Shown piece after piece: positions 1 to 64,000 of a stretch of 64,000 nt of DNA; within the stretch, counting starts at the first letter, position 1; the number at the start of each line of letters is the position of its first letter. This DNA is from Candidatus Hydrogenedentota bacterium. Lineage in GTDB: Bacteria > Hydrogenedentota > Hydrogenedentia > Hydrogenedentales > JAJRTN01. The translations under genes and the position numbers were made by a program. The notes beneath the pieces were generated by a model that was not told where the DNA came from, searched no databases, and was given only the letters and a program-made list of their open reading frames with translations. The stretch covers positions 3,149 through 67,148 of the forward strand of contig JAJRTN010000004.1 in the NCBI GenBank assembly GCA_024278275.1, given 5' to 3'.

Positions 1-1530
1 CTGCAGAATCCGCCGCGTGGTCTCCTGCGCGTGTTGTCCACCTCCCCGTGCATTGATGCGGGCACCGTTTCGGCAGACGTGACGGATGATTTTGACGACG
101 TGGCGCGACCCCGGGGAAGTGCCTACGACATGGGTCTTTTCGAGTTCGTGGACGCCGATGAAGACGGCATGGACGATACGTGGGAAGGTCAAAACGGCCT
201 CAACCCCGGCGACGCGGCCGATGCCGCATCGGACGGGGACTCGGACGGGCTGACGGCGCTGCAAGAGTACGAAACGGGATCGGATCCACGGGATGGCGCC
301 GACCCGGTTTCCACCTTCCACGTGGCCCCCGGAGGCGATGATGAACTCGGCGACGGCAGCGCGGAGAACCCGTGGCGCACCATTGCCTTCGCCGTGGCGC
401 AGGCCGCGGCGCAGGCCAGCGAAAGCCACCCGGTTACCGTGCAACTGGCCGCGGGCACCTACGAGGAAAAAGTGCTGCTCGACGACAATATCATCCTGCG
501 GGGCGCGGACGACGCCGATCCTTCCTTGACCGTCATTGGACCGCGCACGAATCAACTGGCCACGGACGACGTGGTGGTCGAGGCGGGCGATGAAACCATT
601 CTCCAGGATCTTACGGTAAGGCTCCCCCTGGACGCCCCGTCGAACGTCAAGCTCCTGAAGATCGCCAACGTGGCCCTGGTGGCGGAAAACGTGGTGCTTG
701 ACGGGCAGAACAACAGCGACTCCATCGGTGTGGATATCCTTGGACTGGGATCTTCGGATGCCGTGGTCCGCGCATCGCGCATCGAAAACGTGACCAACGG
801 GATCCGGGCGCGGGAATCGCGGGCCAACATCGCGGGCAACACCTTTTCCGACATCCGCTTCGACGCCATCTTTGTGCGCGAGCCTTCGCGCAAGCAAACC
901 GCCGACGCCACGCCGCTGCTGGGTGACGCCACGCGGGAAGACACGGGCGGAAACATCTTTGAAGGGGTGGGAGGGCTGTTCATCAACAACAACAACCCCA
1001 ACGAGGTGAAGGCCGAGGCCAACGACTGGGGTACGGATTTATACGACGACATCAAGACCAACATGAACGGCAACGTGGATTTCACACCCTTCCTGACAGG
1101 CAGTGCCGGCCTGCTTTCGGCGACCCTGGTAATCACCTTGGAAGAGGAAGGATCGGGAACGCGGATTACAAGCGGCACGGTCGCGCTCGATCTGGCCGGG
1201 CTGGAGCCCGTCGCGGAGAATGACAACGGCGTGTACCTCTTCCCCGGCGTGGCGCCCGGGGCCTATACCTTGACGGCAAGCGCCACGGGATACGGGGATG
1301 CCACAACCGCCGTGGCGCCGGCCTCCGGCCAAGTGCTCCAGGTGACCGTGGTTCTGACGCCCCATGCAGGTGAGGGCGAAGGCGAGGGGGAAGGGGAAGG
1401 CGAGGGGGAAGGCGGAACCGGCTGTGCGCCCGGCCACGCCGGTTCGGGCCCCCGTGGCGACATGGTCCTGCTTGTATTGCTGACGGCGGTCTTGCTAGTT
1501 TGGTCTCGACGGGAAAAACGTACAAACTAA
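1..1530 (+). CDS. Cell-surface beta-helix protein (5' partial): TSP3-like Ca-binding Asp repeats, right-handed beta-helix repeats, carboxypeptidase-regulatory-like beta-sandwich, (GE)7 linker, C-terminal TM anchor with basic tail
   Basis: Reading frame stays open to nt 1 in the same frame, so the start lies outside the window. DxDxDGxxD motifs (DADEDGMDDTWEGQNG, DGDSDGLTALQEYETGSD). Beta-helix-like NxTNG / GNxF repeats. GEGEGEGEGEGEGEG followed by MVLLVLLTAVLLVWSRREKRTN-stop. Confidence 0.6.
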   Translation: MQNPPRGLLRVLSTSPCIDAGTVSADVTDDFDDVARPRGSAYDMGLFEFVDADEDGMDDTWEGQNGLNPGDAADAASDGDSDGLTALQEYETGSDPRDGADPVSTFHVAPGGDDELGDGSAENPWRTIAFAVAQAAAQASESHPVTVQLAAGTYEEKVLLDDNIILRGADDADPSLTVIGPRTNQLATDDVVVEAGDETILQDLTVRLPLDAPSNVKLLKIANVALVAENVVLDGQNNSDSIGVDILGLGSSDAVVRASRIENVTNGIRARESRANIAGNTFSDIRFDAIFVREPSRKQTADATPLLGDATREDTGGNIFEGVGGLFINNNNPNEVKAEANDWGTDLYDDIKTNMNGNVDFTPFLTGSAGLLSATLVITLEEEGSGTRITSGTVALDLAGLEPVAENDNGVYLFPGVAPGAYTLTASATGYGDATTAVAPASGQVLQVTVVLTPHAGEGEGEGEGEGEGEGGTGCAPGHAGSGPRGDMVLLVLLTAVLLVWSRREKRTN

Positions 1531-1812
1531 TCCCCATGCAGCCACTATATTGCATTTATATGAAGCGCCAAAGGCGCAGATTCATACCGGCGGTGCGGGG
1601 TTAGGTTGAATGGAGCGGGCTTTCGATTTTTCATGCTTTGCATGCGTTCTCCCGGGGCGTTGCCCCAGGCCGGTATGCTTGTGCCTTTGGCGCGCGGGAC
1701 GCTGCTTGTACCGTGATCCGACACCCCCCATCCGTCTTTTCCCGGCATCACACCCGGCCAGGAAGACATTTGGTCCGAATGAAGCGATGTTGTTGAAGTC
1801 AATCTAATCCCC

Positions 1813-3633
1813 GTGCAGGAGAGCCGTATGTCCAAAGCCAAAACATTACCCGAGAGAAGTGAAGTCCGGCCGGAAGACACTTGGGATCTGACCAAGGTGT
1901 TCAAGACGGACACCGCTTGGGAACGGGCCTACCGGAAGCTGGAGAAAATGGTCGGCGGTTTCGCCCGGTTCCACGGCAAGCTGGGCCGTTCGGCAAAAAC
2001 TATCCGGGCGTGCTGTGATTTCGAGACGGAACTGGACAAACTCGCGGAGAAGCTGGGGGTCTACGCCTACCTGAAATCGTCGGAAGACGTGACCAACAGC
2101 ACCTACCAGGGCATGGTGGCACGCTACACACACCTGGCCACCAAGGCCGGCGAGGCGGCGAGCTTCATCGCCCCCGAGCTCCAGGCCATCCCCAGGCGCA
2201 AGATGGCGACCTACCTCAAGAATCCCATACTCGCGCCCTATCGCTTCAACCTGGAGAAACTGCTCCGTTACCGGCCCCATATTCTTTCCGAGAATGAAGA
2301 GCGCCTGCTGGCCATGCAGGGCGAGGTGGCGGGCACGGCCTCGCGGATCTTCGGGCAACTCAACGACGCGGACATGAAGTTCGGCAAAGTCAAGAACGAG
2401 CGCGGCGAGGAAATGGAACTGACCCAAAGCTCTTTCCGCGTGTTCCTGGAATCACCGAAGCGCGCCGTGCGGAAGAAGGCCTTCCACCAGTACTACGCCG
2501 AGTACGAGGACCATGCCAACACCCTGGCCGCGGCCATGAGTGCTTCCGTTTTGCAGGATGTGTACATCGCCCGCGCCAGAAACTACCCTTCGGCCCTGGA
2601 AGCCGCTATTTTTTCCGACAATGTTCCCGTGACGGTCTACGACAGCCTTATCGACGCCGTCCACGATCACCTGGATACCATGTACCACTACCTGGAGGTC
2701 CGCAAGCGCGCCATGCGGCTTAAAGACCTGCACATGTACGATACTTACGCGCCCATTGTGAAATCCGCCCCGGTTAACATCCCCTACGAAGAAGCGGTGG
2801 AGACCGTTTGTGCGGCCGTGTAACCCCTGGGCGGCTCTTACGTCAACGTGCTGCGGAGAGGGCTGCTGGAAGCGCGATGGGTGGATCGTTACGAGAACCA
2901 GGGCAAGCGGAGCGGCGCATTCTCCTACGGCGCCTACGGCACGCCGCCCTACATCCTGATGAATTACCAGGCGGATGTTATCGACAGCATGTTCACCCTC
3001 GCCCACGAGGGCGGACACTCCATGCACTCCCACTACAGCACGACGCGCCAGCCCTACCAGGACAGCCACTACACCATCTTTGTGGCCGAGGTGGCGTCCA
3101 CCTTCAACGAACAACTCCTGGGCAAGCACCTTCTCGACCGGGCGACAGGCAGAAAAGAGCGGGCCCGCCTTATCAACCGTGAGATCGAAGAGATTCGCGG
3201 CACCATTGTTCGCCAGACCATGTTCGCCGAGTTCGAGAAAATCATCCACGCCATTGCCGAAGAGGGCGAAGCGCTCACGCTGGAACGACTGCGCGCCGAA
3301 TACCGGAAATTGCTCGAACGCTACTTCGGTCCCGGATTCGTCATCGACGAAGCGTTGGACCTGGAAGGGCTCCGCATTCCCCATTTCTACCGCGCCTTCT
3401 ATGTCTACAAGTACGCCACCGGTCTTTCCGCGTCCATCGCCCTGGCACGGGCCGTGATGGACGGCGGCAAGAAGGAACGGGAGCGCTACCTGCGTTTCCT
3501 CGCCAGCGGCGGCTCCAAGTTTCCCCTTGATCAACTTAAGGAGGCCGGCGTGGACCTTCGGAAGCCCGCGCCCGTCGCCCAAGCCATGACGCGCTTCAGG
3601 GAACTGGTCGAGGAGTTGGACACACTGGTATAG
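1813..3633 (+). pseudogene. pepF: Oligoendopeptidase F (M3B, PepF-like) interrupted by an in-frame TAA at 2821-2823
   Basis: ORFs 1813-2823 and 2848-3633 are in the same frame ((2848-1813) is divisible by 3). The downstream part carries the HEGGHSMHS zinc motif (HExxH). Combined length is about 600 aa, typical for PepF. Translation across the stop (PLGGSYVNVLRRGLLEARW) still looks protein-like. Confidence 0.75.
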
Positions 3634-3649
3634 AACCGGGAATATATCG

Positions 3650-5362
3650 ATGGAACCATGCTCAAGACGCGACTTTCTAAAACAAACGGGCCTGGGCGCG
3701 GCCATGCTGGCGGCGGGCACGGCGGTAACAGCGGCGGCGAAAACCGCCAGGCCCAACATCGTCCTCTTCTACTTCGACGACCTCGACTTCGACGAGCTTG
3801 GCGTCTATGATCCCCTTGCCTTCCCAACCTATTCGGGGGCGCGGGAAAAGGGGCTGTTCCGGGAAGACATGAATCCCTGGCTCGCCTACCTCGATTCGCC
3901 CGCCATCCACACGCCCACCATCGACGGCCTGGCGCAGGACGGTGCGCGCTTTGATCACTTCTACGTGACCTCCACCATCTGCTCCCCCAGCCGCTACGCC
4001 CTGCTCACGGGCCGATACGCCAGCCGCAGCGACGGCGTGTGCCGTGATTTCCCGCCGGGCGGTCCGGCCAACGTGGTCCAGAACGCCCACCTGGGCCCCG
4101 GGGAAAGCAACATCGCCAAACGTCTCAAGGCCCAAGGCTACGCCACGGGCATGGTGGGCAAATGGCACAACTCCGATTGGGACGGCCCCCATGGCGGACG
4201 CGTGAAGGGCGTCGCACCCGACGCCGACCCGCGTGATCCGAAGGTGGCCGCGGCCATTCGCGAGGTCTACGATCGGGGCGTGAATTATATTCGTGAACGC
4301 CTGGGCTTCGATTACGTGTCGCGGGTTTACCTGCAGAACAAGGAAGCCCTGGGCATTCCCAGGGCGCTGCAAGTTCATAACCTGGAGTGGCTGGTGGAAG
4401 GGGCGCTGGAGTTCATTGACGCTCACCACGAGGCGCCTTTCTTCCTCTACTTCGCCAGCACCACGCCCCACGGCTGGGTCGGTTCCGCCGACTTCCTGAA
4501 GGCCGACCCGTGCGCCACGCCGGCGGGCATGCTCGACACCCCCCCCAAGGGCATGCCGCCCCGGGAAGATACGGCCCGTCGTGCCCGCGCCGCCGGGGTC
4601 AAAGGACGCCTCGTGGAGGCCACCTGGTTCGATGACGCCGTCGCCGCCGTACTCGGGCGCATCGAGAAACTCGGCCTGGCGGAGAACACGCTGGTCCTCT
4701 TCATCAGCGACCATCAGAACCGGGGCAAGCGGACCCTCTACGAAGCGGCGCGGGTTCCCGCCCTGGCACGCTGGCCGAAACGCATCGCGCCGGGACAAAC
4801 CATCGGCAGCCTCTGTGCCAATATCGATGTGGCGCCCACGTTGCTCGATGCCTGCGGCGCGCCCACCCCGGCGGGCGCGGACATGGACGGCCGGAGCTTT
4901 CTGCCCCTGCTGACCGGGCGGGGGGATAGCGTTCCCTGGCGTGAATCGCTCCTTCTCGAAGTGGCCTACGCCCGCGCGGTGGTCACGAAGGACTGGAAAT
5001 ACATCGCCCTGCGCTACCCGCCGAAACTCCGCGAGGCCATCGGGCAGGCTGAGCCGAAGACCTACGCTTGGGACGGCACGGCGAAGCGCGTCACCGCGGG
5101 CAACCGCTGGAACAAGAAGGGCGCGGTCTACATCCCCTACGGCGCCAACAAGGACTTTCCGGGCTACTTTGATCCGGACCAGCTATATGACCTCAAGCAT
5201 GATCCCTACGAGCAGAAGAACCTTGCCGAGGACCCGGCCTGCGCGGAACGGCTGGCGGAGATGAAGGCCCTGCTTTCGCGCCACCTGCAGGACCTCTCCC
5301 ACACCTTCGGCGAGTTCACGCGGGGTGACGGCCATGGAGAAACCAGAATGAGGGGAAAGTGA
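3650..5362 (+). CDS. Tat-exported formylglycine-dependent sulfatase (arylsulfatase family)
   Basis: N-terminal twin-arginine signal SRRDFLKQTGLGAAMLAAG. Sulfatase signature CSPSRYALLTGRY (C-x-P-x-R). 570 aa. Confidence 0.85.
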   Translation: MEPCSRRDFLKQTGLGAAMLAAGTAVTAAAKTARPNIVLFYFDDLDFDELGVYDPLAFPTYSGAREKGLFREDMNPWLAYLDSPAIHTPTIDGLAQDGARFDHFYVTSTICSPSRYALLTGRYASRSDGVCRDFPPGGPANVVQNAHLGPGESNIAKRLKAQGYATGMVGKWHNSDWDGPHGGRVKGVAPDADPRDPKVAAAIREVYDRGVNYIRERLGFDYVSRVYLQNKEALGIPRALQVHNLEWLVEGALEFIDAHHEAPFFLYFASTTPHGWVGSADFLKADPCATPAGMLDTPPKGMPPREDTARRARAAGVKGRLVEATWFDDAVAAVLGRIEKLGLAENTLVLFISDHQNRGKRTLYEAARVPALARWPKRIAPGQTIGSLCANIDVAPTLLDACGAPTPAGADMDGRSFLPLLTGRGDSVPWRESLLLEVAYARAVVTKDWKYIALRYPPKLREAIGQAEPKTYAWDGTAKRVTAGNRWNKKGAVYIPYGANKDFPGYFDPDQLYDLKHDPYEQKNLAEDPACAERLAEMKALLSRHLQDLSHTFGEFTRGDGHGETRMRGK

Positions 5363-5500
5363 CGCCGGGTTCCCTTCTTACGTGGCACAACCGCCCCCTG
5401 TGGGCCGTACTCGGCCCGAACCGGGGGCTGTGGAGACCGGCAGGGCTTCAATCGGTTCTCATGCCCCGGCTTCCAGGTGGCTGACCATTGTCGCTTCCCC

Positions 5501-6070
5501 CTATGGTGCGCTGCTCGACGCGATGTCGATGAGTGCCAGCAGTTCCCGGACCACCTCCCGTTTATCGGCGTCGGCCTGGTAAAGGGCGCCCACCTTTTGG
5601 CGCGCGGCGCCCACGTCGCCACAGGCCTTCCCGCGCGACAGGAGCTCGCGGCACAAGGCGGGCATGGGCCCCCAGTTGCCGCACTCGACGAACCGGTCGC
5701 TGAGAAAAACGAACTTTGGGATGGCTTCGCCGCCGTTGGTGAGAAAACGGGCAAACACGTCCGGGTGTTGCCCCCGCTCGATGAAACGCACCTGGAGCTT
5801 GGGGGCCGCGTCGGCCAGGCGTTGCAACACGGGAACATGGCGCACCACGTCGCCACACCAATCCTCGGCGATGGCCACGACATGCACGGTTCGCGGCAAC
5901 GCGGCCAGCAGGGCCTCCTCGTGCGGTTCCAGGCGCTGGGCGGCCCGCTGTTCTTCCATGGCCTTCGCGTTATCGGGCGCTCCCGCATCCCCTATCCATT
6001 TGTCATAGGTTTTTCCGGACGTGAAAACCTCGGGCCAGTCAATGAGCGGTAGAATGGGGGGCTGGGGCAT
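5501..6070 (-). CDS. Thioredoxin-fold protein with a single-Cys WCGD motif
   Basis: Motif HVVAIAEDWCGDVVRHVP in a thioredoxin-like context. Convergent with the sulfatase gene. The opposite-strand ORF 5477-6052 looks like a GC-rich shadow. Confidence 0.5.
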   Translation of the reverse strand: MPQPPILPLIDWPEVFTSGKTYDKWIGDAGAPDNAKAMEEQRAAQRLEPHEEALLAALPRTVHVVAIAEDWCGDVVRHVPVLQRLADAAPKLQVRFIERGQHPDVFARFLTNGGEAIPKFVFLSDRFVECGNWGPMPALCRELLSRGKACGDVGAARQKVGALYQADADKREVVRELLALIDIASSSAP

Positions 6071-6265
6071 CTTCGGGCATCTCCTTGCGGTAACGGATCA
6101 CGGACAATTCCAAGCCCCGGAAGTGTAACGGCCGGCGACCCGAAACGCCAATTGCCTGATCAGGCACGTATCGCTCGGGGGAGGGAAATGCCTGGGTCCG
6201 CTTGATTGCCCCCGACGGTTTGACCTGTCATCCGGTCTGCGCTACGATGCCCTGGTCGATCAGCC

Positions 6266-7345
6266 ATGAAAGGACCGTGGGTGCGAACAATTCTGGTAAC
6301 AGGCGGCGCGGGCTTTGTCGGGTCGCGGTTGGCCATGGGACTCAAGGCCGCGCGGGAAGGTACGCGCGTCATCGCGCTGGACAATCTGCGGCGCCGGGGC
6401 TCGGAGTTGAACGTGCCCCGATTGGCCGCGTCGGGCGTCGAGTTCGTCCATGGCGACGTACGCCAGGCCGCCGACCTGGAGACCCTCGGGCCGGTGGATT
6501 GCATTCTCGAATGCAGCGCGGAACCGTCGGTGCTGGCGGGTTATGGCGAATCGCCGTGCTATGTTCTCGACACCAACCTGGTGGGCGCCGTCAATTGCCT
6601 CGAGGTGGCGCGGCGCCACGGCGCGGGCTTCATCTTCCTCTCCACGAGCCGCGTCTACCCCATTGAAGGTCTGCGCAACCTGCCTTACCGGGAAGGCGAG
6701 ACCCGTTTCGAGCTTATCGGCGAGGGGACGGCGCCCGGTGTTTCGCCGGCGGGAATCACCGAGGACTTCCCCCTCGCGGGCGCGCGGTCCATGTACGGCG
6801 CGTCCAAGCTCTGTGCCGAGTTGCTCCTGGCGGAATACCAGGCCATGTATGGCCTGCGCGGCCTGGTGAACCGGTGCGGCGTGATCACGGGACCGTGGCA
6901 GATGGGCAAGGTGGACCAGGGCGTGGTGGTGTTGTGGGCGGCACGGCATGCCTTTGGCGGCACGCTACGGTACATTGGCCATGGCGGTACGGGAAAGCAG
7001 GTGCGCGACCTCTTGCACGTGGACGACCTGCTCGATCTCATCCTGTACCAACTGGATCACCTGGATGCCCTGTCCGGACGGGTCTTCAACGTGGGCGGCG
7101 GACACGAGGTAAGCACGTCCTTGTGCGAGCTCACCGCCCTTTGCGTCCGGCTTACGGGAAATGCCATCCCCATCACCGCGCAAGCGGCCACCCGTGACGC
7201 GGACATACCGGTGTATATTACGGATCATGGCCGGGTAAGCGAAGCCACGGGCTGGCGTCCGCGCCGTGGTGTCGAGGAAACGGTGACCGACATTTGCCGC
7301 TGGTTGCGCGACCATGAAGCGGCGTTACGTCCCGTGTTGGGATGA
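6266..7345 (+). CDS. NAD-dependent epimerase/dehydratase (SDR extended family, CDP-paratose/UDP-sugar epimerase-like)
   Basis: Rossmann motif ILVTGGAGFVGSRL. Catalytic YGASK (YxxxK). 359 aa. Confidence 0.8.
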   Translation: MKGPWVRTILVTGGAGFVGSRLAMGLKAAREGTRVIALDNLRRRGSELNVPRLAASGVEFVHGDVRQAADLETLGPVDCILECSAEPSVLAGYGESPCYVLDTNLVGAVNCLEVARRHGAGFIFLSTSRVYPIEGLRNLPYREGETRFELIGEGTAPGVSPAGITEDFPLAGARSMYGASKLCAELLLAEYQAMYGLRGLVNRCGVITGPWQMGKVDQGVVVLWAARHAFGGTLRYIGHGGTGKQVRDLLHVDDLLDLILYQLDHLDALSGRVFNVGGGHEVSTSLCELTALCVRLTGNAIPITAQAATRDADIPVYITDHGRVSEATGWRPRRGVEETVTDICRWLRDHEAALRPVLG

Positions 7346-7361
7346 TAAGGAGACACCTGTC

Positions 7362-8201
7362 ATGTCCGGCAAGACACTTGTTGCGCTGACCCTCTTACTG
7401 CCGGCCGCTTTTCAGGGCGGCGCCATTGCGAAGGAACAAGCCATGTGGAACGCGAAGACCATTCCCGAGAAAACGGTGGTGCTGAGCTTTGACGATGCGG
7501 TGCGGTCTCATGTCGAGTTCGTCGGGCCGCTGCTCAAGCGGTACGGGTTCGGCGCCACCTTCTTCGTCTGTCACCTGTGGATGGACGACCAGGACAACTT
7601 CATGAACTGGAAGGACATCCGAAAGCTGCACGACATGGGCTTCGAAATCGGCAACCACACCTGGTCCCATGGCGGATTCAACACGCCGGAATCCGCGAAG
7701 CTGTTGCCCGAGGAACTGGACAAGGTGGACCGTGCCCTCGCGAAAGTGGGCGTGCCCAAACCGATCAGCTTTGCCTGGCCCGGCAACGGCTTCGGCCCCG
7801 AAGCGCTGGAAGTGGTCCGCGCCCACGGCTTCCGCTTTGCCCGGCGCGGCATGCAGCCGGAGCTGCCCTACGGCGAGATTCACCTGGGACCGCTCTACGA
7901 GCCCAGGCGTTATGATCCGCTCCTCATTCCCACCTCGGGCGATGCCTACCCCCAGTGGACCCTCGAACATTTCAAAAAACTCGTGGATCAGGCGGTGGAA
8001 GGCAAGGCGGTCATCGTTCAATTTCACGGCGTGCCCGACACGGCACACCCCTGGGTTCACACGCCACCGGAGATGTTCAAGCAATACATGGCCTATCTCA
8101 AAGAGGGAGGCTTCAACGTCATTGCCCTTCGCGACCTGGAACCTTACATCGACCGGACGCAAGACATCGACGATCCCACCGTAAAGCTTCGTTATCCATA
8201 G
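7362..8201 (+). CDS. Secreted polysaccharide deacetylase (NodB homology domain)
   Basis: AAGGAG RBS 8 nt upstream of ATG 7362. Signal peptide MSGKTLVALTLLLPAAF. Motifs VVLSFDDAVRSH and HTWSH typical of NodB-type deacetylases. Confidence 0.75.
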   Translation: MSGKTLVALTLLLPAAFQGGAIAKEQAMWNAKTIPEKTVVLSFDDAVRSHVEFVGPLLKRYGFGATFFVCHLWMDDQDNFMNWKDIRKLHDMGFEIGNHTWSHGGFNTPESAKLLPEELDKVDRALAKVGVPKPISFAWPGNGFGPEALEVVRAHGFRFARRGMQPELPYGEIHLGPLYEPRRYDPLLIPTSGDAYPQWTLEHFKKLVDQAVEGKAVIVQFHGVPDTAHPWVHTPPEMFKQYMAYLKEGGFNVIALRDLEPYIDRTQDIDDPTVKLRYP

Positions 8202-8293
8202 GGGATGAACCCATGTCCCCGTTCCCATGCGCCCCATGAGAGTACACAGGGCGTGATACGGATTCCTGGTCCCGGAAGAACCGACCGAAAAAC

Positions 8294-8353
8294 GTAGGGT
8301 GGGCCGTGGCCCACCATGGCCTCAACCGGCAGGCCCGAAGGCGGGAATCCACG
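8294..8353. repeat. REP-like composite palindromic element copy: GTAGGGTGGGCCGTGGCCCACCATGGCC hairpin plus CCCGAAGGCGGGAATCCACG unit
   Basis: Near-identical to the 5' end of the element at 61245 (gtagggtgggccttggccaccatgcccc). Contains the GGTGGGCC..GGCCCACC inverted repeat. Sits between convergent genes. Confidence 0.6.
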
Positions 8354-8472
8354 AAAAAAGGCCGCCGGGATCGGGGAGGGGCGGAACGTTTCGTTCCTGA
8401 CGCCAAGGGGAATCGATCCGCAGATTATTCCGCACACGTTTCCAGGCGTGCCATGACTTCGTGTGGCCGTCT

Positions 8473-9180
8473 TCAGCGAGCCGCCGTACAGTCGCCCTGG
8501 GCTTGCCAGGATGCGTTGCAGGCCTTGGATTCCGGCAGGGCGGCCAACGCGGCGATGGCGTCCTGCAGGTCCTCGACGCTTCGGGGGAGGCGTGCTTCCG
8601 GGGGAAGGATGAAGGGCTGCCCTTGTTGCCGCCGGAGCGCATCCAGGGCCTGGTGGAGTTCCCGGTGGCGGCGGCAGAGTTCTTCAACATCTTTCACGAC
8701 GCGCTTCACCTGTTTCCACAGGACGAAAAAACGCCGGACCCGTTCGGCTATTTGCATGGAGAGTTGCGCCAAATCCTCGGTGTAGCGCTGGGCAAGGGCC
8801 TCCTCGGCCTGGCGGGAGAGGGCCTCGTGGCACGCATCCATCTCCGCCAAGGCTTCCGCAATGTGATTCCGCTCGGCGATCAATGCCTGGTGCCGTAGCT
8901 GGTCCGCCAGCCGTTCTTCCCGGCCGTAAGGCGTCGCGCCACGAAGGTCAAGTTCAAGCCGCCGCGCCACGTCGGCCTCGTGCGCCGCAATGTGTTTATC
9001 CACGCCGGACGCGTTGCTTTCGAGGAGCATGCGTTTTGCGACCATGCGGGCCGCCTCGTTCTTGATGGCGTGCAGCTTGTCAAGCGGTGCGTTTTTGGGC
9101 GTCGCGGACGCAGGTGACATCGGGTCATTCTCCCTCGCGGTTTTGCCGGAAGGCCGTTCCGCGCGGCCGTCCGTGAACAT
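8473..9180 (-). CDS. Hypothetical coiled-coil protein
   Basis: Long Ala/Arg/Glu/Leu-rich heptad-like ORF with no recognisable catalytic motif. The true start may be the internal MSPASATPKN. Confidence 0.35.
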   Translation of the reverse strand: MFTDGRAERPSGKTARENDPMSPASATPKNAPLDKLHAIKNEAARMVAKRMLLESNASGVDKHIAAHEADVARRLELDLRGATPYGREERLADQLRHQALIAERNHIAEALAEMDACHEALSRQAEEALAQRYTEDLAQLSMQIAERVRRFFVLWKQVKRVVKDVEELCRRHRELHQALDALRRQQGQPFILPPEARLPRSVEDLQDAIAALAALPESKACNASWQAQGDCTAAR

Positions 9181-9282
9181 GCCCCGCCCTTTCCAAGGGG
9201 TTTGTAGCAGGCGACGGTGGCTTTGTCAAGAAGAAAATGATGGTATCGGCATTTTTTTTGCATGATACCCGTGGGGATGGCG

Positions 9283-11652
9283 TCACCGTGCCCCATGTGC
9301 CGTGTCCACCGTATCACGCAGCAGGCCCGCGCCACACCAGGGGACCACGGAGCGGGCCTCCCGGACACCGTAATTGAACACCATGAAGCCGCCCGTATGC
9401 CGTTGACGGGTCCGCTTCACCTGTTCGATGAAGGTCAACATGGGGTCGCGGCCGGTCCAGAGACCCAGGCCGATGCCCGGATAGACCGGCACCTCGCCCG
9501 CCCAGGCCTGCTGTTGCCGGATCCAGGTGTCGAATTGCCCCGTACGCTCCGTGTAGTCCATGGGGCAGACGAAATCCAGGTACCCCGCGTCGCACCAGGC
9601 CTTCCAGTCCTGCCCCACCGTATCGCGGTGCGTGGGCCACGTGATAAAAACCGCGGCGGACACTTTCACTTTCAGGTGACGTTCCTTAACCGCCTTATGC
9701 ACCCCGGCGACGACCCGCGTGATCTGGTCGCGGCGGAAGTCCCCCCATGCCCGCCGCAGCTTCGGGTCCTCGCGCATAGCGGCGGGCCAGGGCGAAACCG
9801 AATGCCCCAGACGCGCTTCGAATCCCTGTCGGCATGCTTCGCTGAACGAGGCGTCCTCGTCGGGATAGCGGATGTAATCAAAGTGGAGGCCGTCCACGTC
9901 GTAACGTTCGGCCACCTCCAGCATGGCGGCAGTTTCCAGCGCCCGATTGTCTTCCCGGCAGGGGCACAGCCAATTCGCTTCCTCGCCGCCATCGAAGCGC
10001 ACCTGGGTCCGGCCGGTCTTTTTCATGCGTTCGCGGAAAGCCTTGGGCGCGTGCCCCGTCATGTTCCAGCAGACCTTCCAGTAGTGCAACTCGATCCCGT
10101 ACTTCTTGCAGGCCGCCAGACACTCCGCCAGTTGGTCGCCCCGCTCCGCCACCTCGGGCGCCACGGGAAGGACATCGCTTTCGTAATACGCCACGCCGCC
10201 CCAGGCCATGTTGGGAAAAAGGGCGGTGAAACCGTTCTCCGCCAACAGGCGTACCGCTTCATCCCAGGTCATGCCCTCCACGCCAAAAGGACTGTGACAC
10301 CAGAATCCCCGGAACTCTCCGGCTTCGGGCCGTTGCCGCCGGTAATAGGCTTCGAGCATGGATTGACGTATTGCGCCCGCGGCGCGCAGGGCGCCGGGAT
10401 AATCCCCGGCGGCGACCCGTGCATCCACCGTGGCCGTGGCGGGCGGCGGGGAAGCCAGCGCCTGGGCCAGGGTGTCCAACGCCGAAACAGCGTGCCGCGC
10501 CGCCATGGGCCAGGCTTCTGGATACAGGGCACCCACCATCGCCAACAGGAGCCGGGCCTGGTTCTCCCGGTCGTCGTCGAGCAGGATGTGGGTCATGTGC
10601 GCCCCCGTACCGGACACCAGCACGGCGGCTTCGCCCGTGGCCCGGCCCGTGCCGTCATGCCACCAGGCGGCCACGCGGGCCTTGTCCGCCACGGGTTCCA
10701 TGGCAATGATGTTCCACGAGTGCTGCCGCACTTCGTCGGGCAGTCCCATGACGCCACCATCGGCCGCGGGCCGGATCGATGCAAAACGCGCGCCGGGCCC
10801 GCTTTGCATGTGGCGTCCCCTTGTCATGCCCAGGGCGCGCGCCAGTTTCGGCGGGATGGCGTAAAAAGTGATTACCTTGCCGCCATCGGCAATGAACCGC
10901 AGCAAGGCCGCCTCCGTTCGTTCGTCCATGGAAGGACAATAGGGTACGATGATCAGGCGGTGCCCCGCCGGCATGGCCTCTGCCATATCCACATCACTCA
11001 ATGGGGCATGGGGAATGCCGTTAGCCTCAAGATAAGACGCCACCCGCCGGGCCGTTTCCAGGACCGTCCGCGCTTCGCCCGGCTCCGCGCTCACCGACCG
11101 CTGCGCCTGCAACACGGCCACGCCCGGCGTGGCGGGTATGACGGCGAAATCCGACAGCAGGAACGTGGTGTCCTTGTCCGAACCACGCCACGCGGAAATA
11201 CGGATGCGGTCGATGCGGCGCCAGCCCCCGGGCGCGCCCTCCGTCCGCATGGCCATCCGGGGAATAAACATGCGTTCCGGCTTTCCTCCCGTCCCTTCGG
11301 GCGCGAAACCCGCCGAATACCAGCCCGACGCGGTGTGCAGGTAGAACGAAAAGCGGCTTACCGGCATGGGATCATCACACTGAGAGGTAAAAACCATGCC
11401 CAAGGCCCCGGACAAATCCAGCGCCACCGCCCGATCCCAGGAAACACGCGGTTCGGTGGTTTCGGCGAAGTTACAGCGGAAGCGCAGCCTTTCCCCCCCC
11501 TCCGCCATCTCCACCTTCGGGGTCGGTTCGACGGGCTGCCAGGCCGAAGCCGTTTCGGTCAAATCCGGCAATGGCTGCGCCGAAACCGCGTCCAGCGTAC
11601 AACAGCAACCCAAGACCACCAGGAGCGCAATACGTCCCATACCGCTCACCAT
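9283..11652 (-). CDS. Secreted GHL10/DUF187-family glycoside-hydrolase-like protein
   Basis: GGGAGGG RBS and ATG at 11652. Signal peptide MVSGMGRIALLVVLGCCCTLDAVSA. Family-typical motifs GLHFDYIRYP and HYWKVCWN. The opposite-strand 823-aa ORF is Pro/Arg/Gly-rich shadow. Confidence 0.65.
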   Translation of the reverse strand: MVSGMGRIALLVVLGCCCTLDAVSAQPLPDLTETASAWQPVEPTPKVEMAEGGERLRFRCNFAETTEPRVSWDRAVALDLSGALGMVFTSQCDDPMPVSRFSFYLHTASGWYSAGFAPEGTGGKPERMFIPRMAMRTEGAPGGWRRIDRIRISAWRGSDKDTTFLLSDFAVIPATPGVAVLQAQRSVSAEPGEARTVLETARRVASYLEANGIPHAPLSDVDMAEAMPAGHRLIIVPYCPSMDERTEAALLRFIADGGKVITFYAIPPKLARALGMTRGRHMQSGPGARFASIRPAADGGVMGLPDEVRQHSWNIIAMEPVADKARVAAWWHDGTGRATGEAAVLVSGTGAHMTHILLDDDRENQARLLLAMVGALYPEAWPMAARHAVSALDTLAQALASPPPATATVDARVAAGDYPGALRAAGAIRQSMLEAYYRRQRPEAGEFRGFWCHSPFGVEGMTWDEAVRLLAENGFTALFPNMAWGGVAYYESDVLPVAPEVAERGDQLAECLAACKKYGIELHYWKVCWNMTGHAPKAFRERMKKTGRTQVRFDGGEEANWLCPCREDNRALETAAMLEVAERYDVDGLHFDYIRYPDEDASFSEACRQGFEARLGHSVSPWPAAMREDPKLRRAWGDFRRDQITRVVAGVHKAVKERHLKVKVSAAVFITWPTHRDTVGQDWKAWCDAGYLDFVCPMDYTERTGQFDTWIRQQQAWAGEVPVYPGIGLGLWTGRDPMLTFIEQVKRTRQRHTGGFMVFNYGVREARSVVPWCGAGLLRDTVDTAHGAR

Positions 11653-11802
11653 GCCATCCCTCCCGTCTTTGGATGCGGGAGTATAGCAGGTCCGGCTCGG
11701 TCCCGCAGATGGCACATGCTGCGCCATCCATAAATTGTTGCGTTGAGGCGGTTAATCGCTTACCAATGAAGTTCCGCACGAATTGACGCGAAAAGGGGTT
11801 CA

Positions 11803-11830
11803 TGCTCCCGCCCCGTCATTCCCGCGAAGG
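11803..11830. repeat. REP-like hairpin unit GTCATTCCCGCGAAGGCGGGTG
   Basis: Stem-loop of the CCCGC-GAAG-GCGGG family, seen repeatedly in intergenic regions of this window. Confidence 0.5.
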
Positions 11831-12165
11831 CGGGTGTAAGGTGAACCTGTTTTCAGTACATCCCGGGGCACGTTGGCCCCCGAATGTGGAGGTGAGCTCC
11901 CGCCTTTTTTCGAGTCCCCCCCCTTGACGGATCCGTGAATCGCGTGTATCCTTATCATCCTAGGGTTAAATGACAGGTGGTTTGGTTCGGGTTTAACCCG
12001 GATGTTTCACCAACTTCGATGTGGCATGTGTGGATTGGGTCAGGCCAAAGGCCTGGTGAAGTGAGGCGGACGACGGCGTGTGGATACATGCCGCGTTCGT
12101 CGGGCGAAACAAGTCCTGGAGATGGCCCGGGATACGTGGGCGCAACAGGAGGCTGGTGAAGGATC

Positions 12166-12206
12166 CGGTTTAACGCCACCGGCCAAAGTTGAAACCGGCC
12201 TTTTTT
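12166..12206 (+). terminator. Candidate intrinsic terminator/attenuator hairpin followed by T6, in the leader of the PASTA-caspase gene
   Basis: ccggtttaac...gttgaaaccgg stem (one bulge) followed by cc-TTTTTT. No convincing ORF upstream in the 620-nt divergent intergenic region. Confidence 0.3.
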
Positions 12207-12351
12207 GTTATTGCGAAGGATGTCGAGCGACGGTGGCAATCTCCTATGCAAAGGCCTGTATTGGCACGTGAGTTCCTCTCTTTCTCGCAGTAACGGGCTT
12301 TTGTTGGTGGCGTTGGGTTATTTCGGAAAAAGAACGGGAAAGGTGGAGGTC

Positions 12352-14925
12352 ATGAAACACTATCGTTGGTTTTTGACGCTGGGGGCCCTGGTGAGCCTTG
12401 CTTTGGTGGGGTGTCCGCCGTCAATCGTTCCGGATGTGGTGGGCATGACGCAAGAGGCGGCGGAAGCCGCGATTGTCGCGGCCGGATTTTCCGTTGGTGC
12501 CGCGGCCGAGGAATACAGCGACACGGTGCCCGCGGGCGAGGTGATCAGCCAGGATCCGGCGGCGGGCGCCCACGCGGAACAGGGCAGTGTCGTGGCGCTT
12601 GTGGTGTCGATAGGACCCGAGTTAGAGGTGCAGGTTATTGAAGACACCAACCTGTCCACGGAGACGGGCCTAACGGACGGCGGGGTAACCCGCCAGGCCA
12701 CCCAGATGATGACCGGTACGGTGCCGAACCCGGCCGGCCCGGATGCCACCGAGTTCGAAGGCTCGGTGTTCCTGGTGCTTAATGGCGACAAGATCCCCGT
12801 CTCCGTCGTTCGCGAGACGGCGAAAACCGGCCAGGTGATCTACAAAAACGGCCAGGCCGAATTTCTCAACGATGCGGACCGCATCGCCCCGGAGACGGTC
12901 GAAGCCCTGTCCAAACAGGACGGTGCGTCGCTCTGGGTATTCCAGGTGACCTTCTCAGTGAACGCGGGACCGAATACGCTGCGTGTCGAGGTCTACGACC
13001 TGGAGGACTCCCTTTATGCACGCACGGAGGACTGGGATATTATCGGCGCAGTGGAGCCCACCAGCGTGGTCATCACCTTGTGGTGGGACACGAACCAGAC
13101 CGACATCGACCTGCATGTCAAGCAGTTCGACGAGGAAGGCACCGACGAGGGGCATTGCTATTACGCCAATCGGAGAGCGGGTGCCATGGAACTCGACTTC
13201 GACGACGTCAACGGCTTCGGCCCCGAGCATGTCACGGTCCCCGACGTGGTGGGGCACAAGCGTTTCGTCATTCGTGTCTACTACTACGCCGACCACAACG
13301 ACTCGGAAACCACGACGCCCACGCCGGTGCATATTACCGCGGAGGTGAATGGGGAAAACGAGCTGTCCGTGAGCAGCGTGCTGTCGTCGGAGAGCACCAA
13401 TTCCTCGTGGACCACGGGCGCGCATGTCTGGGAAGCGGGCGAGGTGGAGGCCTCGGGGGCGAATGTTTACACCATCAATCTGGCCGAGCCCGACCTGTCG
13501 GCCTGGCCCACGGTGAAGCTCACCATGAATGTCATGGATGAAGAGGGGGACCCGGTGGACGGGTTGACCGCGGACAACATTTACGTGATCAACTCCGGCA
13601 CCGCCATGTCGCCGATTACGGTGGCCGCGGCGAAAGCGGCCGGCGGCTATTCCCTCACCTATACCGATATTACCGCGGGTAAGCGCGATCTGTATGTCTA
13701 CATCTACAAGGCCGCGCAAAATGAAGGGGATCCCTCCGAGGGCGGCCTGTCGAATGTGCTCACCTATGGCAAGAATTACGGCGTGCTCGTCGGCTTGAAT
13801 GAATACCCCGCCGCATCGATGGACCCGGGCAACTTTTCCTGGGTCGGCGCCGCGGGCGGTGACTACGTGAACGTCACCGTGACCAAGACGCCCGACGGTC
13901 CCGGTGATTTCACCCTGATCTTCACCGATACCGAAGGCGGCACCAATCGGCCGGAGGTGAGTGTTACCCCCACCGCCATGGTGGGCGCGGCGTCACCTTA
14001 CCGCCTCAATTTCACCGAGCCGGCAAATTACGACGACTATGACCGGATCCAGGTGAAATACAAGAAGCAGTCCTGGTTGCAGGCCGCGGTGAAGGACGTG
14101 ACCGATATCAAGACCGCCCTCACCGGGACCTCCCTGGGGCAGGTCAACAACATGTGGACGGCGGCGGACTTCACCACCTACACCAACGCCGCCGCCAAGG
14201 AGGCCACCATTATCGACAAGATTAAGGCCATAGGCGGGGTGATGAAGAAATACGACCTCTTCTACTTCCACTTCTCCGGCCATGGCGCCAACGGCACCAC
14301 CGACGGCACCCAATACTTGTGCGCCTACGAGGATGCCAACTGGATCAGTGTCACCGACCTGTCGGCCGCGTTGGCCACCATACCCAAACCCGGCGCCACC
14401 AGCACCATTGCCAATGTGATCATCGGCATTGATGCCTGTCACAGCGGCAACTTTATCGACATGAAGCAGGTCTGCCTCTGCGACGACCCGGTACGGAACG
14501 AGCGGTGTCGAAACGTCGAGCCGCAGGCCGACACGCAAGAGAAGTATGACGGCCCCATATTGACCTTCCAGGAAGACCTGAAGGCCCTCACGGGAAACAA
14601 CCTCTTCGTGATGACGGCGGTGCCCGGCACCCATTCCGCCTGGGATGACACGTCCATCGGCGGCGCGGCCAACCCCGGGGGTAACGGCGTCTTCACCTAC
14701 TACCTCAAGCAGGGCATCAGCACCCAGGGCAAGTTCATGTCCGAGGTGGCCGCCAACACCAATCACGACACGTGGGTTACGGCCGAGGAAGCCTTCGCCT
14801 ACCTCGATCCCAAGGCCAACGCCCGCGTGACCACGGCCAACGGATTCCCCGCGGGTGCCGCGCAGGACCCGCAGGTCCTCGACAACAGCACCAGCAGCGT
14901 TACGCGGTTGGTCTACAACTGGTAG
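12352..14925 (+). CDS. Lipoprotein with an N-terminal PASTA domain, a DUF2135 (YfaP)-like region and a C-terminal caspase-like (peptidase C14) domain
   Basis: GGAGG RBS then ATG 12352. Lipobox LALVGC. PASTA consensus VPDVVGMTQEAAEAAIVAAGFSV...VISQDPAAGAHAEQGSVVALVVSIG. DUF2135-like WWDTNQTDIDLHVKQFDEEG...DFDDVNGFGPEHV. Caspase His-Cys dyad context FYFHFSGHGANG ... IGIDACHSGNF. Confidence 0.75.
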   Translation: MKHYRWFLTLGALVSLALVGCPPSIVPDVVGMTQEAAEAAIVAAGFSVGAAAEEYSDTVPAGEVISQDPAAGAHAEQGSVVALVVSIGPELEVQVIEDTNLSTETGLTDGGVTRQATQMMTGTVPNPAGPDATEFEGSVFLVLNGDKIPVSVVRETAKTGQVIYKNGQAEFLNDADRIAPETVEALSKQDGASLWVFQVTFSVNAGPNTLRVEVYDLEDSLYARTEDWDIIGAVEPTSVVITLWWDTNQTDIDLHVKQFDEEGTDEGHCYYANRRAGAMELDFDDVNGFGPEHVTVPDVVGHKRFVIRVYYYADHNDSETTTPTPVHITAEVNGENELSVSSVLSSESTNSSWTTGAHVWEAGEVEASGANVYTINLAEPDLSAWPTVKLTMNVMDEEGDPVDGLTADNIYVINSGTAMSPITVAAAKAAGGYSLTYTDITAGKRDLYVYIYKAAQNEGDPSEGGLSNVLTYGKNYGVLVGLNEYPAASMDPGNFSWVGAAGGDYVNVTVTKTPDGPGDFTLIFTDTEGGTNRPEVSVTPTAMVGAASPYRLNFTEPANYDDYDRIQVKYKKQSWLQAAVKDVTDIKTALTGTSLGQVNNMWTAADFTTYTNAAAKEATIIDKIKAIGGVMKKYDLFYFHFSGHGANGTTDGTQYLCAYEDANWISVTDLSAALATIPKPGATSTIANVIIGIDACHSGNFIDMKQVCLCDDPVRNERCRNVEPQADTQEKYDGPILTFQEDLKALTGNNLFVMTAVPGTHSAWDDTSIGGAANPGGNGVFTYYLKQGISTQGKFMSEVAANTNHDTWVTAEEAFAYLDPKANARVTTANGFPAGAAQDPQVLDNSTSSVTRLVYNW

Positions 14926-14947
14926 GCCGTTCATCGTGTGTTCATGC

Positions 14948-14989
14948 GTCCCCCGCGCGGAAGAGTGCGCGGGGGACGCTGTTTGTGTT
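14948..14989 (+). terminator. Rho-independent terminator
   Basis: cgtcccccgcgcg-gaagagt-gcgcgggggacg perfect GC-rich stem followed by ctgtttgtgtt, located 20 nt after the stop at 14925. Confidence 0.65.
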
Positions 14990-15053
14990 GAACAGAACGG
15001 CGCTGTAATCGTCTTCTTAGTGGACCATGGTATGGACCAGGGAGTATGAAACC

Positions 15054-15959
15054 ATGCGCGGAAATCCAGTCACCCATGCGGCGATACTGACCGTGACACT
15101 GCTTCTGGCGGCCATCCCCGCCTGGGCCGGGGGCCGGAGCCGGGCGGAAGTCGCCGAGGCCCCCTGTGTTTACAACGCCTGGCATCGCGACACCCTCATC
15201 TATGTGGCCCTGTTCAACCCGGGGGATGCCCCCTTGTCGCTGGACGTGGCCGTGGGGACACACGACACGGCCAGGCGCATTTTCCTGCGCAGCCGTGTTG
15301 AACTGGGGGCACACACGTTCCAGGTGGTCAATTTCCCCGTGGCCGGGCGAACCACCCCGCGTGGGGACCGGCAACGGGCGGACCGGGTCTTCGTGGGCCG
15401 CCCCGGGGAGACGCCCGCCATGGGCGTCATTCAGAATGCCTATCCCCCCCGAAACGCGGTCTTCCTGCGCGACCTGCTGGTTCCGTCAGGCGGCCCGGTT
15501 CGCTACGACTATTGGCCGGAGAAGCGCGCGGGGACGACCCTGCTTTTCCTGCCACGCGTTTTGGGCGAAGGTACGGGCGACGAAAGGAACGGTGATACCG
15601 CCACGTGTTCCCCGCCCCCGATCTCAAGCCGGGCGCTGGCCGGTTTGGCGTTGCCGGCGGCTTACCGCGACGAGATCCTCGCCAGGGCGAAAGACCATTT
15701 TGTCTTTCGGATTGACCATGGGGCCGGGATACCCGTCTCGGTCACCTATCCCGCGCCGAATGTCTCCCAATGCGCCAATCTCACGATTCACGCCTACCGG
15801 TACCGCCTCCATGAGGATGGCACGTTGCGTGCCGGAGGCGAGGCCGGCGCCGTCATCACCGTCTATAACCCTGCAACGATTCAGCACGCTCTTTCCTCCC
15901 CATCACCCGGCGCCATCGGCAAGAAGCCGCTTCCCACGAAAAGCAAAGGGAAATCGTAA
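15054..15959 (+). CDS. Hypothetical secreted protein
   Basis: Signal-peptide-like N-terminus MRGNPVTHAAILTVTLLLAAIPAWAGG. No recognisable domain. Confidence 0.4.
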   Translation: MRGNPVTHAAILTVTLLLAAIPAWAGGRSRAEVAEAPCVYNAWHRDTLIYVALFNPGDAPLSLDVAVGTHDTARRIFLRSRVELGAHTFQVVNFPVAGRTTPRGDRQRADRVFVGRPGETPAMGVIQNAYPPRNAVFLRDLLVPSGGPVRYDYWPEKRAGTTLLFLPRVLGEGTGDERNGDTATCSPPPISSRALAGLALPAAYRDEILARAKDHFVFRIDHGAGIPVSVTYPAPNVSQCANLTIHAYRYRLHEDGTLRAGGEAGAVITVYNPATIQHALSSPSPGAIGKKPLPTKSKGKS

Positions 15960-16135
15960 CGGGTTATCCGTCACCCGCTGAAACACCAACAAACCCCCTG
16001 GTGGCATAAATGGGCTTTGCAAAGGGGAAATAAGGAGACGATAAGCCCGTAATCACGGCCCAAAAGGAGTCACGGGAGCCGCGTCCCCGGCCCGAAAACC
16101 CACGCTGCCTGGATCGACCGGTCTTTGTGCCAACT

Positions 16136-17263
16136 TTATGCCAGCGGCGCGTGCTCGAAGGTCTCGATGATCCCGGCACAAAGCACGTAGCCCGCCTCGT
16201 CATAGCACACGGCCCACTGTCCGGGGGTTACCGCCTGTTCAACCCGCTTCAACTCGATGCGTGCTGCCCGGCCCATGGGGATTACCCGCGCCGGTACCCC
16301 CTCGTGGCGGGAGCGAAGCTGCACCCGGCCGTCGAAAGGTTCCGGTGCTGGGGCCATCCCGCCCCAGCACAGGGGCCCCGTGGTGAAACGGGCGCAGCCG
16401 GTTTCTTCCACGTGGCCGACGATTACCGCGTTCCGTTCGGGGTCGAGGCGGACCACGTAGTAAGGCCGTTCCGCCGCGATACCCAGTCCGCGCCGTTGCC
16501 CCAGGGTATGGTGGATGAGCCCCCGGTGCTCCCCGATAACATCGCCCCGCGTGTTCAACACGGGACCGGGACGGCTTGCCCCCGCCCGGGCCTCGACGAT
16601 CTTCGCGTAATCGCGGTCCGGCACGAAGCAGATTTCCATGCTTTCCGCTTTGTCGGCCGCAGGAAGGTTCAGCGCCCGCGCATGATTCCGCACCTCTTCC
16701 TTCGTCAACGCCCCCAGGGGGAAAAGGGCGCGCTTCAATTGCGGCTGGGTCAGCGGCGCGAGTACGTAACTCTGGTCCTTCGGCCGATGGACGGCCCGCC
16801 GCAGGGACCAGCGTGTACCCCGTTTTTCAAGCCGCGCATAATGCCCCATGGCAATATAGGCGGCCCCCAGCCGGTCGGCGTAGCGATAGAGCGCCCCAAA
16901 TTTAATCATTCGGTTGCAGCGTGCACAGGGATTCGGCGTCCGTCCCCGGGTGTACTCGCTCACGAAGTAGCGAATAATGTCACGGTCAAAGCGCTCGACG
17001 GCATGCATGATTCGGTGCGGAATACCAAGCTTTTCACAAACGCGCCGTGCATCCGAGGCGGCTTCAAGACCACAGCAGGGCTCGAAAACGGACTTCTCCC
17101 CGTGCTCCGGCACCAGGCGCATGGTGACGCCGATGCAGTCGTACCCACGGGCCGTCAGCAGGGCGGCGGTGACGGCGCTGTCCACCCCGCCACTCATGGC
17201 AACGAGAATTCTCGCGGATGGGGGAGGGTACATGCTGTTTGATCGCCGCGTTGCTTCAGGCAC
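16136..17263 (-). CDS. mnmA: tRNA-specific 2-thiouridylase MnmA
   Basis: PP-loop SGGVDSAVTAALL. Conserved Cys residues. Approximately 365 aa. An alternative start at the internal MYPPPS (17233) is possible. Confidence 0.85.
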   Translation of the reverse strand: MPEATRRSNSMYPPPSARILVAMSGGVDSAVTAALLTARGYDCIGVTMRLVPEHGEKSVFEPCCGLEAASDARRVCEKLGIPHRIMHAVERFDRDIIRYFVSEYTRGRTPNPCARCNRMIKFGALYRYADRLGAAYIAMGHYARLEKRGTRWSLRRAVHRPKDQSYVLAPLTQPQLKRALFPLGALTKEEVRNHARALNLPAADKAESMEICFVPDRDYAKIVEARAGASRPGPVLNTRGDVIGEHRGLIHHTLGQRRGLGIAAERPYYVVRLDPERNAVIVGHVEETGCARFTTGPLCWGGMAPAPEPFDGRVQLRSRHEGVPARVIPMGRAARIELKRVEQAVTPGQWAVCYDEAGYVLCAGIIETFEHAPLA

Positions 17264-17669
17264 GGGGGGCGGCGGACGCCGCGGACGCGGACACCGCTTT
17301 GGGCGGACGTTGGGCCGGGGCTTTCATGGCGCACTTGCCTTCGAAGAGCACCCCCTCGGCGATGCTGATACGGGGCGCGCTGATGTCGCCCGTCACCTTG
17401 CCGCCGGAGGTGATCTCAATGCGCTCGCGGGCCGTGACGTTGCCACGCACCTCGCCCGCGATGATGATCTGCGTGGCAATGAGATCCGCCTTGACCTTGC
17501 CCGTTTCCTGCACGACAATGCTGTCGGCGCAGTCAATGCGCCCGGTCACCGTGCCCTCGATACGCAGGGTGCCTTCCGAGTGAATCTCGCCATGGACAGC
17601 CGTCCCCGGCCCCACCATGCTGACAACACGGTTTTCGTTGTAACCCTTGCCTTTACGTGAATCCAGCAT
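17256..17669 (-). CDS. Bactofilin (CcmA-like cytoskeletal polymer)
   Basis: Beta-helical bactofilin repeats GTLRIEGTVTGRIDCADSIVVQETGKVKADLIATQIIIAGEVRGNV... Confidence 0.8.
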   Translation of the reverse strand: MLDSRKGKGYNENRVVSMVGPGTAVHGEIHSEGTLRIEGTVTGRIDCADSIVVQETGKVKADLIATQIIIAGEVRGNVTARERIEITSGGKVTGDISAPRISIAEGVLFEGKCAMKAPAQRPPKAVSASAASAAPRA

Positions 17670-17674
17670 GGCGG

Positions 17675-18682
17675 TTAATCCGGAAGGTACTTGCGGGGAT
17701 CGACCGCCTTGCCGCGGACCCGCACCTCGTAGTGCAAGTGGGGCCCCGTGCTTCGGCCCGTGCTCCCCACGCTGCCAATGCGATCGCCCGGCTCCACCTG
17801 CTGTCCCTCTTTCACCAACAACTTGGAAAGATGGGCAAACCGTGTCTGGATGCCGTTCCCATGATCCACCGTGATCAGCCGGCCATAATCGCCGTCGTAG
17901 CCCGCGAACACCACCACGCCCCGTCCCGTGGCATAAACCGGCGTCCCTCGCGGCGCGGCAATGTCCGAACCCGAATGAAGCCGCACGCGCCGGGTAAAAG
18001 GATCGCGGCGGTAACCGAATTGGGAGGAATAACGGCCCGCGCCCCGGCGGACGGGACGTCCCGTTGGAACACGTGCCACCTGGTCGTTGTGGACCTTCAT
18101 ATCGGCCACCAGCTCGGACAGGCTGTTGGTGCGCACCCGGATCTAGCGCAGAATCAGGTCCGCCGAAGGGCGAAGCATGCCATAGATGACTTGAGGCGGA
18201 CGGTATTTCGCCTCCACCGCCGTGAAGCCAACCCCCTGCTCACCCGTCAGCGGGCCGCCCTTACCCCCTCCCCCGCCCGACGCGGAGGCGTCTTGGCCGG
18301 TCTCGCGGGGTTCCAACAGATGGATTTCACGCGCCTTGGCCTCCATGTCATGGAGTTCCGCCAATTCCGCCGTAATAGCCGCGATACTGCTCTCGTAGTC
18401 GAGGCTCATGCGGGCCTCGATTGCTTTCAACTCCGCATCCGATATACCGGCCTGAGAAACGGTTTGGGGCGTACTGGCCAGTCGCCACTCCAGCGCACGG
18501 ATGTGCTCCCGGCGGACCTGGGCATTTCGCGCCTGCTTCCGGTCGCGCTGGTAGAAAAACGCCGTCGAAAAAACCAATAAGGCAAGCAGGGACACCCCCC
18601 CCCAGAAATGCAGGCTCGAAAGGTTTAGTGTTCTGGTGCTGCCCCGGTCATGGGGAATCAGCATCACGGTCCACTTCTTCAT
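17675..18682 (-). pseudogene. M23/LytM-family peptidase (TM + coiled-coil N-domain, C-terminal LytM domain) interrupted by an in-frame TAG at 18143-18145
   Basis: ORFs 18143-18682 (TM helix, coiled coil) and 17675-18136 (LytM domain with HxxxD and HLH motifs: LHSGSDIAAP, PHLHYEV) are in the same frame, separated by TAG + 6 nt. Domain order matches intact EnvC/Csd1-type proteins. Confidence 0.65.
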
Positions 18683-18897
18683 ACGGGACGTGGCTCCTGA
18701 AACGGCTGCTTCGATTCAGCGGGTACGGATGAGGGGGAACCGGTTGTACGCCGCACAACTCCGACCCATGGATGGCAACCCGGGGAAAAGCGTTCCCGCC
18801 AAACGGGGCTAATATAGCACTACGGCCCCATCAAGTCAACCATTCATGGATGATTGCGCGGTCTTGTCAATAGTTTAATGGCCTCGCTTTTCAGGCC

Positions 18898-19461
18898 TCA
18901 ACCCCTTTTCCTGCGCCGATATACCACGAACATTTCGATAAAATCCGAGGGCTTCTTGCCCTTGTATTCACGGCGATTGAAAACGGTCACCAAATCCGCG
19001 TAATCCTGTTGATGTTCGGCATCGTCCGAATAGAGCTCGTACAGGGGGGCCGTAGGTACCCGGCCATCGCGGTGGCGCGGACATCCCACGTCTTTATGAA
19101 GCGTAAACCCCTTGAACGTGCCCGCCCGGTTTTCCTGCAGCTTAAAGGGATACAGGCGGCAGAGAAGGGGGCGGGCCTCATACACCGTGCAATGGCGCGT
19201 TTTCTTGTCGAGAAAATGGCAACCCTTTTTGCCCCGTTTGAGGGCCATGAGATAGCGTTCCCCCCCCACCTCAAGCCACGTCGGGTCATTCTCTTCCACC
19301 TCGGTAATCTCGTCGGGCCGGATGAACTCAAGAAACTTGTAGGGGTTGGCCGCCCTTTCCCGCACGATGCGTACCACGTCCCACGGCGTGGGCAGACAGA
19401 CCACATCGGTGCAACAGTGCCCGCAGTGATGACAACTGAATTTGACAATGCTTTTGCCCAT
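18898..19461 (-). CDS. YkgJ/UPF0153-family Cys-cluster (putative Fe-S/Zn) protein
   Basis: AAGGAG RBS then ATG 19461. Motifs CHHCGHCC and CHFLDKKTRHCTVYEARPLLCRLYPF. The longer tool ORF from 19848 has an implausible N-terminus. Confidence 0.7.
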   Translation of the reverse strand: MGKSIVKFSCHHCGHCCTDVVCLPTPWDVVRIVRERAANPYKFLEFIRPDEITEVEENDPTWLEVGGERYLMALKRGKKGCHFLDKKTRHCTVYEARPLLCRLYPFKLQENRAGTFKGFTLHKDVGCPRHRDGRVPTAPLYELYSDDAEHQQDYADLVTVFNRREYKGKKPSDFIEMFVVYRRRKRG

Positions 19462-19811
19462 GGGCACTCCTTGTATTTCCCATTCTTCAGGGGAGTTATA
19501 CACCACCCGGTGTCCCGGGTTCATCAGGCCGGGAGAACACGGGGCGTTCCCTTTTGGCCCGGGGCAACGGCTCATGATATACTGCGCGACCCGGTACGCG
19601 GTGGCTTCGGGCCACGTGGAGAGGCGTTTGCAACTGCGAGGGCTCTCGTGCGTGCCATCCGTGGGAACCGTGTACCCGGCTCCGTGACGCCGCGGCTCGG
19701 CAACGCACGGTGTAACGGAGTCATGGCGTGATCGCGGAGAATCATCTTTATCGCGAAGGGCGTCTTGCGGGCGTGGGGTGAGGTGTGCGCATCCCGGTCT
19801 AGGAGTCGGCA

Positions 19812-21224
19812 TTGGGCAAGCTGTATTGCGGTGTAGATTTCGGAACAACGAATTCCAGCGTGGCGGTATCCGATGGCCGGGGCGTCCGTGTACTGGCCCT
19901 GGACGAACACAACGACAGTCCGACCTCGCTTCCCTCGCTGGTTTATATCACCCGTGATAACGAGTGTATCGTGGGGCGCCTGGCCGCCGATGCCTTCATC
20001 GAGCGCAATGTTGATCGCGAGGTGATCCTCAAGCAGGTTGATCTCGGCGCGAGTATCGAGGCCTACGTGGGCGGCGAACTGGACAAGGAAGACGGCTATC
20101 GTCCGCCCGCACCCGGCCAGATGACGCGGGAAGCGGTGCGCGCACATGCCATTGTCGAAGTGAACGCGCCCGGACGGCTGTTTCAGTCGCTGAAGACCCT
20201 ACTTCGATACCGCCAGTTCCGTGGCACTGAGGTTTTCGGCACCCACTATCAGATCGAGGAGCTGGTGGCGTTTATCCTTGCGCGGATGAAGGCTGGCGTG
20301 GATGAGGCCGCGGGGGAATCCGTGGAGCGGGCCGTGTTTGGGCGGCCCGTGCGTTTTTCCGAGAATGACCGCGAAAACGAAACCGCGGAGCGCCGCCTTC
20401 GCGTGGCCGCCGAACTGGCGGGCTTCAAGGAAGTCACCTTTTTCTACGAACCCGTGGGGGCGTGCGTCGAGTATGCCATGAAGGCCGATTCCCGGCAGCG
20501 CCTGATGGTCGTGGACATTGGCGGCGGTACCTGCGACGTGTGCATCATGGAGTTCGGTGGCGCCCATGACACGAAGACGCGCCTGGCGGAGAGCCGGATT
20601 CTCGGCGTGGCCGGCGTGCCCGTCGCCGGAGACGCCATCGACCGCGAAACCATACGGCGAAAACTGTTCCCCATTTTCGGGAGCCGCGCGCGCTACGGTC
20701 CTTCCCAATTGGCCATGCCCCAGTCGCTCTACAACCAGATTCTCGATTGGCAGAACCTCTACAAGCTCAACAACGAAGAAACCATTCATTGGCTTTGCGC
20801 GGCCGAGACCTCCTCGGATCAGCCCGAAGGGATACGGCGGTTGCGCGGGTTGATTCAGCGCAACTATGGCTATGTGGTTGCCCGGGAGGTGGAAGCGGCC
20901 AAGAAACGCCTTTCGAGCGCCCTTGAAACCCGGATCCAGCTCGAACACGAAGATGTACGGATTGACGAACGGATTGAGCGGGAGGAGTTTTCCCACATCA
21001 TTGAAATCCTCCTTGATCGCATGCTCAAGAGCATTGAGGAGGCCGAAGCGCGCGCCGGCGTCAAGCCGGGCGATATCGACCTGGTGTTGACCACGGGCGG
21101 AACAAGCCTTATTCCCGCCATACGGACCATGCTCGAACAGCGATACGACCCCGGCCGGATCCGCCGGCGCGACACCTTTACCAGTGTCGCCACCGGCCTG
21201 GCCATTGTCGCCCAATACGCCTGA
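19812..21224 (+). CDS. Hsp70-family protein lacking the canonical substrate-binding/lid region (YegD-like NBD protein)
   Basis: N-terminus GVDFGTTNSSVAV (phosphate-1 loop), DIGGGTCDV, TGGTSLIPAIR. 470 aa, shorter than the roughly 600-aa DnaK. Confidence 0.75.
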   Translation: MGKLYCGVDFGTTNSSVAVSDGRGVRVLALDEHNDSPTSLPSLVYITRDNECIVGRLAADAFIERNVDREVILKQVDLGASIEAYVGGELDKEDGYRPPAPGQMTREAVRAHAIVEVNAPGRLFQSLKTLLRYRQFRGTEVFGTHYQIEELVAFILARMKAGVDEAAGESVERAVFGRPVRFSENDRENETAERRLRVAAELAGFKEVTFFYEPVGACVEYAMKADSRQRLMVVDIGGGTCDVCIMEFGGAHDTKTRLAESRILGVAGVPVAGDAIDRETIRRKLFPIFGSRARYGPSQLAMPQSLYNQILDWQNLYKLNNEETIHWLCAAETSSDQPEGIRRLRGLIQRNYGYVVAREVEAAKKRLSSALETRIQLEHEDVRIDERIEREEFSHIIEILLDRMLKSIEEAEARAGVKPGDIDLVLTTGGTSLIPAIRTMLEQRYDPGRIRRRDTFTSVATGLAIVAQYA

Positions 21225-21326
21225 TCCGGGTAAGAAAGCCTTGCCGGTAGCGCCGTTGACATGTCACGGAAACGGATTACGGCACGCTTGAAGCGTGTAC
21301 CGCCTTTTTCGAGATTGCGAGGGATC

Positions 21327-21560
21327 ATGCCGCGAACGCGGAAAGAGTCGCCCCTTTCGGCCTTGCGCGCCTTGGGACTGGTGAGTGCCCTGGGCGCCAT
21401 GGTCGCCGTTTGCACGGTGGGCGGCACGCTGGTGGGGCTGTGGCTCGACGGGAAGGCCGGCACCGGCGGGTTTGTGGTGGTGGGCGTGTTCGCCGGCCTG
21501 GCGGCGGGAATCTATGGCGCCTACAGGCTTCTCGCGCGGGAATTACCATGGAACCAGTGA
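21327..21560 (+). CDS. atpZ: AtpZ/ATPase_gene1-family small membrane protein
   Basis: About 77 aa, two TM helices, pattern ALGLVSALG...GGTLVGLWLDGKAGTGGFVVVGVFAGLAAGIYGAYRLL typical of AtpZ, upstream of the atp operon. Confidence 0.7.
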   Translation: MPRTRKESPLSALRALGLVSALGAMVAVCTVGGTLVGLWLDGKAGTGGFVVVGVFAGLAAGIYGAYRLLARELPWNQ

Positions 21561-21928
21561 GACGATTTCGAATCATGGCCGTGCGTCTTTCCATCGCCAT
21601 TACCCTGGCGGCGGGCGCGATAGCCTTTCCTTTCGACCGCGTGGTGGCGCACGCGATCCTCTTATGCGGTCTTGGCGGCATTCTGGGTTTCTGGATTATG
21701 GCGTTGCGGATCGAAAAACTTGCATCGGTGTCCGGCGATAAGGTACATTCCTTGTCATTCAAGTGGGCTTTCCTTCGATATGTTATCTACGCGGCGGTTC
21801 TCGGCAGGGCGTTCACCCTTGACCGTGAGTCAATCAAGGGAATTCTTGCCGGTGTCGGCGGCTTGCTGATTATCCAGGCGGTGGTGGTGTTCCTTGGTTT
21901 GACCGGGTTGGATCGCCGTGTGACGTAA
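21548..21928 (+). CDS. atpI: ATP synthase protein I (AtpI-like) membrane protein
   Basis: 126 aa, four predicted TM segments, immediately upstream of atpB. ATG at 21548 overlaps the atpZ end. Confidence 0.5.
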   Translation: MEPVRRFRIMAVRLSIAITLAAGAIAFPFDRVVAHAILLCGLGGILGFWIMALRIEKLASVSGDKVHSLSFKWAFLRYVIYAAVLGRAFTLDRESIKGILAGVGGLLIIQAVVVFLGLTGLDRRVT

Positions 21929-21929
21929 C

Positions 21930-22718
21930 GTGACACGGAAGGGGAAAAAAAGTAGCGCCATGGAACGTATTGGCGAACGCCTTATCTGTCATTATTTGCC
22001 CTTCACCGACGTTGAGATTCCCCTCGGCGGTCTCAATGTGTTAACCGTTTTTAACACCTTGGTGGTCATGGTAATACTGTTGGGGTTGTCCCGGTGGGCC
22101 GTGCGCCGCTTCGCCCTGGTGCCCGGCCGCGGGCAGTGTGCCGTCGAACTTTTTGTCAGCGGCTTCGACAACCTGGTGACCAGTTCGCTGGAACTCGAAA
22201 CGAAACAGGCCAATCGCCGTTTCTTTGTGCTCATCGGGGCGTTGTTTCTTTTCCTCGTGCTCTGCAATTTCATGGGTTTCCTGCCGACCCACTATTTCGA
22301 GGAGCCCACGGCCGACATCAACTGTACCCTGGGCTTGGGTATCATGGGCATGGTCATCGCCACGTTCTGCGGCATGAAGGCGAAAGGGGTCTGGGGTTTC
22401 ATAGAAGAACTTTTCGGCCCCCTCTGGTCCCAGGAAGGCGCGAAGGGGGGAGCGCTGGTGGCGGGGAAACTTTCCGTTCTCTTTTTCTTTCCCTTGAACG
22501 TAGTGGGTGAACTGGCCAAGATTGTTTCCATATCGTTCCGTCTTTTCGGCAACATTATCGGCGGCGGCATCATTATCGTGGTGGTGTCCCAGTTGGTTTG
22601 GAACTTCAGTTGGCTTTCCATCGGTCTCGACGGCTTCTTCATCTTCTTCGTCGGCACCGTGCAGGCATTCGTGTTTACCATGCTGACCTTGACCTACATC
22701 GCGGTGGCCATTAAGTAG
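21930..22718 (+). CDS. atpB: F0 sector subunit a
   Basis: Conserved stator arginine motif FRLFGNIIGGG. Multi-TM. 262 aa (the start may instead be the internal MERIGERL). Confidence 0.85.
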   Translation: MTRKGKKSSAMERIGERLICHYLPFTDVEIPLGGLNVLTVFNTLVVMVILLGLSRWAVRRFALVPGRGQCAVELFVSGFDNLVTSSLELETKQANRRFFVLIGALFLFLVLCNFMGFLPTHYFEEPTADINCTLGLGIMGMVIATFCGMKAKGVWGFIEELFGPLWSQEGAKGGALVAGKLSVLFFFPLNVVGELAKIVSISFRLFGNIIGGGIIIVVVSQLVWNFSWLSIGLDGFFIFFVGTVQAFVFTMLTLTYIAVAIK

Positions 22719-22741
22719 GCGGGCCGCATTCAGAGGCGACA

Positions 22742-23719
22742 TTGTTCGAGTTTGAACCACATACTTGGGAGCTGCTGGGCCGGTATCTCGGCGCGGGCAT
22801 TGCCTTGGGTTTCGGCGGCATCGGCGCGGCCATCGGCATGGGCAACGCCGCGGCGCAGGCCAGCCACGGGATGATGCGTCAACCCGCCGTGCAGGGCGAG
22901 ATGCTGCGGACCATGCTTATCGGTCAGGCCGTGGGGAGCAGTCCCTCCATCTTCGCCCTGGTATTGGGCCTCATCATTCTTTTTGTTCCGGCGCAGGTGG
23001 TGGTGGGGGGAAGCTTCTGCGCCGCGCTGGTGGGCGGCGGACTGGCCATCGGCTTTGGCGCCCTGGGCAGCGGTCTGGGCTGCGGCTGGCCGGCCGGCCA
23101 TGCCTGCGACGGGGTCGCCCGTAACCCCGGCAACAGCAGCAACGTGACGCAGTCCATGATTATCGGTCAGGCCGTGGCGCAGTCGCCCAGCATTTTCGCC
23201 TTGGTGATAGGACTTATTCTCGTGTTCCGGCAGTCCCCCGGCACCGACGCGCTGGCCATGGGCATCGCCCTGGGCGCCGGTCTCTCCATCGGGGTGAGCG
23301 CTTTGGGCTCCGGAATCGGATCGGGACGCACTGCGGGGGGCGCGGTGGATGGCATCAGTTGCTGGCCCCAGTCCTACGGCACCACCCTGCGCACCATGCT
23401 GGTGGGCCAGGCGGTATGTGAAACCCCCGCCATTTTTGGCATGCTCGTGGCCTTCATCATGATGTTTGCCCTGCAGGACATGGACACGGGCCTCATTGGC
23501 TTCGCCAAGGTCTTCGGTGCGGCCGTGGCCGTGGGATTCGGGGGAATCGGCCCCGGCATCGGCAGTGGATTGGCCGCGGGAAGCGGCTGCGCCGCCACCG
23601 CGGCAAAGCCCCGCCACGACACGTTGATTCTGCGCACCATGCTTATCGGGCAGGCCGTGTCCCAATCCACGGCGATTTATGCCTTGATCATTTCCCTGAC
23701 CTTGCTTTACGTTTTGTAA
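22742..23719 (+). CDS. atpE: F0 subunit c, four fused hairpins (8 TM helices); only hairpin 3 retains the ion-binding Glu
   Basis: Four tandem c-subunit repeats, each with a GQAV helix-2 motif: AVGSSPSIF, AVAQSPSIF, AVCETPAIF, AVSQSTAIY. The canonical Glu becomes Ser, Gln, Glu, Gln. TTG start with an AGAGG RBS. The repeats have diverged (not identical). Confidence 0.8.
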   Translation: MFEFEPHTWELLGRYLGAGIALGFGGIGAAIGMGNAAAQASHGMMRQPAVQGEMLRTMLIGQAVGSSPSIFALVLGLIILFVPAQVVVGGSFCAALVGGGLAIGFGALGSGLGCGWPAGHACDGVARNPGNSSNVTQSMIIGQAVAQSPSIFALVIGLILVFRQSPGTDALAMGIALGAGLSIGVSALGSGIGSGRTAGGAVDGISCWPQSYGTTLRTMLVGQAVCETPAIFGMLVAFIMMFALQDMDTGLIGFAKVFGAAVAVGFGGIGPGIGSGLAAGSGCAATAAKPRHDTLILRTMLIGQAVSQSTAIYALIISLTLLYVL

Positions 23720-23850
23720 ACGCCTCCGCGTGTTGCGGAGCTTCAATGAGTGGATCGGTTGAAAGTGTGCCGCGTTAAGCGGCCAATACGACGCCTCATG
23801 GCGCGGGTGAAAAAGCACCCCGCGGGGCGCACGCGAAAGGATGAAATGGC

Positions 23851-24174
23851 ATGGACGTGACCACGCTTATTTCGGTGGTTGACACGGTCGTGAGCCAGCC
23901 CGCGGGGATGGTGGCCGATGCGGGCATCAGCGGCAAGGACGTTATCGAGGCCGGCGCGCTTATCGGCGCGGGCATCTGCATGGGCTTTGGCGCCATCGGC
24001 CCCGGCATCGGCGAGGGTTTTGCCGCGGGCAAGGCCTGCGAGGCCATTGGCCGCGCGCCCCAGGAAGCCGGTTTGTTGACCCGTACCATGCTCATCGGCC
24101 AGGCCGTTTCCGAGTCGACCGGTATCTACTCGCTCGTTGTGGCGCTGCTGATGCTTTTCGTCGTGGGCGCGTAA
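23851..24174 (+). CDS. atpE: F0 subunit c (single hairpin, Na+-type signature with two carboxylates)
   Basis: GIGEGFAAGKACEAIGRAPQEAG...MLIGQAVSESTGIYSLVVALLMLF closely matches the I. tartaricus/F. nucleatum Na+-binding c subunits (E in helix 1, E-S-T plus Y in helix 2). Confidence 0.85.
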   Translation: MDVTTLISVVDTVVSQPAGMVADAGISGKDVIEAGALIGAGICMGFGAIGPGIGEGFAAGKACEAIGRAPQEAGLLTRTMLIGQAVSESTGIYSLVVALLMLFVVGA

Positions 24175-24194
24175 GCGCGGAGATTGCCTGAAGC

Positions 24195-24626
24195 ATGGTC
24201 ACCATCAACCTGACATTGTTCATCGAGGTGGGCCTGTTCCTCGTCTTCCTTTGGGCGATGAACCGCCTTGTGTTTCGTCCGCTGTTGAACGTCATGGACG
24301 GTCGCGATGAAAAACGCTCGGGTGATCTCCAGGTGGCCCGGGAAGCCGGCGCCGAGGCGGATCAACTGGAGAAGCAGTACGCCTCGGAATCCGTCCGAAT
24401 TCACCACGAAGCCAGCCGCGAGGTGGTACGCGCGCACCGGCAGGCACAGGAAGCCCACTTTCAGCGGCTTGCCGAACTGAAACAGCGGGGCGAGGAAGAG
24501 CTTAACGCGGTGCAACGGGAGGTTTCGGAGGCCATGGCCCTGGAGCGGAAAAACTACGAAGCCCTGGCGGTGGAACTTGCCGAGGCCATGGCGGAACAGC
24601 TTGCCGGGAAAGGGAATGCCGCTTGA
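24195..24626 (+). CDS. atpF: F0 subunit b
   Basis: Single N-terminal TM followed by a long charged helix. Position in the operon. Confidence 0.75.
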   Translation: MVTINLTLFIEVGLFLVFLWAMNRLVFRPLLNVMDGRDEKRSGDLQVAREAGAEADQLEKQYASESVRIHHEASREVVRAHRQAQEAHFQRLAELKQRGEEELNAVQREVSEAMALERKNYEALAVELAEAMAEQLAGKGNAA

Positions 24627-25396
24627 GCCCCGCGAAGAAATTCCTAATAATCTTTTTCGGTGTCGCCCTCGTGATCTGGATCGGGGCGAACGTGGCGTTG
24701 GGTCCGCCGGGCTATAGCCGCGCGTACCTTGACCAGTATCAAAACGAGCACGAACACTATCTTGAGATTATCAAGAGCAGTTACTACAAGCTCTATTCCG
24801 AAAGGCCCCACCTGCACCCCGTGGATGGCAAGGACGCGCCGCAGGGCTTTGCCCACCAGGTGGATTTCGTAAAAAAATATGAAGGCCGCGAGGCCTTCAT
24901 CCAGGAGCAGCACCGCAGGCATCTTTACGAGCTTTTTTTCGAGTTCTTCAACACGGGTCTCGTGGTGGTGCTCATCTGGCGCTTTGGTCGCAAGCCCCTT
25001 TTGAACCTGCTTGACAGCCGAATCGCGGATTTGCGCGAGCGGATTGAATCGGCCGCCCAGGCCCGCAAGGCCGCCGAGGATCGGCGCCGCAAAGCGGAGA
25101 TGCAGATTTCCCAGATTGCCGAGGAGAAGGCGCGCGTGGCCGAAGAGACCCGCGAACGCATTCAACGGGAACTCGGCCAACTGGAGGAAGCCAACGAACT
25201 GAGCCTGAAACTCATGGGCGAGGAACTGGCCGACCGGAAGGACCGGATCTACCAGAATGCCAGGGTGCAGGTGAAGGAAGAGCTTGTGAAACGGGCCATC
25301 GCCAGGGTGGAGGCCGATTATCGCGAACGGTGGGATTCGGCACGGGAAGCGGCCCAGTTCGAGCAATTCATCGAAGGCGTGGAGAAGGGCGCATGA
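24623..25396 (+). CDS. atpF: F0 subunit b' with an approximately 100-aa N-terminal extension containing an extra TM helix
   Basis: Second TM (TGLVVVLIWRFGRKPLL) followed by a b-type coiled coil. Additional N-terminal TM (FLIIFFGVALVIWIGANVALG). Overlaps atpF by 4 nt. Confidence 0.65.
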   Translation: MSPAKKFLIIFFGVALVIWIGANVALGPPGYSRAYLDQYQNEHEHYLEIIKSSYYKLYSERPHLHPVDGKDAPQGFAHQVDFVKKYEGREAFIQEQHRRHLYELFFEFFNTGLVVVLIWRFGRKPLLNLLDSRIADLRERIESAAQARKAAEDRRRKAEMQISQIAEEKARVAEETRERIQRELGQLEEANELSLKLMGEELADRKDRIYQNARVQVKEELVKRAIARVEADYRERWDSAREAAQFEQFIEGVEKGA

Positions 25397-25938
25397 AGGA
25401 TTATCTCATCGCCGAACGATATGCCCGCGGGCTGAGCGAATCCCTTTCGGACCGGGAATCGCTTGAACCCATGGCGGAGGCGCTCGCCGCCCTGGGCGCT
25501 TTGTATGAAGAAAGCCATGACTTGCGCAGCGTTCTCTCGAATCCCGCCATTGATGTTGCCCGCCGTGTTGATGTGCTGAGGCAGGTCTGCGACGGTATGG
25601 GAACGCCTTCCGTCGTGTTTCGGCTCGCGGAACTCATGGTACGGCGGGGGCGGATTACGCTTATGGCCAACGTGGCGGCGATTTTTTCGGAATTGGCCGA
25701 TGAACGGTTGAACCGAATCACGGCGCGTGTTACTTCCGCGGCGCCTCTTGACGAGCCCCGTCGGAGCCGCATTTGCGAGGCCCTTCGGAAGCATACGGAC
25801 AAGCAGGTGCGGCTGGATTGCCGCGAGGACAAGGAATTGCTGGGCGGCGTACACGTTCAGCTTGGCGACCGCGTGTATGACGGAAGCCTCAAAACGCGGC
25901 TCAAGAATATGAAGGATGCCTTGCTGGCCGAGGGATAA
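25393..25938 (+). CDS. atpH: F1 subunit delta (OSCP)
   Basis: ATGA overlap with the b' stop. MKDYLIAERYARGL N-terminus typical of delta. 181 aa. Confidence 0.8.
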   Translation: MKDYLIAERYARGLSESLSDRESLEPMAEALAALGALYEESHDLRSVLSNPAIDVARRVDVLRQVCDGMGTPSVVFRLAELMVRRGRITLMANVAAIFSELADERLNRITARVTSAAPLDEPRRSRICEALRKHTDKQVRLDCREDKELLGGVHVQLGDRVYDGSLKTRLKNMKDALLAEG

Positions 25939-26054
25939 GAAGTCCCTTTGCGCCTCCGCATAGGACCAACGGACACGGCAGGGGATGCGCTTTCCCGCGC
26001 GGGAAGCGCGGATAATGCCGCAGCGATGGCCGTTCTCCAGGGAGAAGTGAACGC

Positions 26055-27587
26055 ATGAAGATCCAGGCAACGGAAATCACGGAAATCATCAAGCGGCAGA
26101 TCGCCGATTACGAATCCACCGTGGAGATCGCCGAAGTCGGCACGGTGATTCAGGCCGGCGACGGCATCGCCCGGGTATTCGGTCTTGAGAAGGCCATGGC
26201 CGGCGAGTTGCTTGATTTCCCTGGCGGCGTGACGGGCATGGTCCTCAACCTCGAAGAGGACAACGTCGGCGCGGTTCTCTTTGGGGAATACGAGAAGATC
26301 GCCGAGGGCGACACGGTCAAGCGCACCGGGCGCATTGCCTCGGTGCCCGTGGGCGACGCGCTTATTGGCCGCGTGGTCGATGCCTTGGGGCAGCCGGTTG
26401 ACGGGCGTGGCGCGATTGACACAAACGAGTTCAACCCGGTCGAACGCATTGCTCCCGGGATCGTCGACCGCCAGCCCGTGTGCGAGCCCCTGCAAACCGG
26501 CTTGAAGGCCATCGATTCCATGACCGCCATCGGCCGGGGCCAGCGTGAGCTCATCATCGGCGACCGCCAGACCGGCAAGACGGCCATCGCCCTCGACACC
26601 ATTATCAACCAGCGCGGCGGCGACGTTATCTGCATCTACGTGGCTATCGGGCAGAAGCGGTCCACCGTGGCCCGCGTCGTGGAGGAGCTCAAGGAAAACG
26701 GCGCCATGGATTACACCATCGTGGTGTCCGCCACCGCCTCCGAAACCGCCCCACTCCAGTACCTGGCGCCCTTCGCCGGGGCGGCCATGGGAGAATACTT
26801 CCGGGACGCGGGCAAGCATGTGTGTATCGTCTACGACGATCTGTCCAAGCATGCCGTGGCGTATCGTCAGCTTTCGCTGCTGCTGCGCCGTCCGCCGGGC
26901 CGTGAAGCCTATCCCGGCGATGTGTTCTACCTGCACTCCCGCTTGCTGGAGCGCGCGGCGAAACTGAGCGACGAACGGGGAGGCGGCAGCCTGACCGCCC
27001 TGCCCATTATCGAGACCCAGGCCGGCGACGTGTCCGCTTATATTCCGACGAACGTCATCTCCATCACGGACGGCCAGATCTTCCTGGAAGCCAACCTCTT
27101 CTACTCGGGCGTGCGGCCGGCCATCAACCCCGGCATCAGCGTTTCCCGCGTGGGCGGCGCGGCCCAGAACAAGGCCATGAAGAAGGTGCAGGGTTCGCTT
27201 CGCCTCGACTTGGCGCAGTATCGCGAACTGGAGGCCTTCGCACAATTTGGAAGCGACCTGGATAAAACGACCCAGGCCCAGCTTAATCGCGGTGCCCGGC
27301 TGGTTGAAATACTCAAGCAGCCTCAGTATAAGCCCCTTGCCGTGGAGTTCCAGATCCTGATTATCCATGCGGCGTCGAAAGGCAAGCTGGATGATGTGCC
27401 CGTGGCCGCCGTGGCGCGTTACGAGGAAGAGCTCTACGCCTATTTTGAATCGGAGGCCAAGGAAACGCTACAGGAACTTCGTGAAACCGGCGCCATGAGC
27501 GAGGAACTGACCGTGAAGATCGATGAGGCCATCGACCGTTTTACGGAACGTTTCATGATGCGAAGCCGCGAAGAGGCCACGCAGTAA
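26055..27587 (+). CDS. atpA: F1 subunit alpha
   Basis: Walker A GDRQTGKT. Highly conserved alpha-subunit sequence. 510 aa. Confidence 0.95.
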
Positions 27588-27614
27588 CAGCGGCGGTACT
27601 GGAGAGCGTAAAGC

Positions 27615-29922
<2,308 letters not shown>

Positions 29923-29925
29923 ACC

Positions 29926-30342
29926 GTGGCCGAAGGCACCATCACTGTCGAGTTGTACGGACCAGAACGCGACCCGGTTCGCTTCGAGGTTCACGAAGCC
30001 GTGTTCCCGGGCGGCGGCGGCGTTTTCACCGTCCAACCGGGCCATACCAGTCTTTTGACCACGCTTCTCGCGGGGGTTGTGATCCTGAGAACCCGGGAAG
30101 GCGACGATCAGTATTTTGCCATCAGTGACGGTTTCGCCGAAGTCCGCGATGACCATGTTCGCGTTCTAAGCAGCGTTTTTGAATCAGGGCAAGATGTGGA
30201 CGTGGCCCGTGCCGAGGCCGCCCGCGAGCGTGCCGAGAGCCGTCTGCGAAAACCCGATGAAGATCTGGATCTCGCCCGTGCCGAAATGGCCATTCACCGG
30301 GCCCTGGCGCGAATCCAGGCCAGCAAGCGGCAGGATTATTAG
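29926..30342 (+). CDS. atpC: F1 subunit epsilon
   Basis: 138 aa, GTG start 4 nt after the atpD stop. Epsilon-like beta-sandwich plus C-terminal helices. Confidence 0.8.
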   Translation: MAEGTITVELYGPERDPVRFEVHEAVFPGGGGVFTVQPGHTSLLTTLLAGVVILRTREGDDQYFAISDGFAEVRDDHVRVLSSVFESGQDVDVARAEAARERAESRLRKPDEDLDLARAEMAIHRALARIQASKRQDY

Positions 30343-30456
30343 TCCGACAAGGCGCGCGAGGGGGGAAGGTTGCGACGGTGCCCATGAAAGCGCATTGGTG
30401 TTCTTATGGTAACGACAGAACACCTTTGAAACAGGGGCGTTCCTCGCCGTGAACGG

Positions 30457-31416
30457 TTACTTGGGTCGCTCCTCTTCACCCGAGATGCGAAGGTCGGCGA
30501 TGGTGGCTTCCAATACGGCCTTTTCCGCGCGGCGCACGATGGCCGGGCCGATCCGCACCATGTACAGGCAATGAATCACCATTGCCGCGCAGACGGCGAC
30601 AATCCCGCCCCCCGGGATCCAGCGGACCAGGCAAGGCACGGAGTCGGCCCAGTCGGAAGTCAGGGCCGCCGCCACGCCGAGCCCGCCCGCGGCCCAGAGC
30701 AGGGCGAACACCACGTAAGGAAGAACGCTTCCCCCGAAGGTGGTGAGCAGGCGTGCCCGCGCGATATCCCGAAGCCCGTGAAGGAATCGTTCCGGCCCAT
30801 ACTTCGAAACGCCGTGGCGCCGCGGGTGGTGCCTGACGGGGACCTCGGTGACATCGTGGCCCGCATGGCGGGCGAAAACGGGAATCAGCCGGTGCATGTC
30901 ATCAAAGAGGGGGGTACATCTCGCCGCCTCGGCCCGCATCGCCTTGAAGCCCGTGTTGACATCATGCAAGCGCAGCCCGAAAGTCCGGGTAACATAAGCA
31001 TTGTACAACTTCGACGGCAAGGTCTTGTGCCAGGGATCCTTCCGGTCGGCCTTCCACCCACACACCATGTCATGGCCTTCAAACAGCTTCCCGAGCAAGG
31101 CGGGAATCTCGGCCGGGTCGTCCTGCAGATCCGCGTCCATGGTAACGAAAATATCCCCCCGTCCGTGGGCCAACCCGGCGGCGAGGGCCTGGGTTTTCCC
31201 CGCGTTCCGGGCAAACCGTATCAGGTCGACATGGGACATGCGCTCTTCCAGCGCACGCAGCACTTCGCCGGATCCGTCCGTGCTCCCGTCATCGATAAAC
31301 AGGATTCGGTGGGGCCAGGGGGCGGCATGTTCGGTGATGCCCTGGGCCAGCCGTTCAAGGGTGTCCTGCTCGTTGTAGACGGGCACAAGAAAAGTAATGG
31401 TGGGCGGGGGATTCAT
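30457..31416 (-). CDS. GT2 glycosyltransferase (polyprenol-phosphate sugar synthase, DPM1/ArnC/GtrB-like) with C-terminal TM helices
   Basis: FLVPVYNEQDTLERL and LFIDDGSTDGS motifs. DAD motif. Two C-terminal TM segments. Confidence 0.8.
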   Translation of the reverse strand: MNPPPTITFLVPVYNEQDTLERLAQGITEHAAPWPHRILFIDDGSTDGSGEVLRALEERMSHVDLIRFARNAGKTQALAAGLAHGRGDIFVTMDADLQDDPAEIPALLGKLFEGHDMVCGWKADRKDPWHKTLPSKLYNAYVTRTFGLRLHDVNTGFKAMRAEAARCTPLFDDMHRLIPVFARHAGHDVTEVPVRHHPRRHGVSKYGPERFLHGLRDIARARLLTTFGGSVLPYVVFALLWAAGGLGVAAALTSDWADSVPCLVRWIPGGGIVAVCAAMVIHCLYMVRIGPAIVRRAEKAVLEATIADLRISGEEERPK

Positions 31417-31574
31417 GCGGAGAATTGTACCCTATCGGCCAAAGCGGATCGACCGTCTTAAGAAGCCATTTAAAACATGGAAGATCTTTTGACCCGCCAT
31501 CCCGGGACAACGTGCAATCCAGCAGTCCCTAACCCGGCCAATCCGGAACCAGGAATCGTTACCGCCGTCCATGC

Positions 31575-31660
31575 CGCGATCCACCGTCATCCCCGCGAAA
31601 GCGGAGAGCCAGGGCGCGGGGAATCCCTGGATCGTTCACGTGGATTCCCGCCTTCGCCGG
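31575..31660. repeat. REP-like composite palindromic element (CGTCATCCCCGCGAAAGCGG plus GCGGGGAATCC..GGATTCCCGCCTTCGCC inverted repeat)
   Basis: Same hairpin family as 11803, 31990, 37243, 37670 and 61398. Confidence 0.55.
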
Positions 31661-31696
31661 ACGGTTTCGCTGAAATGGCCCCTTTGTAAATGGCCC

Positions 31697-31891
31697 TCAC
31701 CGTATGTCGGCGTCAAGCCACTTGATCAGCGACATCATGCCTCGGGCCCGCTTCAGCATGGTGGCCTTCAACCCGTGCTCACGGAGCTTCGCCTTGGCAT
31801 CGTGCCGGTCCTTGGCCACGATAATCCCCCCAACAAAGGATTTCTCCTCGTCGCCCTCGGCCCGGATCGCGTGATACTCGAAAGTCGCCAT
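31697..31891 (-). pseudogene. Fragment resembling the N-terminal cytoplasmic domain of a GspF/PilC-type (T2SS/T4P platform) protein
   Basis: MATFEYHAIRAEGDEEKSFVGGIIVAKDRHDAKAKLREHGLKATML follows the MAxFxYxAxDxxGxxxxGxxxAxxxxxAxxxLRxxGL pattern of GspF/PilC N-termini. Only about 64 aa, then a stop. Flanked by REP-like repeats. Confidence 0.4.
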
Positions 31892-31989
31892 GTCCCGTGT
31901 CTCCATTCCCCGGACTCATTGTACCATGCCCAACCTTTCCCGGGAATTGCGCACACGGCAGATCCATGTCGCATAAAGGCCGCGCCCCC

Positions 31990-32025
31990 CAGCTCCGTCA
32001 TCCCCGCGAAAGCGGGGACCCATGT
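31990..32025. repeat. REP-like hairpin unit CGTCATCCCCGCGAAAGCGGGGA
   Basis: Perfect 7-bp stem with GAAA loop. Same family as above. Confidence 0.55.
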
Positions 32026-32114
32026 CCCACACACCGCCCCTTGACACCTGAACATATATTCAGTATAATTTGCAGTGGCCAAGGACACAGGCAAAGGAGG
32101 AAAGGGGTATTCCC

Positions 32115-34718
32115 ATGAGGATGATCGAACTTATGCGCTATGACGTGCCGCCGGAGGTGATTGCTTTGTGGCGGGAACGGGAAAGCGACACGCTGCTGCC
32201 GTTGCAGGAAATGGCGGTGAAGCGCTACAGGCTCTTTGAGAAGGGCAATCGCCTGATCCAGGCGCCCACCAGCTCGGGCAAGACCTTTATTGGCGAAATG
32301 GCGGCGCTCCAGACGGCCATGCGGCGGAAGAAGGTGGTCTACCTGGTGCCCTTGAAGGCCCTGGCCGAGGAGAAGTACCACGACTTCCGGGAGAAATACG
32401 AAAGCTATGGTTTGAAGGTCATCGTTTCGAGCCGGGATCGACGGGAGTTCGACCGCGACCTGGAGACGGGGGATTTCTCCATCGCGGTGGTGGTGTATGA
32501 AAAGCTGTCGCAGCTCCTCGTGCGTCGCCCGGAGCGGCTGGAAGAGATAGACCTTATTATCGCGGACGAGTTGGAAATCCTGTCGGACCCGGAGCGGGGC
32601 GCCATGGTGGAGTTGCTGCTTACGCGCATTCTGCAGTCGGCGTGTCGTCTCATCGGGTTGTCGGCGGTGATCGGCGAGGCGGAACGGTTGGCCCGGTGGA
32701 TGAAGGCGGAGTTGCTCCATTACGACCGGCGGCCGGTGGAACTGCGCTACGGCGTGCTCCACGAAGGGGTCTTCCGTTATCGCACCTACAACGATTGCGC
32801 CGAGGGCGAGGAAAGCCTGGTGGACGCCCATGGGGAGTCCACTTGGGAAGGGGTGATCCAAAACGTGTGCGCTTTCGTTGCGCGGGGGGAGACCTGTCTC
32901 ATATTCGTGAAGGCCAAGCACGAATCGCGGCGGGGGGCGGAATTGCTCAAAGACCGCCTCCATGAACCCGCCGCGACGGAGGCGGTGGAGAAACTGCGCG
33001 GCCTTGAAGCGACGCGGTCGCGGGACGCACTGATCGAGTGCATGAACCAGGGTGTGGCCTTTCATAACGCGGATCTTTCACAGGCGGAACGTCTCGTGGT
33101 GGAAGAGGCCTTTCGAAAGGGCGAGGTGAAACTCATGATTTCAACGAGCACCCTCGCGGTGGGATTGAACATGCCGGCGCGGAATGTTTTCCTTACCCCG
33201 GAGAAATGGCGCTATGATCAACGCCTTGACATGCCGTGGAAGACGCCCATCCTGCATACGGAATACGAGAACATGGGCGGCCGCGCGGGGCGCTACGGCG
33301 CGGGCCATGCCTTTGGCCGGTCGATCCTGGTCGCCGCGACGCCCTTCGATTTCGAGACCCTGTGGCGGCGCTACATACAGGGGGAACGGGAAAGTATCGA
33401 GCCCCGCCTGGCGAAGGAGCCGCTGGAAAACCACGTGCTCCGCCTGGTGGCCTCCCGCTTCTGCCGAACCCTGGCGGAACTGTTGACCTTTCTGGAAAAC
33501 ACCCTCACGGGCCGGTGGATTTGGGCCGAGACCTTCACCCTGGAGGAGATCGCGTTTCGCATCCGCGCCGCCGTCAATCGCTGCATCGACGCGGGGGTGC
33601 TCACGTCGAACGAGGGGGGCCGCCTGGAGGCCACGCCTTTCGGGCTGGCCATCGCCTCGAAGGGTATTTGCATTGCCACGGCGCGGGAACTGGAGCATTG
33701 GATCAGTGAATCCGAAACGCGGGAGTGGAGCGATATCGATCTCATTTTCGCCGCCGCCGTCACGCCCGACGGGCGCATGTTCCAGGTGATGCTTACAGCG
33801 CGGGAGTATGAGCACGCCGACTATACGGGCCGCATCAGGCGTCACACGGTCCGGGACGACCTCGCCGCCGACACGCCCCTGAACCGAATCCGAAAGGGCA
33901 ACCTCACGCCCTTCTTCGAGGAGGTGCGGGCCATCAAGATCGCCCTGTTCCTCGAACACTGGATCGCGCAGGAACCCGTTCACGGCCTGGAAGAGCAGTT
34001 TCACACCATGTCCGGGCAGATCGTGTCCGCCGCGCAGCAGATCAGTTGGCTTCTCGACGCCACGGCCACCATCGCTTCCGCCCTCGGGGGAAAAAAGACC
34101 TTTATCACGCGCATCCGTCTCCTTTCCGAGCGGCTCCAGTACGGGGTGCTGGAGGAGACGCTTCCCCTGGCCCGGCAACGTCTCGCGAAGGGACGACGCG
34201 GCGTGGTACTGGAGATGGCGCGTGCGGGGCTTCACACGCCGGAGGCCCTGGCCGGGGCGTCCGAGGCCCAACTCCGGCCCTGGCTGAAACCCGCGGCAAT
34301 TCGCCGGCTCCAGGAATGGGCGCGGACCCAATGCCGGTCCCGGAAGCACCCGGCGGCGGAGACCGCCTCAAGCCCGGCCCCGGTTCTCGTGGTGGACGAC
34401 CGCCAGCCGGATCGTATCGAACTCGATGGGAAAGTGGTTATCCTGCAGGAAAAGCAGTACTGCCTCATTCGAATCCTGGCCGCCACGCCGGGGCAGTGCG
34501 TGCCCTACGACACGATCTACGCGGCCCTATGGGGCGATACCGTGGTGGAGAACAACCAGATGCACTACCAGAAGCAGAACCTGCTCAAGCGGATCCGATC
34601 CACGGTTCCGGACCGCGCCAACCTGGTCCGCACCATCCCCAAACGCGGTTTTGTCCTGGATCTCCCGGAGGAGGCGGTGCGCTGCCCGGAAAGCCCGGCC
34701 ATGTCTCCCGCCGCATGA
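32115..34718 (+). CDS. Ski2/Hel308-like DExH helicase fused to a C-terminal HhH motif and an OmpR/CadC-type winged-helix (trans_reg_C) DNA-binding domain
   Basis: AAGGAGG RBS and ATG 32115. Walker A APTSSGKT. DExH-type motif IIADELEIL. Helicase C-domain motifs. HhH-like LEMARAGLHTPEALAGA. C-terminal wHTH VVILQEKQYCLIRILAATPGQCVPYDTIYAALWG...LVRTIPKRGFVLD. Confidence 0.75.
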   Translation: MRMIELMRYDVPPEVIALWRERESDTLLPLQEMAVKRYRLFEKGNRLIQAPTSSGKTFIGEMAALQTAMRRKKVVYLVPLKALAEEKYHDFREKYESYGLKVIVSSRDRREFDRDLETGDFSIAVVVYEKLSQLLVRRPERLEEIDLIIADELEILSDPERGAMVELLLTRILQSACRLIGLSAVIGEAERLARWMKAELLHYDRRPVELRYGVLHEGVFRYRTYNDCAEGEESLVDAHGESTWEGVIQNVCAFVARGETCLIFVKAKHESRRGAELLKDRLHEPAATEAVEKLRGLEATRSRDALIECMNQGVAFHNADLSQAERLVVEEAFRKGEVKLMISTSTLAVGLNMPARNVFLTPEKWRYDQRLDMPWKTPILHTEYENMGGRAGRYGAGHAFGRSILVAATPFDFETLWRRYIQGERESIEPRLAKEPLENHVLRLVASRFCRTLAELLTFLENTLTGRWIWAETFTLEEIAFRIRAAVNRCIDAGVLTSNEGGRLEATPFGLAIASKGICIATARELEHWISESETREWSDIDLIFAAAVTPDGRMFQVMLTAREYEHADYTGRIRRHTVRDDLAADTPLNRIRKGNLTPFFEEVRAIKIALFLEHWIAQEPVHGLEEQFHTMSGQIVSAAQQISWLLDATATIASALGGKKTFITRIRLLSERLQYGVLEETLPLARQRLAKGRRGVVLEMARAGLHTPEALAGASEAQLRPWLKPAAIRRLQEWARTQCRSRKHPAAETASSPAPVLVVDDRQPDRIELDGKVVILQEKQYCLIRILAATPGQCVPYDTIYAALWGDTVVENNQMHYQKQNLLKRIRSTVPDRANLVRTIPKRGFVLDLPEEAVRCPESPAMSPAA

Positions 34719-35016
34719 ACAGCCCACCCACGCACCGCGAAGCGCCGCACGAGGCAATGCCCGCATCATCGAAGCCAACGGGGGCGCCGCCCCTTCAAGG
34801 CCATCAGGGAAAGCCACCATGGATCGCCCCCCGGGGATAACTTGAATACCACCCCCTGCAAGGCAATACTTACAGGACCGGGTGCGGCACGGTTACACGG
34901 CGCCCGCTGCACTTCCTGATCGTGGCTGACAGCGATAACCGTTCACGGAGAGCACGATGCTGCCGGTGCCGGGGATCCAGGCGGATGTGGCAGGGGGGCG
35001 ATGGCCGGAGAGTGGC

Positions 35017-35784
35017 ATGGAAGCTCAATCGGATACCAACACGAACCATGGCAAGGACCCCGCGCCCTGCCTCTCCCTGGTCATCCCCGCCTACAACGAG
35101 GAATCCCGGATCGGCGCCACCCTCCGTCATGTCCTGGCCTATCTCGACGCGCAACCCTACAGCGCCGAGGTTATCGTTGTGGACGACGGCAGCGTGGACG
35201 GCACCGGCCGTATCACGCGGGCCGCTTTCGCGGCGCGGAAGAACGCCCACCTGTTATCACATCACACCAACCGCGGCAAAGGCGCCGCTGTCCGAACCGG
35301 TATGTCGGCGGCGCGGGGAAGCTACCGCGTGTTCTACGACGCCGACGCCTCCACCCCCATCGAGGAACTGGAAAAACTCCGGCCCCGATTCGAGGATGGC
35401 GCCGACATCGTCATCGGCTCACGGGCCCTGGCGGATTCCGATATACAGGTCCGGCAGTCCTGGTACCGGGAGGCCATGGGCCGGATTTTCAACATCATGC
35501 TCCGTGCCTTGGCCCTGACACCGTTCCGCGATACCCAATGTGGTTTCAAAGGATTTACCGCGCCGGCCGCCGAAGTGGTCTTCTCCCGGCAGACCCAGGA
35601 GGGTTTCGCCTTCGACACCGAAATCCTCTTCATCGCCGCCGGCATGGGCCTGCGCATCGACGAAGTGCCCGTCCGATGGGTCAACTGCTCCCACACCCGC
35701 CTCCGCCCTTTTCACCACGTCCCCCGCATGTTCCTGGACATGTTGCGGCTCCGACTGCGCGCCTGGCGCGGAAGTTACCGCTGA
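35017..35784 (+). CDS. GT2 glycosyltransferase (dolichyl/polyprenyl-phosphate beta-glucosyl- or mannosyltransferase-like)
   Basis: CLSLVIPAYNEESRIGATL and VIVVDDGSVDGT motifs. Soluble. 255 aa. Confidence 0.8.
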   Translation: MEAQSDTNTNHGKDPAPCLSLVIPAYNEESRIGATLRHVLAYLDAQPYSAEVIVVDDGSVDGTGRITRAAFAARKNAHLLSHHTNRGKGAAVRTGMSAARGSYRVFYDADASTPIEELEKLRPRFEDGADIVIGSRALADSDIQVRQSWYREAMGRIFNIMLRALALTPFRDTQCGFKGFTAPAAEVVFSRQTQEGFAFDTEILFIAAGMGLRIDEVPVRWVNCSHTRLRPFHHVPRMFLDMLRLRLRAWRGSYR

Positions 35785-35888
35785 CCCGCGACGGCATCGC
35801 AAATCGTGGGCGTTTGCCTGTCCCCCGTGGCCGTTCGAAATAACAAAGACACGGCTTTCGCGGATGGCACTCGGGGATGGCTCTCTCC

Positions 35889-37166
35889 TTATGGATGGGC
35901 GGTGTGATGGAACAGGAATTCCGCGAGGGCCCGGTAGATCCAGGCCACGCCCCAGCGGGGAGCCACCAATTTGGACCGGAAAAAGGGGTATTGACGGTAA
36001 TAAGGGGCGCCATCGGCCGGTCGCCGAAGGTGCAGGTAGGTCCATTTCAAGGTCTTTTGCGCCAAGCCGCGCGCCGAAGGCAGGGCCTTCATCAGTACGG
36101 AGGGGCACAGAATGCCCTCGGCGCGAGCGTGTATATCCACCGGGTAACGGCCGCTTGCCGTAATGGGCATTCCGGAAGGGGTAAAGAGGGTGCGATAATA
36201 GCGCATGCCCCGGTGCAGCGCTTCCTCCATGTCCCCGGTGGGCCTGGAATGCTGGATGGCATGGAGCGCGCGCAGCACGAAGCCCGTGTGGTGGTGGTCC
36301 ACCAGGCGCATGAGGGACGCTTCGTAGGGCTCGGCCGCGTCCGATTCACCATAGGGCCAGGCGCCATCGGGGCGTTGGCGTGACAGGGAGAAGGCCTCCG
36401 CCCGTTCGGCCCGCTCCGCGCCGGGATTTTCACCGGCCACGTCGGCCAATTGTCTCAGAAAGGCCGCCACCAGCAGGTTGGCGTTATGTACCCGTCGCCG
36501 GTCGGTGACGGCGTAGGCGAAACAGCCCGTGCCGTCCGGCTGGTCCAGGTAAGGCAGCCCCTCCAGCAGAAAGGTCGCCACGGACCGCGCCGCAGACACG
36601 TAGGAATCGTTCCCCGTCAGGGAGGCCGCCCGGAGAAAGGCCTCGCCGCCCTGGGCGCACACCACCGCGACCGGCGTGTCCTTCGGCGTGTTCAGCCCCC
36701 TCGCCGTCACGTCGAAGGGGTATCCCCAGCACAGCCCCGGAAAGTCCTTGTTCCCCCGGCGGAGAAGCCAATCCAGGGAAGCCTTCGCGCCGTCGAGGTA
36801 CGACTCGTCCGCCGTAAGCTGAAAAAGACGCAGCTTCCCCAAGGCCACCAGGGCATGGGCCTTGGGGTTCTCCGACGGGGCGACCCCCAGTACGCGGCGG
36901 GCGGCCAGTGGAAAGAGGTCACACAAAAGGGTCGTGCCTTTTCGGAGAAGCGGACGCCCTTGTGCGCGCCGAACCAACCCGTGCTGCTTCACGTCAAAGG
37001 GGTCATACCCGGTCAGCCCGTGCCGGGCAATCCAGGTGTCCAGTTCCAACACCCAGGACTGGGCGGCTGCGATAATGGACTGGTTGGACGATTCCATATA
37101 ATGGTCCTGTGTATCAATAAACCCGGGGCCGCATGGTACGGTGCGCCACGCCGCGCATGCAACCAA
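35889..37166 (-). CDS. Hypothetical protein, possibly an (alpha/alpha)-toroid glycan-modifying enzyme
   Basis: 425-aa ORF with repeated aromatic/Gly-rich helical hairpin-like segments. No catalytic motif recognised. The start may be the internal MESSNQ (37097). Confidence 0.4.
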   Translation of the reverse strand: MVACAAWRTVPCGPGFIDTQDHYMESSNQSIIAAAQSWVLELDTWIARHGLTGYDPFDVKQHGLVRRAQGRPLLRKGTTLLCDLFPLAARRVLGVAPSENPKAHALVALGKLRLFQLTADESYLDGAKASLDWLLRRGNKDFPGLCWGYPFDVTARGLNTPKDTPVAVVCAQGGEAFLRAASLTGNDSYVSAARSVATFLLEGLPYLDQPDGTGCFAYAVTDRRRVHNANLLVAAFLRQLADVAGENPGAERAERAEAFSLSRQRPDGAWPYGESDAAEPYEASLMRLVDHHHTGFVLRALHAIQHSRPTGDMEEALHRGMRYYRTLFTPSGMPITASGRYPVDIHARAEGILCPSVLMKALPSARGLAQKTLKWTYLHLRRPADGAPYYRQYPFFRSKLVAPRWGVAWIYRALAEFLFHHTAHP

Positions 37167-37242
37167 ACCCCGTGATCCTTATTAATCCCCTACCCGTGAA
37201 GTTCTGTGCAAATGGTCATGAAAACGTGTTTCTCCCTCCCTT

Positions 37243-37275
37243 TTGTCATTACCGCGAAAGTCGGGAATCCACGGA
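37243..37275. repeat. Degenerate REP-like unit GTCATTACCGCGAAAGTCGGGAATCCACGG
   Basis: Matches the consensus GTCATCCCCGCGAAAGCGGGGAATCCACG with substitutions. Confidence 0.4.
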
Positions 37276-37519
37276 AATACGATGAACCTCAAAAAGGCGG
37301 TTAAATTGCAGGATTGGTCGTGAGTCATTGCCGAAAAGTGCTTTACATGCGTCAGTGCATTCACCTCTTGGGGGCGTGGATTTCAACGGCCGCGCCGTTG
37401 ATAACCGTCGATATACGTCCATGCCCCATGGCGAAATAGAACGAGTAGAAGCCTCCGCAATAAGGGTGCAACGGCCCTTTTCAGGTTCAACCACGAAACA
37501 CACAAAATACACGAAATCA

Positions 37520-37690
37520 ATGGGCCTTGACCCACCATAATCTTCCCCCATGGCAAGATGGTCTCGCCTCAAACACATAGGCATGGTGAGCCAAGGCCCA
37601 CCCACCACGCTCTGCATGGGAACGAGAGAATCTGTGTTCATCTGCGCAATCTGCGGATACATAATCATGGAGCCCCGCCTTCGCGGGAAA
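37520..37690 (+). repeat. Composite approximately 170-nt repeat element, copy 1 (GGGCCTTG..CAAGGCCCACC hairpins + conserved 60-nt core + CCCCGC hairpin)
   Basis: Collinear with 61245-61432. Shared core ggaacgRgagaatctg..cgcaatctgcggatacatWatcatggagccccgccttcgcggg. Lies in a 660-nt lower-GC noncoding gap. Confidence 0.7.
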
Positions 37691-37827
37691 ATGTAGAAGC
37701 GGCTTCCGGCCGCTTTAAATGCGCCGGGATGGCGCATCTATTCTTCGTTCCGACCAGGCCGGGTGGTTCGGAACCAGGAATTGCCGCCGCCGCCCGTGCC
37801 ACGAACAACATGCTGTGCCGTGATCGG

Positions 37828-38271
37828 TTACATTCCCCGAAAGGCATCCCGGATTCGGTCCAGCAGGGCGGTGTCCTCGCCGGTGGCGATGAGCATGAGC
37901 ATGCCTTTCCGGGCGGTCCGTTGGGGAACTTCCTTGGGCTTGGCCGCACCGAGGGCGTCGGCCAGCCCCCATGCTTCGACGATGGCCGTACCGGCGTCCT
38001 TCTTCTGGTATTCAAGGTTTCGAACGATCTTGCCTTCGTCGCCGTATTGGTAAATATCGACCGACGCATCCCCGATGGTCATGGAGACCTGCGCCACGGC
38101 TTCCAGGCCGGGCGTCACTTCCCGGTAATCTGCGATGTCCAGACCGGCCTTCTCGAAGGCGGCCTTCGCACGGGCGAAGGTCTTGGGCTTGGGAAGGAGG
38201 TGGGGAACGACGGGCACGAGGAGCAGGATCACGACAAGAGCGGTAAAGACTTTGACCAGGGGACTGTTCAT
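37828..38271 (-). CDS. Hypothetical membrane-anchored protein at the distal end of the fliP operon
   Basis: TAATG stop/start overlap with fliP. N-terminal TM MNSPLVKVFTALVVILLLVPVV. Not FliQ-like. Confidence 0.45.
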   Translation of the reverse strand: MNSPLVKVFTALVVILLLVPVVPHLLPKPKTFARAKAAFEKAGLDIADYREVTPGLEAVAQVSMTIGDASVDIYQYGDEGKIVRNLEYQKKDAGTAIVEAWGLADALGAAKPKEVPQRTARKGMLMLIATGEDTALLDRIRDAFRGM

Positions 38272-39080
38272 TACTGGAAACTCCTGGAGAGGCCGCCGAG
38301 GAGAAGATGCCACCCGTCGGCCAGGACGAACATGATGATCTTGAAGGGCAGGGATACGAAGATGGGCGGAAGCATCATCATGCCCATGGCCATGAGCGTG
38401 CTCGCCACCACCATATCCACGATGAGGAAGGGGATGTAAAGGAGGAAGCCAATCATGAAGGCCGTGGTCATTTCGCTGACGACAAAGGCGGGAACCAGCA
38501 CATGGGTGGGTACGTCGTCCCACCGCTCGGGCCGGGGCAACTTGGCGATATCCATGAAGAGCTTGATGTCGTTGTCCCGGGTCTGACGAAACATGAAGGT
38601 GCGTATGGGGTCGAGGGCCGCCGTGATGGCTTCCGCCTGGGTGATTTCATCATTAAGATAGGGTTGCAGTGCGCGCTCGTTGACCTGTTGATAGGTGGGC
38701 ATCATGATGAAGAAGGTGAGGAAAAGGGCCAGGCCCACCAGCACCTGGTTGGGCGGGGTCTGCTGGGTGGCCATGGCCTGGCGCAGAAAACCGAGTACGA
38801 CGATAACCCGGGTGAAACAGGTGGTCATCACCAGGATGGCGGGCGCCAGGGAGATGACGGTGATGACGAAAACGATGACGAGGGATGTGGGCAGGTTCTC
38901 CGTATTGACGGCGTCCCGCGCACCCTGAATCAGGTTCATCCCCAGGGGGTTGGGGTCCGGCTGGGCCTGCGCCGCGCCCGCGGCCACGATCATGGCCAGG
39001 AAGATCCATGGGGCGATGTATTTACGATTCCCGGTCACGGACACTTTCCCGGAGGTGACGTTGCAGACGCTGCAAGTCAC
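38271..39080 (-). CDS. fliP: Flagellar export apparatus protein FliP
   Basis: Signal peptide plus conserved FliP core VIVFVITVISLAPAILVMTTCFTRVIVVLGFLRQAMATQQTPPNQVL. Confidence 0.9.
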   Translation of the reverse strand: MTCSVCNVTSGKVSVTGNRKYIAPWIFLAMIVAAGAAQAQPDPNPLGMNLIQGARDAVNTENLPTSLVIVFVITVISLAPAILVMTTCFTRVIVVLGFLRQAMATQQTPPNQVLVGLALFLTFFIMMPTYQQVNERALQPYLNDEITQAEAITAALDPIRTFMFRQTRDNDIKLFMDIAKLPRPERWDDVPTHVLVPAFVVSEMTTAFMIGFLLYIPFLIVDMVVASTLMAMGMMMLPPIFVSLPFKIIMFVLADGWHLLLGGLSRSFQ

Positions 39081-39762
39081 TTCGGAGTTGGGTCAATTCG
39101 TCGTCGGAAGCGGACGTCGGCTCCTCTTTGCCCGTGGCCGCGCCGAGGGCCGCCAGAAAGTCCTGCCGCGACCCCGGGAGGTCGGGGGCGGCGGCTCCTT
39201 CCGGGAGGTACTCGGCAAAGGCGTCTTCCCCGAATTCGGCGACGGGTGCCACGCCGTTTTGCGAGACACCGACGACGAGGACACGTCCGCCGGTATGCAC
39301 GTAAAACAGGGCGGCGCGCGGCCCCAGGCTGACCCTGCCGATGACCCGGCCCAATTGCTGCCCCATGAGCAGCGGGGTTCGGGCGGCGTACCTGCGCAAA
39401 AGAAAACCGGACAGGAGGATCATCCCGACGACGATGCACAACGCCCCCAACGCTTTCCACAGGACATCATTCATGTCGGGCGGCCCGTTGGGGATGGCGC
39501 CCTCCGATGGCGTGCCACCCACCTCGGAACCACCGCCATAAACCGTTTCCATTCGTTTGCGGAAGGCTTCTTCCTCGGCCTGCTCGGCGGGTGTTCGAAT
39601 CGGCGCGGCTTCTTCGCCCCCCTCCGGCGTGGGGAAATCGCGCCCCTCAAGCTCCCACGTAACCGGCGTGGTGTTTTGCAGTGAAGGGGCGCTTTCCTGG
39701 CCGGCCGCGCCCAGCACGACGAGAGCAGCCAGGGCAAGACAGGCTCCTCTTTCCCTATTCAT
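39022..39762 (-). CDS. fliO: FliO-like flagellar protein with an extended acidic N-terminal region
   Basis: C-terminal TM plus FliO-like segment LWKALGALCIVVGMILLSGFLLRRY...GRVSLGPRAALFYVHTGGRVLVVGVSQ. Position directly upstream of fliP. The start MNRERG overlaps the fliN end. Confidence 0.5.
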   Translation of the reverse strand: MNRERGACLALAALVVLGAAGQESAPSLQNTTPVTWELEGRDFPTPEGGEEAAPIRTPAEQAEEEAFRKRMETVYGGGSEVGGTPSEGAIPNGPPDMNDVLWKALGALCIVVGMILLSGFLLRRYAARTPLLMGQQLGRVIGRVSLGPRAALFYVHTGGRVLVVGVSQNGVAPVAEFGEDAFAEYLPEGAAAPDLPGSRQDFLAALGAATGKEEPTSASDDELTQLRSDLQRLQRHLRESVRDRES

Positions 39763-40105
39763 GACCGGATGTTCCCAATTCATCCAAACCGGCAATCTCC
39801 GCGATCCGCACGCTGAGACCGTCCACCAACACAACCACCTCGCCCCGGGCGAAGGGCAGTCCATTGATTTGGAGGTCGGCCATCTCCCCGGCCAGCTTGT
39901 CCAGGGGGAGCACGGAGCCTTCGCGCAAGGCCAGTACGTCGCGCACGGTTGTCTTGCACTTGCCAAGGTCCGCGGTAATGCTGAAGCGCACCTTCAGCAG
40001 GTCCTGAATATCGAGCGTCTCCGGGCCGGGCTGAACCGGACGCAGTTCTTCGTCAAAGTCGTGATCGACCGCTTCGCCGCGCTCTGTCGGATGCTCGTCA
40101 CTCAT
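39755..40105 (-). CDS. fliN: Flagellar motor switch protein FliN (SpoA domain)
   Basis: ETLDIQDLLKVRFSITADLGKCKTTVRDVLALREGSVLPLDKLAGEMADLQINGLPFARGEVVVLVDGLSVRIAEI. Confidence 0.8.
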   Translation of the reverse strand: MSDEHPTERGEAVDHDFDEELRPVQPGPETLDIQDLLKVRFSITADLGKCKTTVRDVLALREGSVLPLDKLAGEMADLQINGLPFARGEVVVLVDGLSVRIAEIAGLDELGTSGHE

Positions 40106-40629
40106 GGCACAATGGGACTGAACTGTTTGTACTTGGACTCCAGGACATAATACTCCTCGGGTGCGCCAAAACGTTTGAGCAGATCGTTGGCCTTTTGCGT
40201 AACCTGCTTGAGAATGGCGTCTTGCGTATAACGGTCGTTCACCTCCGTCAGGGTGCGGTTTCGGTGGAGTTCGGCCACCATGGTGGTAAACCAGGACTTT
40301 CGGCTCTCGATAAGATCGGTCGTTTCGGGGGTTGAGCAGAAAAGAACCACCTGGAAAATAAGGATCGGAACCGGGGCTTCAGGATCGTCCGTCAGCACGG
40401 CGGCCTGCATGGATTCGAGCTCGATTGGCGTGGCCGCCTGGGGGATGATATCGATGGGATCCTTGGGCTCCGCCTCGGCCGGTCCCGCGAGCATTCCGCT
40501 CAAGACGAACTTGTACAACACCACCGCCAATATGGCCGACACGAGGACGATCCCCGTCACGACAATGAGTGTGCTCCGCAGCGGGGAACCGGCCTTACCT
40601 TCCTGTTCCTGTTTCTCTTCATCGGCCAT
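40102..40629 (-). CDS. fliL: Flagellar basal-body-associated protein FliL
   Basis: Single TM (LIVVTGIVLVSAILAVVLY) followed by a FliL-like periplasmic domain. Operon position after motB. Confidence 0.7.
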   Translation of the reverse strand: MADEEKQEQEGKAGSPLRSTLIVVTGIVLVSAILAVVLYKFVLSGMLAGPAEAEPKDPIDIIPQAATPIELESMQAAVLTDDPEAPVPILIFQVVLFCSTPETTDLIESRKSWFTTMVAELHRNRTLTEVNDRYTQDAILKQVTQKANDLLKRFGAPEEYYVLESKYKQFSPIVP

Positions 40630-40632
40630 GAT

Positions 40633-41433
40633 TTACTCCAAGCCTCCGCGGTATTCGACCGGCGAAACGGGATAGCCCCGGGTATTGCGCGGCATCTTCT
40701 CCTCGAGCCGGTCGTAGAGCCCTTCTATGTTACTCCTGTCAACAAGGCCACGCACATAAATCTCCACGCGCCGGTTGGCTTCACGCCCTTCCGGGGTATC
40801 ATTCGTGGCTTTGGGTTGATTGGGACCGACGGCGGTGATTTCGAATTGCTCCGAGGGTATGCCCCCGGTGGTGTAAAGATAGCGGGCCACCGCGTCGGCG
40901 CGATAATAGCTCAGCTCGTAGTTGTCCCGAAAACGGGCGGACTCCGTGACGGGGGTCGCATCGGTGTGGCCGCGAACCTCGATGAAGGCATCGGGCAATT
41001 GGCGAAGTGTTTCGGCCACTTCCCGCAAAAGGGGGTAGGCGTCGGGGCGCAACGTCGCCTGCCCCAAATCGTAGAGCATGGCGCCCGGCAGGCTCAATTT
41101 AAGTCCTCCCACCGCGTCATACTCAATCTTCACCTGGTGCTCTTTACCCTGTATCATCAAGCGCTGCCGAAGGTTGCGTGCCGCTTTTTTCGCCTCGGCG
41201 CTTTTCTTCTTGGGCGGCTGGTACTGGAGCTGAAGCGGGCTTGACTGCCCGGAAAAAATACCAAACGATGCTTGCAGCGCGACCATGGCGTCGTTGAAGT
41301 CTTCCTCGCTGATGGTGGAAAAGGAAAGGAGCAGCACGAAAAAAGTGAGCAGGAGGCTCATGAGATCGCTGAAGGTCACGATCCATGCCGGCGCGCCTTC
41401 CTCGCAGGGCGGACATTTCTTCTTTGCCGCCAT
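40633..41433 (-). CDS. motB: Flagellar stator protein MotB (OmpA-like peptidoglycan-binding C-terminus)
   Basis: WIVTFSDLMSLLLTFFVLLLS plug/TM with the conserved Asp. C-terminal OmpA motif YELSYYRADAVARYL. Confidence 0.85.
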   Translation of the reverse strand: MAAKKKCPPCEEGAPAWIVTFSDLMSLLLTFFVLLLSFSTISEEDFNDAMVALQASFGIFSGQSSPLQLQYQPPKKKSAEAKKAARNLRQRLMIQGKEHQVKIEYDAVGGLKLSLPGAMLYDLGQATLRPDAYPLLREVAETLRQLPDAFIEVRGHTDATPVTESARFRDNYELSYYRADAVARYLYTTGGIPSEQFEITAVGPNQPKATNDTPEGREANRRVEIYVRGLVDRSNIEGLYDRLEEKMPRNTRGYPVSPVEYRGGLE

Positions 41434-41436
41434 GGC

Positions 41437-42204
41437 CTATGCCACCGTGAGTTTCTCACGGATCTCGGGCGAGACGAAAGCCTTCAGCTTCTGCTCGACG
41501 ACCCGCGGATTATCACCGGATTGAATGGACAGAATACCCTCGATGGTGATTTCCTTCTGAAGAAGTTCCATGGCGGTGCGTACCTTGAGCTTTCCCGCCG
41601 ATGGCAGGAAAACAAGGTTGGCGAGAATGGCGCCATAGAGGGTGGTGAGCAAGGCGACGGCCATACCGCCACCGATGGCGGAGGGATCGTCCAGGCCCTG
41701 GAGCATCTGGACCAGGCCGATAAGCGTTCCGATCATGCCGAAGGCCGGCGCGAAAGCGGCCATGGCGTTGAGCACCGCCTGTCCCATGGCATGACGGTCC
41801 TCCATGAAAGCAATCTCGGTGGTCAGGATATCCTTGATGAGCTCGGGCGGCGTGCCGTCAATGGCAAGTTGAACACTCTTCTGCAAGAATTCGTCCCCCG
41901 CCTCACCGGCATGACTTTCCAGGGCGAGAATCCCCTCGCGGCGCGCTACCGTGGCGAACTCAATGATCTTCTGAATCAATTGCTCCGTGGTGCTCTCTTT
42001 CTGAAAGAAGGCGTTCTTGAGCGTTTTCATGACACTCAAAACATCGGCAAGGGGGAAATTGATGAGGGTCGCGGCCAGGGTACCGCCGAAAACCATGATT
42101 ACCGAGGGGATATTAACGAAGGCACCGGCGTTGCCCCCAAGCATGATAGTGATGAATACGAGCGAAATTCCCGACACGAAACCCAGTACGGTTGCAATAT
42201 CCAT
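41437..42204 (-). CDS. motA: Flagellar stator protein MotA
   Basis: Four TM helices. Conserved MotA cytoplasmic loop and C-terminal motifs (LGTLIGLVQML, GGMAVALLTTLYG). Confidence 0.9.
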   Translation of the reverse strand: MDIATVLGFVSGISLVFITIMLGGNAGAFVNIPSVIMVFGGTLAATLINFPLADVLSVMKTLKNAFFQKESTTEQLIQKIIEFATVARREGILALESHAGEAGDEFLQKSVQLAIDGTPPELIKDILTTEIAFMEDRHAMGQAVLNAMAAFAPAFGMIGTLIGLVQMLQGLDDPSAIGGGMAVALLTTLYGAILANLVFLPSAGKLKVRTAMELLQKEITIEGILSIQSGDNPRVVEQKLKAFVSPEIREKLTVA

Positions 42205-42553
42205 AGGGCTCCCTCTCTACCGGAAGTGACACGGTTGGATTCTTTCGGACATGGCGTATGGGGAGGGGCGCAACACCTTTCCCTTCCCACGCAACCGCCT
42301 GCGCGCTTCATCCACGCGCAGGAAACACGCCGCGCCGAATTACGAACTTCATTCTAACACCCCATCACCGGTATCGTCCAAGGCGCGTGTGGAACCCGCC
42401 GGGTGCGTGGTTTGCGCTGGACAGCTTGCCTGCCAGTGCTCTTGCGCCGGTCTTCCACTGGCGGACAAGCTGCCTGTGGCACCGCAAAGGGGTCGTGGCG
42501 ATTGCGCCGTTTCAGACAATCCGCGAGCGCCTGCTGTCATCCTTATGACGATT

Positions 42554-42586
42554 GCGCGGTCGGGGAAAAAAGGGTCCCCGACCGCG
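42554..42586 (-). terminator. Strong 11-bp GC-rich stem-loop about 40 nt downstream of flgE (T-run in the loop, not a canonical intrinsic terminator)
   Basis: cgcggtcgggg-aaaaaagggt-ccccgaccgcg perfect inverted repeat in the flgE-motA intergenic gap. Confidence 0.3.
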
Positions 42587-42624
42587 CTGCGCGATACACA
42601 GAGGTTACGTCACATCACGGGGGA

Positions 42625-43929
42625 CTACCGAACGAGGTTCACGGTCTCCTGCAAAATGGTATCCGCCGCGGTGATGGTCCGGGCGTTGGCCTGGTAACCG
42701 CGCTGGGTGATAATGAGATTGCTGAATTCCTCACCCAGGTCCACGTTTGAGTTTTCGAGCACGCCGCCGGAAACGGTTCCGCGACCGCCGGTGCCCGGCC
42801 GGCCCACCTGGGCGTTGCCCGAGGAAGGCGTCTCGACGAAGGTGTTGTCACCATCGCGGGACAACCCGCCCAGGTTCGCGAAGTTGGCCAAGGCCACCTG
42901 CGCGATGGTCCGGGTCAGGCCGTTGGTGAAGACCCCGTTGATCTCGCCGTTGGCGCCAATGTTGAAGCTCTCCAGCACGCCCCGGGGAAAACCGTTCTGC
43001 GAGCGCAGGGCGATATCGCTGGTGGCCGGGTCGCCGGAGGTGGGATCGAAGCCCGCGCTGAGCTGGGTCACCTCGTCCATGTCGACAACGAACTGGAAGG
43101 GCAACGTGGGAAGGGAATCGGGCAGGGGCGTGCCCAAATCGCCCGATTCCAGGCTGATGGCCAGGGTGGTGCCGGCGGCCAGGGTACCGTCGGTCTGGAA
43201 GGTGATTACATCCGTGGCGCCGCCACCGCCCACGTTCGCGGGAGTGCCGCTTCCGTTGTCAAAGGTGGCTTCCCAGGCCCACTCATTGGCGGTGGTTCCC
43301 TTGGTGAAGACCAGGGAGATCTCACGCTCCGTGCCCAGTGAATCGTAGACCACGATGGTTCGGGTGACGGTGTCCCCGTCGCTCACGTCGGAGTTCAGGT
43401 TGCCCGTCATGGTGGCGGTGGTGGTGGCCTGTACGATGCCCTGGCCGCCCACGGGCACAACAATATCCGAAGCGATGGCGTCGCTGGGAATGACACCGTT
43501 CTCATCGGCCTGGAAACCCTGGACACGCATCCCGGACCCCGGCTCGATCAGTATGCCATTGACATTGAGCGTAAACGAGCCGTCGCGGGTATAGGCGGCG
43601 TTACCGTTGATATCTTCCAAAACGAAGAAGCCCGACCCCTGAATGGCCAGGTCCGACGATATGCCGGTGGTCATCAGCGAACCCTGTCCATGGTTCACGT
43701 CGATGCTGGCGATGTTGGCGCCCAACCCGATCTGGAGCGGGTTGCTGCCGCCGAAACCGCCGAGGGGCGCGGAACCGCCCGCCAGGGTCTGGGAAAAGAG
43801 ATCCTGAAACAACATGCGCGAGGAGCGGTAGCCAACGGTGTTCACGTTGGCGATGTTGGCCGCCACCACGTCAAGCCGGCGCTGATGCGCCCGCAAACCG
43901 GTTACACCGGTAAACATTGCACTTCCCAT
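42625..43929 (-). CDS. flgE: Flagellar hook protein FlgE
   Basis: N-terminal LRAHQRRLDVVAANIANVNTVGYR. C-terminal NVDLGEEFSNLIITQRGYQANARTITAADTILQETVNLVR. Confidence 0.9.
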   Translation of the reverse strand: MGSAMFTGVTGLRAHQRRLDVVAANIANVNTVGYRSSRMLFQDLFSQTLAGGSAPLGGFGGSNPLQIGLGANIASIDVNHGQGSLMTTGISSDLAIQGSGFFVLEDINGNAAYTRDGSFTLNVNGILIEPGSGMRVQGFQADENGVIPSDAIASDIVVPVGGQGIVQATTTATMTGNLNSDVSDGDTVTRTIVVYDSLGTEREISLVFTKGTTANEWAWEATFDNGSGTPANVGGGGATDVITFQTDGTLAAGTTLAISLESGDLGTPLPDSLPTLPFQFVVDMDEVTQLSAGFDPTSGDPATSDIALRSQNGFPRGVLESFNIGANGEINGVFTNGLTRTIAQVALANFANLGGLSRDGDNTFVETPSSGNAQVGRPGTGGRGTVSGGVLENSNVDLGEEFSNLIITQRGYQANARTITAADTILQETVNLVR

Positions 43930-43942
43930 GAGAATACACTCC

Positions 43943-44452
43943 TTAGGTCATGGCGCCGCGTCGGTCGTTCCGCGGTGCCCGGGCGTCCCTCAAGGGGTCC
44001 GGCCCGTATACTGAGTTCAATGCCGTATCCGCCCGGGCTTCGGGCCGATCCGGTCGGTGCTCCGCCTCGCTCGTGGGGAGCACGGCGGCACTGTCGATGT
44101 GGGTAAAGATGGACGCATTGCCGTCACTCGTGTCAACGGCCGTGATAATCGTCCGGTTGGGGACACTGGCCACGAGGGCCACATCGCCCAGCAGGACCAA
44201 TGCCTCTTTTCCGCCTTTCCCGGCCAATTGGTCGAGCGTCTCGCCCACGCGGGCCAGGTCTTCAGCGGACAATTCGACACCGCGCGTTCGGAGCCGTTGC
44301 GCCGCGTGCGCCGAAACGCGCACGGCCCGGGAGGCCTCCATGGTTTCGCCGAGAATATCGGCAAAGCGCGTGCCTGGGGTTGCGGCCGGCCGTGTGTCCG
44401 ATGGCACGGAACGGAACGTCACCCGTGCTTCGAGGGATACAGGGTTAACCAT
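43943..44452 (-). CDS. Flagellar operon protein of unknown function (flgD-flgE intergenic gene, TIGR02530-like position)
   Basis: Conserved location between flgD and flgE as in Bacillus/spirochaete operons. No catalytic motif. The start MVNPVSLEA overlaps the flgD stop by 8 nt. Confidence 0.45.
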   Translation of the reverse strand: MVNPVSLEARVTFRSVPSDTRPAATPGTRFADILGETMEASRAVRVSAHAAQRLRTRGVELSAEDLARVGETLDQLAGKGGKEALVLLGDVALVASVPNRTIITAVDTSDGNASIFTHIDSAAVLPTSEAEHRPDRPEARADTALNSVYGPDPLRDARAPRNDRRGAMT

Positions 44453-45020
44453 GGTCCGACTCCGCCACGGGCGCTTCATCGGCCACCGACAGCACGTTGG
44501 TCATGGGCAGCACTTCTCCGTCTACCGTCAGGACCACGATACTGCCCTCCAGGTGTACGGCATCGACCGTACCGGTCACGGCGCCTCCATCCATCCCAAC
44601 GCCCTCGACATACTTGCCGAGCATACTTTGGGCATTGATGAAGTTAAGCTGATCAATGTTGCCGGTCAGGTATTCAAGCCCGGTCACAACGCCTTCGAAA
44701 CGGTCGTTCAGTTGCTGCATCTGTTCGAGGGAAGAAAACTGGGCCAGTTGGGCGACCATCTCGGCGTTATCAACGGGCTCCAGCGGGTTCTGATTCTGCA
44801 TCTCCAACACAAGCAGTTGAAGAAAGGCATCCCGGTCAAGTTGATCGCCGGCGGCGCCGGCGACCGGCTCCCCGGTATCGACGGCCTTGTCGGTGGAACC
44901 CGGGGCAACCGCGGACGCCTTGGCGTTGGCGCTGATTGTTTCTCGAGCGGCTTGCCGGTCCGCCTTGGTCACCGAGAGAGTTCCGGAGACATTGGCACGG
45001 AACGCTACAAGTGCGTTCAT
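44445..45020 (-). CDS. flgD: Flagellar hook assembly/capping protein FlgD
   Basis: RDAFLQLLVLEMQNQNPLEPVDNAEMVAQLAQFSSLEQMQQL signature. Confidence 0.85.
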   Translation of the reverse strand: MNALVAFRANVSGTLSVTKADRQAARETISANAKASAVAPGSTDKAVDTGEPVAGAAGDQLDRDAFLQLLVLEMQNQNPLEPVDNAEMVAQLAQFSSLEQMQQLNDRFEGVVTGLEYLTGNIDQLNFINAQSMLGKYVEGVGMDGGAVTGTVDAVHLEGSIVVLTVDGEVLPMTNVLSVADEAPVAESDHG

Positions 45021-45099
45021 GGAACACTTCCTCCTCTTTTTCGAATCGGGTCCGTCACGGCAACGGGCCGCAACGGCGTTTCATGATTGTTTGCGCAGG

Positions 45100-47298
45100 C
45101 TACACCAGCAGGTTAAGCCCCTTCGCGGACAGGTAGTCCCGCGGACGCCGCGTGCCCGTTCCCGGCGTCCCGGAATAGGTCCGGGAAGCCGAAGCGGCCG
45201 GGTGCCACCATCCGCGAGGCGCATGGGCCTGCCCGCCGTTATCGCGTCCCATGGAACCACCGCCCGGTTCCGGGTGGGACCCCATGTGAGCGCTTACATC
45301 CACCCGCGACAGGTGTGTTCCGTCGCGTGCGAGGGCCTCCCGCAATGCGGGCACGTGAACTTCCATCACATCCCGAACCACGGGACTGGCGGATACGAGC
45401 CGAACGCTGACTTCGCCCTTCCGGCCGCGGACTTCCACGTGAAGTTCCCCCAGGGATTGGGGGACCAGCCGAATCCGGACGCGCTGTCCACCGCCGGCCA
45501 GCAGGCTTTTCACCTGCCGAACCGTCTCCTCGCCCAACGACTCCAGGGAGACGCGGGAAGGGGAGTCACCGGCATGACTGACGGCCGGCGGCGATGGGTG
45601 CCCGTCCGCCGCCCGAACCGTCACGCCTTCGGCGTGGGACACGGGCGCGACCGGCCCGTTCTCAACACGGACGTGGGCTTCGCCGGACACGGGGTGCCGC
45701 AACGGAACCGTTTTTTCCGTTTCGGGCGCCTGGGCCGTGTCCCGCTGTGACGCGACACGCGCCGCCGCCACGTTCACACTGTCCCGTGTTACGGAACGAA
45801 AGTTCGCTTCCGTCACCACGGGTTTCGCGGAGCCTTCAACCACGCGCAGCGCCGATTTCACGGCAAACGGTTCCGGTTTCGTCACGGTATCCGCCGCCAC
45901 AGCCTTCGGTGCCGCGACAGGTTCCTTCGCCGATTCCACCACCGGGGTTGCCGAAGGCAAACCAGATGGTGCCGCCACCGTCTCGCTTGTAACGGTCGTC
46001 AAAATGACCGGACGGGCCGAAGCCGTGCCGTTCACCTCGATGCTCCGAAACACCGGGGCCGGGGATTCCGACCTGGCCACCATCTTCCCGGTATCCGCTT
46101 TGGACGAAAGGACCGTTACCACCGGCCCCTTCGGCGCCGCAGCATCCATAGGAACACCCCTGTCGGCCAGCTTGGCATCACGACCCGCCGCCATGGCACC
46201 GGCCCGTGACAGGTCGACCACCGGCACGACCCGGGCGGGCCGGGCTTCCACCGGGCGGGCCGCCGCGTCGGTCAAAGACACCTTCGTGGCTTTCGACGGC
46301 ACGTCGGCCGTTTCGACCGCTTCGCCTGCGAATGCTGCCACGGGGGCGGTCTTCGCGGGGGGTGACGATGAAACCCAAACCCCGGTTTCATCAATCGCCG
46401 GTGAGACTGCCGGAGCGCTCGCCGCTTCCACGCCGCGAGGCACGGAAACCCGCGGAGCAGGACCGTTGTCCGTGCCCGTTTCACCGGCGACGATAAAAGC
46501 GGCACGTTCCGACCCGGCCGCCACCTTGGTTTGGGCCGGTGCGGGATTCGAAGCGGCCTGGGACCGCCTCGGTACGACAAGTTCCGGCATCACGGGCGGT
46601 GGTTCAGTGGACGGAACCCGTGGTTTTGTGCCATCACCCGTGGCGCGCCCGGTGAACTCGGCGGCCGCCCCGGTAGCGGACCCGGCCGGAATTGCTTCAC
46701 CGGGACTCGTCCGGGGCGTGACGGCCAGATCTCTCAGCGCGGAGGACCGGGTAAGCCGGAAGGGAGCCGGTGCCTCACCCGTGTGGTTTTCCGCTTCCTC
46801 CGAGAGAAACCCAGCGGAAGCCATTGCCACCTCGGCGTTTGGCGCTTGAACACTTTCCACCGCCACCACCGAATTTTCGGCCGTGCCGGATTCAAGCACC
46901 GTTCCCTCCACGGATGCAAGGTCCGAGACAGGCACCATGCCTGTCTGGTCCGTGGGTGCCGGGGCCGCAAGGACATCCTCGCCACTCGCTGACGGTGGCG
47001 AAGGTGGGACACTTGCGTTCTCCACCTCACCGGACGCGGCCAGGGCCGTTGAAAGCGCCTGACCCGTCTCTCCGGCGTCCGCAACCTCGGGCAGGCTCCC
47101 GCTCGGGCTTTCGTCTTCCACGGCGCTTTCCTCGACCGTGTCCTGCGAAGGTTCAGGCGGGACGATTCCCTGGAAGGACGCAAGCAATTCGCCGAACGCC
47201 TCCTCCGGGATATCGCGCTTTGCCTTTCCTGTTTCCGGCCCTGCTGAAGAAGCGGCGTCAGAAGAAGGCTGAAGCATCTGTAACAAGTTTACATACAT
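45100..47298 (-). CDS. fliK: Flagellar hook-length control protein FliK (long Pro/Ala/Val-rich spacer, C-terminal Flg_hook domain)
   Basis: C-terminal RIRLVPQSLGELHVEVRGRKGEVSVRLVSASPVVRDVMEVHVPALREALARDGTHLSRVDV. Confidence 0.7.
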   Translation of the reverse strand: MYVNLLQMLQPSSDAASSAGPETGKAKRDIPEEAFGELLASFQGIVPPEPSQDTVEESAVEDESPSGSLPEVADAGETGQALSTALAASGEVENASVPPSPPSASGEDVLAAPAPTDQTGMVPVSDLASVEGTVLESGTAENSVVAVESVQAPNAEVAMASAGFLSEEAENHTGEAPAPFRLTRSSALRDLAVTPRTSPGEAIPAGSATGAAAEFTGRATGDGTKPRVPSTEPPPVMPELVVPRRSQAASNPAPAQTKVAAGSERAAFIVAGETGTDNGPAPRVSVPRGVEAASAPAVSPAIDETGVWVSSSPPAKTAPVAAFAGEAVETADVPSKATKVSLTDAAARPVEARPARVVPVVDLSRAGAMAAGRDAKLADRGVPMDAAAPKGPVVTVLSSKADTGKMVARSESPAPVFRSIEVNGTASARPVILTTVTSETVAAPSGLPSATPVVESAKEPVAAPKAVAADTVTKPEPFAVKSALRVVEGSAKPVVTEANFRSVTRDSVNVAAARVASQRDTAQAPETEKTVPLRHPVSGEAHVRVENGPVAPVSHAEGVTVRAADGHPSPPAVSHAGDSPSRVSLESLGEETVRQVKSLLAGGGQRVRIRLVPQSLGELHVEVRGRKGEVSVRLVSASPVVRDVMEVHVPALREALARDGTHLSRVDVSAHMGSHPEPGGGSMGRDNGGQAHAPRGWWHPAASASRTYSGTPGTGTRRPRDYLSAKGLNLLV

Positions 47299-47458
47299 AT
47301 ATTACTCACCTCCTTTCCTGTGGGAATACCAATACCGGGGGCGAACACCCCCGGGGGTTGGGAAGAATGTGGTCGTACAGGGGGATGGGACGTATGAGAC
47401 ATATGGGACGTATGGAATACATACATCCCCTGGAAGCCCCCGAAACCATCTTGTGCGG

Positions 47459-48022
47459 CTAATTTCCGAGACGTTTCAACTCGCGAAGGATGCGGGTCGC
47501 ATCGCTGGGGTCGAGGGCGTCGAGAATCTTGCCGGCCTCCTGCGTCTTGATGGTGTTGAAAACCCGCGCCGCGTCCTCGGGATTTTCATCGGCGAGTTCC
47601 TTGAGCACCTTCGCGGCCTTGTCGGGCTTCATGGCTTCCATGCGCACGGCGATGGATTCAAGGCGCTTGGCCCGCTCTTTCTCACGATCATCAATGGTGG
47701 CGTCAATCTCGGCACGCAGGGTTTCCATCTGGGCCACAAGCTGTTGAAGGTTTGTTTCGCGTTCGTTAAGCTGTGTTTCGCGCTGGTCGAGTTGCTCTTG
47801 CCGCTTGCGCAGTTCCGCTTCTTTTTTCTTGAGCCGGTCGGCAAGGGAACCCAGTTCGTCAACGGGAGCGGCCTGCTCGGGTGCTTTCTCCACGGGGGCG
47901 GTTTCGCCGCCCAGGAGCCGGTCCAGGGCCTCTTGATTGAGGTTGCCGGTAAAGAAGAGCATGAGCGCCAGGCATGCTGCGAACGACATGATTCCAATAA
48001 GGGCATAGATCACTATTTTCAT
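47459..48022 (-). CDS. FlbB/MotE-like flagellar protein (MgtE_N-like helical domain)
   Basis: N-terminal TM, coiled coil, C-terminal AAKVLKELADENPEDAARVFNTIKTQEAGKILDALDPSDATRIL MgtE_N-type repeats. Confidence 0.5.
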   Translation of the reverse strand: MKIVIYALIGIMSFAACLALMLFFTGNLNQEALDRLLGGETAPVEKAPEQAAPVDELGSLADRLKKKEAELRKRQEQLDQRETQLNERETNLQQLVAQMETLRAEIDATIDDREKERAKRLESIAVRMEAMKPDKAAKVLKELADENPEDAARVFNTIKTQEAGKILDALDPSDATRILRELKRLGN

Positions 48023-48501
48023 GTGTTTTCCCGCCATCCATGGGCCGCGTCATCCGTCACCGAACGCGCCGCGCGCGTGGAGCCGGTCTCGTCCAGCAAT
48101 TTCTGTTCCGCCCGATCCAAATCGCGCCGCCACAACGCTTCACGTCGTTCAATGAGCCGCTCCACCATGCGCCGCTCCTTCATGGCGGCCTCCAAAGAGG
48201 CACGCTCCACCTCCGAGCGGTCCCGTAACGCATGCAGTTCGGCATCCTTCGCGACCGTCCGTTCGGCCAGATGCCGTTCGTATTGATAGTAGCGCCGCGC
48301 CTCGCCCGCGTCAAAGGTTCCCGAGGCGCGCCTGCCCGCCTCGTGCAGCGCCCGGCGCCGTGCCCGCATCAGCTCTTCCCGCTGACGCTCGGCCATGTCG
48401 GCCTCGCGGCGAAGCTCCGCCAGGAGCCGGGCCTGCATGTCCTCTTTCCGCTTGCGCACGCGCAAGAGGGTGTCGAAACATCTCTTAGGCCGCCTCGTCA
48501 T
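48019..48501 (-). CDS. fliJ: Flagellar export chaperone FliJ
   Basis: About 160-aa all-coiled-coil Arg/Glu/Ala-rich protein between fliI and fliK. Confidence 0.6.
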   Translation of the reverse strand: MTRRPKRCFDTLLRVRKRKEDMQARLLAELRREADMAERQREELMRARRRALHEAGRRASGTFDAGEARRYYQYERHLAERTVAKDAELHALRDRSEVERASLEAAMKERRMVERLIERREALWRRDLDRAEQKLLDETGSTRAARSVTDDAAHGWRENT

Positions 48502-48505
48502 GGTC

Positions 48506-49819
48506 TTACCCTCGAAGTGCCCTGGTCATGCGCGCCTCGATCTCCCCGAAATCCGAACGTTCCCAAAGGCCTTGCCGGAGGAAGGCGTCAATACTCGGCT
48601 TCAGCCGCAAGACCGTGTCCACCTCCGCGTTGCTGCCGGCCACGTAGGCGCCAATGTTGATGAGATCCTCCGTGTCACGGTAGGCCGCGAGCAACTGACG
48701 CATGCGAATGGCCAGTTCACGGTGGGTGTCGCTCGTAACTTCATTCATGGAGCGGCTCACGCTGTCCAACACATCCACGGGTGGATAATGACCGCGGCCC
48801 GCGAGGTCGCGCGAAAGCGATACATGACCGTCGAGGATGCTGCGAACGGCGTCGCCCACGGGATCCTGTATGTCGTCGCCCTCGATGAGTACGGCGTAGA
48901 AACCGGTGATACTGCCCTTTTCGGACATGCCCGCGCGCTCCAGCAGTTTGGGCAAGAGGGAAAAAACAGAGGGGGGATAGCCCTTGGTGGTGGGGGGCTC
49001 GCCGATGGCCAGGCCCACCTCGCGCTGGGCCATGGCGAACCGTGTCACCGAGTCCATCACCAGCATCACGTCGGCACCTTGCGCTCGGAACCATTCGGCA
49101 ACGGCCGTGGCGGCGTAGGCGGCGCTGATACGGCGCAAGGCCGGTTCATCGGAGGTGGCGACCACCACCACGGCACGGGCCAGGCCGTCCTCGCCCAGGT
49201 CGCTTTCGATAAACTCCCGAACCTCGCGGCCCCGCTCGCCCACCAGGGCGATCACGGTCACATCGGCACTGGTGTTGCGGGCGATCATACCGACCAGTTT
49301 ACTCTTGCCCACGCCGCTTCCGGAAAACACGCCCATGCGCTGCCCCCGGCCACAGGTAACACAGCCGTCGATGGCCCGGATGCCCGTGGCGATGGGTTCG
49401 AGAATGCGCCGCCGGCTCATGGGGGGCGGCGGATCGTTAAGCAGAGGGACTTCGTCTTCCCAAAGCGGGGCGGGTTTTCCGTCGATAGGTTGCCCCATGG
49501 CGTCCACCACGCGCCCCAAGAAATCGGCGCCCACCCGCAACATGCGGGGCCGGTTCGTGGGGATGAGGAGGTTGCCGGGCGCGATACCACGCATGTCGCC
49601 CAGGGGCATGAGCAGGATGTGACGCCCGCGAAAACCCACCACTTCAACGGGAATCCGGCTGCCGTTGTCGCGGCGGATATGGCAGAGATCCCCCACCGTC
49701 ATGCGGGGGCCGGTGGCCCGAAGGGTGAGTCCTACCACGTCCACGACCTTGCCATAGGGCCGCATCGGGTCCAGGTCCCGAATCCTCCCCTTGTACGGTT
49801 CGAGATCAATGATGCTCAT
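48506..49819 (-). CDS. fliI: Flagellum-specific ATPase FliI
   Basis: Walker A GSGVGKSKL. F1/T3SS-ATPase fold motifs. 437 aa. Confidence 0.95.
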   Translation of the reverse strand: MSIIDLEPYKGRIRDLDPMRPYGKVVDVVGLTLRATGPRMTVGDLCHIRRDNGSRIPVEVVGFRGRHILLMPLGDMRGIAPGNLLIPTNRPRMLRVGADFLGRVVDAMGQPIDGKPAPLWEDEVPLLNDPPPPMSRRRILEPIATGIRAIDGCVTCGRGQRMGVFSGSGVGKSKLVGMIARNTSADVTVIALVGERGREVREFIESDLGEDGLARAVVVVATSDEPALRRISAAYAATAVAEWFRAQGADVMLVMDSVTRFAMAQREVGLAIGEPPTTKGYPPSVFSLLPKLLERAGMSEKGSITGFYAVLIEGDDIQDPVGDAVRSILDGHVSLSRDLAGRGHYPPVDVLDSVSRSMNEVTSDTHRELAIRMRQLLAAYRDTEDLINIGAYVAGSNAEVDTVLRLKPSIDAFLRQGLWERSDFGEIEARMTRALRG

Positions 49820-50535
49820 GTCGCCGGTCGTTCCAGGGCGGCCAGCACCTCGGCCAGCAGACAGTCCATGCGGGCCTCCACGTGCATCAACTCGGAATCC
49901 ACCAGGCAGTCGCCCGGCGCCACGTCTTCATCCACCTCGACGGCCATGTCCACCTCGCCGTCAAAATCCGCCAGCAGGGCAATCTTGTGTTCTTGCAGGG
50001 CTTCCAGGTCCGCCGGATTGATCCGCAGCTTCAAGTGTTGCCGGTCAACGATGCACGCCAACGCCCGGCGAACGGTGGAAAGAATCAGATCGGGATCGGT
50101 GCGCACTTCCCGTTGCAGCACCCGTTCCGCGATCAGGGTGGCCAGCTCGGTCACTTGGGGTTCGAGGGAGGCCAGGAATTCGTGGCGGGCCGATTGCATG
50201 GCCTCCGCGGCCCGGTGAAGGGCGGCGGCGCATTCCGAAACGGAGGCCTCAAAGGCCTCGCGCCCCTTTTCCATGCCCCGCTGGAACCCCGCCTCGAAGG
50301 CTTCTTTCACCTTGGCCTCGGCTTCCGCCCGGGCCTCCTCCAGGATAGCGGCCCGGATGGCCGCGGGATCGACGACCTCTTCTTCCACCTCGACGGTCCC
50401 TTCCTCGGGCAGGTCATAGGTGGAAGGCGGCGTGTCGGGAAACTCCTCAAGCGCGTCACGCCCGAAGTCGAGAACGCGGGGCGGCGCCGTAGAGGCACCC
50501 TTCCAGATTTTCGCCATTCCGTGCTCCGTTCCCAA
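49816..50535 (-). CDS. fliH: Flagellar assembly protein FliH
   Basis: Acidic coiled-coil N-terminus and FliH/AtpE-like C-terminus. Overlaps fliI by 4 nt. Confidence 0.7.
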   Translation of the reverse strand: MGTEHGMAKIWKGASTAPPRVLDFGRDALEEFPDTPPSTYDLPEEGTVEVEEEVVDPAAIRAAILEEARAEAEAKVKEAFEAGFQRGMEKGREAFEASVSECAAALHRAAEAMQSARHEFLASLEPQVTELATLIAERVLQREVRTDPDLILSTVRRALACIVDRQHLKLRINPADLEALQEHKIALLADFDGEVDMAVEVDEDVAPGDCLVDSELMHVEARMDCLLAEVLAALERPAT

Positions 50536-50554
50536 TCCCGCTTATATCGGCGGC

Positions 50555-51595
50555 CTACACCAAAACGTCGTCGTCGCCCCCGCCTCGGCCGGACATAACC
50601 ACTTCGCCGGATTCCTCGAGACGGCGAATGACCGCCACGATTTTCTGTTGCGCCTCTTCCACGTTGCGCATCCGAACCGGTCCCATGAACTCGATCTCTT
50701 CCTTGATCATTTCCCGGGCACGCTCGGACATGTTGCGCAGGATCTTTTCGCTCACTTCCTCGCCCGCGGCCTTGAGCGCCAGGGCCAGGTCCTTGCTCTC
50801 CACCTCGCGCAAGGTTTTCTGGATGCCCGTGTCATCCACGTAAACAATATCGTCGAAGGTGAACATGAGCCGGGAGATTTCATCCGCCAACTCGGGGTCC
50901 CGTTCCTCCAGGTCGGCCATGATCGTCTTTTCAGCGGCGCGGTCAACCAGGTTCAGGATGTCGGCCACCTCGCGCACGCCCCCGGCGAAGGTGAAGCCCT
51001 GGCTGAACACGGCCGCCATCTTGCGTTCGAGAACACGTTCCACTTCGCGCACGATCTCCGGGGCCGTGCGGTCCATGGTGGCGATGCGAATGATCACTTC
51101 GGCCTGCACGGCCTGGGGCAGCGCCGACAATACAATGGCGGAGGTTTGCGGAGGAAGATGGGCCAGGATAAGCGCCACGGTCTGGGGGTGTTCTTCAAGG
51201 ATGAAACTGGAAATCTGTGAAGGGTCCGCTTTCTTGAGAAACTGGAAAGGCACTTCCTGCAAGCTGGACTGAAGGCGGTTCAGGATCTCGAAGGCACGCT
51301 CCGAACCAAAGGAGCGTTCCAGGACCTCTTTCGCGTATTCGATACCGCCCGACGTGACAAAACGCTTCGCCACCGCCATCTGGTAGAACTCGTCCATCAC
51401 CTCGGCCTTGACATCGGCGTCCACGTTTCCGAGACCGGCCAAATCCAGGGTGATCTGCTCCACTTCGTCCTCGCTCATGGCGCCGAGTACATGGCTGGCC
51501 TGTTGCGGGCCAAGGCTCGCCAATAAGATGCTTGCCTTGGTGCGTCCGGGCAGATTCGCCAAGCCCGAAGTGTTTTCTTCCTGCTCAGTCTTCAT
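50555..51595 (-). CDS. fliG: Flagellar motor switch protein FliG
   Basis: ILLASLGPQQASHVLGAMSEDEVEQITLDLAGL and C-terminal torque-helix region. 346 aa. Confidence 0.9.
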   Translation of the reverse strand: MKTEQEENTSGLANLPGRTKASILLASLGPQQASHVLGAMSEDEVEQITLDLAGLGNVDADVKAEVMDEFYQMAVAKRFVTSGGIEYAKEVLERSFGSERAFEILNRLQSSLQEVPFQFLKKADPSQISSFILEEHPQTVALILAHLPPQTSAIVLSALPQAVQAEVIIRIATMDRTAPEIVREVERVLERKMAAVFSQGFTFAGGVREVADILNLVDRAAEKTIMADLEERDPELADEISRLMFTFDDIVYVDDTGIQKTLREVESKDLALALKAAGEEVSEKILRNMSERAREMIKEEIEFMGPVRMRNVEEAQQKIVAVIRRLEESGEVVMSGRGGGDDDVLV

Positions 51596-53144
51596 CTTCG
51601 GTCATCCAGGATCTCAGTAACGCCGCGACCACTTCCGGTTCATTCACGGCCAGGTCCGTAATCTCACTGGACACGTTTTGCCGGCGCATATCCTCGCGGG
51701 TGGCCTCGGGGATTTCGGCCACCTCTTCTTCTTCCTCGGAAATAAGCTCGGGCGAGGCGATGACACGGCGCAGCAGAATGCGCACCATCAGGAACCCCAG
51801 GATAATGAGCAATACCTGCACGCCTGTCCAAATCCAGCTTTGCATGCGGTCCCGCGCCTCCGCGGCCGAGACACCCTCGGTGGCCGCGGCCAGGCGCCAG
51901 CCACCGGCCAGCAGATCCTGATCGCCGATGACCACCTCGGTGGCCTCGCTACCTTCACCCACGATGGCCCGAATCATCTCCTCGAAGCTCTTGCGCTTCT
52001 CCGGGCTGAGACCGGCGTAGATGGGGTTGCCGTCCGCATCCTCGCCTTCATAGTCGCCCTGGATGATGGCGCCCACCTGGAATTTTACCACATTGCCGGG
52101 CTCGGTCACCGTCCGGGTGGTCCGCCTCGAAGGCTCCGAATTGGTAATTTCTTCCTCGTCCTCTTCGGAGGTGCTGGTGCCGCCGGGCGTACCGGCGGCC
52201 TCGGCCACGTTGGCCAGCGCGCCGGGCGATCCCTCGGGGGGCATTTCCTGGATGGTGCTCGACGTGGTGCGCGTGTACCGGCTCACATCGCTCCCATCGT
52301 AGACATTGATGTCTTCCACCTCTTTGCGGTCGTAGTCCACCACGGCGCTCACCTTGAAGATGGCCGGGAGGTTCCGCATGTCGAAGAAATCCTGGAGACG
52401 GCTTTCCCGTTCCCGTTCAAGCATGCTCTTGTAATTGAGCTTCTCGCTGGCGAGCAAGGCGATACCGTCTTCACTTGGATCCCACAAGGTCTTGCCGTCG
52501 GAAGTGCCCACGGTCACGTGATCGCGCGTCAGCTTGGGACCGCCGCTCCGGACCACCGTGCTCACGAGAAGCTTCACTTCCCGCTCCGTGGGGGGACGCG
52601 AAACGGTTAATACGACAGACGCCGTGGCGGGCTCCTGGTCCGCCGTGAAATAGACCCGGCGCGGCTCGTTCAGGATAACCTGCGCGGCCTGGACAAAATC
52701 GTATTCTTCCAACTGGGCCTGCAAGGCGCCCTGCCGGGCACGGGTAAGCTTGATCCCGTTGAGCATTTGATTGCTGCTCATCATGTCGGGCTGATCAAAA
52801 AGCTCCCACGCCGGAGACCGCTTGCGCCCGATGCTGAGGTTTTTCTCCGCGGCCAGCATCTGGGCGTCCTTGAGCTTGCTGGCGGGCACCAGCACCGTGG
52901 CGTAACCGTTTTCCTGGCGGTAGGGGATGTCCGCCGCGTCGAGGGCGTTAATCAGGGCGCCGGCATCGTTGGCGGAGAGCCCCGTGGCGAGGTTCACGTA
53001 GAGCGGCGCATCGCCCGTGAGGGCCACGAAAAGAACGATGGCCACAACCGCCACCCCCGCCAAAACGATGTTGACGCGGGCAGCCAGGGTAAGCTGTTGC
53101 CAGGCTTCGCGGATACCGTTGGCAATCTGGCGGAGAAAATCCAC
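51585..53144 (-). CDS. fliF: Flagellar MS-ring protein FliF
   Basis: N-terminal TM VNIVLAGVAVVAIVLFV, large periplasmic domain, C-terminal TM. 519 aa. Confidence 0.9.
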   Translation of the reverse strand: MDFLRQIANGIREAWQQLTLAARVNIVLAGVAVVAIVLFVALTGDAPLYVNLATGLSANDAGALINALDAADIPYRQENGYATVLVPASKLKDAQMLAAEKNLSIGRKRSPAWELFDQPDMMSSNQMLNGIKLTRARQGALQAQLEEYDFVQAAQVILNEPRRVYFTADQEPATASVVLTVSRPPTEREVKLLVSTVVRSGGPKLTRDHVTVGTSDGKTLWDPSEDGIALLASEKLNYKSMLERERESRLQDFFDMRNLPAIFKVSAVVDYDRKEVEDINVYDGSDVSRYTRTTSSTIQEMPPEGSPGALANVAEAAGTPGGTSTSEEDEEEITNSEPSRRTTRTVTEPGNVVKFQVGAIIQGDYEGEDADGNPIYAGLSPEKRKSFEEMIRAIVGEGSEATEVVIGDQDLLAGGWRLAAATEGVSAAEARDRMQSWIWTGVQVLLIILGFLMVRILLRRVIASPELISEEEEEVAEIPEATREDMRRQNVSSEITDLAVNEPEVVAALLRSWMTEDED

Positions 53145-53353
53145 GGTTCACACCTTTTCGTATACGCACGCCCATGGGTTCACGCCCGGCGCCGCCGGGG
53201 CATCATCACTCGCGCCTGGAAAAGGCTCACGGCCACACTTCGGCCCGCACCAAAGCATGCCCTCACCGCTCCGTACCGTCCGGCGCGAACCCCGCGGGGG
53301 ATCCCAAGTCCGCCCGTGGACACCGAACAACCGATACGAAATTGTGAATTAAA

Positions 53354-53383
53354 TTATAACCTCCGCGCCGGGTCATCCAGCAA
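53354..53383 (-). promoter_or_regulatory. Candidate sigma-70-type promoter upstream of fliF (-35 TTGCTG, 18-nt spacer, -10 TATAAT)
   Basis: On the minus strand: TTGCTGgatgacccggcgcggaggtTATAAT within the AT-rich patch aattgtgaattaaattataacc of the 320-nt fliE-fliF intergenic region. Confidence 0.35.
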
Positions 53384-53467
53384 TTCCACCGGACAACCAG
53401 TCCGAAAAACCTGCCGGGGATGCAGCCTTTTTGACGGAAACGCCTTCCCCGGTCACTTTCGGCCTCG

Positions 53468-53788
53468 CTATATCTGCATCCGCATGATCTCCTCGTAGGC
53501 GGACATGACCTTGCTTCGCACGGTCATCATGGTCTGAAAAGCAACATCCGCTTTCTCGATGGCGACCATCGCCTCGGATACATCCTTGATTTCCCCCGCC
53601 ACCAACTGCTTGATGGTGGTGTCCGCCTCGTTCTGGAGCTGTTGCACTTCGGTCACCGCGTCGGCGAGCACCTCCTTGAAGGAAGCGGTCTCCCCCGTCG
53701 CGCCGGGCAAACGGGCCGGTCGCATCTGCTTGGCGCTCACCTCGATGTTCGAGCGCCCGATAGCCGGTATTTTGAGCGGATCCGCCAT
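53468..53788 (-). CDS. fliE: Flagellar hook-basal body protein FliE
   Basis: FKEVLADAVTEVQQLQNEADTTIKQL...AMVAIEKADVAFQTMMTVRSKVMSAYEEIMRMQI. Confidence 0.85.
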   Translation of the reverse strand: MADPLKIPAIGRSNIEVSAKQMRPARLPGATGETASFKEVLADAVTEVQQLQNEADTTIKQLVAGEIKDVSEAMVAIEKADVAFQTMMTVRSKVMSAYEEIMRMQI

Positions 53789-53805
53789 GGCAGAGACAGT
53801 TTACC

Positions 53806-54228
53806 TTAGTTCTCGATAATGCGCAACGTCTGTTGTTCCATACGCTTGCTGTTGGCGATGACCGCGATGTTCGCTTCATAAGCCCGCTGGGCCGAAATGA
53901 GGTTCACCATCTCCACCGCCACGTCAATGTTGGGATACGACACAAACCCGTCCGCGTTGGCGTCGGGATGGCCGGGCTCGTAGACCGGACGAAGCGGCGA
54001 CATGTCGCTCACAATACGCTTGACCTCCACCCCCGCCTTGCTGCCGGGGCCCGAACGGCCCAGGCGTTCCCCGCGAAGGAGAACCATCTGGCGCCGAAAG
54101 GCGCCCCCACCGCCCTCGGTGCGGGTCGTGCCGACATTGGCCAGGTTGTTGGCGATGATGTTCATGCGGATCCGCTGGGCCTTAAGTCCGCTTACCGCGA
54201 TCTCGTTGGCGGAGATGGCTTCCATCAT
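53806..54228 (-). CDS. flgC: Flagellar basal-body rod protein FlgC
   Basis: MMEAISANEIAVSGLKAQRIRMNIIANNLANVGTTRT and C-terminal AYEANIAVI rod motif. Confidence 0.9.
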   Translation of the reverse strand: MMEAISANEIAVSGLKAQRIRMNIIANNLANVGTTRTEGGGGAFRRQMVLLRGERLGRSGPGSKAGVEVKRIVSDMSPLRPVYEPGHPDANADGFVSYPNIDVAVEMVNLISAQRAYEANIAVIANSKRMEQQTLRIIEN

Positions 54229-54239
54229 GTCAACAATTC

Positions 54240-54638
54240 CTAACGGCTCAGCGCATTCAAAGTGGTCTTCAATACGGCGAAACGCTTGGCCAGTATTCGT
54301 GCGTAAGTCGTGTATTTACCAGTGTTTTCAGCCAGCTTGGCCATCTGATCATCCAAGTCTACTTTATTGTAGTCATTTTTGGACAAAAATGCAATACCTT
54401 CGAATTGTGGGCGATCCGTGCGAAAGTCGAGATGCCGGGGTTGGGTGGTGCGGAGAGCGAACCCACCCCGGCCCTCGATTGCTTCACGCAAAGTCGCCTT
54501 GAAGTCCAGCTCTGTGGGGGTATAGCCGGGGGTATCGACGTTGGCGATGTTGTTGGCGATGTAGCGGTGGTTCAGCGCCGCCGCGCGCATGGCCCCCAGC
54601 AGCACCTGGTCGGTATCTATCCCGGCGAATGCACCCAA
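54240..54638 (-). CDS. flgB: Flagellar basal-body rod protein FlgB (TTG start)
   Basis: AAGGAGA RBS 7 nt upstream of an in-frame TTG. RAAALNHRYIANNIANVDTPGYT rod N-motif. The longer 308-aa tool ORF reads through the promoter region. Confidence 0.8.
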   Translation of the reverse strand: MGAFAGIDTDQVLLGAMRAAALNHRYIANNIANVDTPGYTPTELDFKATLREAIEGRGGFALRTTQPRHLDFRTDRPQFEGIAFLSKNDYNKVDLDDQMAKLAENTGKYTTYARILAKRFAVLKTTLNALSR

Positions 54639-54676
54639 TGAGAGGTCTCCTTCTCGCGTTTCCGTCAACAATGGAA

Positions 54677-54691
54677 AGCAAACGGCGTGCC
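54677..54691 (-). promoter_or_regulatory. Sigma-54 (RpoN) promoter, -24/-12 elements TGGCAC-GCCGT-TTGC
   Basis: Minus-strand sequence tggcacgccgtttgct matches TGGCAC-N5-TTGCW. Located about 35 nt upstream of the flgB TTG start. Confidence 0.6.
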
Positions 54692-54751
54692 ATGTGGGGA
54701 AAAGAAACACACGAACGGACATGGACTCGCACGGGAAGGGGATTCCAGCAC

Positions 54752-54791
54752 GGTCCGTGCCCGTCCGTGTTGGTCCGTGTTCGTCCGTACA
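54752..54791. promoter_or_regulatory. Four tandem 10-bp direct repeats (GTCCGTGNNN) 60-100 bp upstream of the sigma-54 promoter; candidate enhancer/bEBP-binding array
   Basis: gtccgtgccc|gtccgtgttg|gtccgtgttc|gtccgtacag with an exact 10-bp period (one helical turn). Confidence 0.45.
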
Positions 54792-54850
54792 GCCTACCGA
54801 GTGGGAAAGGCTTGCCCACCCGGCGGACCATCCTTGCCGGTAGGGCCGGG

Positions 54851-57800
54851 TCAGAAACGGGCGGACACCGTGATCTCTCCGCCCGAGGGGGCCAGGCGAA
54901 TGGTATCGCGGCCGGCGTCGATGCCCAGGAGCCTGGCGCCTTTCACGTCGGCGCTCTGGATGGTCCGGCCTTCGGGATGGCGCAGGCGCACCACGATTTC
55001 CGCCGGGGGCGTCCGACGGGGCGGGCTGATGGCAGCCTCGATCACGCCTTGCGCCATGCGGGAGGTGAGGGTATAGCTCACCTTGCCAAAGAACGTCGGC
55101 ATATCCCGTACATCGACAGCCTGGCCGTCGGCCATCCAGGCGGAGGGCACGAAAGGCGCCAGCCACAGCGCATCCTTCCGCTCCATGACGAACATGAGGC
55201 GGGACTGGTAAAGGAAGTAACCGGTCTCGTGGGTCTTGTTGAACGCGCCGTTCATGAAGTGTTCCCAGAGGGAGAGGTCTTCACGATTAAGCAGGGAGAC
55301 CACCGCGTTGAAATAGTTGCGGATAAAGGGCTTCACATCATCGCGTTGCGCGCAGACTTCCGCGTTGCGGGCGTAATAGGGCTGCACCTTGGCGAAGCCG
55401 CCCCGGTTGAACCAGTCGGCCTGGTTGCCCTCTTCGGGGTAGTAGAACCAGCCGGACTTCAGGAACTGGACATCCTCCATGTGGTTCAGCATCCACCCCA
55501 CGCCCGGGTCCCGGGGCTCCAGCACGCCCATGGGCACAAGGTGATGGGCGCCCAGTTCCACGTCATAGCACCAACTCCGGCCCGCGTCGTCGCCCCAGTA
55601 CATATCGGCGATGGGCATGGGGCAGTAAAGCTGGGTGGGATAGGCGGGCACCCAGGTGCCGTCCCGCAGGGGCAGCACCGGGGCCTGGCCCTGGACATGG
55701 GTGAACGCTCGCCGGATGTCCTGCCGGAATTGGGCGGCCTGGTCGAGCATGGCGGGAGCACCCTCCCAGCCCACGTCGGCCAGGGCCTTGCCCGCCCATT
55801 CCAGGCCGGCGTAATAATTGCCGTTAAGATAGAAGTAATGGCTGTACACCCCCCAATCGGCCAGCACGCCCGGCGGCATGAGACCATACTCCGGGTAGGG
55901 TTGGCCGAAAGCGTCCTGTTGTTGCGTCTTTTCGCGCTGGGCAAGAATCCACCGGCAAAGGCGGCTTACCTCGGGCGCGACTCCGCGCATCCAGTCGGCA
56001 TTCTTGTTGAGGGCGTAATACTCGCCCAAGGCCCACAGGTGCCAGCCGGTGCCGATGAGGGTGTAACCGGTGGTGAGGTAGCCCTCGTCGTTGTAGCGGT
56101 TGATGAAGAACTCCAGGCCACGCCGGGCAAAGTCCTCGTGGCCCATGAAGGCCATGCCCCGGACCAGGGAGTGGGCCTCGCTTTCCAGGGGGCCGTAGTG
56201 GGTGGAGGCAATCCAGGGCGCGATGCGCTTCCCTTCCTCGTTGCGGGCCGCCAGCATGCAATGGACGCGGGAGGCCCGGACCAGGTTGTTCAACATGGGG
56301 TCGGGCGTGGTGATCTGGGCGGTGCCGTTCATGACCTGAAGCCAGTGGGCGCGGGTGGCTTCGGCCAATGCTTCCGTGCCTGTCGCGGCGGGCAGGGCTT
56401 CGGGCGGGACCGTCCAGCCGGGGATAAGAAGTACGCAACGGGCGCTTTCTCCCGTATTCAGAGCGCCCGAAACCGTGATGGTGCTTCCTTCCACCTGGAT
56501 GTCGAGGGGGCCGGCTTCCGTGGTGTCGAGCAGGGCGCAGGGACCGTCCGACGCGGCGAAAACGACCCCGCGCGCGTCCCGGCGCAGGGACGCGCCGGCT
56601 TCCGCGGTGAACGTGAACGTGAGCGCCACGGGCCGGGCGGTATCGGCCGTGTTCGCAAAGGTGTACTCCGCGACACAGAGGGGCTGGTCGTCATACCACG
56701 ACGCCATCCCCTCGCCCGGGCCGTTCCCCGTGGGCGCGACGAAGGTGCGCTGCCGGACTTCGACCCCGTCCTGGCGATGGGTGATGACGGGGATGGGCAT
56801 CCAGCCATCTTCGAGGCGGCGTTCGATGGATTCGTTGGCCTGGCCTTCCCAACCCACCGTAATGTTGCGCTTCTGTCCGGCGTACTGGCCGGGGGCGTCG
56901 AAGCCGATGGACCCGTTCCGCTGTAGAAGGAACTTCTCGTCGCCATGGGCCAGGGAGAGCAGCGTGGGACCGTAATCCGCCTCGGGACGGTGGACGTGTT
57001 CAAGGGCTTGGGCGAAGGTCTGATCGGGCAGGGCCCGAACCTCCTCCAGGATGGTTTTGCCCCGGGCCGTTTCCGCCACGTGGGCCATGGCGGCGTCTTC
57101 CTCCCCGGCGGGAAAAGCCACGATGCCGGCGCTTTCCACATAGACACAACCGCTTTCCATGATGTCATCGACGGCGATGCCGAAGTCCCGGCCCGGCAGG
57201 TCGAGGCGAAGGACGGTCTTCTCCGCGCGGGACCAGGGGCGGTCCACCACCTTGCGCACGCGAAGACGCAACGGCTTCTCCAGGGACCATGCCCGGGAAC
57301 CGGTGGATGTGTCGTCGCCAGGGAAATGCCCGTTATAGATCCGCACCATGGCCGATTCCCCCGTTCCGCCCTTCAGGGCACGCAGGGTGACGTCCACATC
57401 CTCCCAGGTGGCGTCCGAGTAGGCCGAGAGCCGCCTGATACGGTGTTCCTTCAATTCCCGTGGAATCAGCCAACGTATCTTCATGGTGGCGGGCCGCTGC
57501 CAACCGTTCAATACCGGCGGAAAATCAACGGACCATCCGTTTTCCTCCCGCACGATGGGGGCATCGAGATGTTCCCAGTGCCCCTGCCAGCGGGAGACGC
57601 CGGGTGTGCCGCCATGGGGGTCGGGCGTCATGGCCCAATACTCCATGGCCGCACCCGCGGAGGACGGCGCGGGACCGTCGAAAACCAGTTCGGCACGCCG
57701 GATACGGCGCTGTTCGAGCCATTCCACGCCGATACACCCCATCCCGATATCCGCGTGGGGGTGTTCGACCATGGGAATGGCACAGGTGCCATCCACGGGT

Positions 57801-58486
57801 TTCACGTCCGTGCCGGGAAAGAGGTCACGGGCGGGAAACGCTTCGGTGCGGCGGGCGTGGGTGCCATCCTTGATGTAGGGGTTCCACGTAAGAATCCGCC
57901 CGAAGGGGGCCATGTCCACGGCCGGGATCGGCGGCTTTTTGCCCCGACTGGACGCCGGCGAAGGCGTAAGCCGCAGGCTGACCCAGTCGGCGCAATCGCA
58001 GATCAACCCGTCACCGCCGTCCCCGTTCTCAAGCCGCAGGTAGTTCACGCCCTCCACGGAAACCCGGATCGTCTTCGCCCCGTCGGACTGGCGCAACACG
58101 CCGCTGTCAAACAGCAGCGCATCGTCGCCATAGACACGAAACACCACGGAACCCTGGTCCTGCGGCTGTTTCTGCACCCCCACTTCCGCCTCAAAGAGCG
58201 CATAGCGCCCTTCCAGGGCCAGCCAGGTTTCTCCCGGCGCGTGCATGCCCAGTCCCTGGGCGTAGTTTCGATCACCGATTTGGAGGGGCAGGGGTTCGGC
58301 ACTTCCCCCATGGGCGCATGTGTCCAGGCCAAGCCGGCCCCACCCCTGGGTGTGGTAGACCATGAGGGGTAACACATCGCGGGCGGAGAGAACGGGGGCA
58401 TCCATGGCATCGGTCCTTTCGTGAAAGAGCGTACTGAGGGCAAGCGCCAGGCACGCCAATCCAACGTTGCGCAGGGGAATGAGCAT
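54851..58486 (-). CDS. Secreted large glycoside-hydrolase-like protein with an N-terminal NPCBM carbohydrate-binding module and an (alpha/alpha)6-type catalytic region
   Basis: Signal peptide MLIPLRNVGLACLALALSTLF. NPCBM-like segment GLGMHAPGETWLALEGRYALFEAEVGVQ...GSVVFRVYGDDALLFDSGVLRQSDGAKTIRVSVEGVNYLRLENGDGGDG. 1211 aa. Confidence 0.6.
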   Translation of the reverse strand: MLIPLRNVGLACLALALSTLFHERTDAMDAPVLSARDVLPLMVYHTQGWGRLGLDTCAHGGSAEPLPLQIGDRNYAQGLGMHAPGETWLALEGRYALFEAEVGVQKQPQDQGSVVFRVYGDDALLFDSGVLRQSDGAKTIRVSVEGVNYLRLENGDGGDGLICDCADWVSLRLTPSPASSRGKKPPIPAVDMAPFGRILTWNPYIKDGTHARRTEAFPARDLFPGTDVKPVDGTCAIPMVEHPHADIGMGCIGVEWLEQRRIRRAELVFDGPAPSSAGAAMEYWAMTPDPHGGTPGVSRWQGHWEHLDAPIVREENGWSVDFPPVLNGWQRPATMKIRWLIPRELKEHRIRRLSAYSDATWEDVDVTLRALKGGTGESAMVRIYNGHFPGDDTSTGSRAWSLEKPLRLRVRKVVDRPWSRAEKTVLRLDLPGRDFGIAVDDIMESGCVYVESAGIVAFPAGEEDAAMAHVAETARGKTILEEVRALPDQTFAQALEHVHRPEADYGPTLLSLAHGDEKFLLQRNGSIGFDAPGQYAGQKRNITVGWEGQANESIERRLEDGWMPIPVITHRQDGVEVRQRTFVAPTGNGPGEGMASWYDDQPLCVAEYTFANTADTARPVALTFTFTAEAGASLRRDARGVVFAASDGPCALLDTTEAGPLDIQVEGSTITVSGALNTGESARCVLLIPGWTVPPEALPAATGTEALAEATRAHWLQVMNGTAQITTPDPMLNNLVRASRVHCMLAARNEEGKRIAPWIASTHYGPLESEAHSLVRGMAFMGHEDFARRGLEFFINRYNDEGYLTTGYTLIGTGWHLWALGEYYALNKNADWMRGVAPEVSRLCRWILAQREKTQQQDAFGQPYPEYGLMPPGVLADWGVYSHYFYLNGNYYAGLEWAGKALADVGWEGAPAMLDQAAQFRQDIRRAFTHVQGQAPVLPLRDGTWVPAYPTQLYCPMPIADMYWGDDAGRSWCYDVELGAHHLVPMGVLEPRDPGVGWMLNHMEDVQFLKSGWFYYPEEGNQADWFNRGGFAKVQPYYARNAEVCAQRDDVKPFIRNYFNAVVSLLNREDLSLWEHFMNGAFNKTHETGYFLYQSRLMFVMERKDALWLAPFVPSAWMADGQAVDVRDMPTFFGKVSYTLTSRMAQGVIEAAISPPRRTPPAEIVVRLRHPEGRTIQSADVKGARLLGIDAGRDTIRLAPSGGEITVSARF

Positions 58487-58676
58487 CGGTCTATCCTTTC
58501 ACAACGCGCACATCCGCATGGACATTCACGCGCATGGTCAATCGGCCTTCATGCTTATTTTGCAGACTGTTACTCAATGAATCCATGCACCATACGGTCG
58601 CTTTCATGTATGATCCTGCCGTATTGATCCGATTCCTGCGACCTTCTTGGGTCCCGTCAAATGAGGAGAAAGAACC

Positions 58677-59516
58677 ATGCAGATGGGCGGAGTCTGGGAA
58701 GACACGGCGGACACGGGGTGGGTGCTTCACGCCTGTCATTACATGCGCGTCACCGGCGCCACGGGCGAAGGCCGGTTCCGCAACGACCGATGGGTCCTGG
58801 ACTACACCTTCGAACCGGGAGGCCGGTATCGCGTGGGCCACGCGGGCAACCCGTGGCGGGTTCGGGAGGCGCGCACGGGCCACCTCTATGCGCCGGGCAC
58901 GGTCTATTGGGAAGATTTCCAGGAGACGACCCACCGCCACAGCGGCTTTTTTCTCTTCACCGGACCGGAAACGCACATACTGCAATCGTGGACGGACGGC
59001 GCGGGGTACGCGCAATTCACCGACCCCTTGGGGTTCCTGGGCGATTGTATCCGGGAAGGCGCGCAGGCGGGACGGCATGAGGGAAGCAAAGGACGCCTCC
59101 TGGCGCAAGCGCACCTCTACCGCGCCCTGGCCCTGCTCCACGGCGCGCTCCACGAGACAGGCTCACGCTACAGAATCGCCGGGGAGGCCGCGCCCCATGA
59201 AATGCCCTTCGTGGATGCCGTGGACGGTTTCCTGCGCCGGCACCTGGGTGAACGCCTCGGCCTGGCGGACGTGGCGCGGGCCGTCCATGTTTCCCCCTCG
59301 ACCTTGTCGCACCGCTACCGCCGTGAAACGGGACAGACCCCCATGCAACGACTGCGTCAACTTCGTTTGGACCTCGCCAAGGCCCTGTTGCACAAGGGCT
59401 ACGCCTTGGAGCATATTGCCGAGGTTACGGGCCACTGCGATGCCTTTCACCTGTCCCGCGTGTTCAAGCAGGCGGAAGGCGTGGCGCCACGGTACTATCT
59501 GGAAAGCAAGGGATAA
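58677..59516 (+). CDS. AraC-family transcriptional regulator
   Basis: C-terminal dual HTH LADVARAVHVSPSTLSHRYRRETGQTPMQRLRQLRLDLAKALL...IAEVTGHCDAFHLSRVFK. Divergent from the NPCBM GH gene. Confidence 0.8.
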   Translation: MQMGGVWEDTADTGWVLHACHYMRVTGATGEGRFRNDRWVLDYTFEPGGRYRVGHAGNPWRVREARTGHLYAPGTVYWEDFQETTHRHSGFFLFTGPETHILQSWTDGAGYAQFTDPLGFLGDCIREGAQAGRHEGSKGRLLAQAHLYRALALLHGALHETGSRYRIAGEAAPHEMPFVDAVDGFLRRHLGERLGLADVARAVHVSPSTLSHRYRRETGQTPMQRLRQLRLDLAKALLHKGYALEHIAEVTGHCDAFHLSRVFKQAEGVAPRYYLESKG

Positions 59517-59540
59517 AACGTCTCGATAAGGAAACGTATC

Positions 59541-59882
59541 ATGGAAACCTGGTTTGGCGAACAGTATTACTTGTACATCTGGATTCCCGGCACGGCGCTG
59601 GGCTGTCTCGCGGGCCTGACCGGCGCGCTGGCGGGCGTCTTCGCGCCGCGCGGAAGAATGCGCGGGCTGGTCTACGCGCTTTGCGCGTTGATCATGGGCG
59701 GTTCCGCCGTTATGCTGGTGGCGGCCATCGTGGCTAAACTGGGTGGACAACCCTATGGCATCTGGTATGGCCTGGGGCTGCCCGGATGTATCGGGATCTT
59801 CGTCATGGGTTTCAACTTTCCCGTGGTCCGACGAGTCTATGCCAACGCCGAAATGCGCCGGCTTCAAGCCAGGGATGGGTGA
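59541..59882 (+). CDS. Small predicted membrane protein (3 TM)
   Basis: 113-aa hydrophobic ORF. No motif. Overlaps the N-terminal extension of the next tool ORF. Confidence 0.3.
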   Translation: METWFGEQYYLYIWIPGTALGCLAGLTGALAGVFAPRGRMRGLVYALCALIMGGSAVMLVAAIVAKLGGQPYGIWYGLGLPGCIGIFVMGFNFPVVRRVYANAEMRRLQARDG

Positions 59883-59917
59883 ACGGCCTGGACGGGCGGG
59901 CGATGGAAGGTTCGAAA

Positions 59918-61246
59918 ATGAAAACACGATTCTTTTTTCAACTGGCTTTGACGCTGTCTTTGGGAATCAATGCCATGGCGATACCGGGTACTCTTGATGG
60001 CGTGGCGGAAGCCGTGATGCGGCCCTATGCCGGACCGAGTGTGCGGGGCGTGGACACGTCCACGCTGACGGGCAAGGTGATGTGCGGCTACCAAGGCTGG
60101 TTCACCTGCGAAGGGGACGGGGCGGAACGGGGATGGTTCCACTGGGGCAACCGCGGCGGATTCAAGCCCGGATCGTGCAGTATCGACTTCTGGCCGGACG
60201 TGTCGGAGCTGGACAGGGACGAGTTGTATGCCACACCCTTTCGGCATGGCGACGGGCGGACCGCGTACGTGTTCAGTTCGATGAACCGCAAAACCGTGTT
60301 GCGCCACTTCCAATGGAGCAAGACCTACGGCATTGACGGCATGTTCGTGCAGCGTTTCGCCGTGGAAACGCTGCACCCGTCCGGGCTGAACCATAAGACC
60401 ACGGTGTTGGCCCACTGTCGGGAGGGCGCGAATCGCTATGGCCGGGCCTATGCGGTGATGTACGACCTGTCGGGCTTGCGCGAGGGTCAGATGGCGGGTG
60501 TCATGGCCGACTGGCGCCGCCTGGTGGACCGCATGAAACTGACGCGGGACCCCGCGGACCGGGCCTATCTGCACCACAAGGGAAAACCGGTGGTGGCGGT
60601 GTGGGGCATCGGGTTCAACGACCACCGGCAATACACTCTCGACGAGTGCGGCGCGCTGATCGACTTCCTCAAGTATGATCCCGAGTACGGCGGATGCACG
60701 GTCATGATCGGGGTGCCCTCCTATTGGCGGAACAGCGATGGCAAGCGTGACGCGGTGGCCGATCCCAAGCTCATCGAGGTGATGCTGAAGGCCGACATCA
60801 TCAGCCCGTGGAGCGTGGGCCGATACGGAAACCCCAAGGGCGCCTTGCGCTACGCCAAAAACGTATGGGAAGGGGATATCGCGTGGTGCAGGGACCACGG
60901 AAAAGACTACCTGCCGGTGGTGTTTCCGGGATTCAGTTGGCACAATCTGCGGGGCAATGCGCCGTTGGACCAGATACCGCGCCTGAAAGGAACGTTTCTC
61001 TGGAGCCAATACGCCGCCGCGGTGGAATCGGGGGCGACCATGGTGTACCAGGCCATGTTCGACGAAGTGGACGAAGGGACGGCCATCTTCAAATGCACCA
61101 ACGACCCGCCCGTGGGAAAGTCCTCTTTCGTGACCTACGAGGGCTTACCAAGCGACTACTACCTCTGGCTGGTGGGACAGGCGGCCGCGTTCCTGCGCAA
61201 CGGAAAGCCGATCCCGAAGGAGATGCCCGCCTACCCGGCGAAGTAG
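59918..61246 (+). CDS. Secreted glycoside-hydrolase-like protein (GH99/GH71-like TIM-barrel candidate)
   Basis: RBS GGAAGG and ATG 59918. Signal peptide MKTRFFFQLALTLSLGINAMA. Motifs GYQGWFTCEGDG, WGNRGGF, QAMFDEVDEGTAIFK. Confidence 0.5.
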   Translation: MKTRFFFQLALTLSLGINAMAIPGTLDGVAEAVMRPYAGPSVRGVDTSTLTGKVMCGYQGWFTCEGDGAERGWFHWGNRGGFKPGSCSIDFWPDVSELDRDELYATPFRHGDGRTAYVFSSMNRKTVLRHFQWSKTYGIDGMFVQRFAVETLHPSGLNHKTTVLAHCREGANRYGRAYAVMYDLSGLREGQMAGVMADWRRLVDRMKLTRDPADRAYLHHKGKPVVAVWGIGFNDHRQYTLDECGALIDFLKYDPEYGGCTVMIGVPSYWRNSDGKRDAVADPKLIEVMLKADIISPWSVGRYGNPKGALRYAKNVWEGDIAWCRDHGKDYLPVVFPGFSWHNLRGNAPLDQIPRLKGTFLWSQYAAAVESGATMVYQAMFDEVDEGTAIFKCTNDPPVGKSSFVTYEGLPSDYYLWLVGQAAAFLRNGKPIPKEMPAYPAK

Positions 61247-61432
61247 GGTGGGCCTTGGCCACCATGCCCCTCTTCCAAGGGAGACTGTTTTGTCGTCAAG
61301 GTTTCAGTCTTGGTGGGCCAAGGCCCACCCTGCGGAGCTACCCGCCACGCCCTGCGTAGGAACGGGAGAATCTGCGCAATCTGCGGATACATTATCATGG
61401 AGCCCCGCCTTCGCGGGGATGACGGAAGGCAG
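61245..61432 (+). repeat. Composite approximately 185-nt repeat element, copy 2 (two GGTGGGCC-NN-GGCCCACC hairpins + conserved core + CCCCGCCTTCGCGGGG hairpin)
   Basis: Collinear with 37520-37690 in the same orientation. Starts at the stop codon of the upstream gene and lies between convergent genes. Confidence 0.7.
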
Positions 61433-61469
61433 GGGTGACCATTTGTACCAAACTTCACGGGTAAGGAAC

Positions 61470-63062
61470 TTACCAGCCGCTTGGCCGGGGTTCCGGACTT
61501 TTCCCCAGGGCGATGTTGATAATGTGCTGAACATCGGTCACCGTGGCGCCGCCCCCGTCCACGTCCGCGTCCACCGCCCCCGGTTGCCGGAGCACGGCGG
61601 CGATGGCCATCTGGATATCCACCGCCTCGACCCATCCGTCTCCATTGAGATCACCATCGGACAGGGTCACGTCGCGTCGCACCGCACCGCCTTCTTCCAC
61701 CGTGACCCCCCGTACCAGGTAGGGGATATAACCGGGCGCGAAAAACTCCATGTCATACATTCCGGGCAACAACAGACGGTGGTAATCCCCCACCTCCGGG
61801 TCGGTGAACACCCTTTGCGTGTTTCCCCGCACACGCACCTGCGCCCACACGGGCAGGCCCGTTTTTTTATCCGTCACCAGGCCCCGGACACCAAGATGGA
61901 CCCCCTCCAGGTAGGACAACATGGCCTCCTCATTGTCCGCCCATAAACCGGGCAGCGCGGTGTCATCCGGCCACTTGGTATCGGATAACTCAATGGTCAT
62001 GTCGATACAGCCCACGTAACGGTAGTTCCAGTCCTGCATCCCCCCCAGGATGCTGTACCAGGCGGATCCATTGACAATTCCGTCGGTGAAAAAAGGGCTG
62101 TTCCACATGACGGGGTTGTTCATGGCATAGCGCAGGGAGAGGGACTCCATGAGGGCGTCATCGGCCGTGGGCGCGTCCTGACCGCTTGGGATCCCGGGCT
62201 CGTTATCAAAGGGATAGTTCACCACGGTGGCCCCGGTGTGGAAATTGGCCGACAACACGAAACTGTTTTCCGCGGTCCACCGCATGATGTGGCCCACTTC
62301 GACGGGCCGCCCCGCGTCGGAAAGGGCATCTCCGCCGAAGAACGTACCGGAATAATCTTCCGGGTATACGGGGAAACTCCGGTTCAAATCCTGGCCGTCC
62401 AGGTTATACCGCTGGCCCAACATGCGGCCATCGGGATTGGCCAGGGGGACCACCCAAATGGAGGTCTCGTCCACCAACCCGGTGATGCGGGGATTGGATC
62501 CATATTCCGACAGAAGAAGCCCGATAAAGTCGAGGCACAATTCCGTGCCAATCGGCTCATCCCCATGCAGGGTTGCCAGGTACTTGAACTCCGGTTCGTC
62601 TTCTTCATCGGTGGGATTATCGGAAATGTGCAGTGCCCAAAGTTCCCGGCCCCCCTCCGATTGTCCCAGCGAAACCAGGTTCGTGATCTCGGGATAGCCC
62701 TCGGTGAAAGCCGCCAGGGCCGCCGTGACCTCGGGGTAGTCATGGTAGTTCTCCCTCCCCTTGGGCAGGGCCGCCGGCTGCCATTCGGTAATGCGGTAGG
62801 GCAGCTCAAGAGCGTCGAGCGCTTCTATCCGTGATGCCGGGACATATATCTCCGCCCGGTCCGAACGAACCCGGGAAATGGTGGCGCCCGTGGCGCGGAT
62901 TCGCTGGAGATCGGCCCGGTCCGAAAAAGTGATTTCAACGACCGCCGTGCGCGGCGGAACCCCCCTTGCCGCGGCCATGATCACCACGAGGATAGACGCG
63001 GCCAAAACAGCGAGCCTAAGGCCCTTCTCGCGGCTCGACCACCATGTTAAAGGTTTGTTCAC
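61470..63062 (-). CDS. Secreted M14 zinc carboxypeptidase with a C-terminal dockerin-type Ca-binding repeat
   Basis: Signal peptide. M14 motifs (ATLHGDEPIGTELCLDF with the HxxE zinc ligands; catalytic region). C-terminal DLNGDGWVEAVDIQMAIAAVL dockerin repeat. Confidence 0.75.
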   Translation of the reverse strand: MNKPLTWWSSREKGLRLAVLAASILVVIMAAARGVPPRTAVVEITFSDRADLQRIRATGATISRVRSDRAEIYVPASRIEALDALELPYRITEWQPAALPKGRENYHDYPEVTAALAAFTEGYPEITNLVSLGQSEGGRELWALHISDNPTDEEDEPEFKYLATLHGDEPIGTELCLDFIGLLLSEYGSNPRITGLVDETSIWVVPLANPDGRMLGQRYNLDGQDLNRSFPVYPEDYSGTFFGGDALSDAGRPVEVGHIMRWTAENSFVLSANFHTGATVVNYPFDNEPGIPSGQDAPTADDALMESLSLRYAMNNPVMWNSPFFTDGIVNGSAWYSILGGMQDWNYRYVGCIDMTIELSDTKWPDDTALPGLWADNEEAMLSYLEGVHLGVRGLVTDKKTGLPVWAQVRVRGNTQRVFTDPEVGDYHRLLLPGMYDMEFFAPGYIPYLVRGVTVEEGGAVRRDVTLSDGDLNGDGWVEAVDIQMAIAAVLRQPGAVDADVDGGGATVTDVQHIINIALGKSPEPRPSGW

Positions 63063-64000
63063 TCGTCTGCTTTCGTTTGTCGGTCAGGCGGACCCGGATG
63101 CGGTATTCACCGGGTGCCTTATAAGCATGGGTCACTTGATCGCCTTTGCGCTTTCCACCATCACCAAAGCGCCACTCCACGGACTTGATCCCGGCGGACG
63201 GGTCATAGCGCAGTCCCCAGCCCGCGGGAAAAACATCGCCCACCCGGACGGGAAGTTTTCCCGTGGGGCTGTGGGCCACGTCCCGGATATCATAGGTTAA
63301 GGGCTCTCCCACGCGGGCCGTGAGGGGCCTGGACCGCGGGGGAAGGGCAATGGCTCCCTCGCCCACCAGGATCTCGGCCACGGCCAGCAGGGATTGGTCG
63401 TACGTGGCGGAATCACAATAAGCGGCCACCATGGCATCGGCATCGTCCAATTCGGCCAGCGCGGCCGGGTAACCCAGAAAAACCACCACCACCCGCGTGC
63501 CGGCATCTTTCAGGGCGCGCACCAGCCGCACCATGCCGGGCACGCGCAACTGATCCGTTAACACGCAAACCACGGTGCGTATGCCCCGAATGTGAGAAGT
63601 CAGACGCTGAATCTCGAAGTCCTGAATGTCGCCCAGGTACCGGGCCGAGTTAATGGCCTGTTCCGAAACGGGCTTCATGTATTTTTCCAGGGCATCCCGC
63701 AGGGGTTCCACCCCCACCACGCCGGTAACACCGACGGGCATGGCTTTTGCCTTGGTCAGGGGGAGAATACCTCCCGCGTTTTTCACGAGCGTAATGGATT
63801 TCCGTTCGATGGCGAAGGTATCGCGGACCAGGTCCTTCCGGTTTTCGAGCCGTGCCGCGGCACGCTCATCCACCTTCTCCCGGACGTTAATGCGTTGGGC
63901 GAACTTACAGGCCAGGACCCGGCGTACGGCGCGGTCCAGGGTTTCGGACGGAATAAGACCTTCCCCCACGGCCTGGACTATGCGTTCCACGGCGTGAATC
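63016..64000 (-). CDS. GH3-family C-terminal domain protein with a C-terminal PKD domain (start beyond the window end)
   Basis: GH3 C-domain-like VVVVFLGYPAALAELDDADAMVAAYC. PKD-like WRFGDGGKRKGDQVTHAYKAPGEYRIRVRLTD. The ORF continues past nt 64000 on the minus strand. Confidence 0.6.
   Translation of the reverse strand, partial: IHAVERIVQAVGEGLIPSETLDRAVRRVLACKFAQRINVREKVDERAAARLENRKDLVRDTFAIERKSITLVKNAGGILPLTKAKAMPVGVTGVVGVEPLRDALEKYMKPVSEQAINSARYLGDIQDFEIQRLTSHIRGIRTVVCVLTDQLRVPGMVRLVRALKDAGTRVVVVFLGYPAALAELDDADAMVAAYCDSATYDQSLLAVAEILVGEGAIALPPRSRPLTARVGEPLTYDIRDVAHSPTGKLPVRVGDVFPAGWGLRYDPSAGIKSVEWRFGDGGKRKGDQVTHAYKAPGEYRIRVRLTDKRKQTSEQTFNMVVEPREGP

Follow-up and report, generated by a model that had tools for sequence, protein, structure and literature searches.

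Two related elements lie on the forward strand of the window, the 64,000-nt stretch of DNA that was analysed, at 37519-37692 (copy 1) and 61243-61466 (copy 2). Pairwise alignment showed the two to be collinear, and both lie outside genes, so the repeat pair of the preliminary description is real and its intergenic location was given correctly. Copy 1 sits in a 662-nt gap (37167-37827) with a GC content of 0.566. Copy 2 occupies the whole of a 223-nt gap between convergent genes. Copy 1 runs antisense to its upstream gene, copy 2 in the sense direction. An extent of about 180 nt had been proposed, which is too short for both: copy 2 reaches 61466, where a 31-nt motif ends, and the type represented by copy 1 starts at about 37330. 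The identical runs between the two copies are 23 and 24 nt. The peptide PRRRGSMIMYPQIAQ, reported as common to two shadow ORFs, was found in both of these minus-strand ORFs. The modules of the two copies and the related features of the window are collected in Table 1.

Table 1. Modules of the two copies and related features in the window.
Feature	Position	Strand	Description
Lone GTAG REP (GTAGGGTGGGCCGTGGCCCACCATGG), then CGTC-type hairpin remnant	8294-8356	+	between convergent genes
Isolated CGTC-type hairpin (CGTCATTCCCGCGAAGGCGG...)	11814-11833	+	3' end truncated
CGTC-type hairpin, matches published SRM pattern	31585-31612	+	left flank of small gene 31697-31906 (-)
CGTC-type hairpin, matches published SRM pattern	31996-32023	+	right flank of small gene 31697-31906 (-)
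Partial inverted copy in copy 1 gap	37188-37273	-	CGTC-type hairpin 37241-37270 (head on +), then minus-strand module D 37218-37188 (MTICTELHG*)
Module F, copy 1 upstream flank	37330-37518	+	part of repeated unit in some members; tblastn P0126 (71% aa, 37602-37330), P0125 (37668-37444)
Copy 1 REP unit 1 (AATGGGCCTTGACCCACCAT)	37519-37538	+	degenerate: GTAG head lost, 3 stem positions broken
Copy 1 spacer type S1	37539-37582	+	conserved in P0126 and P0127; unrelated to copy 2 spacer
Copy 1 REP unit 2	37583-37606	-	inverted relative to unit 1; HH dimer, REPIN-like
Copy 1 linker and heptamer array	37607-37666	+	units 37630-37636 (ATCTGTG), 37640-37646 and 37649-37655 (ATCTGCG), then GATACAT
Copy 1 CGTC-type hairpin	37667-37692	-	CGTC head lost (CATTTTCCCGCGAAGGCGGGGCTCCAT)
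Module E (CGGAACCAGGAAT...)	37769-37809	+	second copy 31544-31584; third encoded at P0001 C-terminus
Copy 2 REP unit 1 (GTAGGGTGGGCCTTGGCC-ACCATG)	61243-61266	+	GTAG of this first palindrome overlaps TAG stop of upstream GH99-like gene
Copy 2 spacer type S2	61267-61308	+	conserved in P0001 and P0127 C-terminus
Copy 2 REP unit 2	61309-61333	-	inverted, head GCAGGG; pairs with unit 1, stem about 20 bp
Copy 2 linker and heptamer array	61334-61396	+	13 extra linker nt relative to copy 1; two units 61370-61376 and 61379-61385, then GATACAT
Copy 2 CGTC-tagged hairpin, dRS3/NTS type	61397-61425	-	minus-strand sequence CCGTCATCCCCGCGAAGGCGGGGCTCCAT
Module D, 31-nt motif	61436-61466	+	9-codon mini-ORF VTICTKLHG*; also P0124 C-terminus

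Each copy contains two palindromes of the GGTGGGCC-NN-GGCCCACC type, about 65 nt apart from start to start. With up to 3 mismatches, the palindrome matched 7 times in the 64-kb window against 1.85 expected. Five units were aligned, all of them intergenic (5 units in 64 kb). They share an 8-bp GGTGGGCC/GGCCCACC stem, in which 92% of cells are paired, and the general form is GTAGGGTGGGCC-NN-GGCCCACC with a GTAG tag. The head reads GTAGGG or GCAGGG overall: GTAG at 8294 and 61243, and GCAG at 61333 on the reverse complement. In copy 1 the heads of both units are degenerate. GTAG REPs are defined as short palindromes of 20-40 bp, one end of which has an unpaired tetranucleotide of the GTAG type, and the units have this form.

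The two units of each copy are inverted, with a spacer of 42-44 nt, tags that face outwards and loops of TT then AA. They form an inverted HH dimer, that is, a REPIN: in both copies the units lie within 20-100 bp of each other and can fold into one hairpin. A pair of hairpins per copy had been described at first. Two palindromes are present in each copy, but the folds showed that they are not just local hairpins, as pairing between the units gives a single long stem. This stem was present in all four folds, three of which had z scores of -3.0 to -5.0. No Y1_Tnp domain or other transposase was found with Pfam among the proteins of the 64-kb window.

At the other end of the core is a hairpin of a second type. 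In the CGTC-1/dRS3 family a CGTC head is followed by a stem of about 8 bp, a loop of 4 nt and a CCA tail (PMC3733652), and the alignment of the hairpins in the window gave the same arrangement. The stem has up to 8 positions, of which 6-7 are paired in the window copies, the first positions being sometimes unpaired. A terminal CCCCGC-CTTC-GCGGGG hairpin had been proposed for both copies; it is perfect in copy 2, but copy 1 reads GCGGGa. The 20-mer CGTCATYCCCGCGAARGCGG occurs exactly 4 times in the window against 0.09 expected. Outside this genome, hairpins in replicons of Azospirillum lipoferum are 97% identical over 30-31 nt.

In Neisseria, dRS3/NTS hairpins are the single-stranded DNA target of Ssn GIY-YIG nucleases, and SsnA cuts the NTS consensus (PMC11893778). 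We found no site in the window that matches the 28-nt NTS consensus with up to 3 mismatches. The SRM pattern matched 2 sites (31585 and 31996) against 0.57 expected; only these 2 of about 7 hairpin sites pass, and the hairpins of copy 1 and copy 2 fail the strict pattern in its last segment. No GIY-YIG protein was found in the window with Pfam, and the 69-aa gene between the two SRM sites likewise has no GIY-YIG match.

Between the REP dimer and the CGTC-type hairpin lies a tandem array of heptamers, (ATCTGCG)2-3-GATA, with a period of 9-10 nt, about one helical turn. The preliminary description had called the core more than a simple REP hairpin, and this is correct, as it consists of the heptamer array and the CGTC-type hairpin. 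The duplication of about 10 nt that it assigned to copy 1 is not one. Copy 2 misses a unit, and four other family members have three heptamers, like copy 1. In IMG/VR contigs the array motif was found at 74 sites in 54 loci, mostly with three units; 48 of the 74 have an inverted partner and about 88% are intergenic. No description of such an array was found in the literature searched.

A six-frame peptide search and a profile search of 1.84 billion proteins returned spurious ORFs that run across at least five further copies of the element. One (P0124) is on a contig of 132,083 bp, which has the length of the window's own contig and is almost certainly that contig, but lies outside the window. 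The others (P0001, P0125, P0126 and P0127) are on contigs of 101,220, 41,428, 34,143 and 25,823 bp, and all are NCBI-only singletons. This genome has no close relative in the databases: identity of the GH99-like gene falls from 100% to 69%, and that of AtpD is no higher than 86%. Since no close relative is available, the five further copies almost certainly come from the same Hydrogenedentota MAG. The resulting copy number of at least 7 and the spread over at least 5 contigs are lower bounds.

The arrangement of the modules varies from locus to locus. Among the seven loci mapped, the spacer is S1 or S2, the REP is single or a dimer, the heptamers number 2 or 3 and the module order is variable, with module D at opposite ends in different copies. 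Lone modules are scattered in the window at 8294, 11814, 31585, 31996 and 37241. Palindromes combined with conserved linker motifs in an arrangement that differs by locus are the make-up of BIME/NIME mosaics.

The core is much more strongly conserved than the adjoining REPs and spacers. A 48-nt stretch (37640-37687 against 61370-61417) is 98% identical between the copies, and the 35 nt upstream of it are 86% identical. In the window each half of the core has exactly two occurrences, where 100 shuffles gave an expectation of 0. Between the copies, 1 of 48 positions differs in the core and 9 of 43 in the REPs (Fisher p = 0.006), which would not be predicted if the unit had been inserted whole and had then simply decayed neutrally.

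This contrast could mean that the core, about 110 nt of linker, heptamer array and CGTC hairpin, is a small mobile element of its own, younger and nested beside GTAG REPs that were already in place. The core is constant in six loci, while the flanks vary among a REP dimer with S1 or S2, a single REP and module D. REPs are also known insertion targets for IS elements (PMC3733652). However, just two DNA copies are at hand for comparison, the junction with the REP differs between them by a 13-nt indel, and every core seen had a REP or module D beside it. The same pattern would arise by gene conversion or by selection on the core. We consider a nested insertion unlikely. A more specific form is somewhat less probable again. 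In this form the core with (ATCTGCG)3 would be a discrete non-autonomous element, active in recent times, with GTAG REPs as its targets; the enzyme acting on it would be specific for hairpins in ssDNA, either an Ssn-type GIY-YIG nuclease or a Y1 transposase. If this were true, the core would be a physical link between the two superfamilies of REPs and a third module, a widespread tandem heptamer array that usually occurs in inverted pairs.

Another reading is that the core is a functional element under selection, with copies that are retained for this function. It could be a cis-element, such as a 3'-UTR stabiliser or a set of heptamers that bind a protein along one helix face, or a small RNA. 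The near-identity of the core in the two copies, the spacing of the heptamers at about one helical turn and the conservation of the array in many unrelated contigs are consistent with this, as is the RNA fold of copy 2 (z = -5.0). The fold score is, however, mainly due to the stem of the REP dimer. At the gathering threshold of Rfam the element had no match, and in E-value mode it gave only a sub-threshold, generic long-hairpin match on both strands. The five palindromes contain no compensatory change; the departures from pairing are 3 unpaired cells, 1 wobble and 1 deletion, and all variation disrupts pairing. The two copies are oriented differently to their upstream genes, the arrays of the viral contigs have no orientation bias to genes (35:28), and no sigma-70-like promoter was found. 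The element does not have the features of a structured small RNA family, and the earlier suggestion of a structured small RNA is unsupported given the missing Rfam family, the lack of compensatory change and the inconsistent orientation to neighbouring transcription units. A functional core of either kind appears quite improbable.

The two copies flank flagellar genes, and it had been proposed that they delimit a block with the whole flagellar cluster and glycoside hydrolases. The cluster is not whole. The operon extends from flgB as far as fliP, and the window yielded no fliQ, fliR, flhB, flhA, fliM or flagellin gene. A 23.7-kb cassette bounded by direct copies, which could be deleted or moved, would agree with the shared orientation of the copies, with their identical runs and with the unusual stop of the operon at fliP, next to copy 1. 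Identity over 23-24 nt lies near the lower limit for RecA. The two copies could conceivably recombine, but the same holds for any dispersed repeat. Against a cassette, at least five other copies lie elsewhere and modules are spread throughout the window. The transcription units of the block lie on both strands and are unrelated, and the block does not form a functional unit. Neither in the block nor anywhere else in the window was an integrase, transposase or other recombinase gene found with Pfam, and GC inside the block is 0.58-0.68, as elsewhere in the window, with a flat profile. Synteny past the atp operon is not conserved in those relatives that are available, and these are too remote to show whether the block is present or absent. 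With repeats that are not boundary-specific, no mobility genes and ordinary composition, the block resembles neither a genomic island nor a composite transposon. A mobile cassette is very improbable, and the delimiting role is not supported. The flanking position is most likely a coincidence, because family members are dispersed elsewhere in the same genome.

Both elements are probably members of a dispersed, non-coding family of mosaic intergenic repeats of the BIME/NIME kind in the genome of an uncultivated member of the Hydrogenedentota. The REP dimer is kin to the GTAG superfamily of REPs and the CGTC hairpin to the CGTC superfamily; this kinship is established, as are the anatomy, the dispersal and the variable module order. 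Each copy combines an inverted GTAG REP dimer, a linker with the ATCTGCG array and a CGTC hairpin in opposite orientation, sometimes with modules D, E and F. The REP palindromes, the heptamer array and the CGTC hairpin are each widespread as kinds of intergenic repeat. Judging from anatomy alone, the modules may be non-autonomous elements that spread in single-stranded DNA and are mobilised in trans by enzymes that recognise hairpins and are presumably encoded elsewhere in the genome. The putative mobiliser of the GTAG REPs is a RAYT-type Y1 transposase. The CGTC/NTS hairpins may be handled by an Ssn GIY-YIG nuclease, as they are bound and cut in other bacteria. Modules would accumulate in tolerated intergenic gaps, mostly downstream of genes, and any effect on a neighbouring gene, such as stabilisation of mRNA 3' ends, would be incidental. 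The copies would flank the flagellar operon since the family is common, with a full copy roughly every 30-45 kb of this contig, and would define no unit.

REPINs and GTAG REP HH dimers have been defined before (Bertels & Rainey 2011, PMC3337134; Di Nocera et al. 2013, PMC3733652). The dimers described here resemble them in the 20-25-nt palindrome with an unpaired GTAG-type tag, in the two inverted units with tags outside, in TT then AA at the loop centres, in a 20-100-nt spacer that is conserved within subtypes, and in the folding of the whole dimer as one hairpin. They are also intergenic, mostly downstream of genes, and accompanied by single decayed units. Unlike in REPINs, a non-palindromic core is regularly attached to the dimer and shows stronger conservation than the REPs, and the host phylum, Hydrogenedentota, is outside the phyla surveyed.

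The second hairpin resembles CGTC-1 REPs (dRS3/NTS, Ssn-related motifs; PMC3733652, PMC11893778) in its CGTCAT head, its GC-rich stem, its loop of GAAG or GAAA and its CCA tail. In the window the consensus is CCGTCATYCCCGCGAARGCGGGRMTCCAYG, almost that of NTS (CGTCATTCCCGCGMAVGCGGGAATCYRG). As in that family, the hairpins occur singly, on the flanks of a small gene or within mosaics. Unlike in that family, the stems are mostly CCCCGC/GCGGGG and not ATTCCCGC/GCGGGAAT.

Among the three readings first offered, MITE-like mobile units came closest, through the REPIN anatomy and the spread over at least five contigs, whereas the boundary and small-RNA readings were unsupported. Like the Correia/NEMIS MITEs, the elements are 100-250 nt long, non-coding and dispersed, have terminal inverted repeats and often lie just past stop codons. 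No target-site duplication was recognisable at the ends of either copy, as judged from the sequences of these two copies. Unlike in Correia/NEMIS, the inverted repeats are themselves REP-type palindromes.

In overall organisation the family is comparable to the BIMEs of E. coli and the NIMEs of Neisseria, which are also intergenic mosaics of palindromes in alternating orientation and conserved non-palindromic linkers, with a composition that varies by locus. BIMEs are bound by IHF and gyrase. The linker sequences of the present family are unrelated to those of BIMEs and NIMEs, and, unlike in either, both REP superfamilies are combined here with a tandem heptamer array.

The two repeats, copy 1 (37519-37692) and copy 2 (61243-61466, +), align collinearly over 37450-37760 and 61180-61500. 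They are 98% identical over a 48-nt core (37640-37687 and 61370-61417) and 86% identical over the 35 nt upstream of it. Each half of the core has exactly 2 matches in the window, against 0 expected from 100 dinucleotide shuffles. The alignment confirms the preliminary description of collinear, same-orientation repeats with a conserved core and palindrome pairs. Both are intergenic, as it had also claimed: copy 1 lies in a 662-nt gap (37167-37827, GC 0.566), and copy 2 occupies the gap separating two convergent genes, which encode a GH99-like protein and an M14 carboxypeptidase. There the GTAG of the first palindrome of copy 2 overlaps a TAG stop codon.

Each copy contains two GGTGGGCC-NN-GGCCCACC-type palindromes, and at ≤3 mismatches the window has 7 such sites compared with 1.85 expected. 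Aligned by orientation, the window's five palindromes give the consensus G(T/C)AGGGTGGGCCTTGGCCCACCATG, with a GTAG-type head that is unpaired, a stem of 8 bp around a 2-nt loop, and a short tail. Heads point outward in both copies, and the loops are TT, then AA. Downstream follow a linker, ATCTGCG heptamers repeated in tandem at intervals of 9-10 nt (3 units in copy 1, 2 in copy 2) and a hairpin whose minus-strand sequence is CCGTCATCCCCGCGAAGGCGGGGCTCCATG. In copy 2 a 31-nt motif (module D) comes next. The reverse complement of this motif occurs with a CGTCAT-type hairpin in the gap of copy 1, so the same gap also holds a partial inverted copy.

The 31-nt repeat encloses a 9-codon mini-ORF at 61436-61465 (+), at 37218-37189 (-) and at the C-terminus of P0124, a spurious ORF product from another copy (VTICTKLHG*, MTICTELHG*, VTICTEVQG*). 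The 5 differences between the two window copies are one start-to-start change (ATG/GTG), 2 synonymous changes, one E/K change and one stop-to-stop change (TAG/TAA). The mini-ORF is coding-like in appearance; with three copies, this may be chance.

In folds of either strand, the two palindromes pair with each other to form one long stem. The four folds have minimum free energies of -59.5 to -91.8 kcal/mol, with z = -1.9, -5.0, -3.0 and -3.8. A structured small RNA family, one of the possibilities raised in the preliminary description, is not supported: the repeat had no Rfam match at gathering thresholds, and among the five palindromes no pair was changed on both sides. Departures from pairing amount to three unpaired cells, one G-U and one deletion, most of them in copy 1. 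Such a pattern reflects decay rather than the upkeep of a structure. The covariation result covers the palindromes; the core is represented by two DNA copies that are 98% identical. In E-value mode Rfam returned RF03306 (mir-3923), a generic long-hairpin match on both strands and far below threshold. Relative to the upstream gene, copy 2 is sense and copy 1 is antisense. A scan of the core found no sigma-70 promoter. A role as intrinsic terminator was rejected: the copy 2 hairpins have no T-run after them, and the REP-hairpin matches in copy 1 have weak T-tails only.

Direct searches for further copies were negative. The 25-nt core pattern had 0 exact matches in GTDB representative genomes, and in JGI metagenome contigs it had a single chance match inside a low-GC coding region. 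No relative emerged when GTDB genomes were scanned with back-translated peptides. Additional copies were therefore sought through spurious ORFs, which gene callers often place across such repeats. The shadow peptide reported for both copies is real. A chimeric six-frame peptide of copy 2 recovered the protein P0001, and a shadow-peptide profile run against 1.84 billion proteins recovered P0123, P0124, P0125, P0126, P0127 and the distant P0128, a protein built of tandem CGTC-type hairpins. P0123 is the window's own ORF 37249-37737(-). All family ORF proteins found are NCBI-only singletons.

P0123 and P0124 are carried by a 132,083-bp contig together with P0003, which is 100% identical to the window's GH99-like protein. 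P0124 is not encoded in the window and therefore marks a further, third copy on that contig. P0001, P0125, P0126 and P0127 are on contigs of 101,220, 41,428, 34,143 and 25,823 bp. After the identical protein, identity to the GH99-like gene falls to only 69-70% in the next best homologue. For AtpD the best identity is 86%, and the named best matches (82-86%) are Candidatus Hydrogenedentes/Hydrogenedentota. These drops in identity indicate that the databases lack a sister genome, and we infer that the extra copies belong to the same assembly as the window. The family thus has at least 7 copies on at least 5 contigs; the actual count probably runs to tens, because only a fraction of copies attracts an ORF call. 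At the atp loci of three Hydrogenedentota relatives the repeat is absent, and synteny is not shared beyond the atp operon.

To map the modules, the peptides were placed on the six-frame translations of the window. As listed in the table, the copies combine two spacer types (S1 and S2) with different neighbours, and single modules are found alone. P0125 and P0126 extend into the 190-nt stretch preceding copy 1 (37330-37518), and in some copies the repeat therefore includes this flank. The family is a BIME/NIME-like mosaic that combines REP/REPIN units with a CGTC hairpin.

Repeat modules, family ORF products and neighbouring genes
Feature	Position	Strand	Remark
GTAG palindrome with CGTC hairpin remnant	8294-8356		lone module
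CGTC hairpin	11814		lone
CGTC hairpins	31585 and 31996		lone
CGTC hairpin	37241		lone
Module E	31544-31584 and 37769-37809		short repeat
31-nt motif (module D)	61436-61466	+	continuation of copy 2
31-nt motif, reverse complement	37188-37218	-	after CGTCAT-type hairpin 37241-37270 (minus-strand order)
P0001			spacer S2 (copy 2 type); three heptamers like copy 1; 13-nt linker segment missing from copy 1
P0124			31-nt motif on opposite side of core
P0125			one palindrome in place of dimer
P0126			spacer S1 (copy 1 type)
P0127			spacer S1 (copy 1 type); both spacer types present, ~500 nt apart
Flagellar operon	38271-54500	-	flgB, flgC, fliF, fliG, fliH, fliI, fliJ, fliK, flgE, motA, motB, fliO, fliP
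GH99-like gene	59786-61246	+	upstream of copy 2
M14 carboxypeptidase gene	61470-63062	-	other side of copy 2
GTAGGGTGGGCC-NN-GGCCCACC singlet, IMG/VR contig L061	3046-3067	-	
GTAGGGTGGGCC-NN-GGCCCACC singlet, IMG/VR contig L062	3627-3648	+	

The copies enclose 23.7 kb, which had been read as a block of flagellar and glycoside hydrolase genes delimited by the repeats. Besides the flagellar operon, the block contains genes for a 1211-aa NPCBM-domain protein, an AraC-family regulator and the GH99-like protein. The operon ends with fliP and the gene for a 145-aa unknown membrane-anchored protein (37828-38265). Only ~1 kb separates a fliL-like gene from fliP. The window contains none of fliQ, fliR, flhB and flhA, which normally come after fliP, and no fliM or flagellin gene.

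The reading as a delimited block was not borne out. The repeat family is dispersed, Pfam finds no integrase, transposase, RAYT or GIY-YIG protein in the block or the window, GC content is uniform across the window, and no tRNA genes were found. With three copies on the 132-kb contig, any two neighbours necessarily flank something. The preliminary description had named, as evidence against its own proposal, a generic repeat in hundreds of copies without positional relationship to the block; in kind, with at least 7 copies counted, this is what was found. The boundary of a mobile flagellar cassette is not supported; it would be interesting if true, but the evidence points elsewhere.

Elsewhere in the window, the operon for the F-type ATP synthase contains a gene for a 325-aa protein (22742-23719, +) in which four c-subunit hairpin domains are fused (Pfam ATP-synt_C x4). 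A separate c subunit of ~110 aa (23845-24174, +) follows. Three further Hydrogenedentota genomes encode this pair as well (L002 4499-5854, L003 4013-5413, L004 4371-5763), and the pair is thus a feature of the lineage. An M3 oligopeptidase F gene is split into adjacent ORFs (1813-2823 and 2848-3633, +); the first carries the N-terminal domain and the start of the catalytic domain, and the second the remainder. The cause is either a frameshift, making the gene a pseudogene, or an error in the assembly. A 906-aa protein (12205-14925, +) pairs a PASTA domain with a caspase (Peptidase_C14) domain, an unusual combination.

The best-supported reading of the family is that of non-autonomous repeats mobilised in trans, hairpin-forming units that would spread and decay in intergenic DNA. 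A RAYT would mobilise the GTAG REPs, and an Ssn-type nuclease is the known partner of CGTC/NTS hairpins; both enzymatic steps are suggested by the repeat families. Between copy 1 and copy 2 the mismatches number 1/48 in the core, 5/35 in the linker and 9/43 in the REPs, and the spacers are unrelated. The difference between core and REPs (Fisher p = 0.006) does not fit neutral decay of one inserted unit. The core may be a younger element inserted beside older REPs, it may have been homogenised by gene conversion, or it may be under selection.

The heptamer array, tttt.ATCTGCG.tAATCTGCGtAATCTGCGGATAAa, has a wide distribution among GC-rich 'viral' contigs. There it usually forms inverted pairs that fill short intergenic gaps, and a single contig can carry as many as 8 sites. 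The pattern ATCTGCGNNATCTGCGGATA has 74 sites in 54 IMG/VR loci; 53 of 70 sites are three-unit arrays, for 48 of 74 an inverted partner lies no more than 200 nt away, and 63 of 72 are intergenic. In a gene-aware count, 35 arrays abut gene starts and 28 abut gene ends, with no orientation preference. Inverted partners, intergenic placement and lack of orientation preference all indicate that the arrays behave as arms of another hairpin-type intergenic repeat, not as promoters. Many do sit 6-30 nt before a start codon, yet those facing starts hardly outnumber those facing ends. For a FliA-type promoter, GCGGATAA resembles GCCGATAA, but, read by eye, the nearest TAAA lies 3 nt too close. A DnaA box was also rejected (TTATCCGCA against TTATCCACA, only 8/9 positions, no other support).

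Similarity between the window and the IMG/VR loci ends at the 30-nt array. The array adjoins GTAGGGTGGGC-type REPs in one locus (L034) and CGTC-type hairpins in three (L027, L035, L053); the composite pattern of array plus CGTC hairpin is absent from IMG/VR. Searching the literature by exact strings found no published description of the array. Conserved across many unrelated environmental and viral contigs, it is the one piece that may merit its own study.

Hydrogenedentota are known almost only from MAGs. The present family adds REP-type mosaics that combine GTAG and CGTC palindromes to this phylum. In MAGs, such repeats give rise to spurious ORF annotations, and assemblies are likely to break at them.

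Di Nocera et al. (PMC3733652) assign most REPs to one of two superfamilies, GTAG-tagged or CGTC-tagged. GTAG dimers that carry their tags on the outside ('HH') have conserved 20-100-bp spacers and can fold into one large stem-loop (PMC3733652). The REPIN is the same object, with TT and AA at the two palindrome centres (Bertels and Rainey, PMC3337134). The hairpin pair in the window agrees with these descriptions point by point. Exact GTAGGGTGGGCC-NN-GGCCCACC palindromes with the same CCATG tail are intergenic singlets in two IMG/VR contigs, so this REP type is not restricted to the present genome.

The terminal hairpin of the repeat agrees with the CGTC-1 family, which takes in Neisseria dRS3 (PMC3733652), in its CGTC head, 4-nt loop and CCA tail. 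It was the sole part of the repeat matched in a plasmid BLAST. Azospirillum lipoferum replicons share it at 97% identity over 30-31 nt, and a related hairpin follows atpC in another Hydrogenedentota MAG. The sequence CGTCATYCCCGCGAARGCGG occurs exactly 4 times in the window against 0.09 expected. The window's CGTC-hairpin consensus is almost CGTCATTCCCGCGMAVGCGGGAATCYRG, the consensus of the Neisseria NTS, which the GIY-YIG nuclease SsnA targets in single-stranded DNA (PMC11893778). The evidence for this kinship is mixed. At ≤3 mismatches the 28-nt NTS has 0 sites in the window. The published degenerate pattern of the Ssn-related motif (SRM) is passed only by 31585 and 31996, against 0.57 expected. 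Between these two directly repeated CGTC/NTS-type hairpins (31585-32023), which are 93% identical to each other, lies a 69-aa gene (31697-31906, -). By eye its product resembles a GspF/PilC N-terminal domain; it has no Pfam match, and a GIY-YIG identity was rejected for lack of Pfam support. The NTS-like hairpin in Hydrogenedentota widens the range where Ssn-type ssDNA nucleases may act, and the arrangement at 31585-32023 is the same as the 'NTS-gene-NTS' layout of Neisseria.
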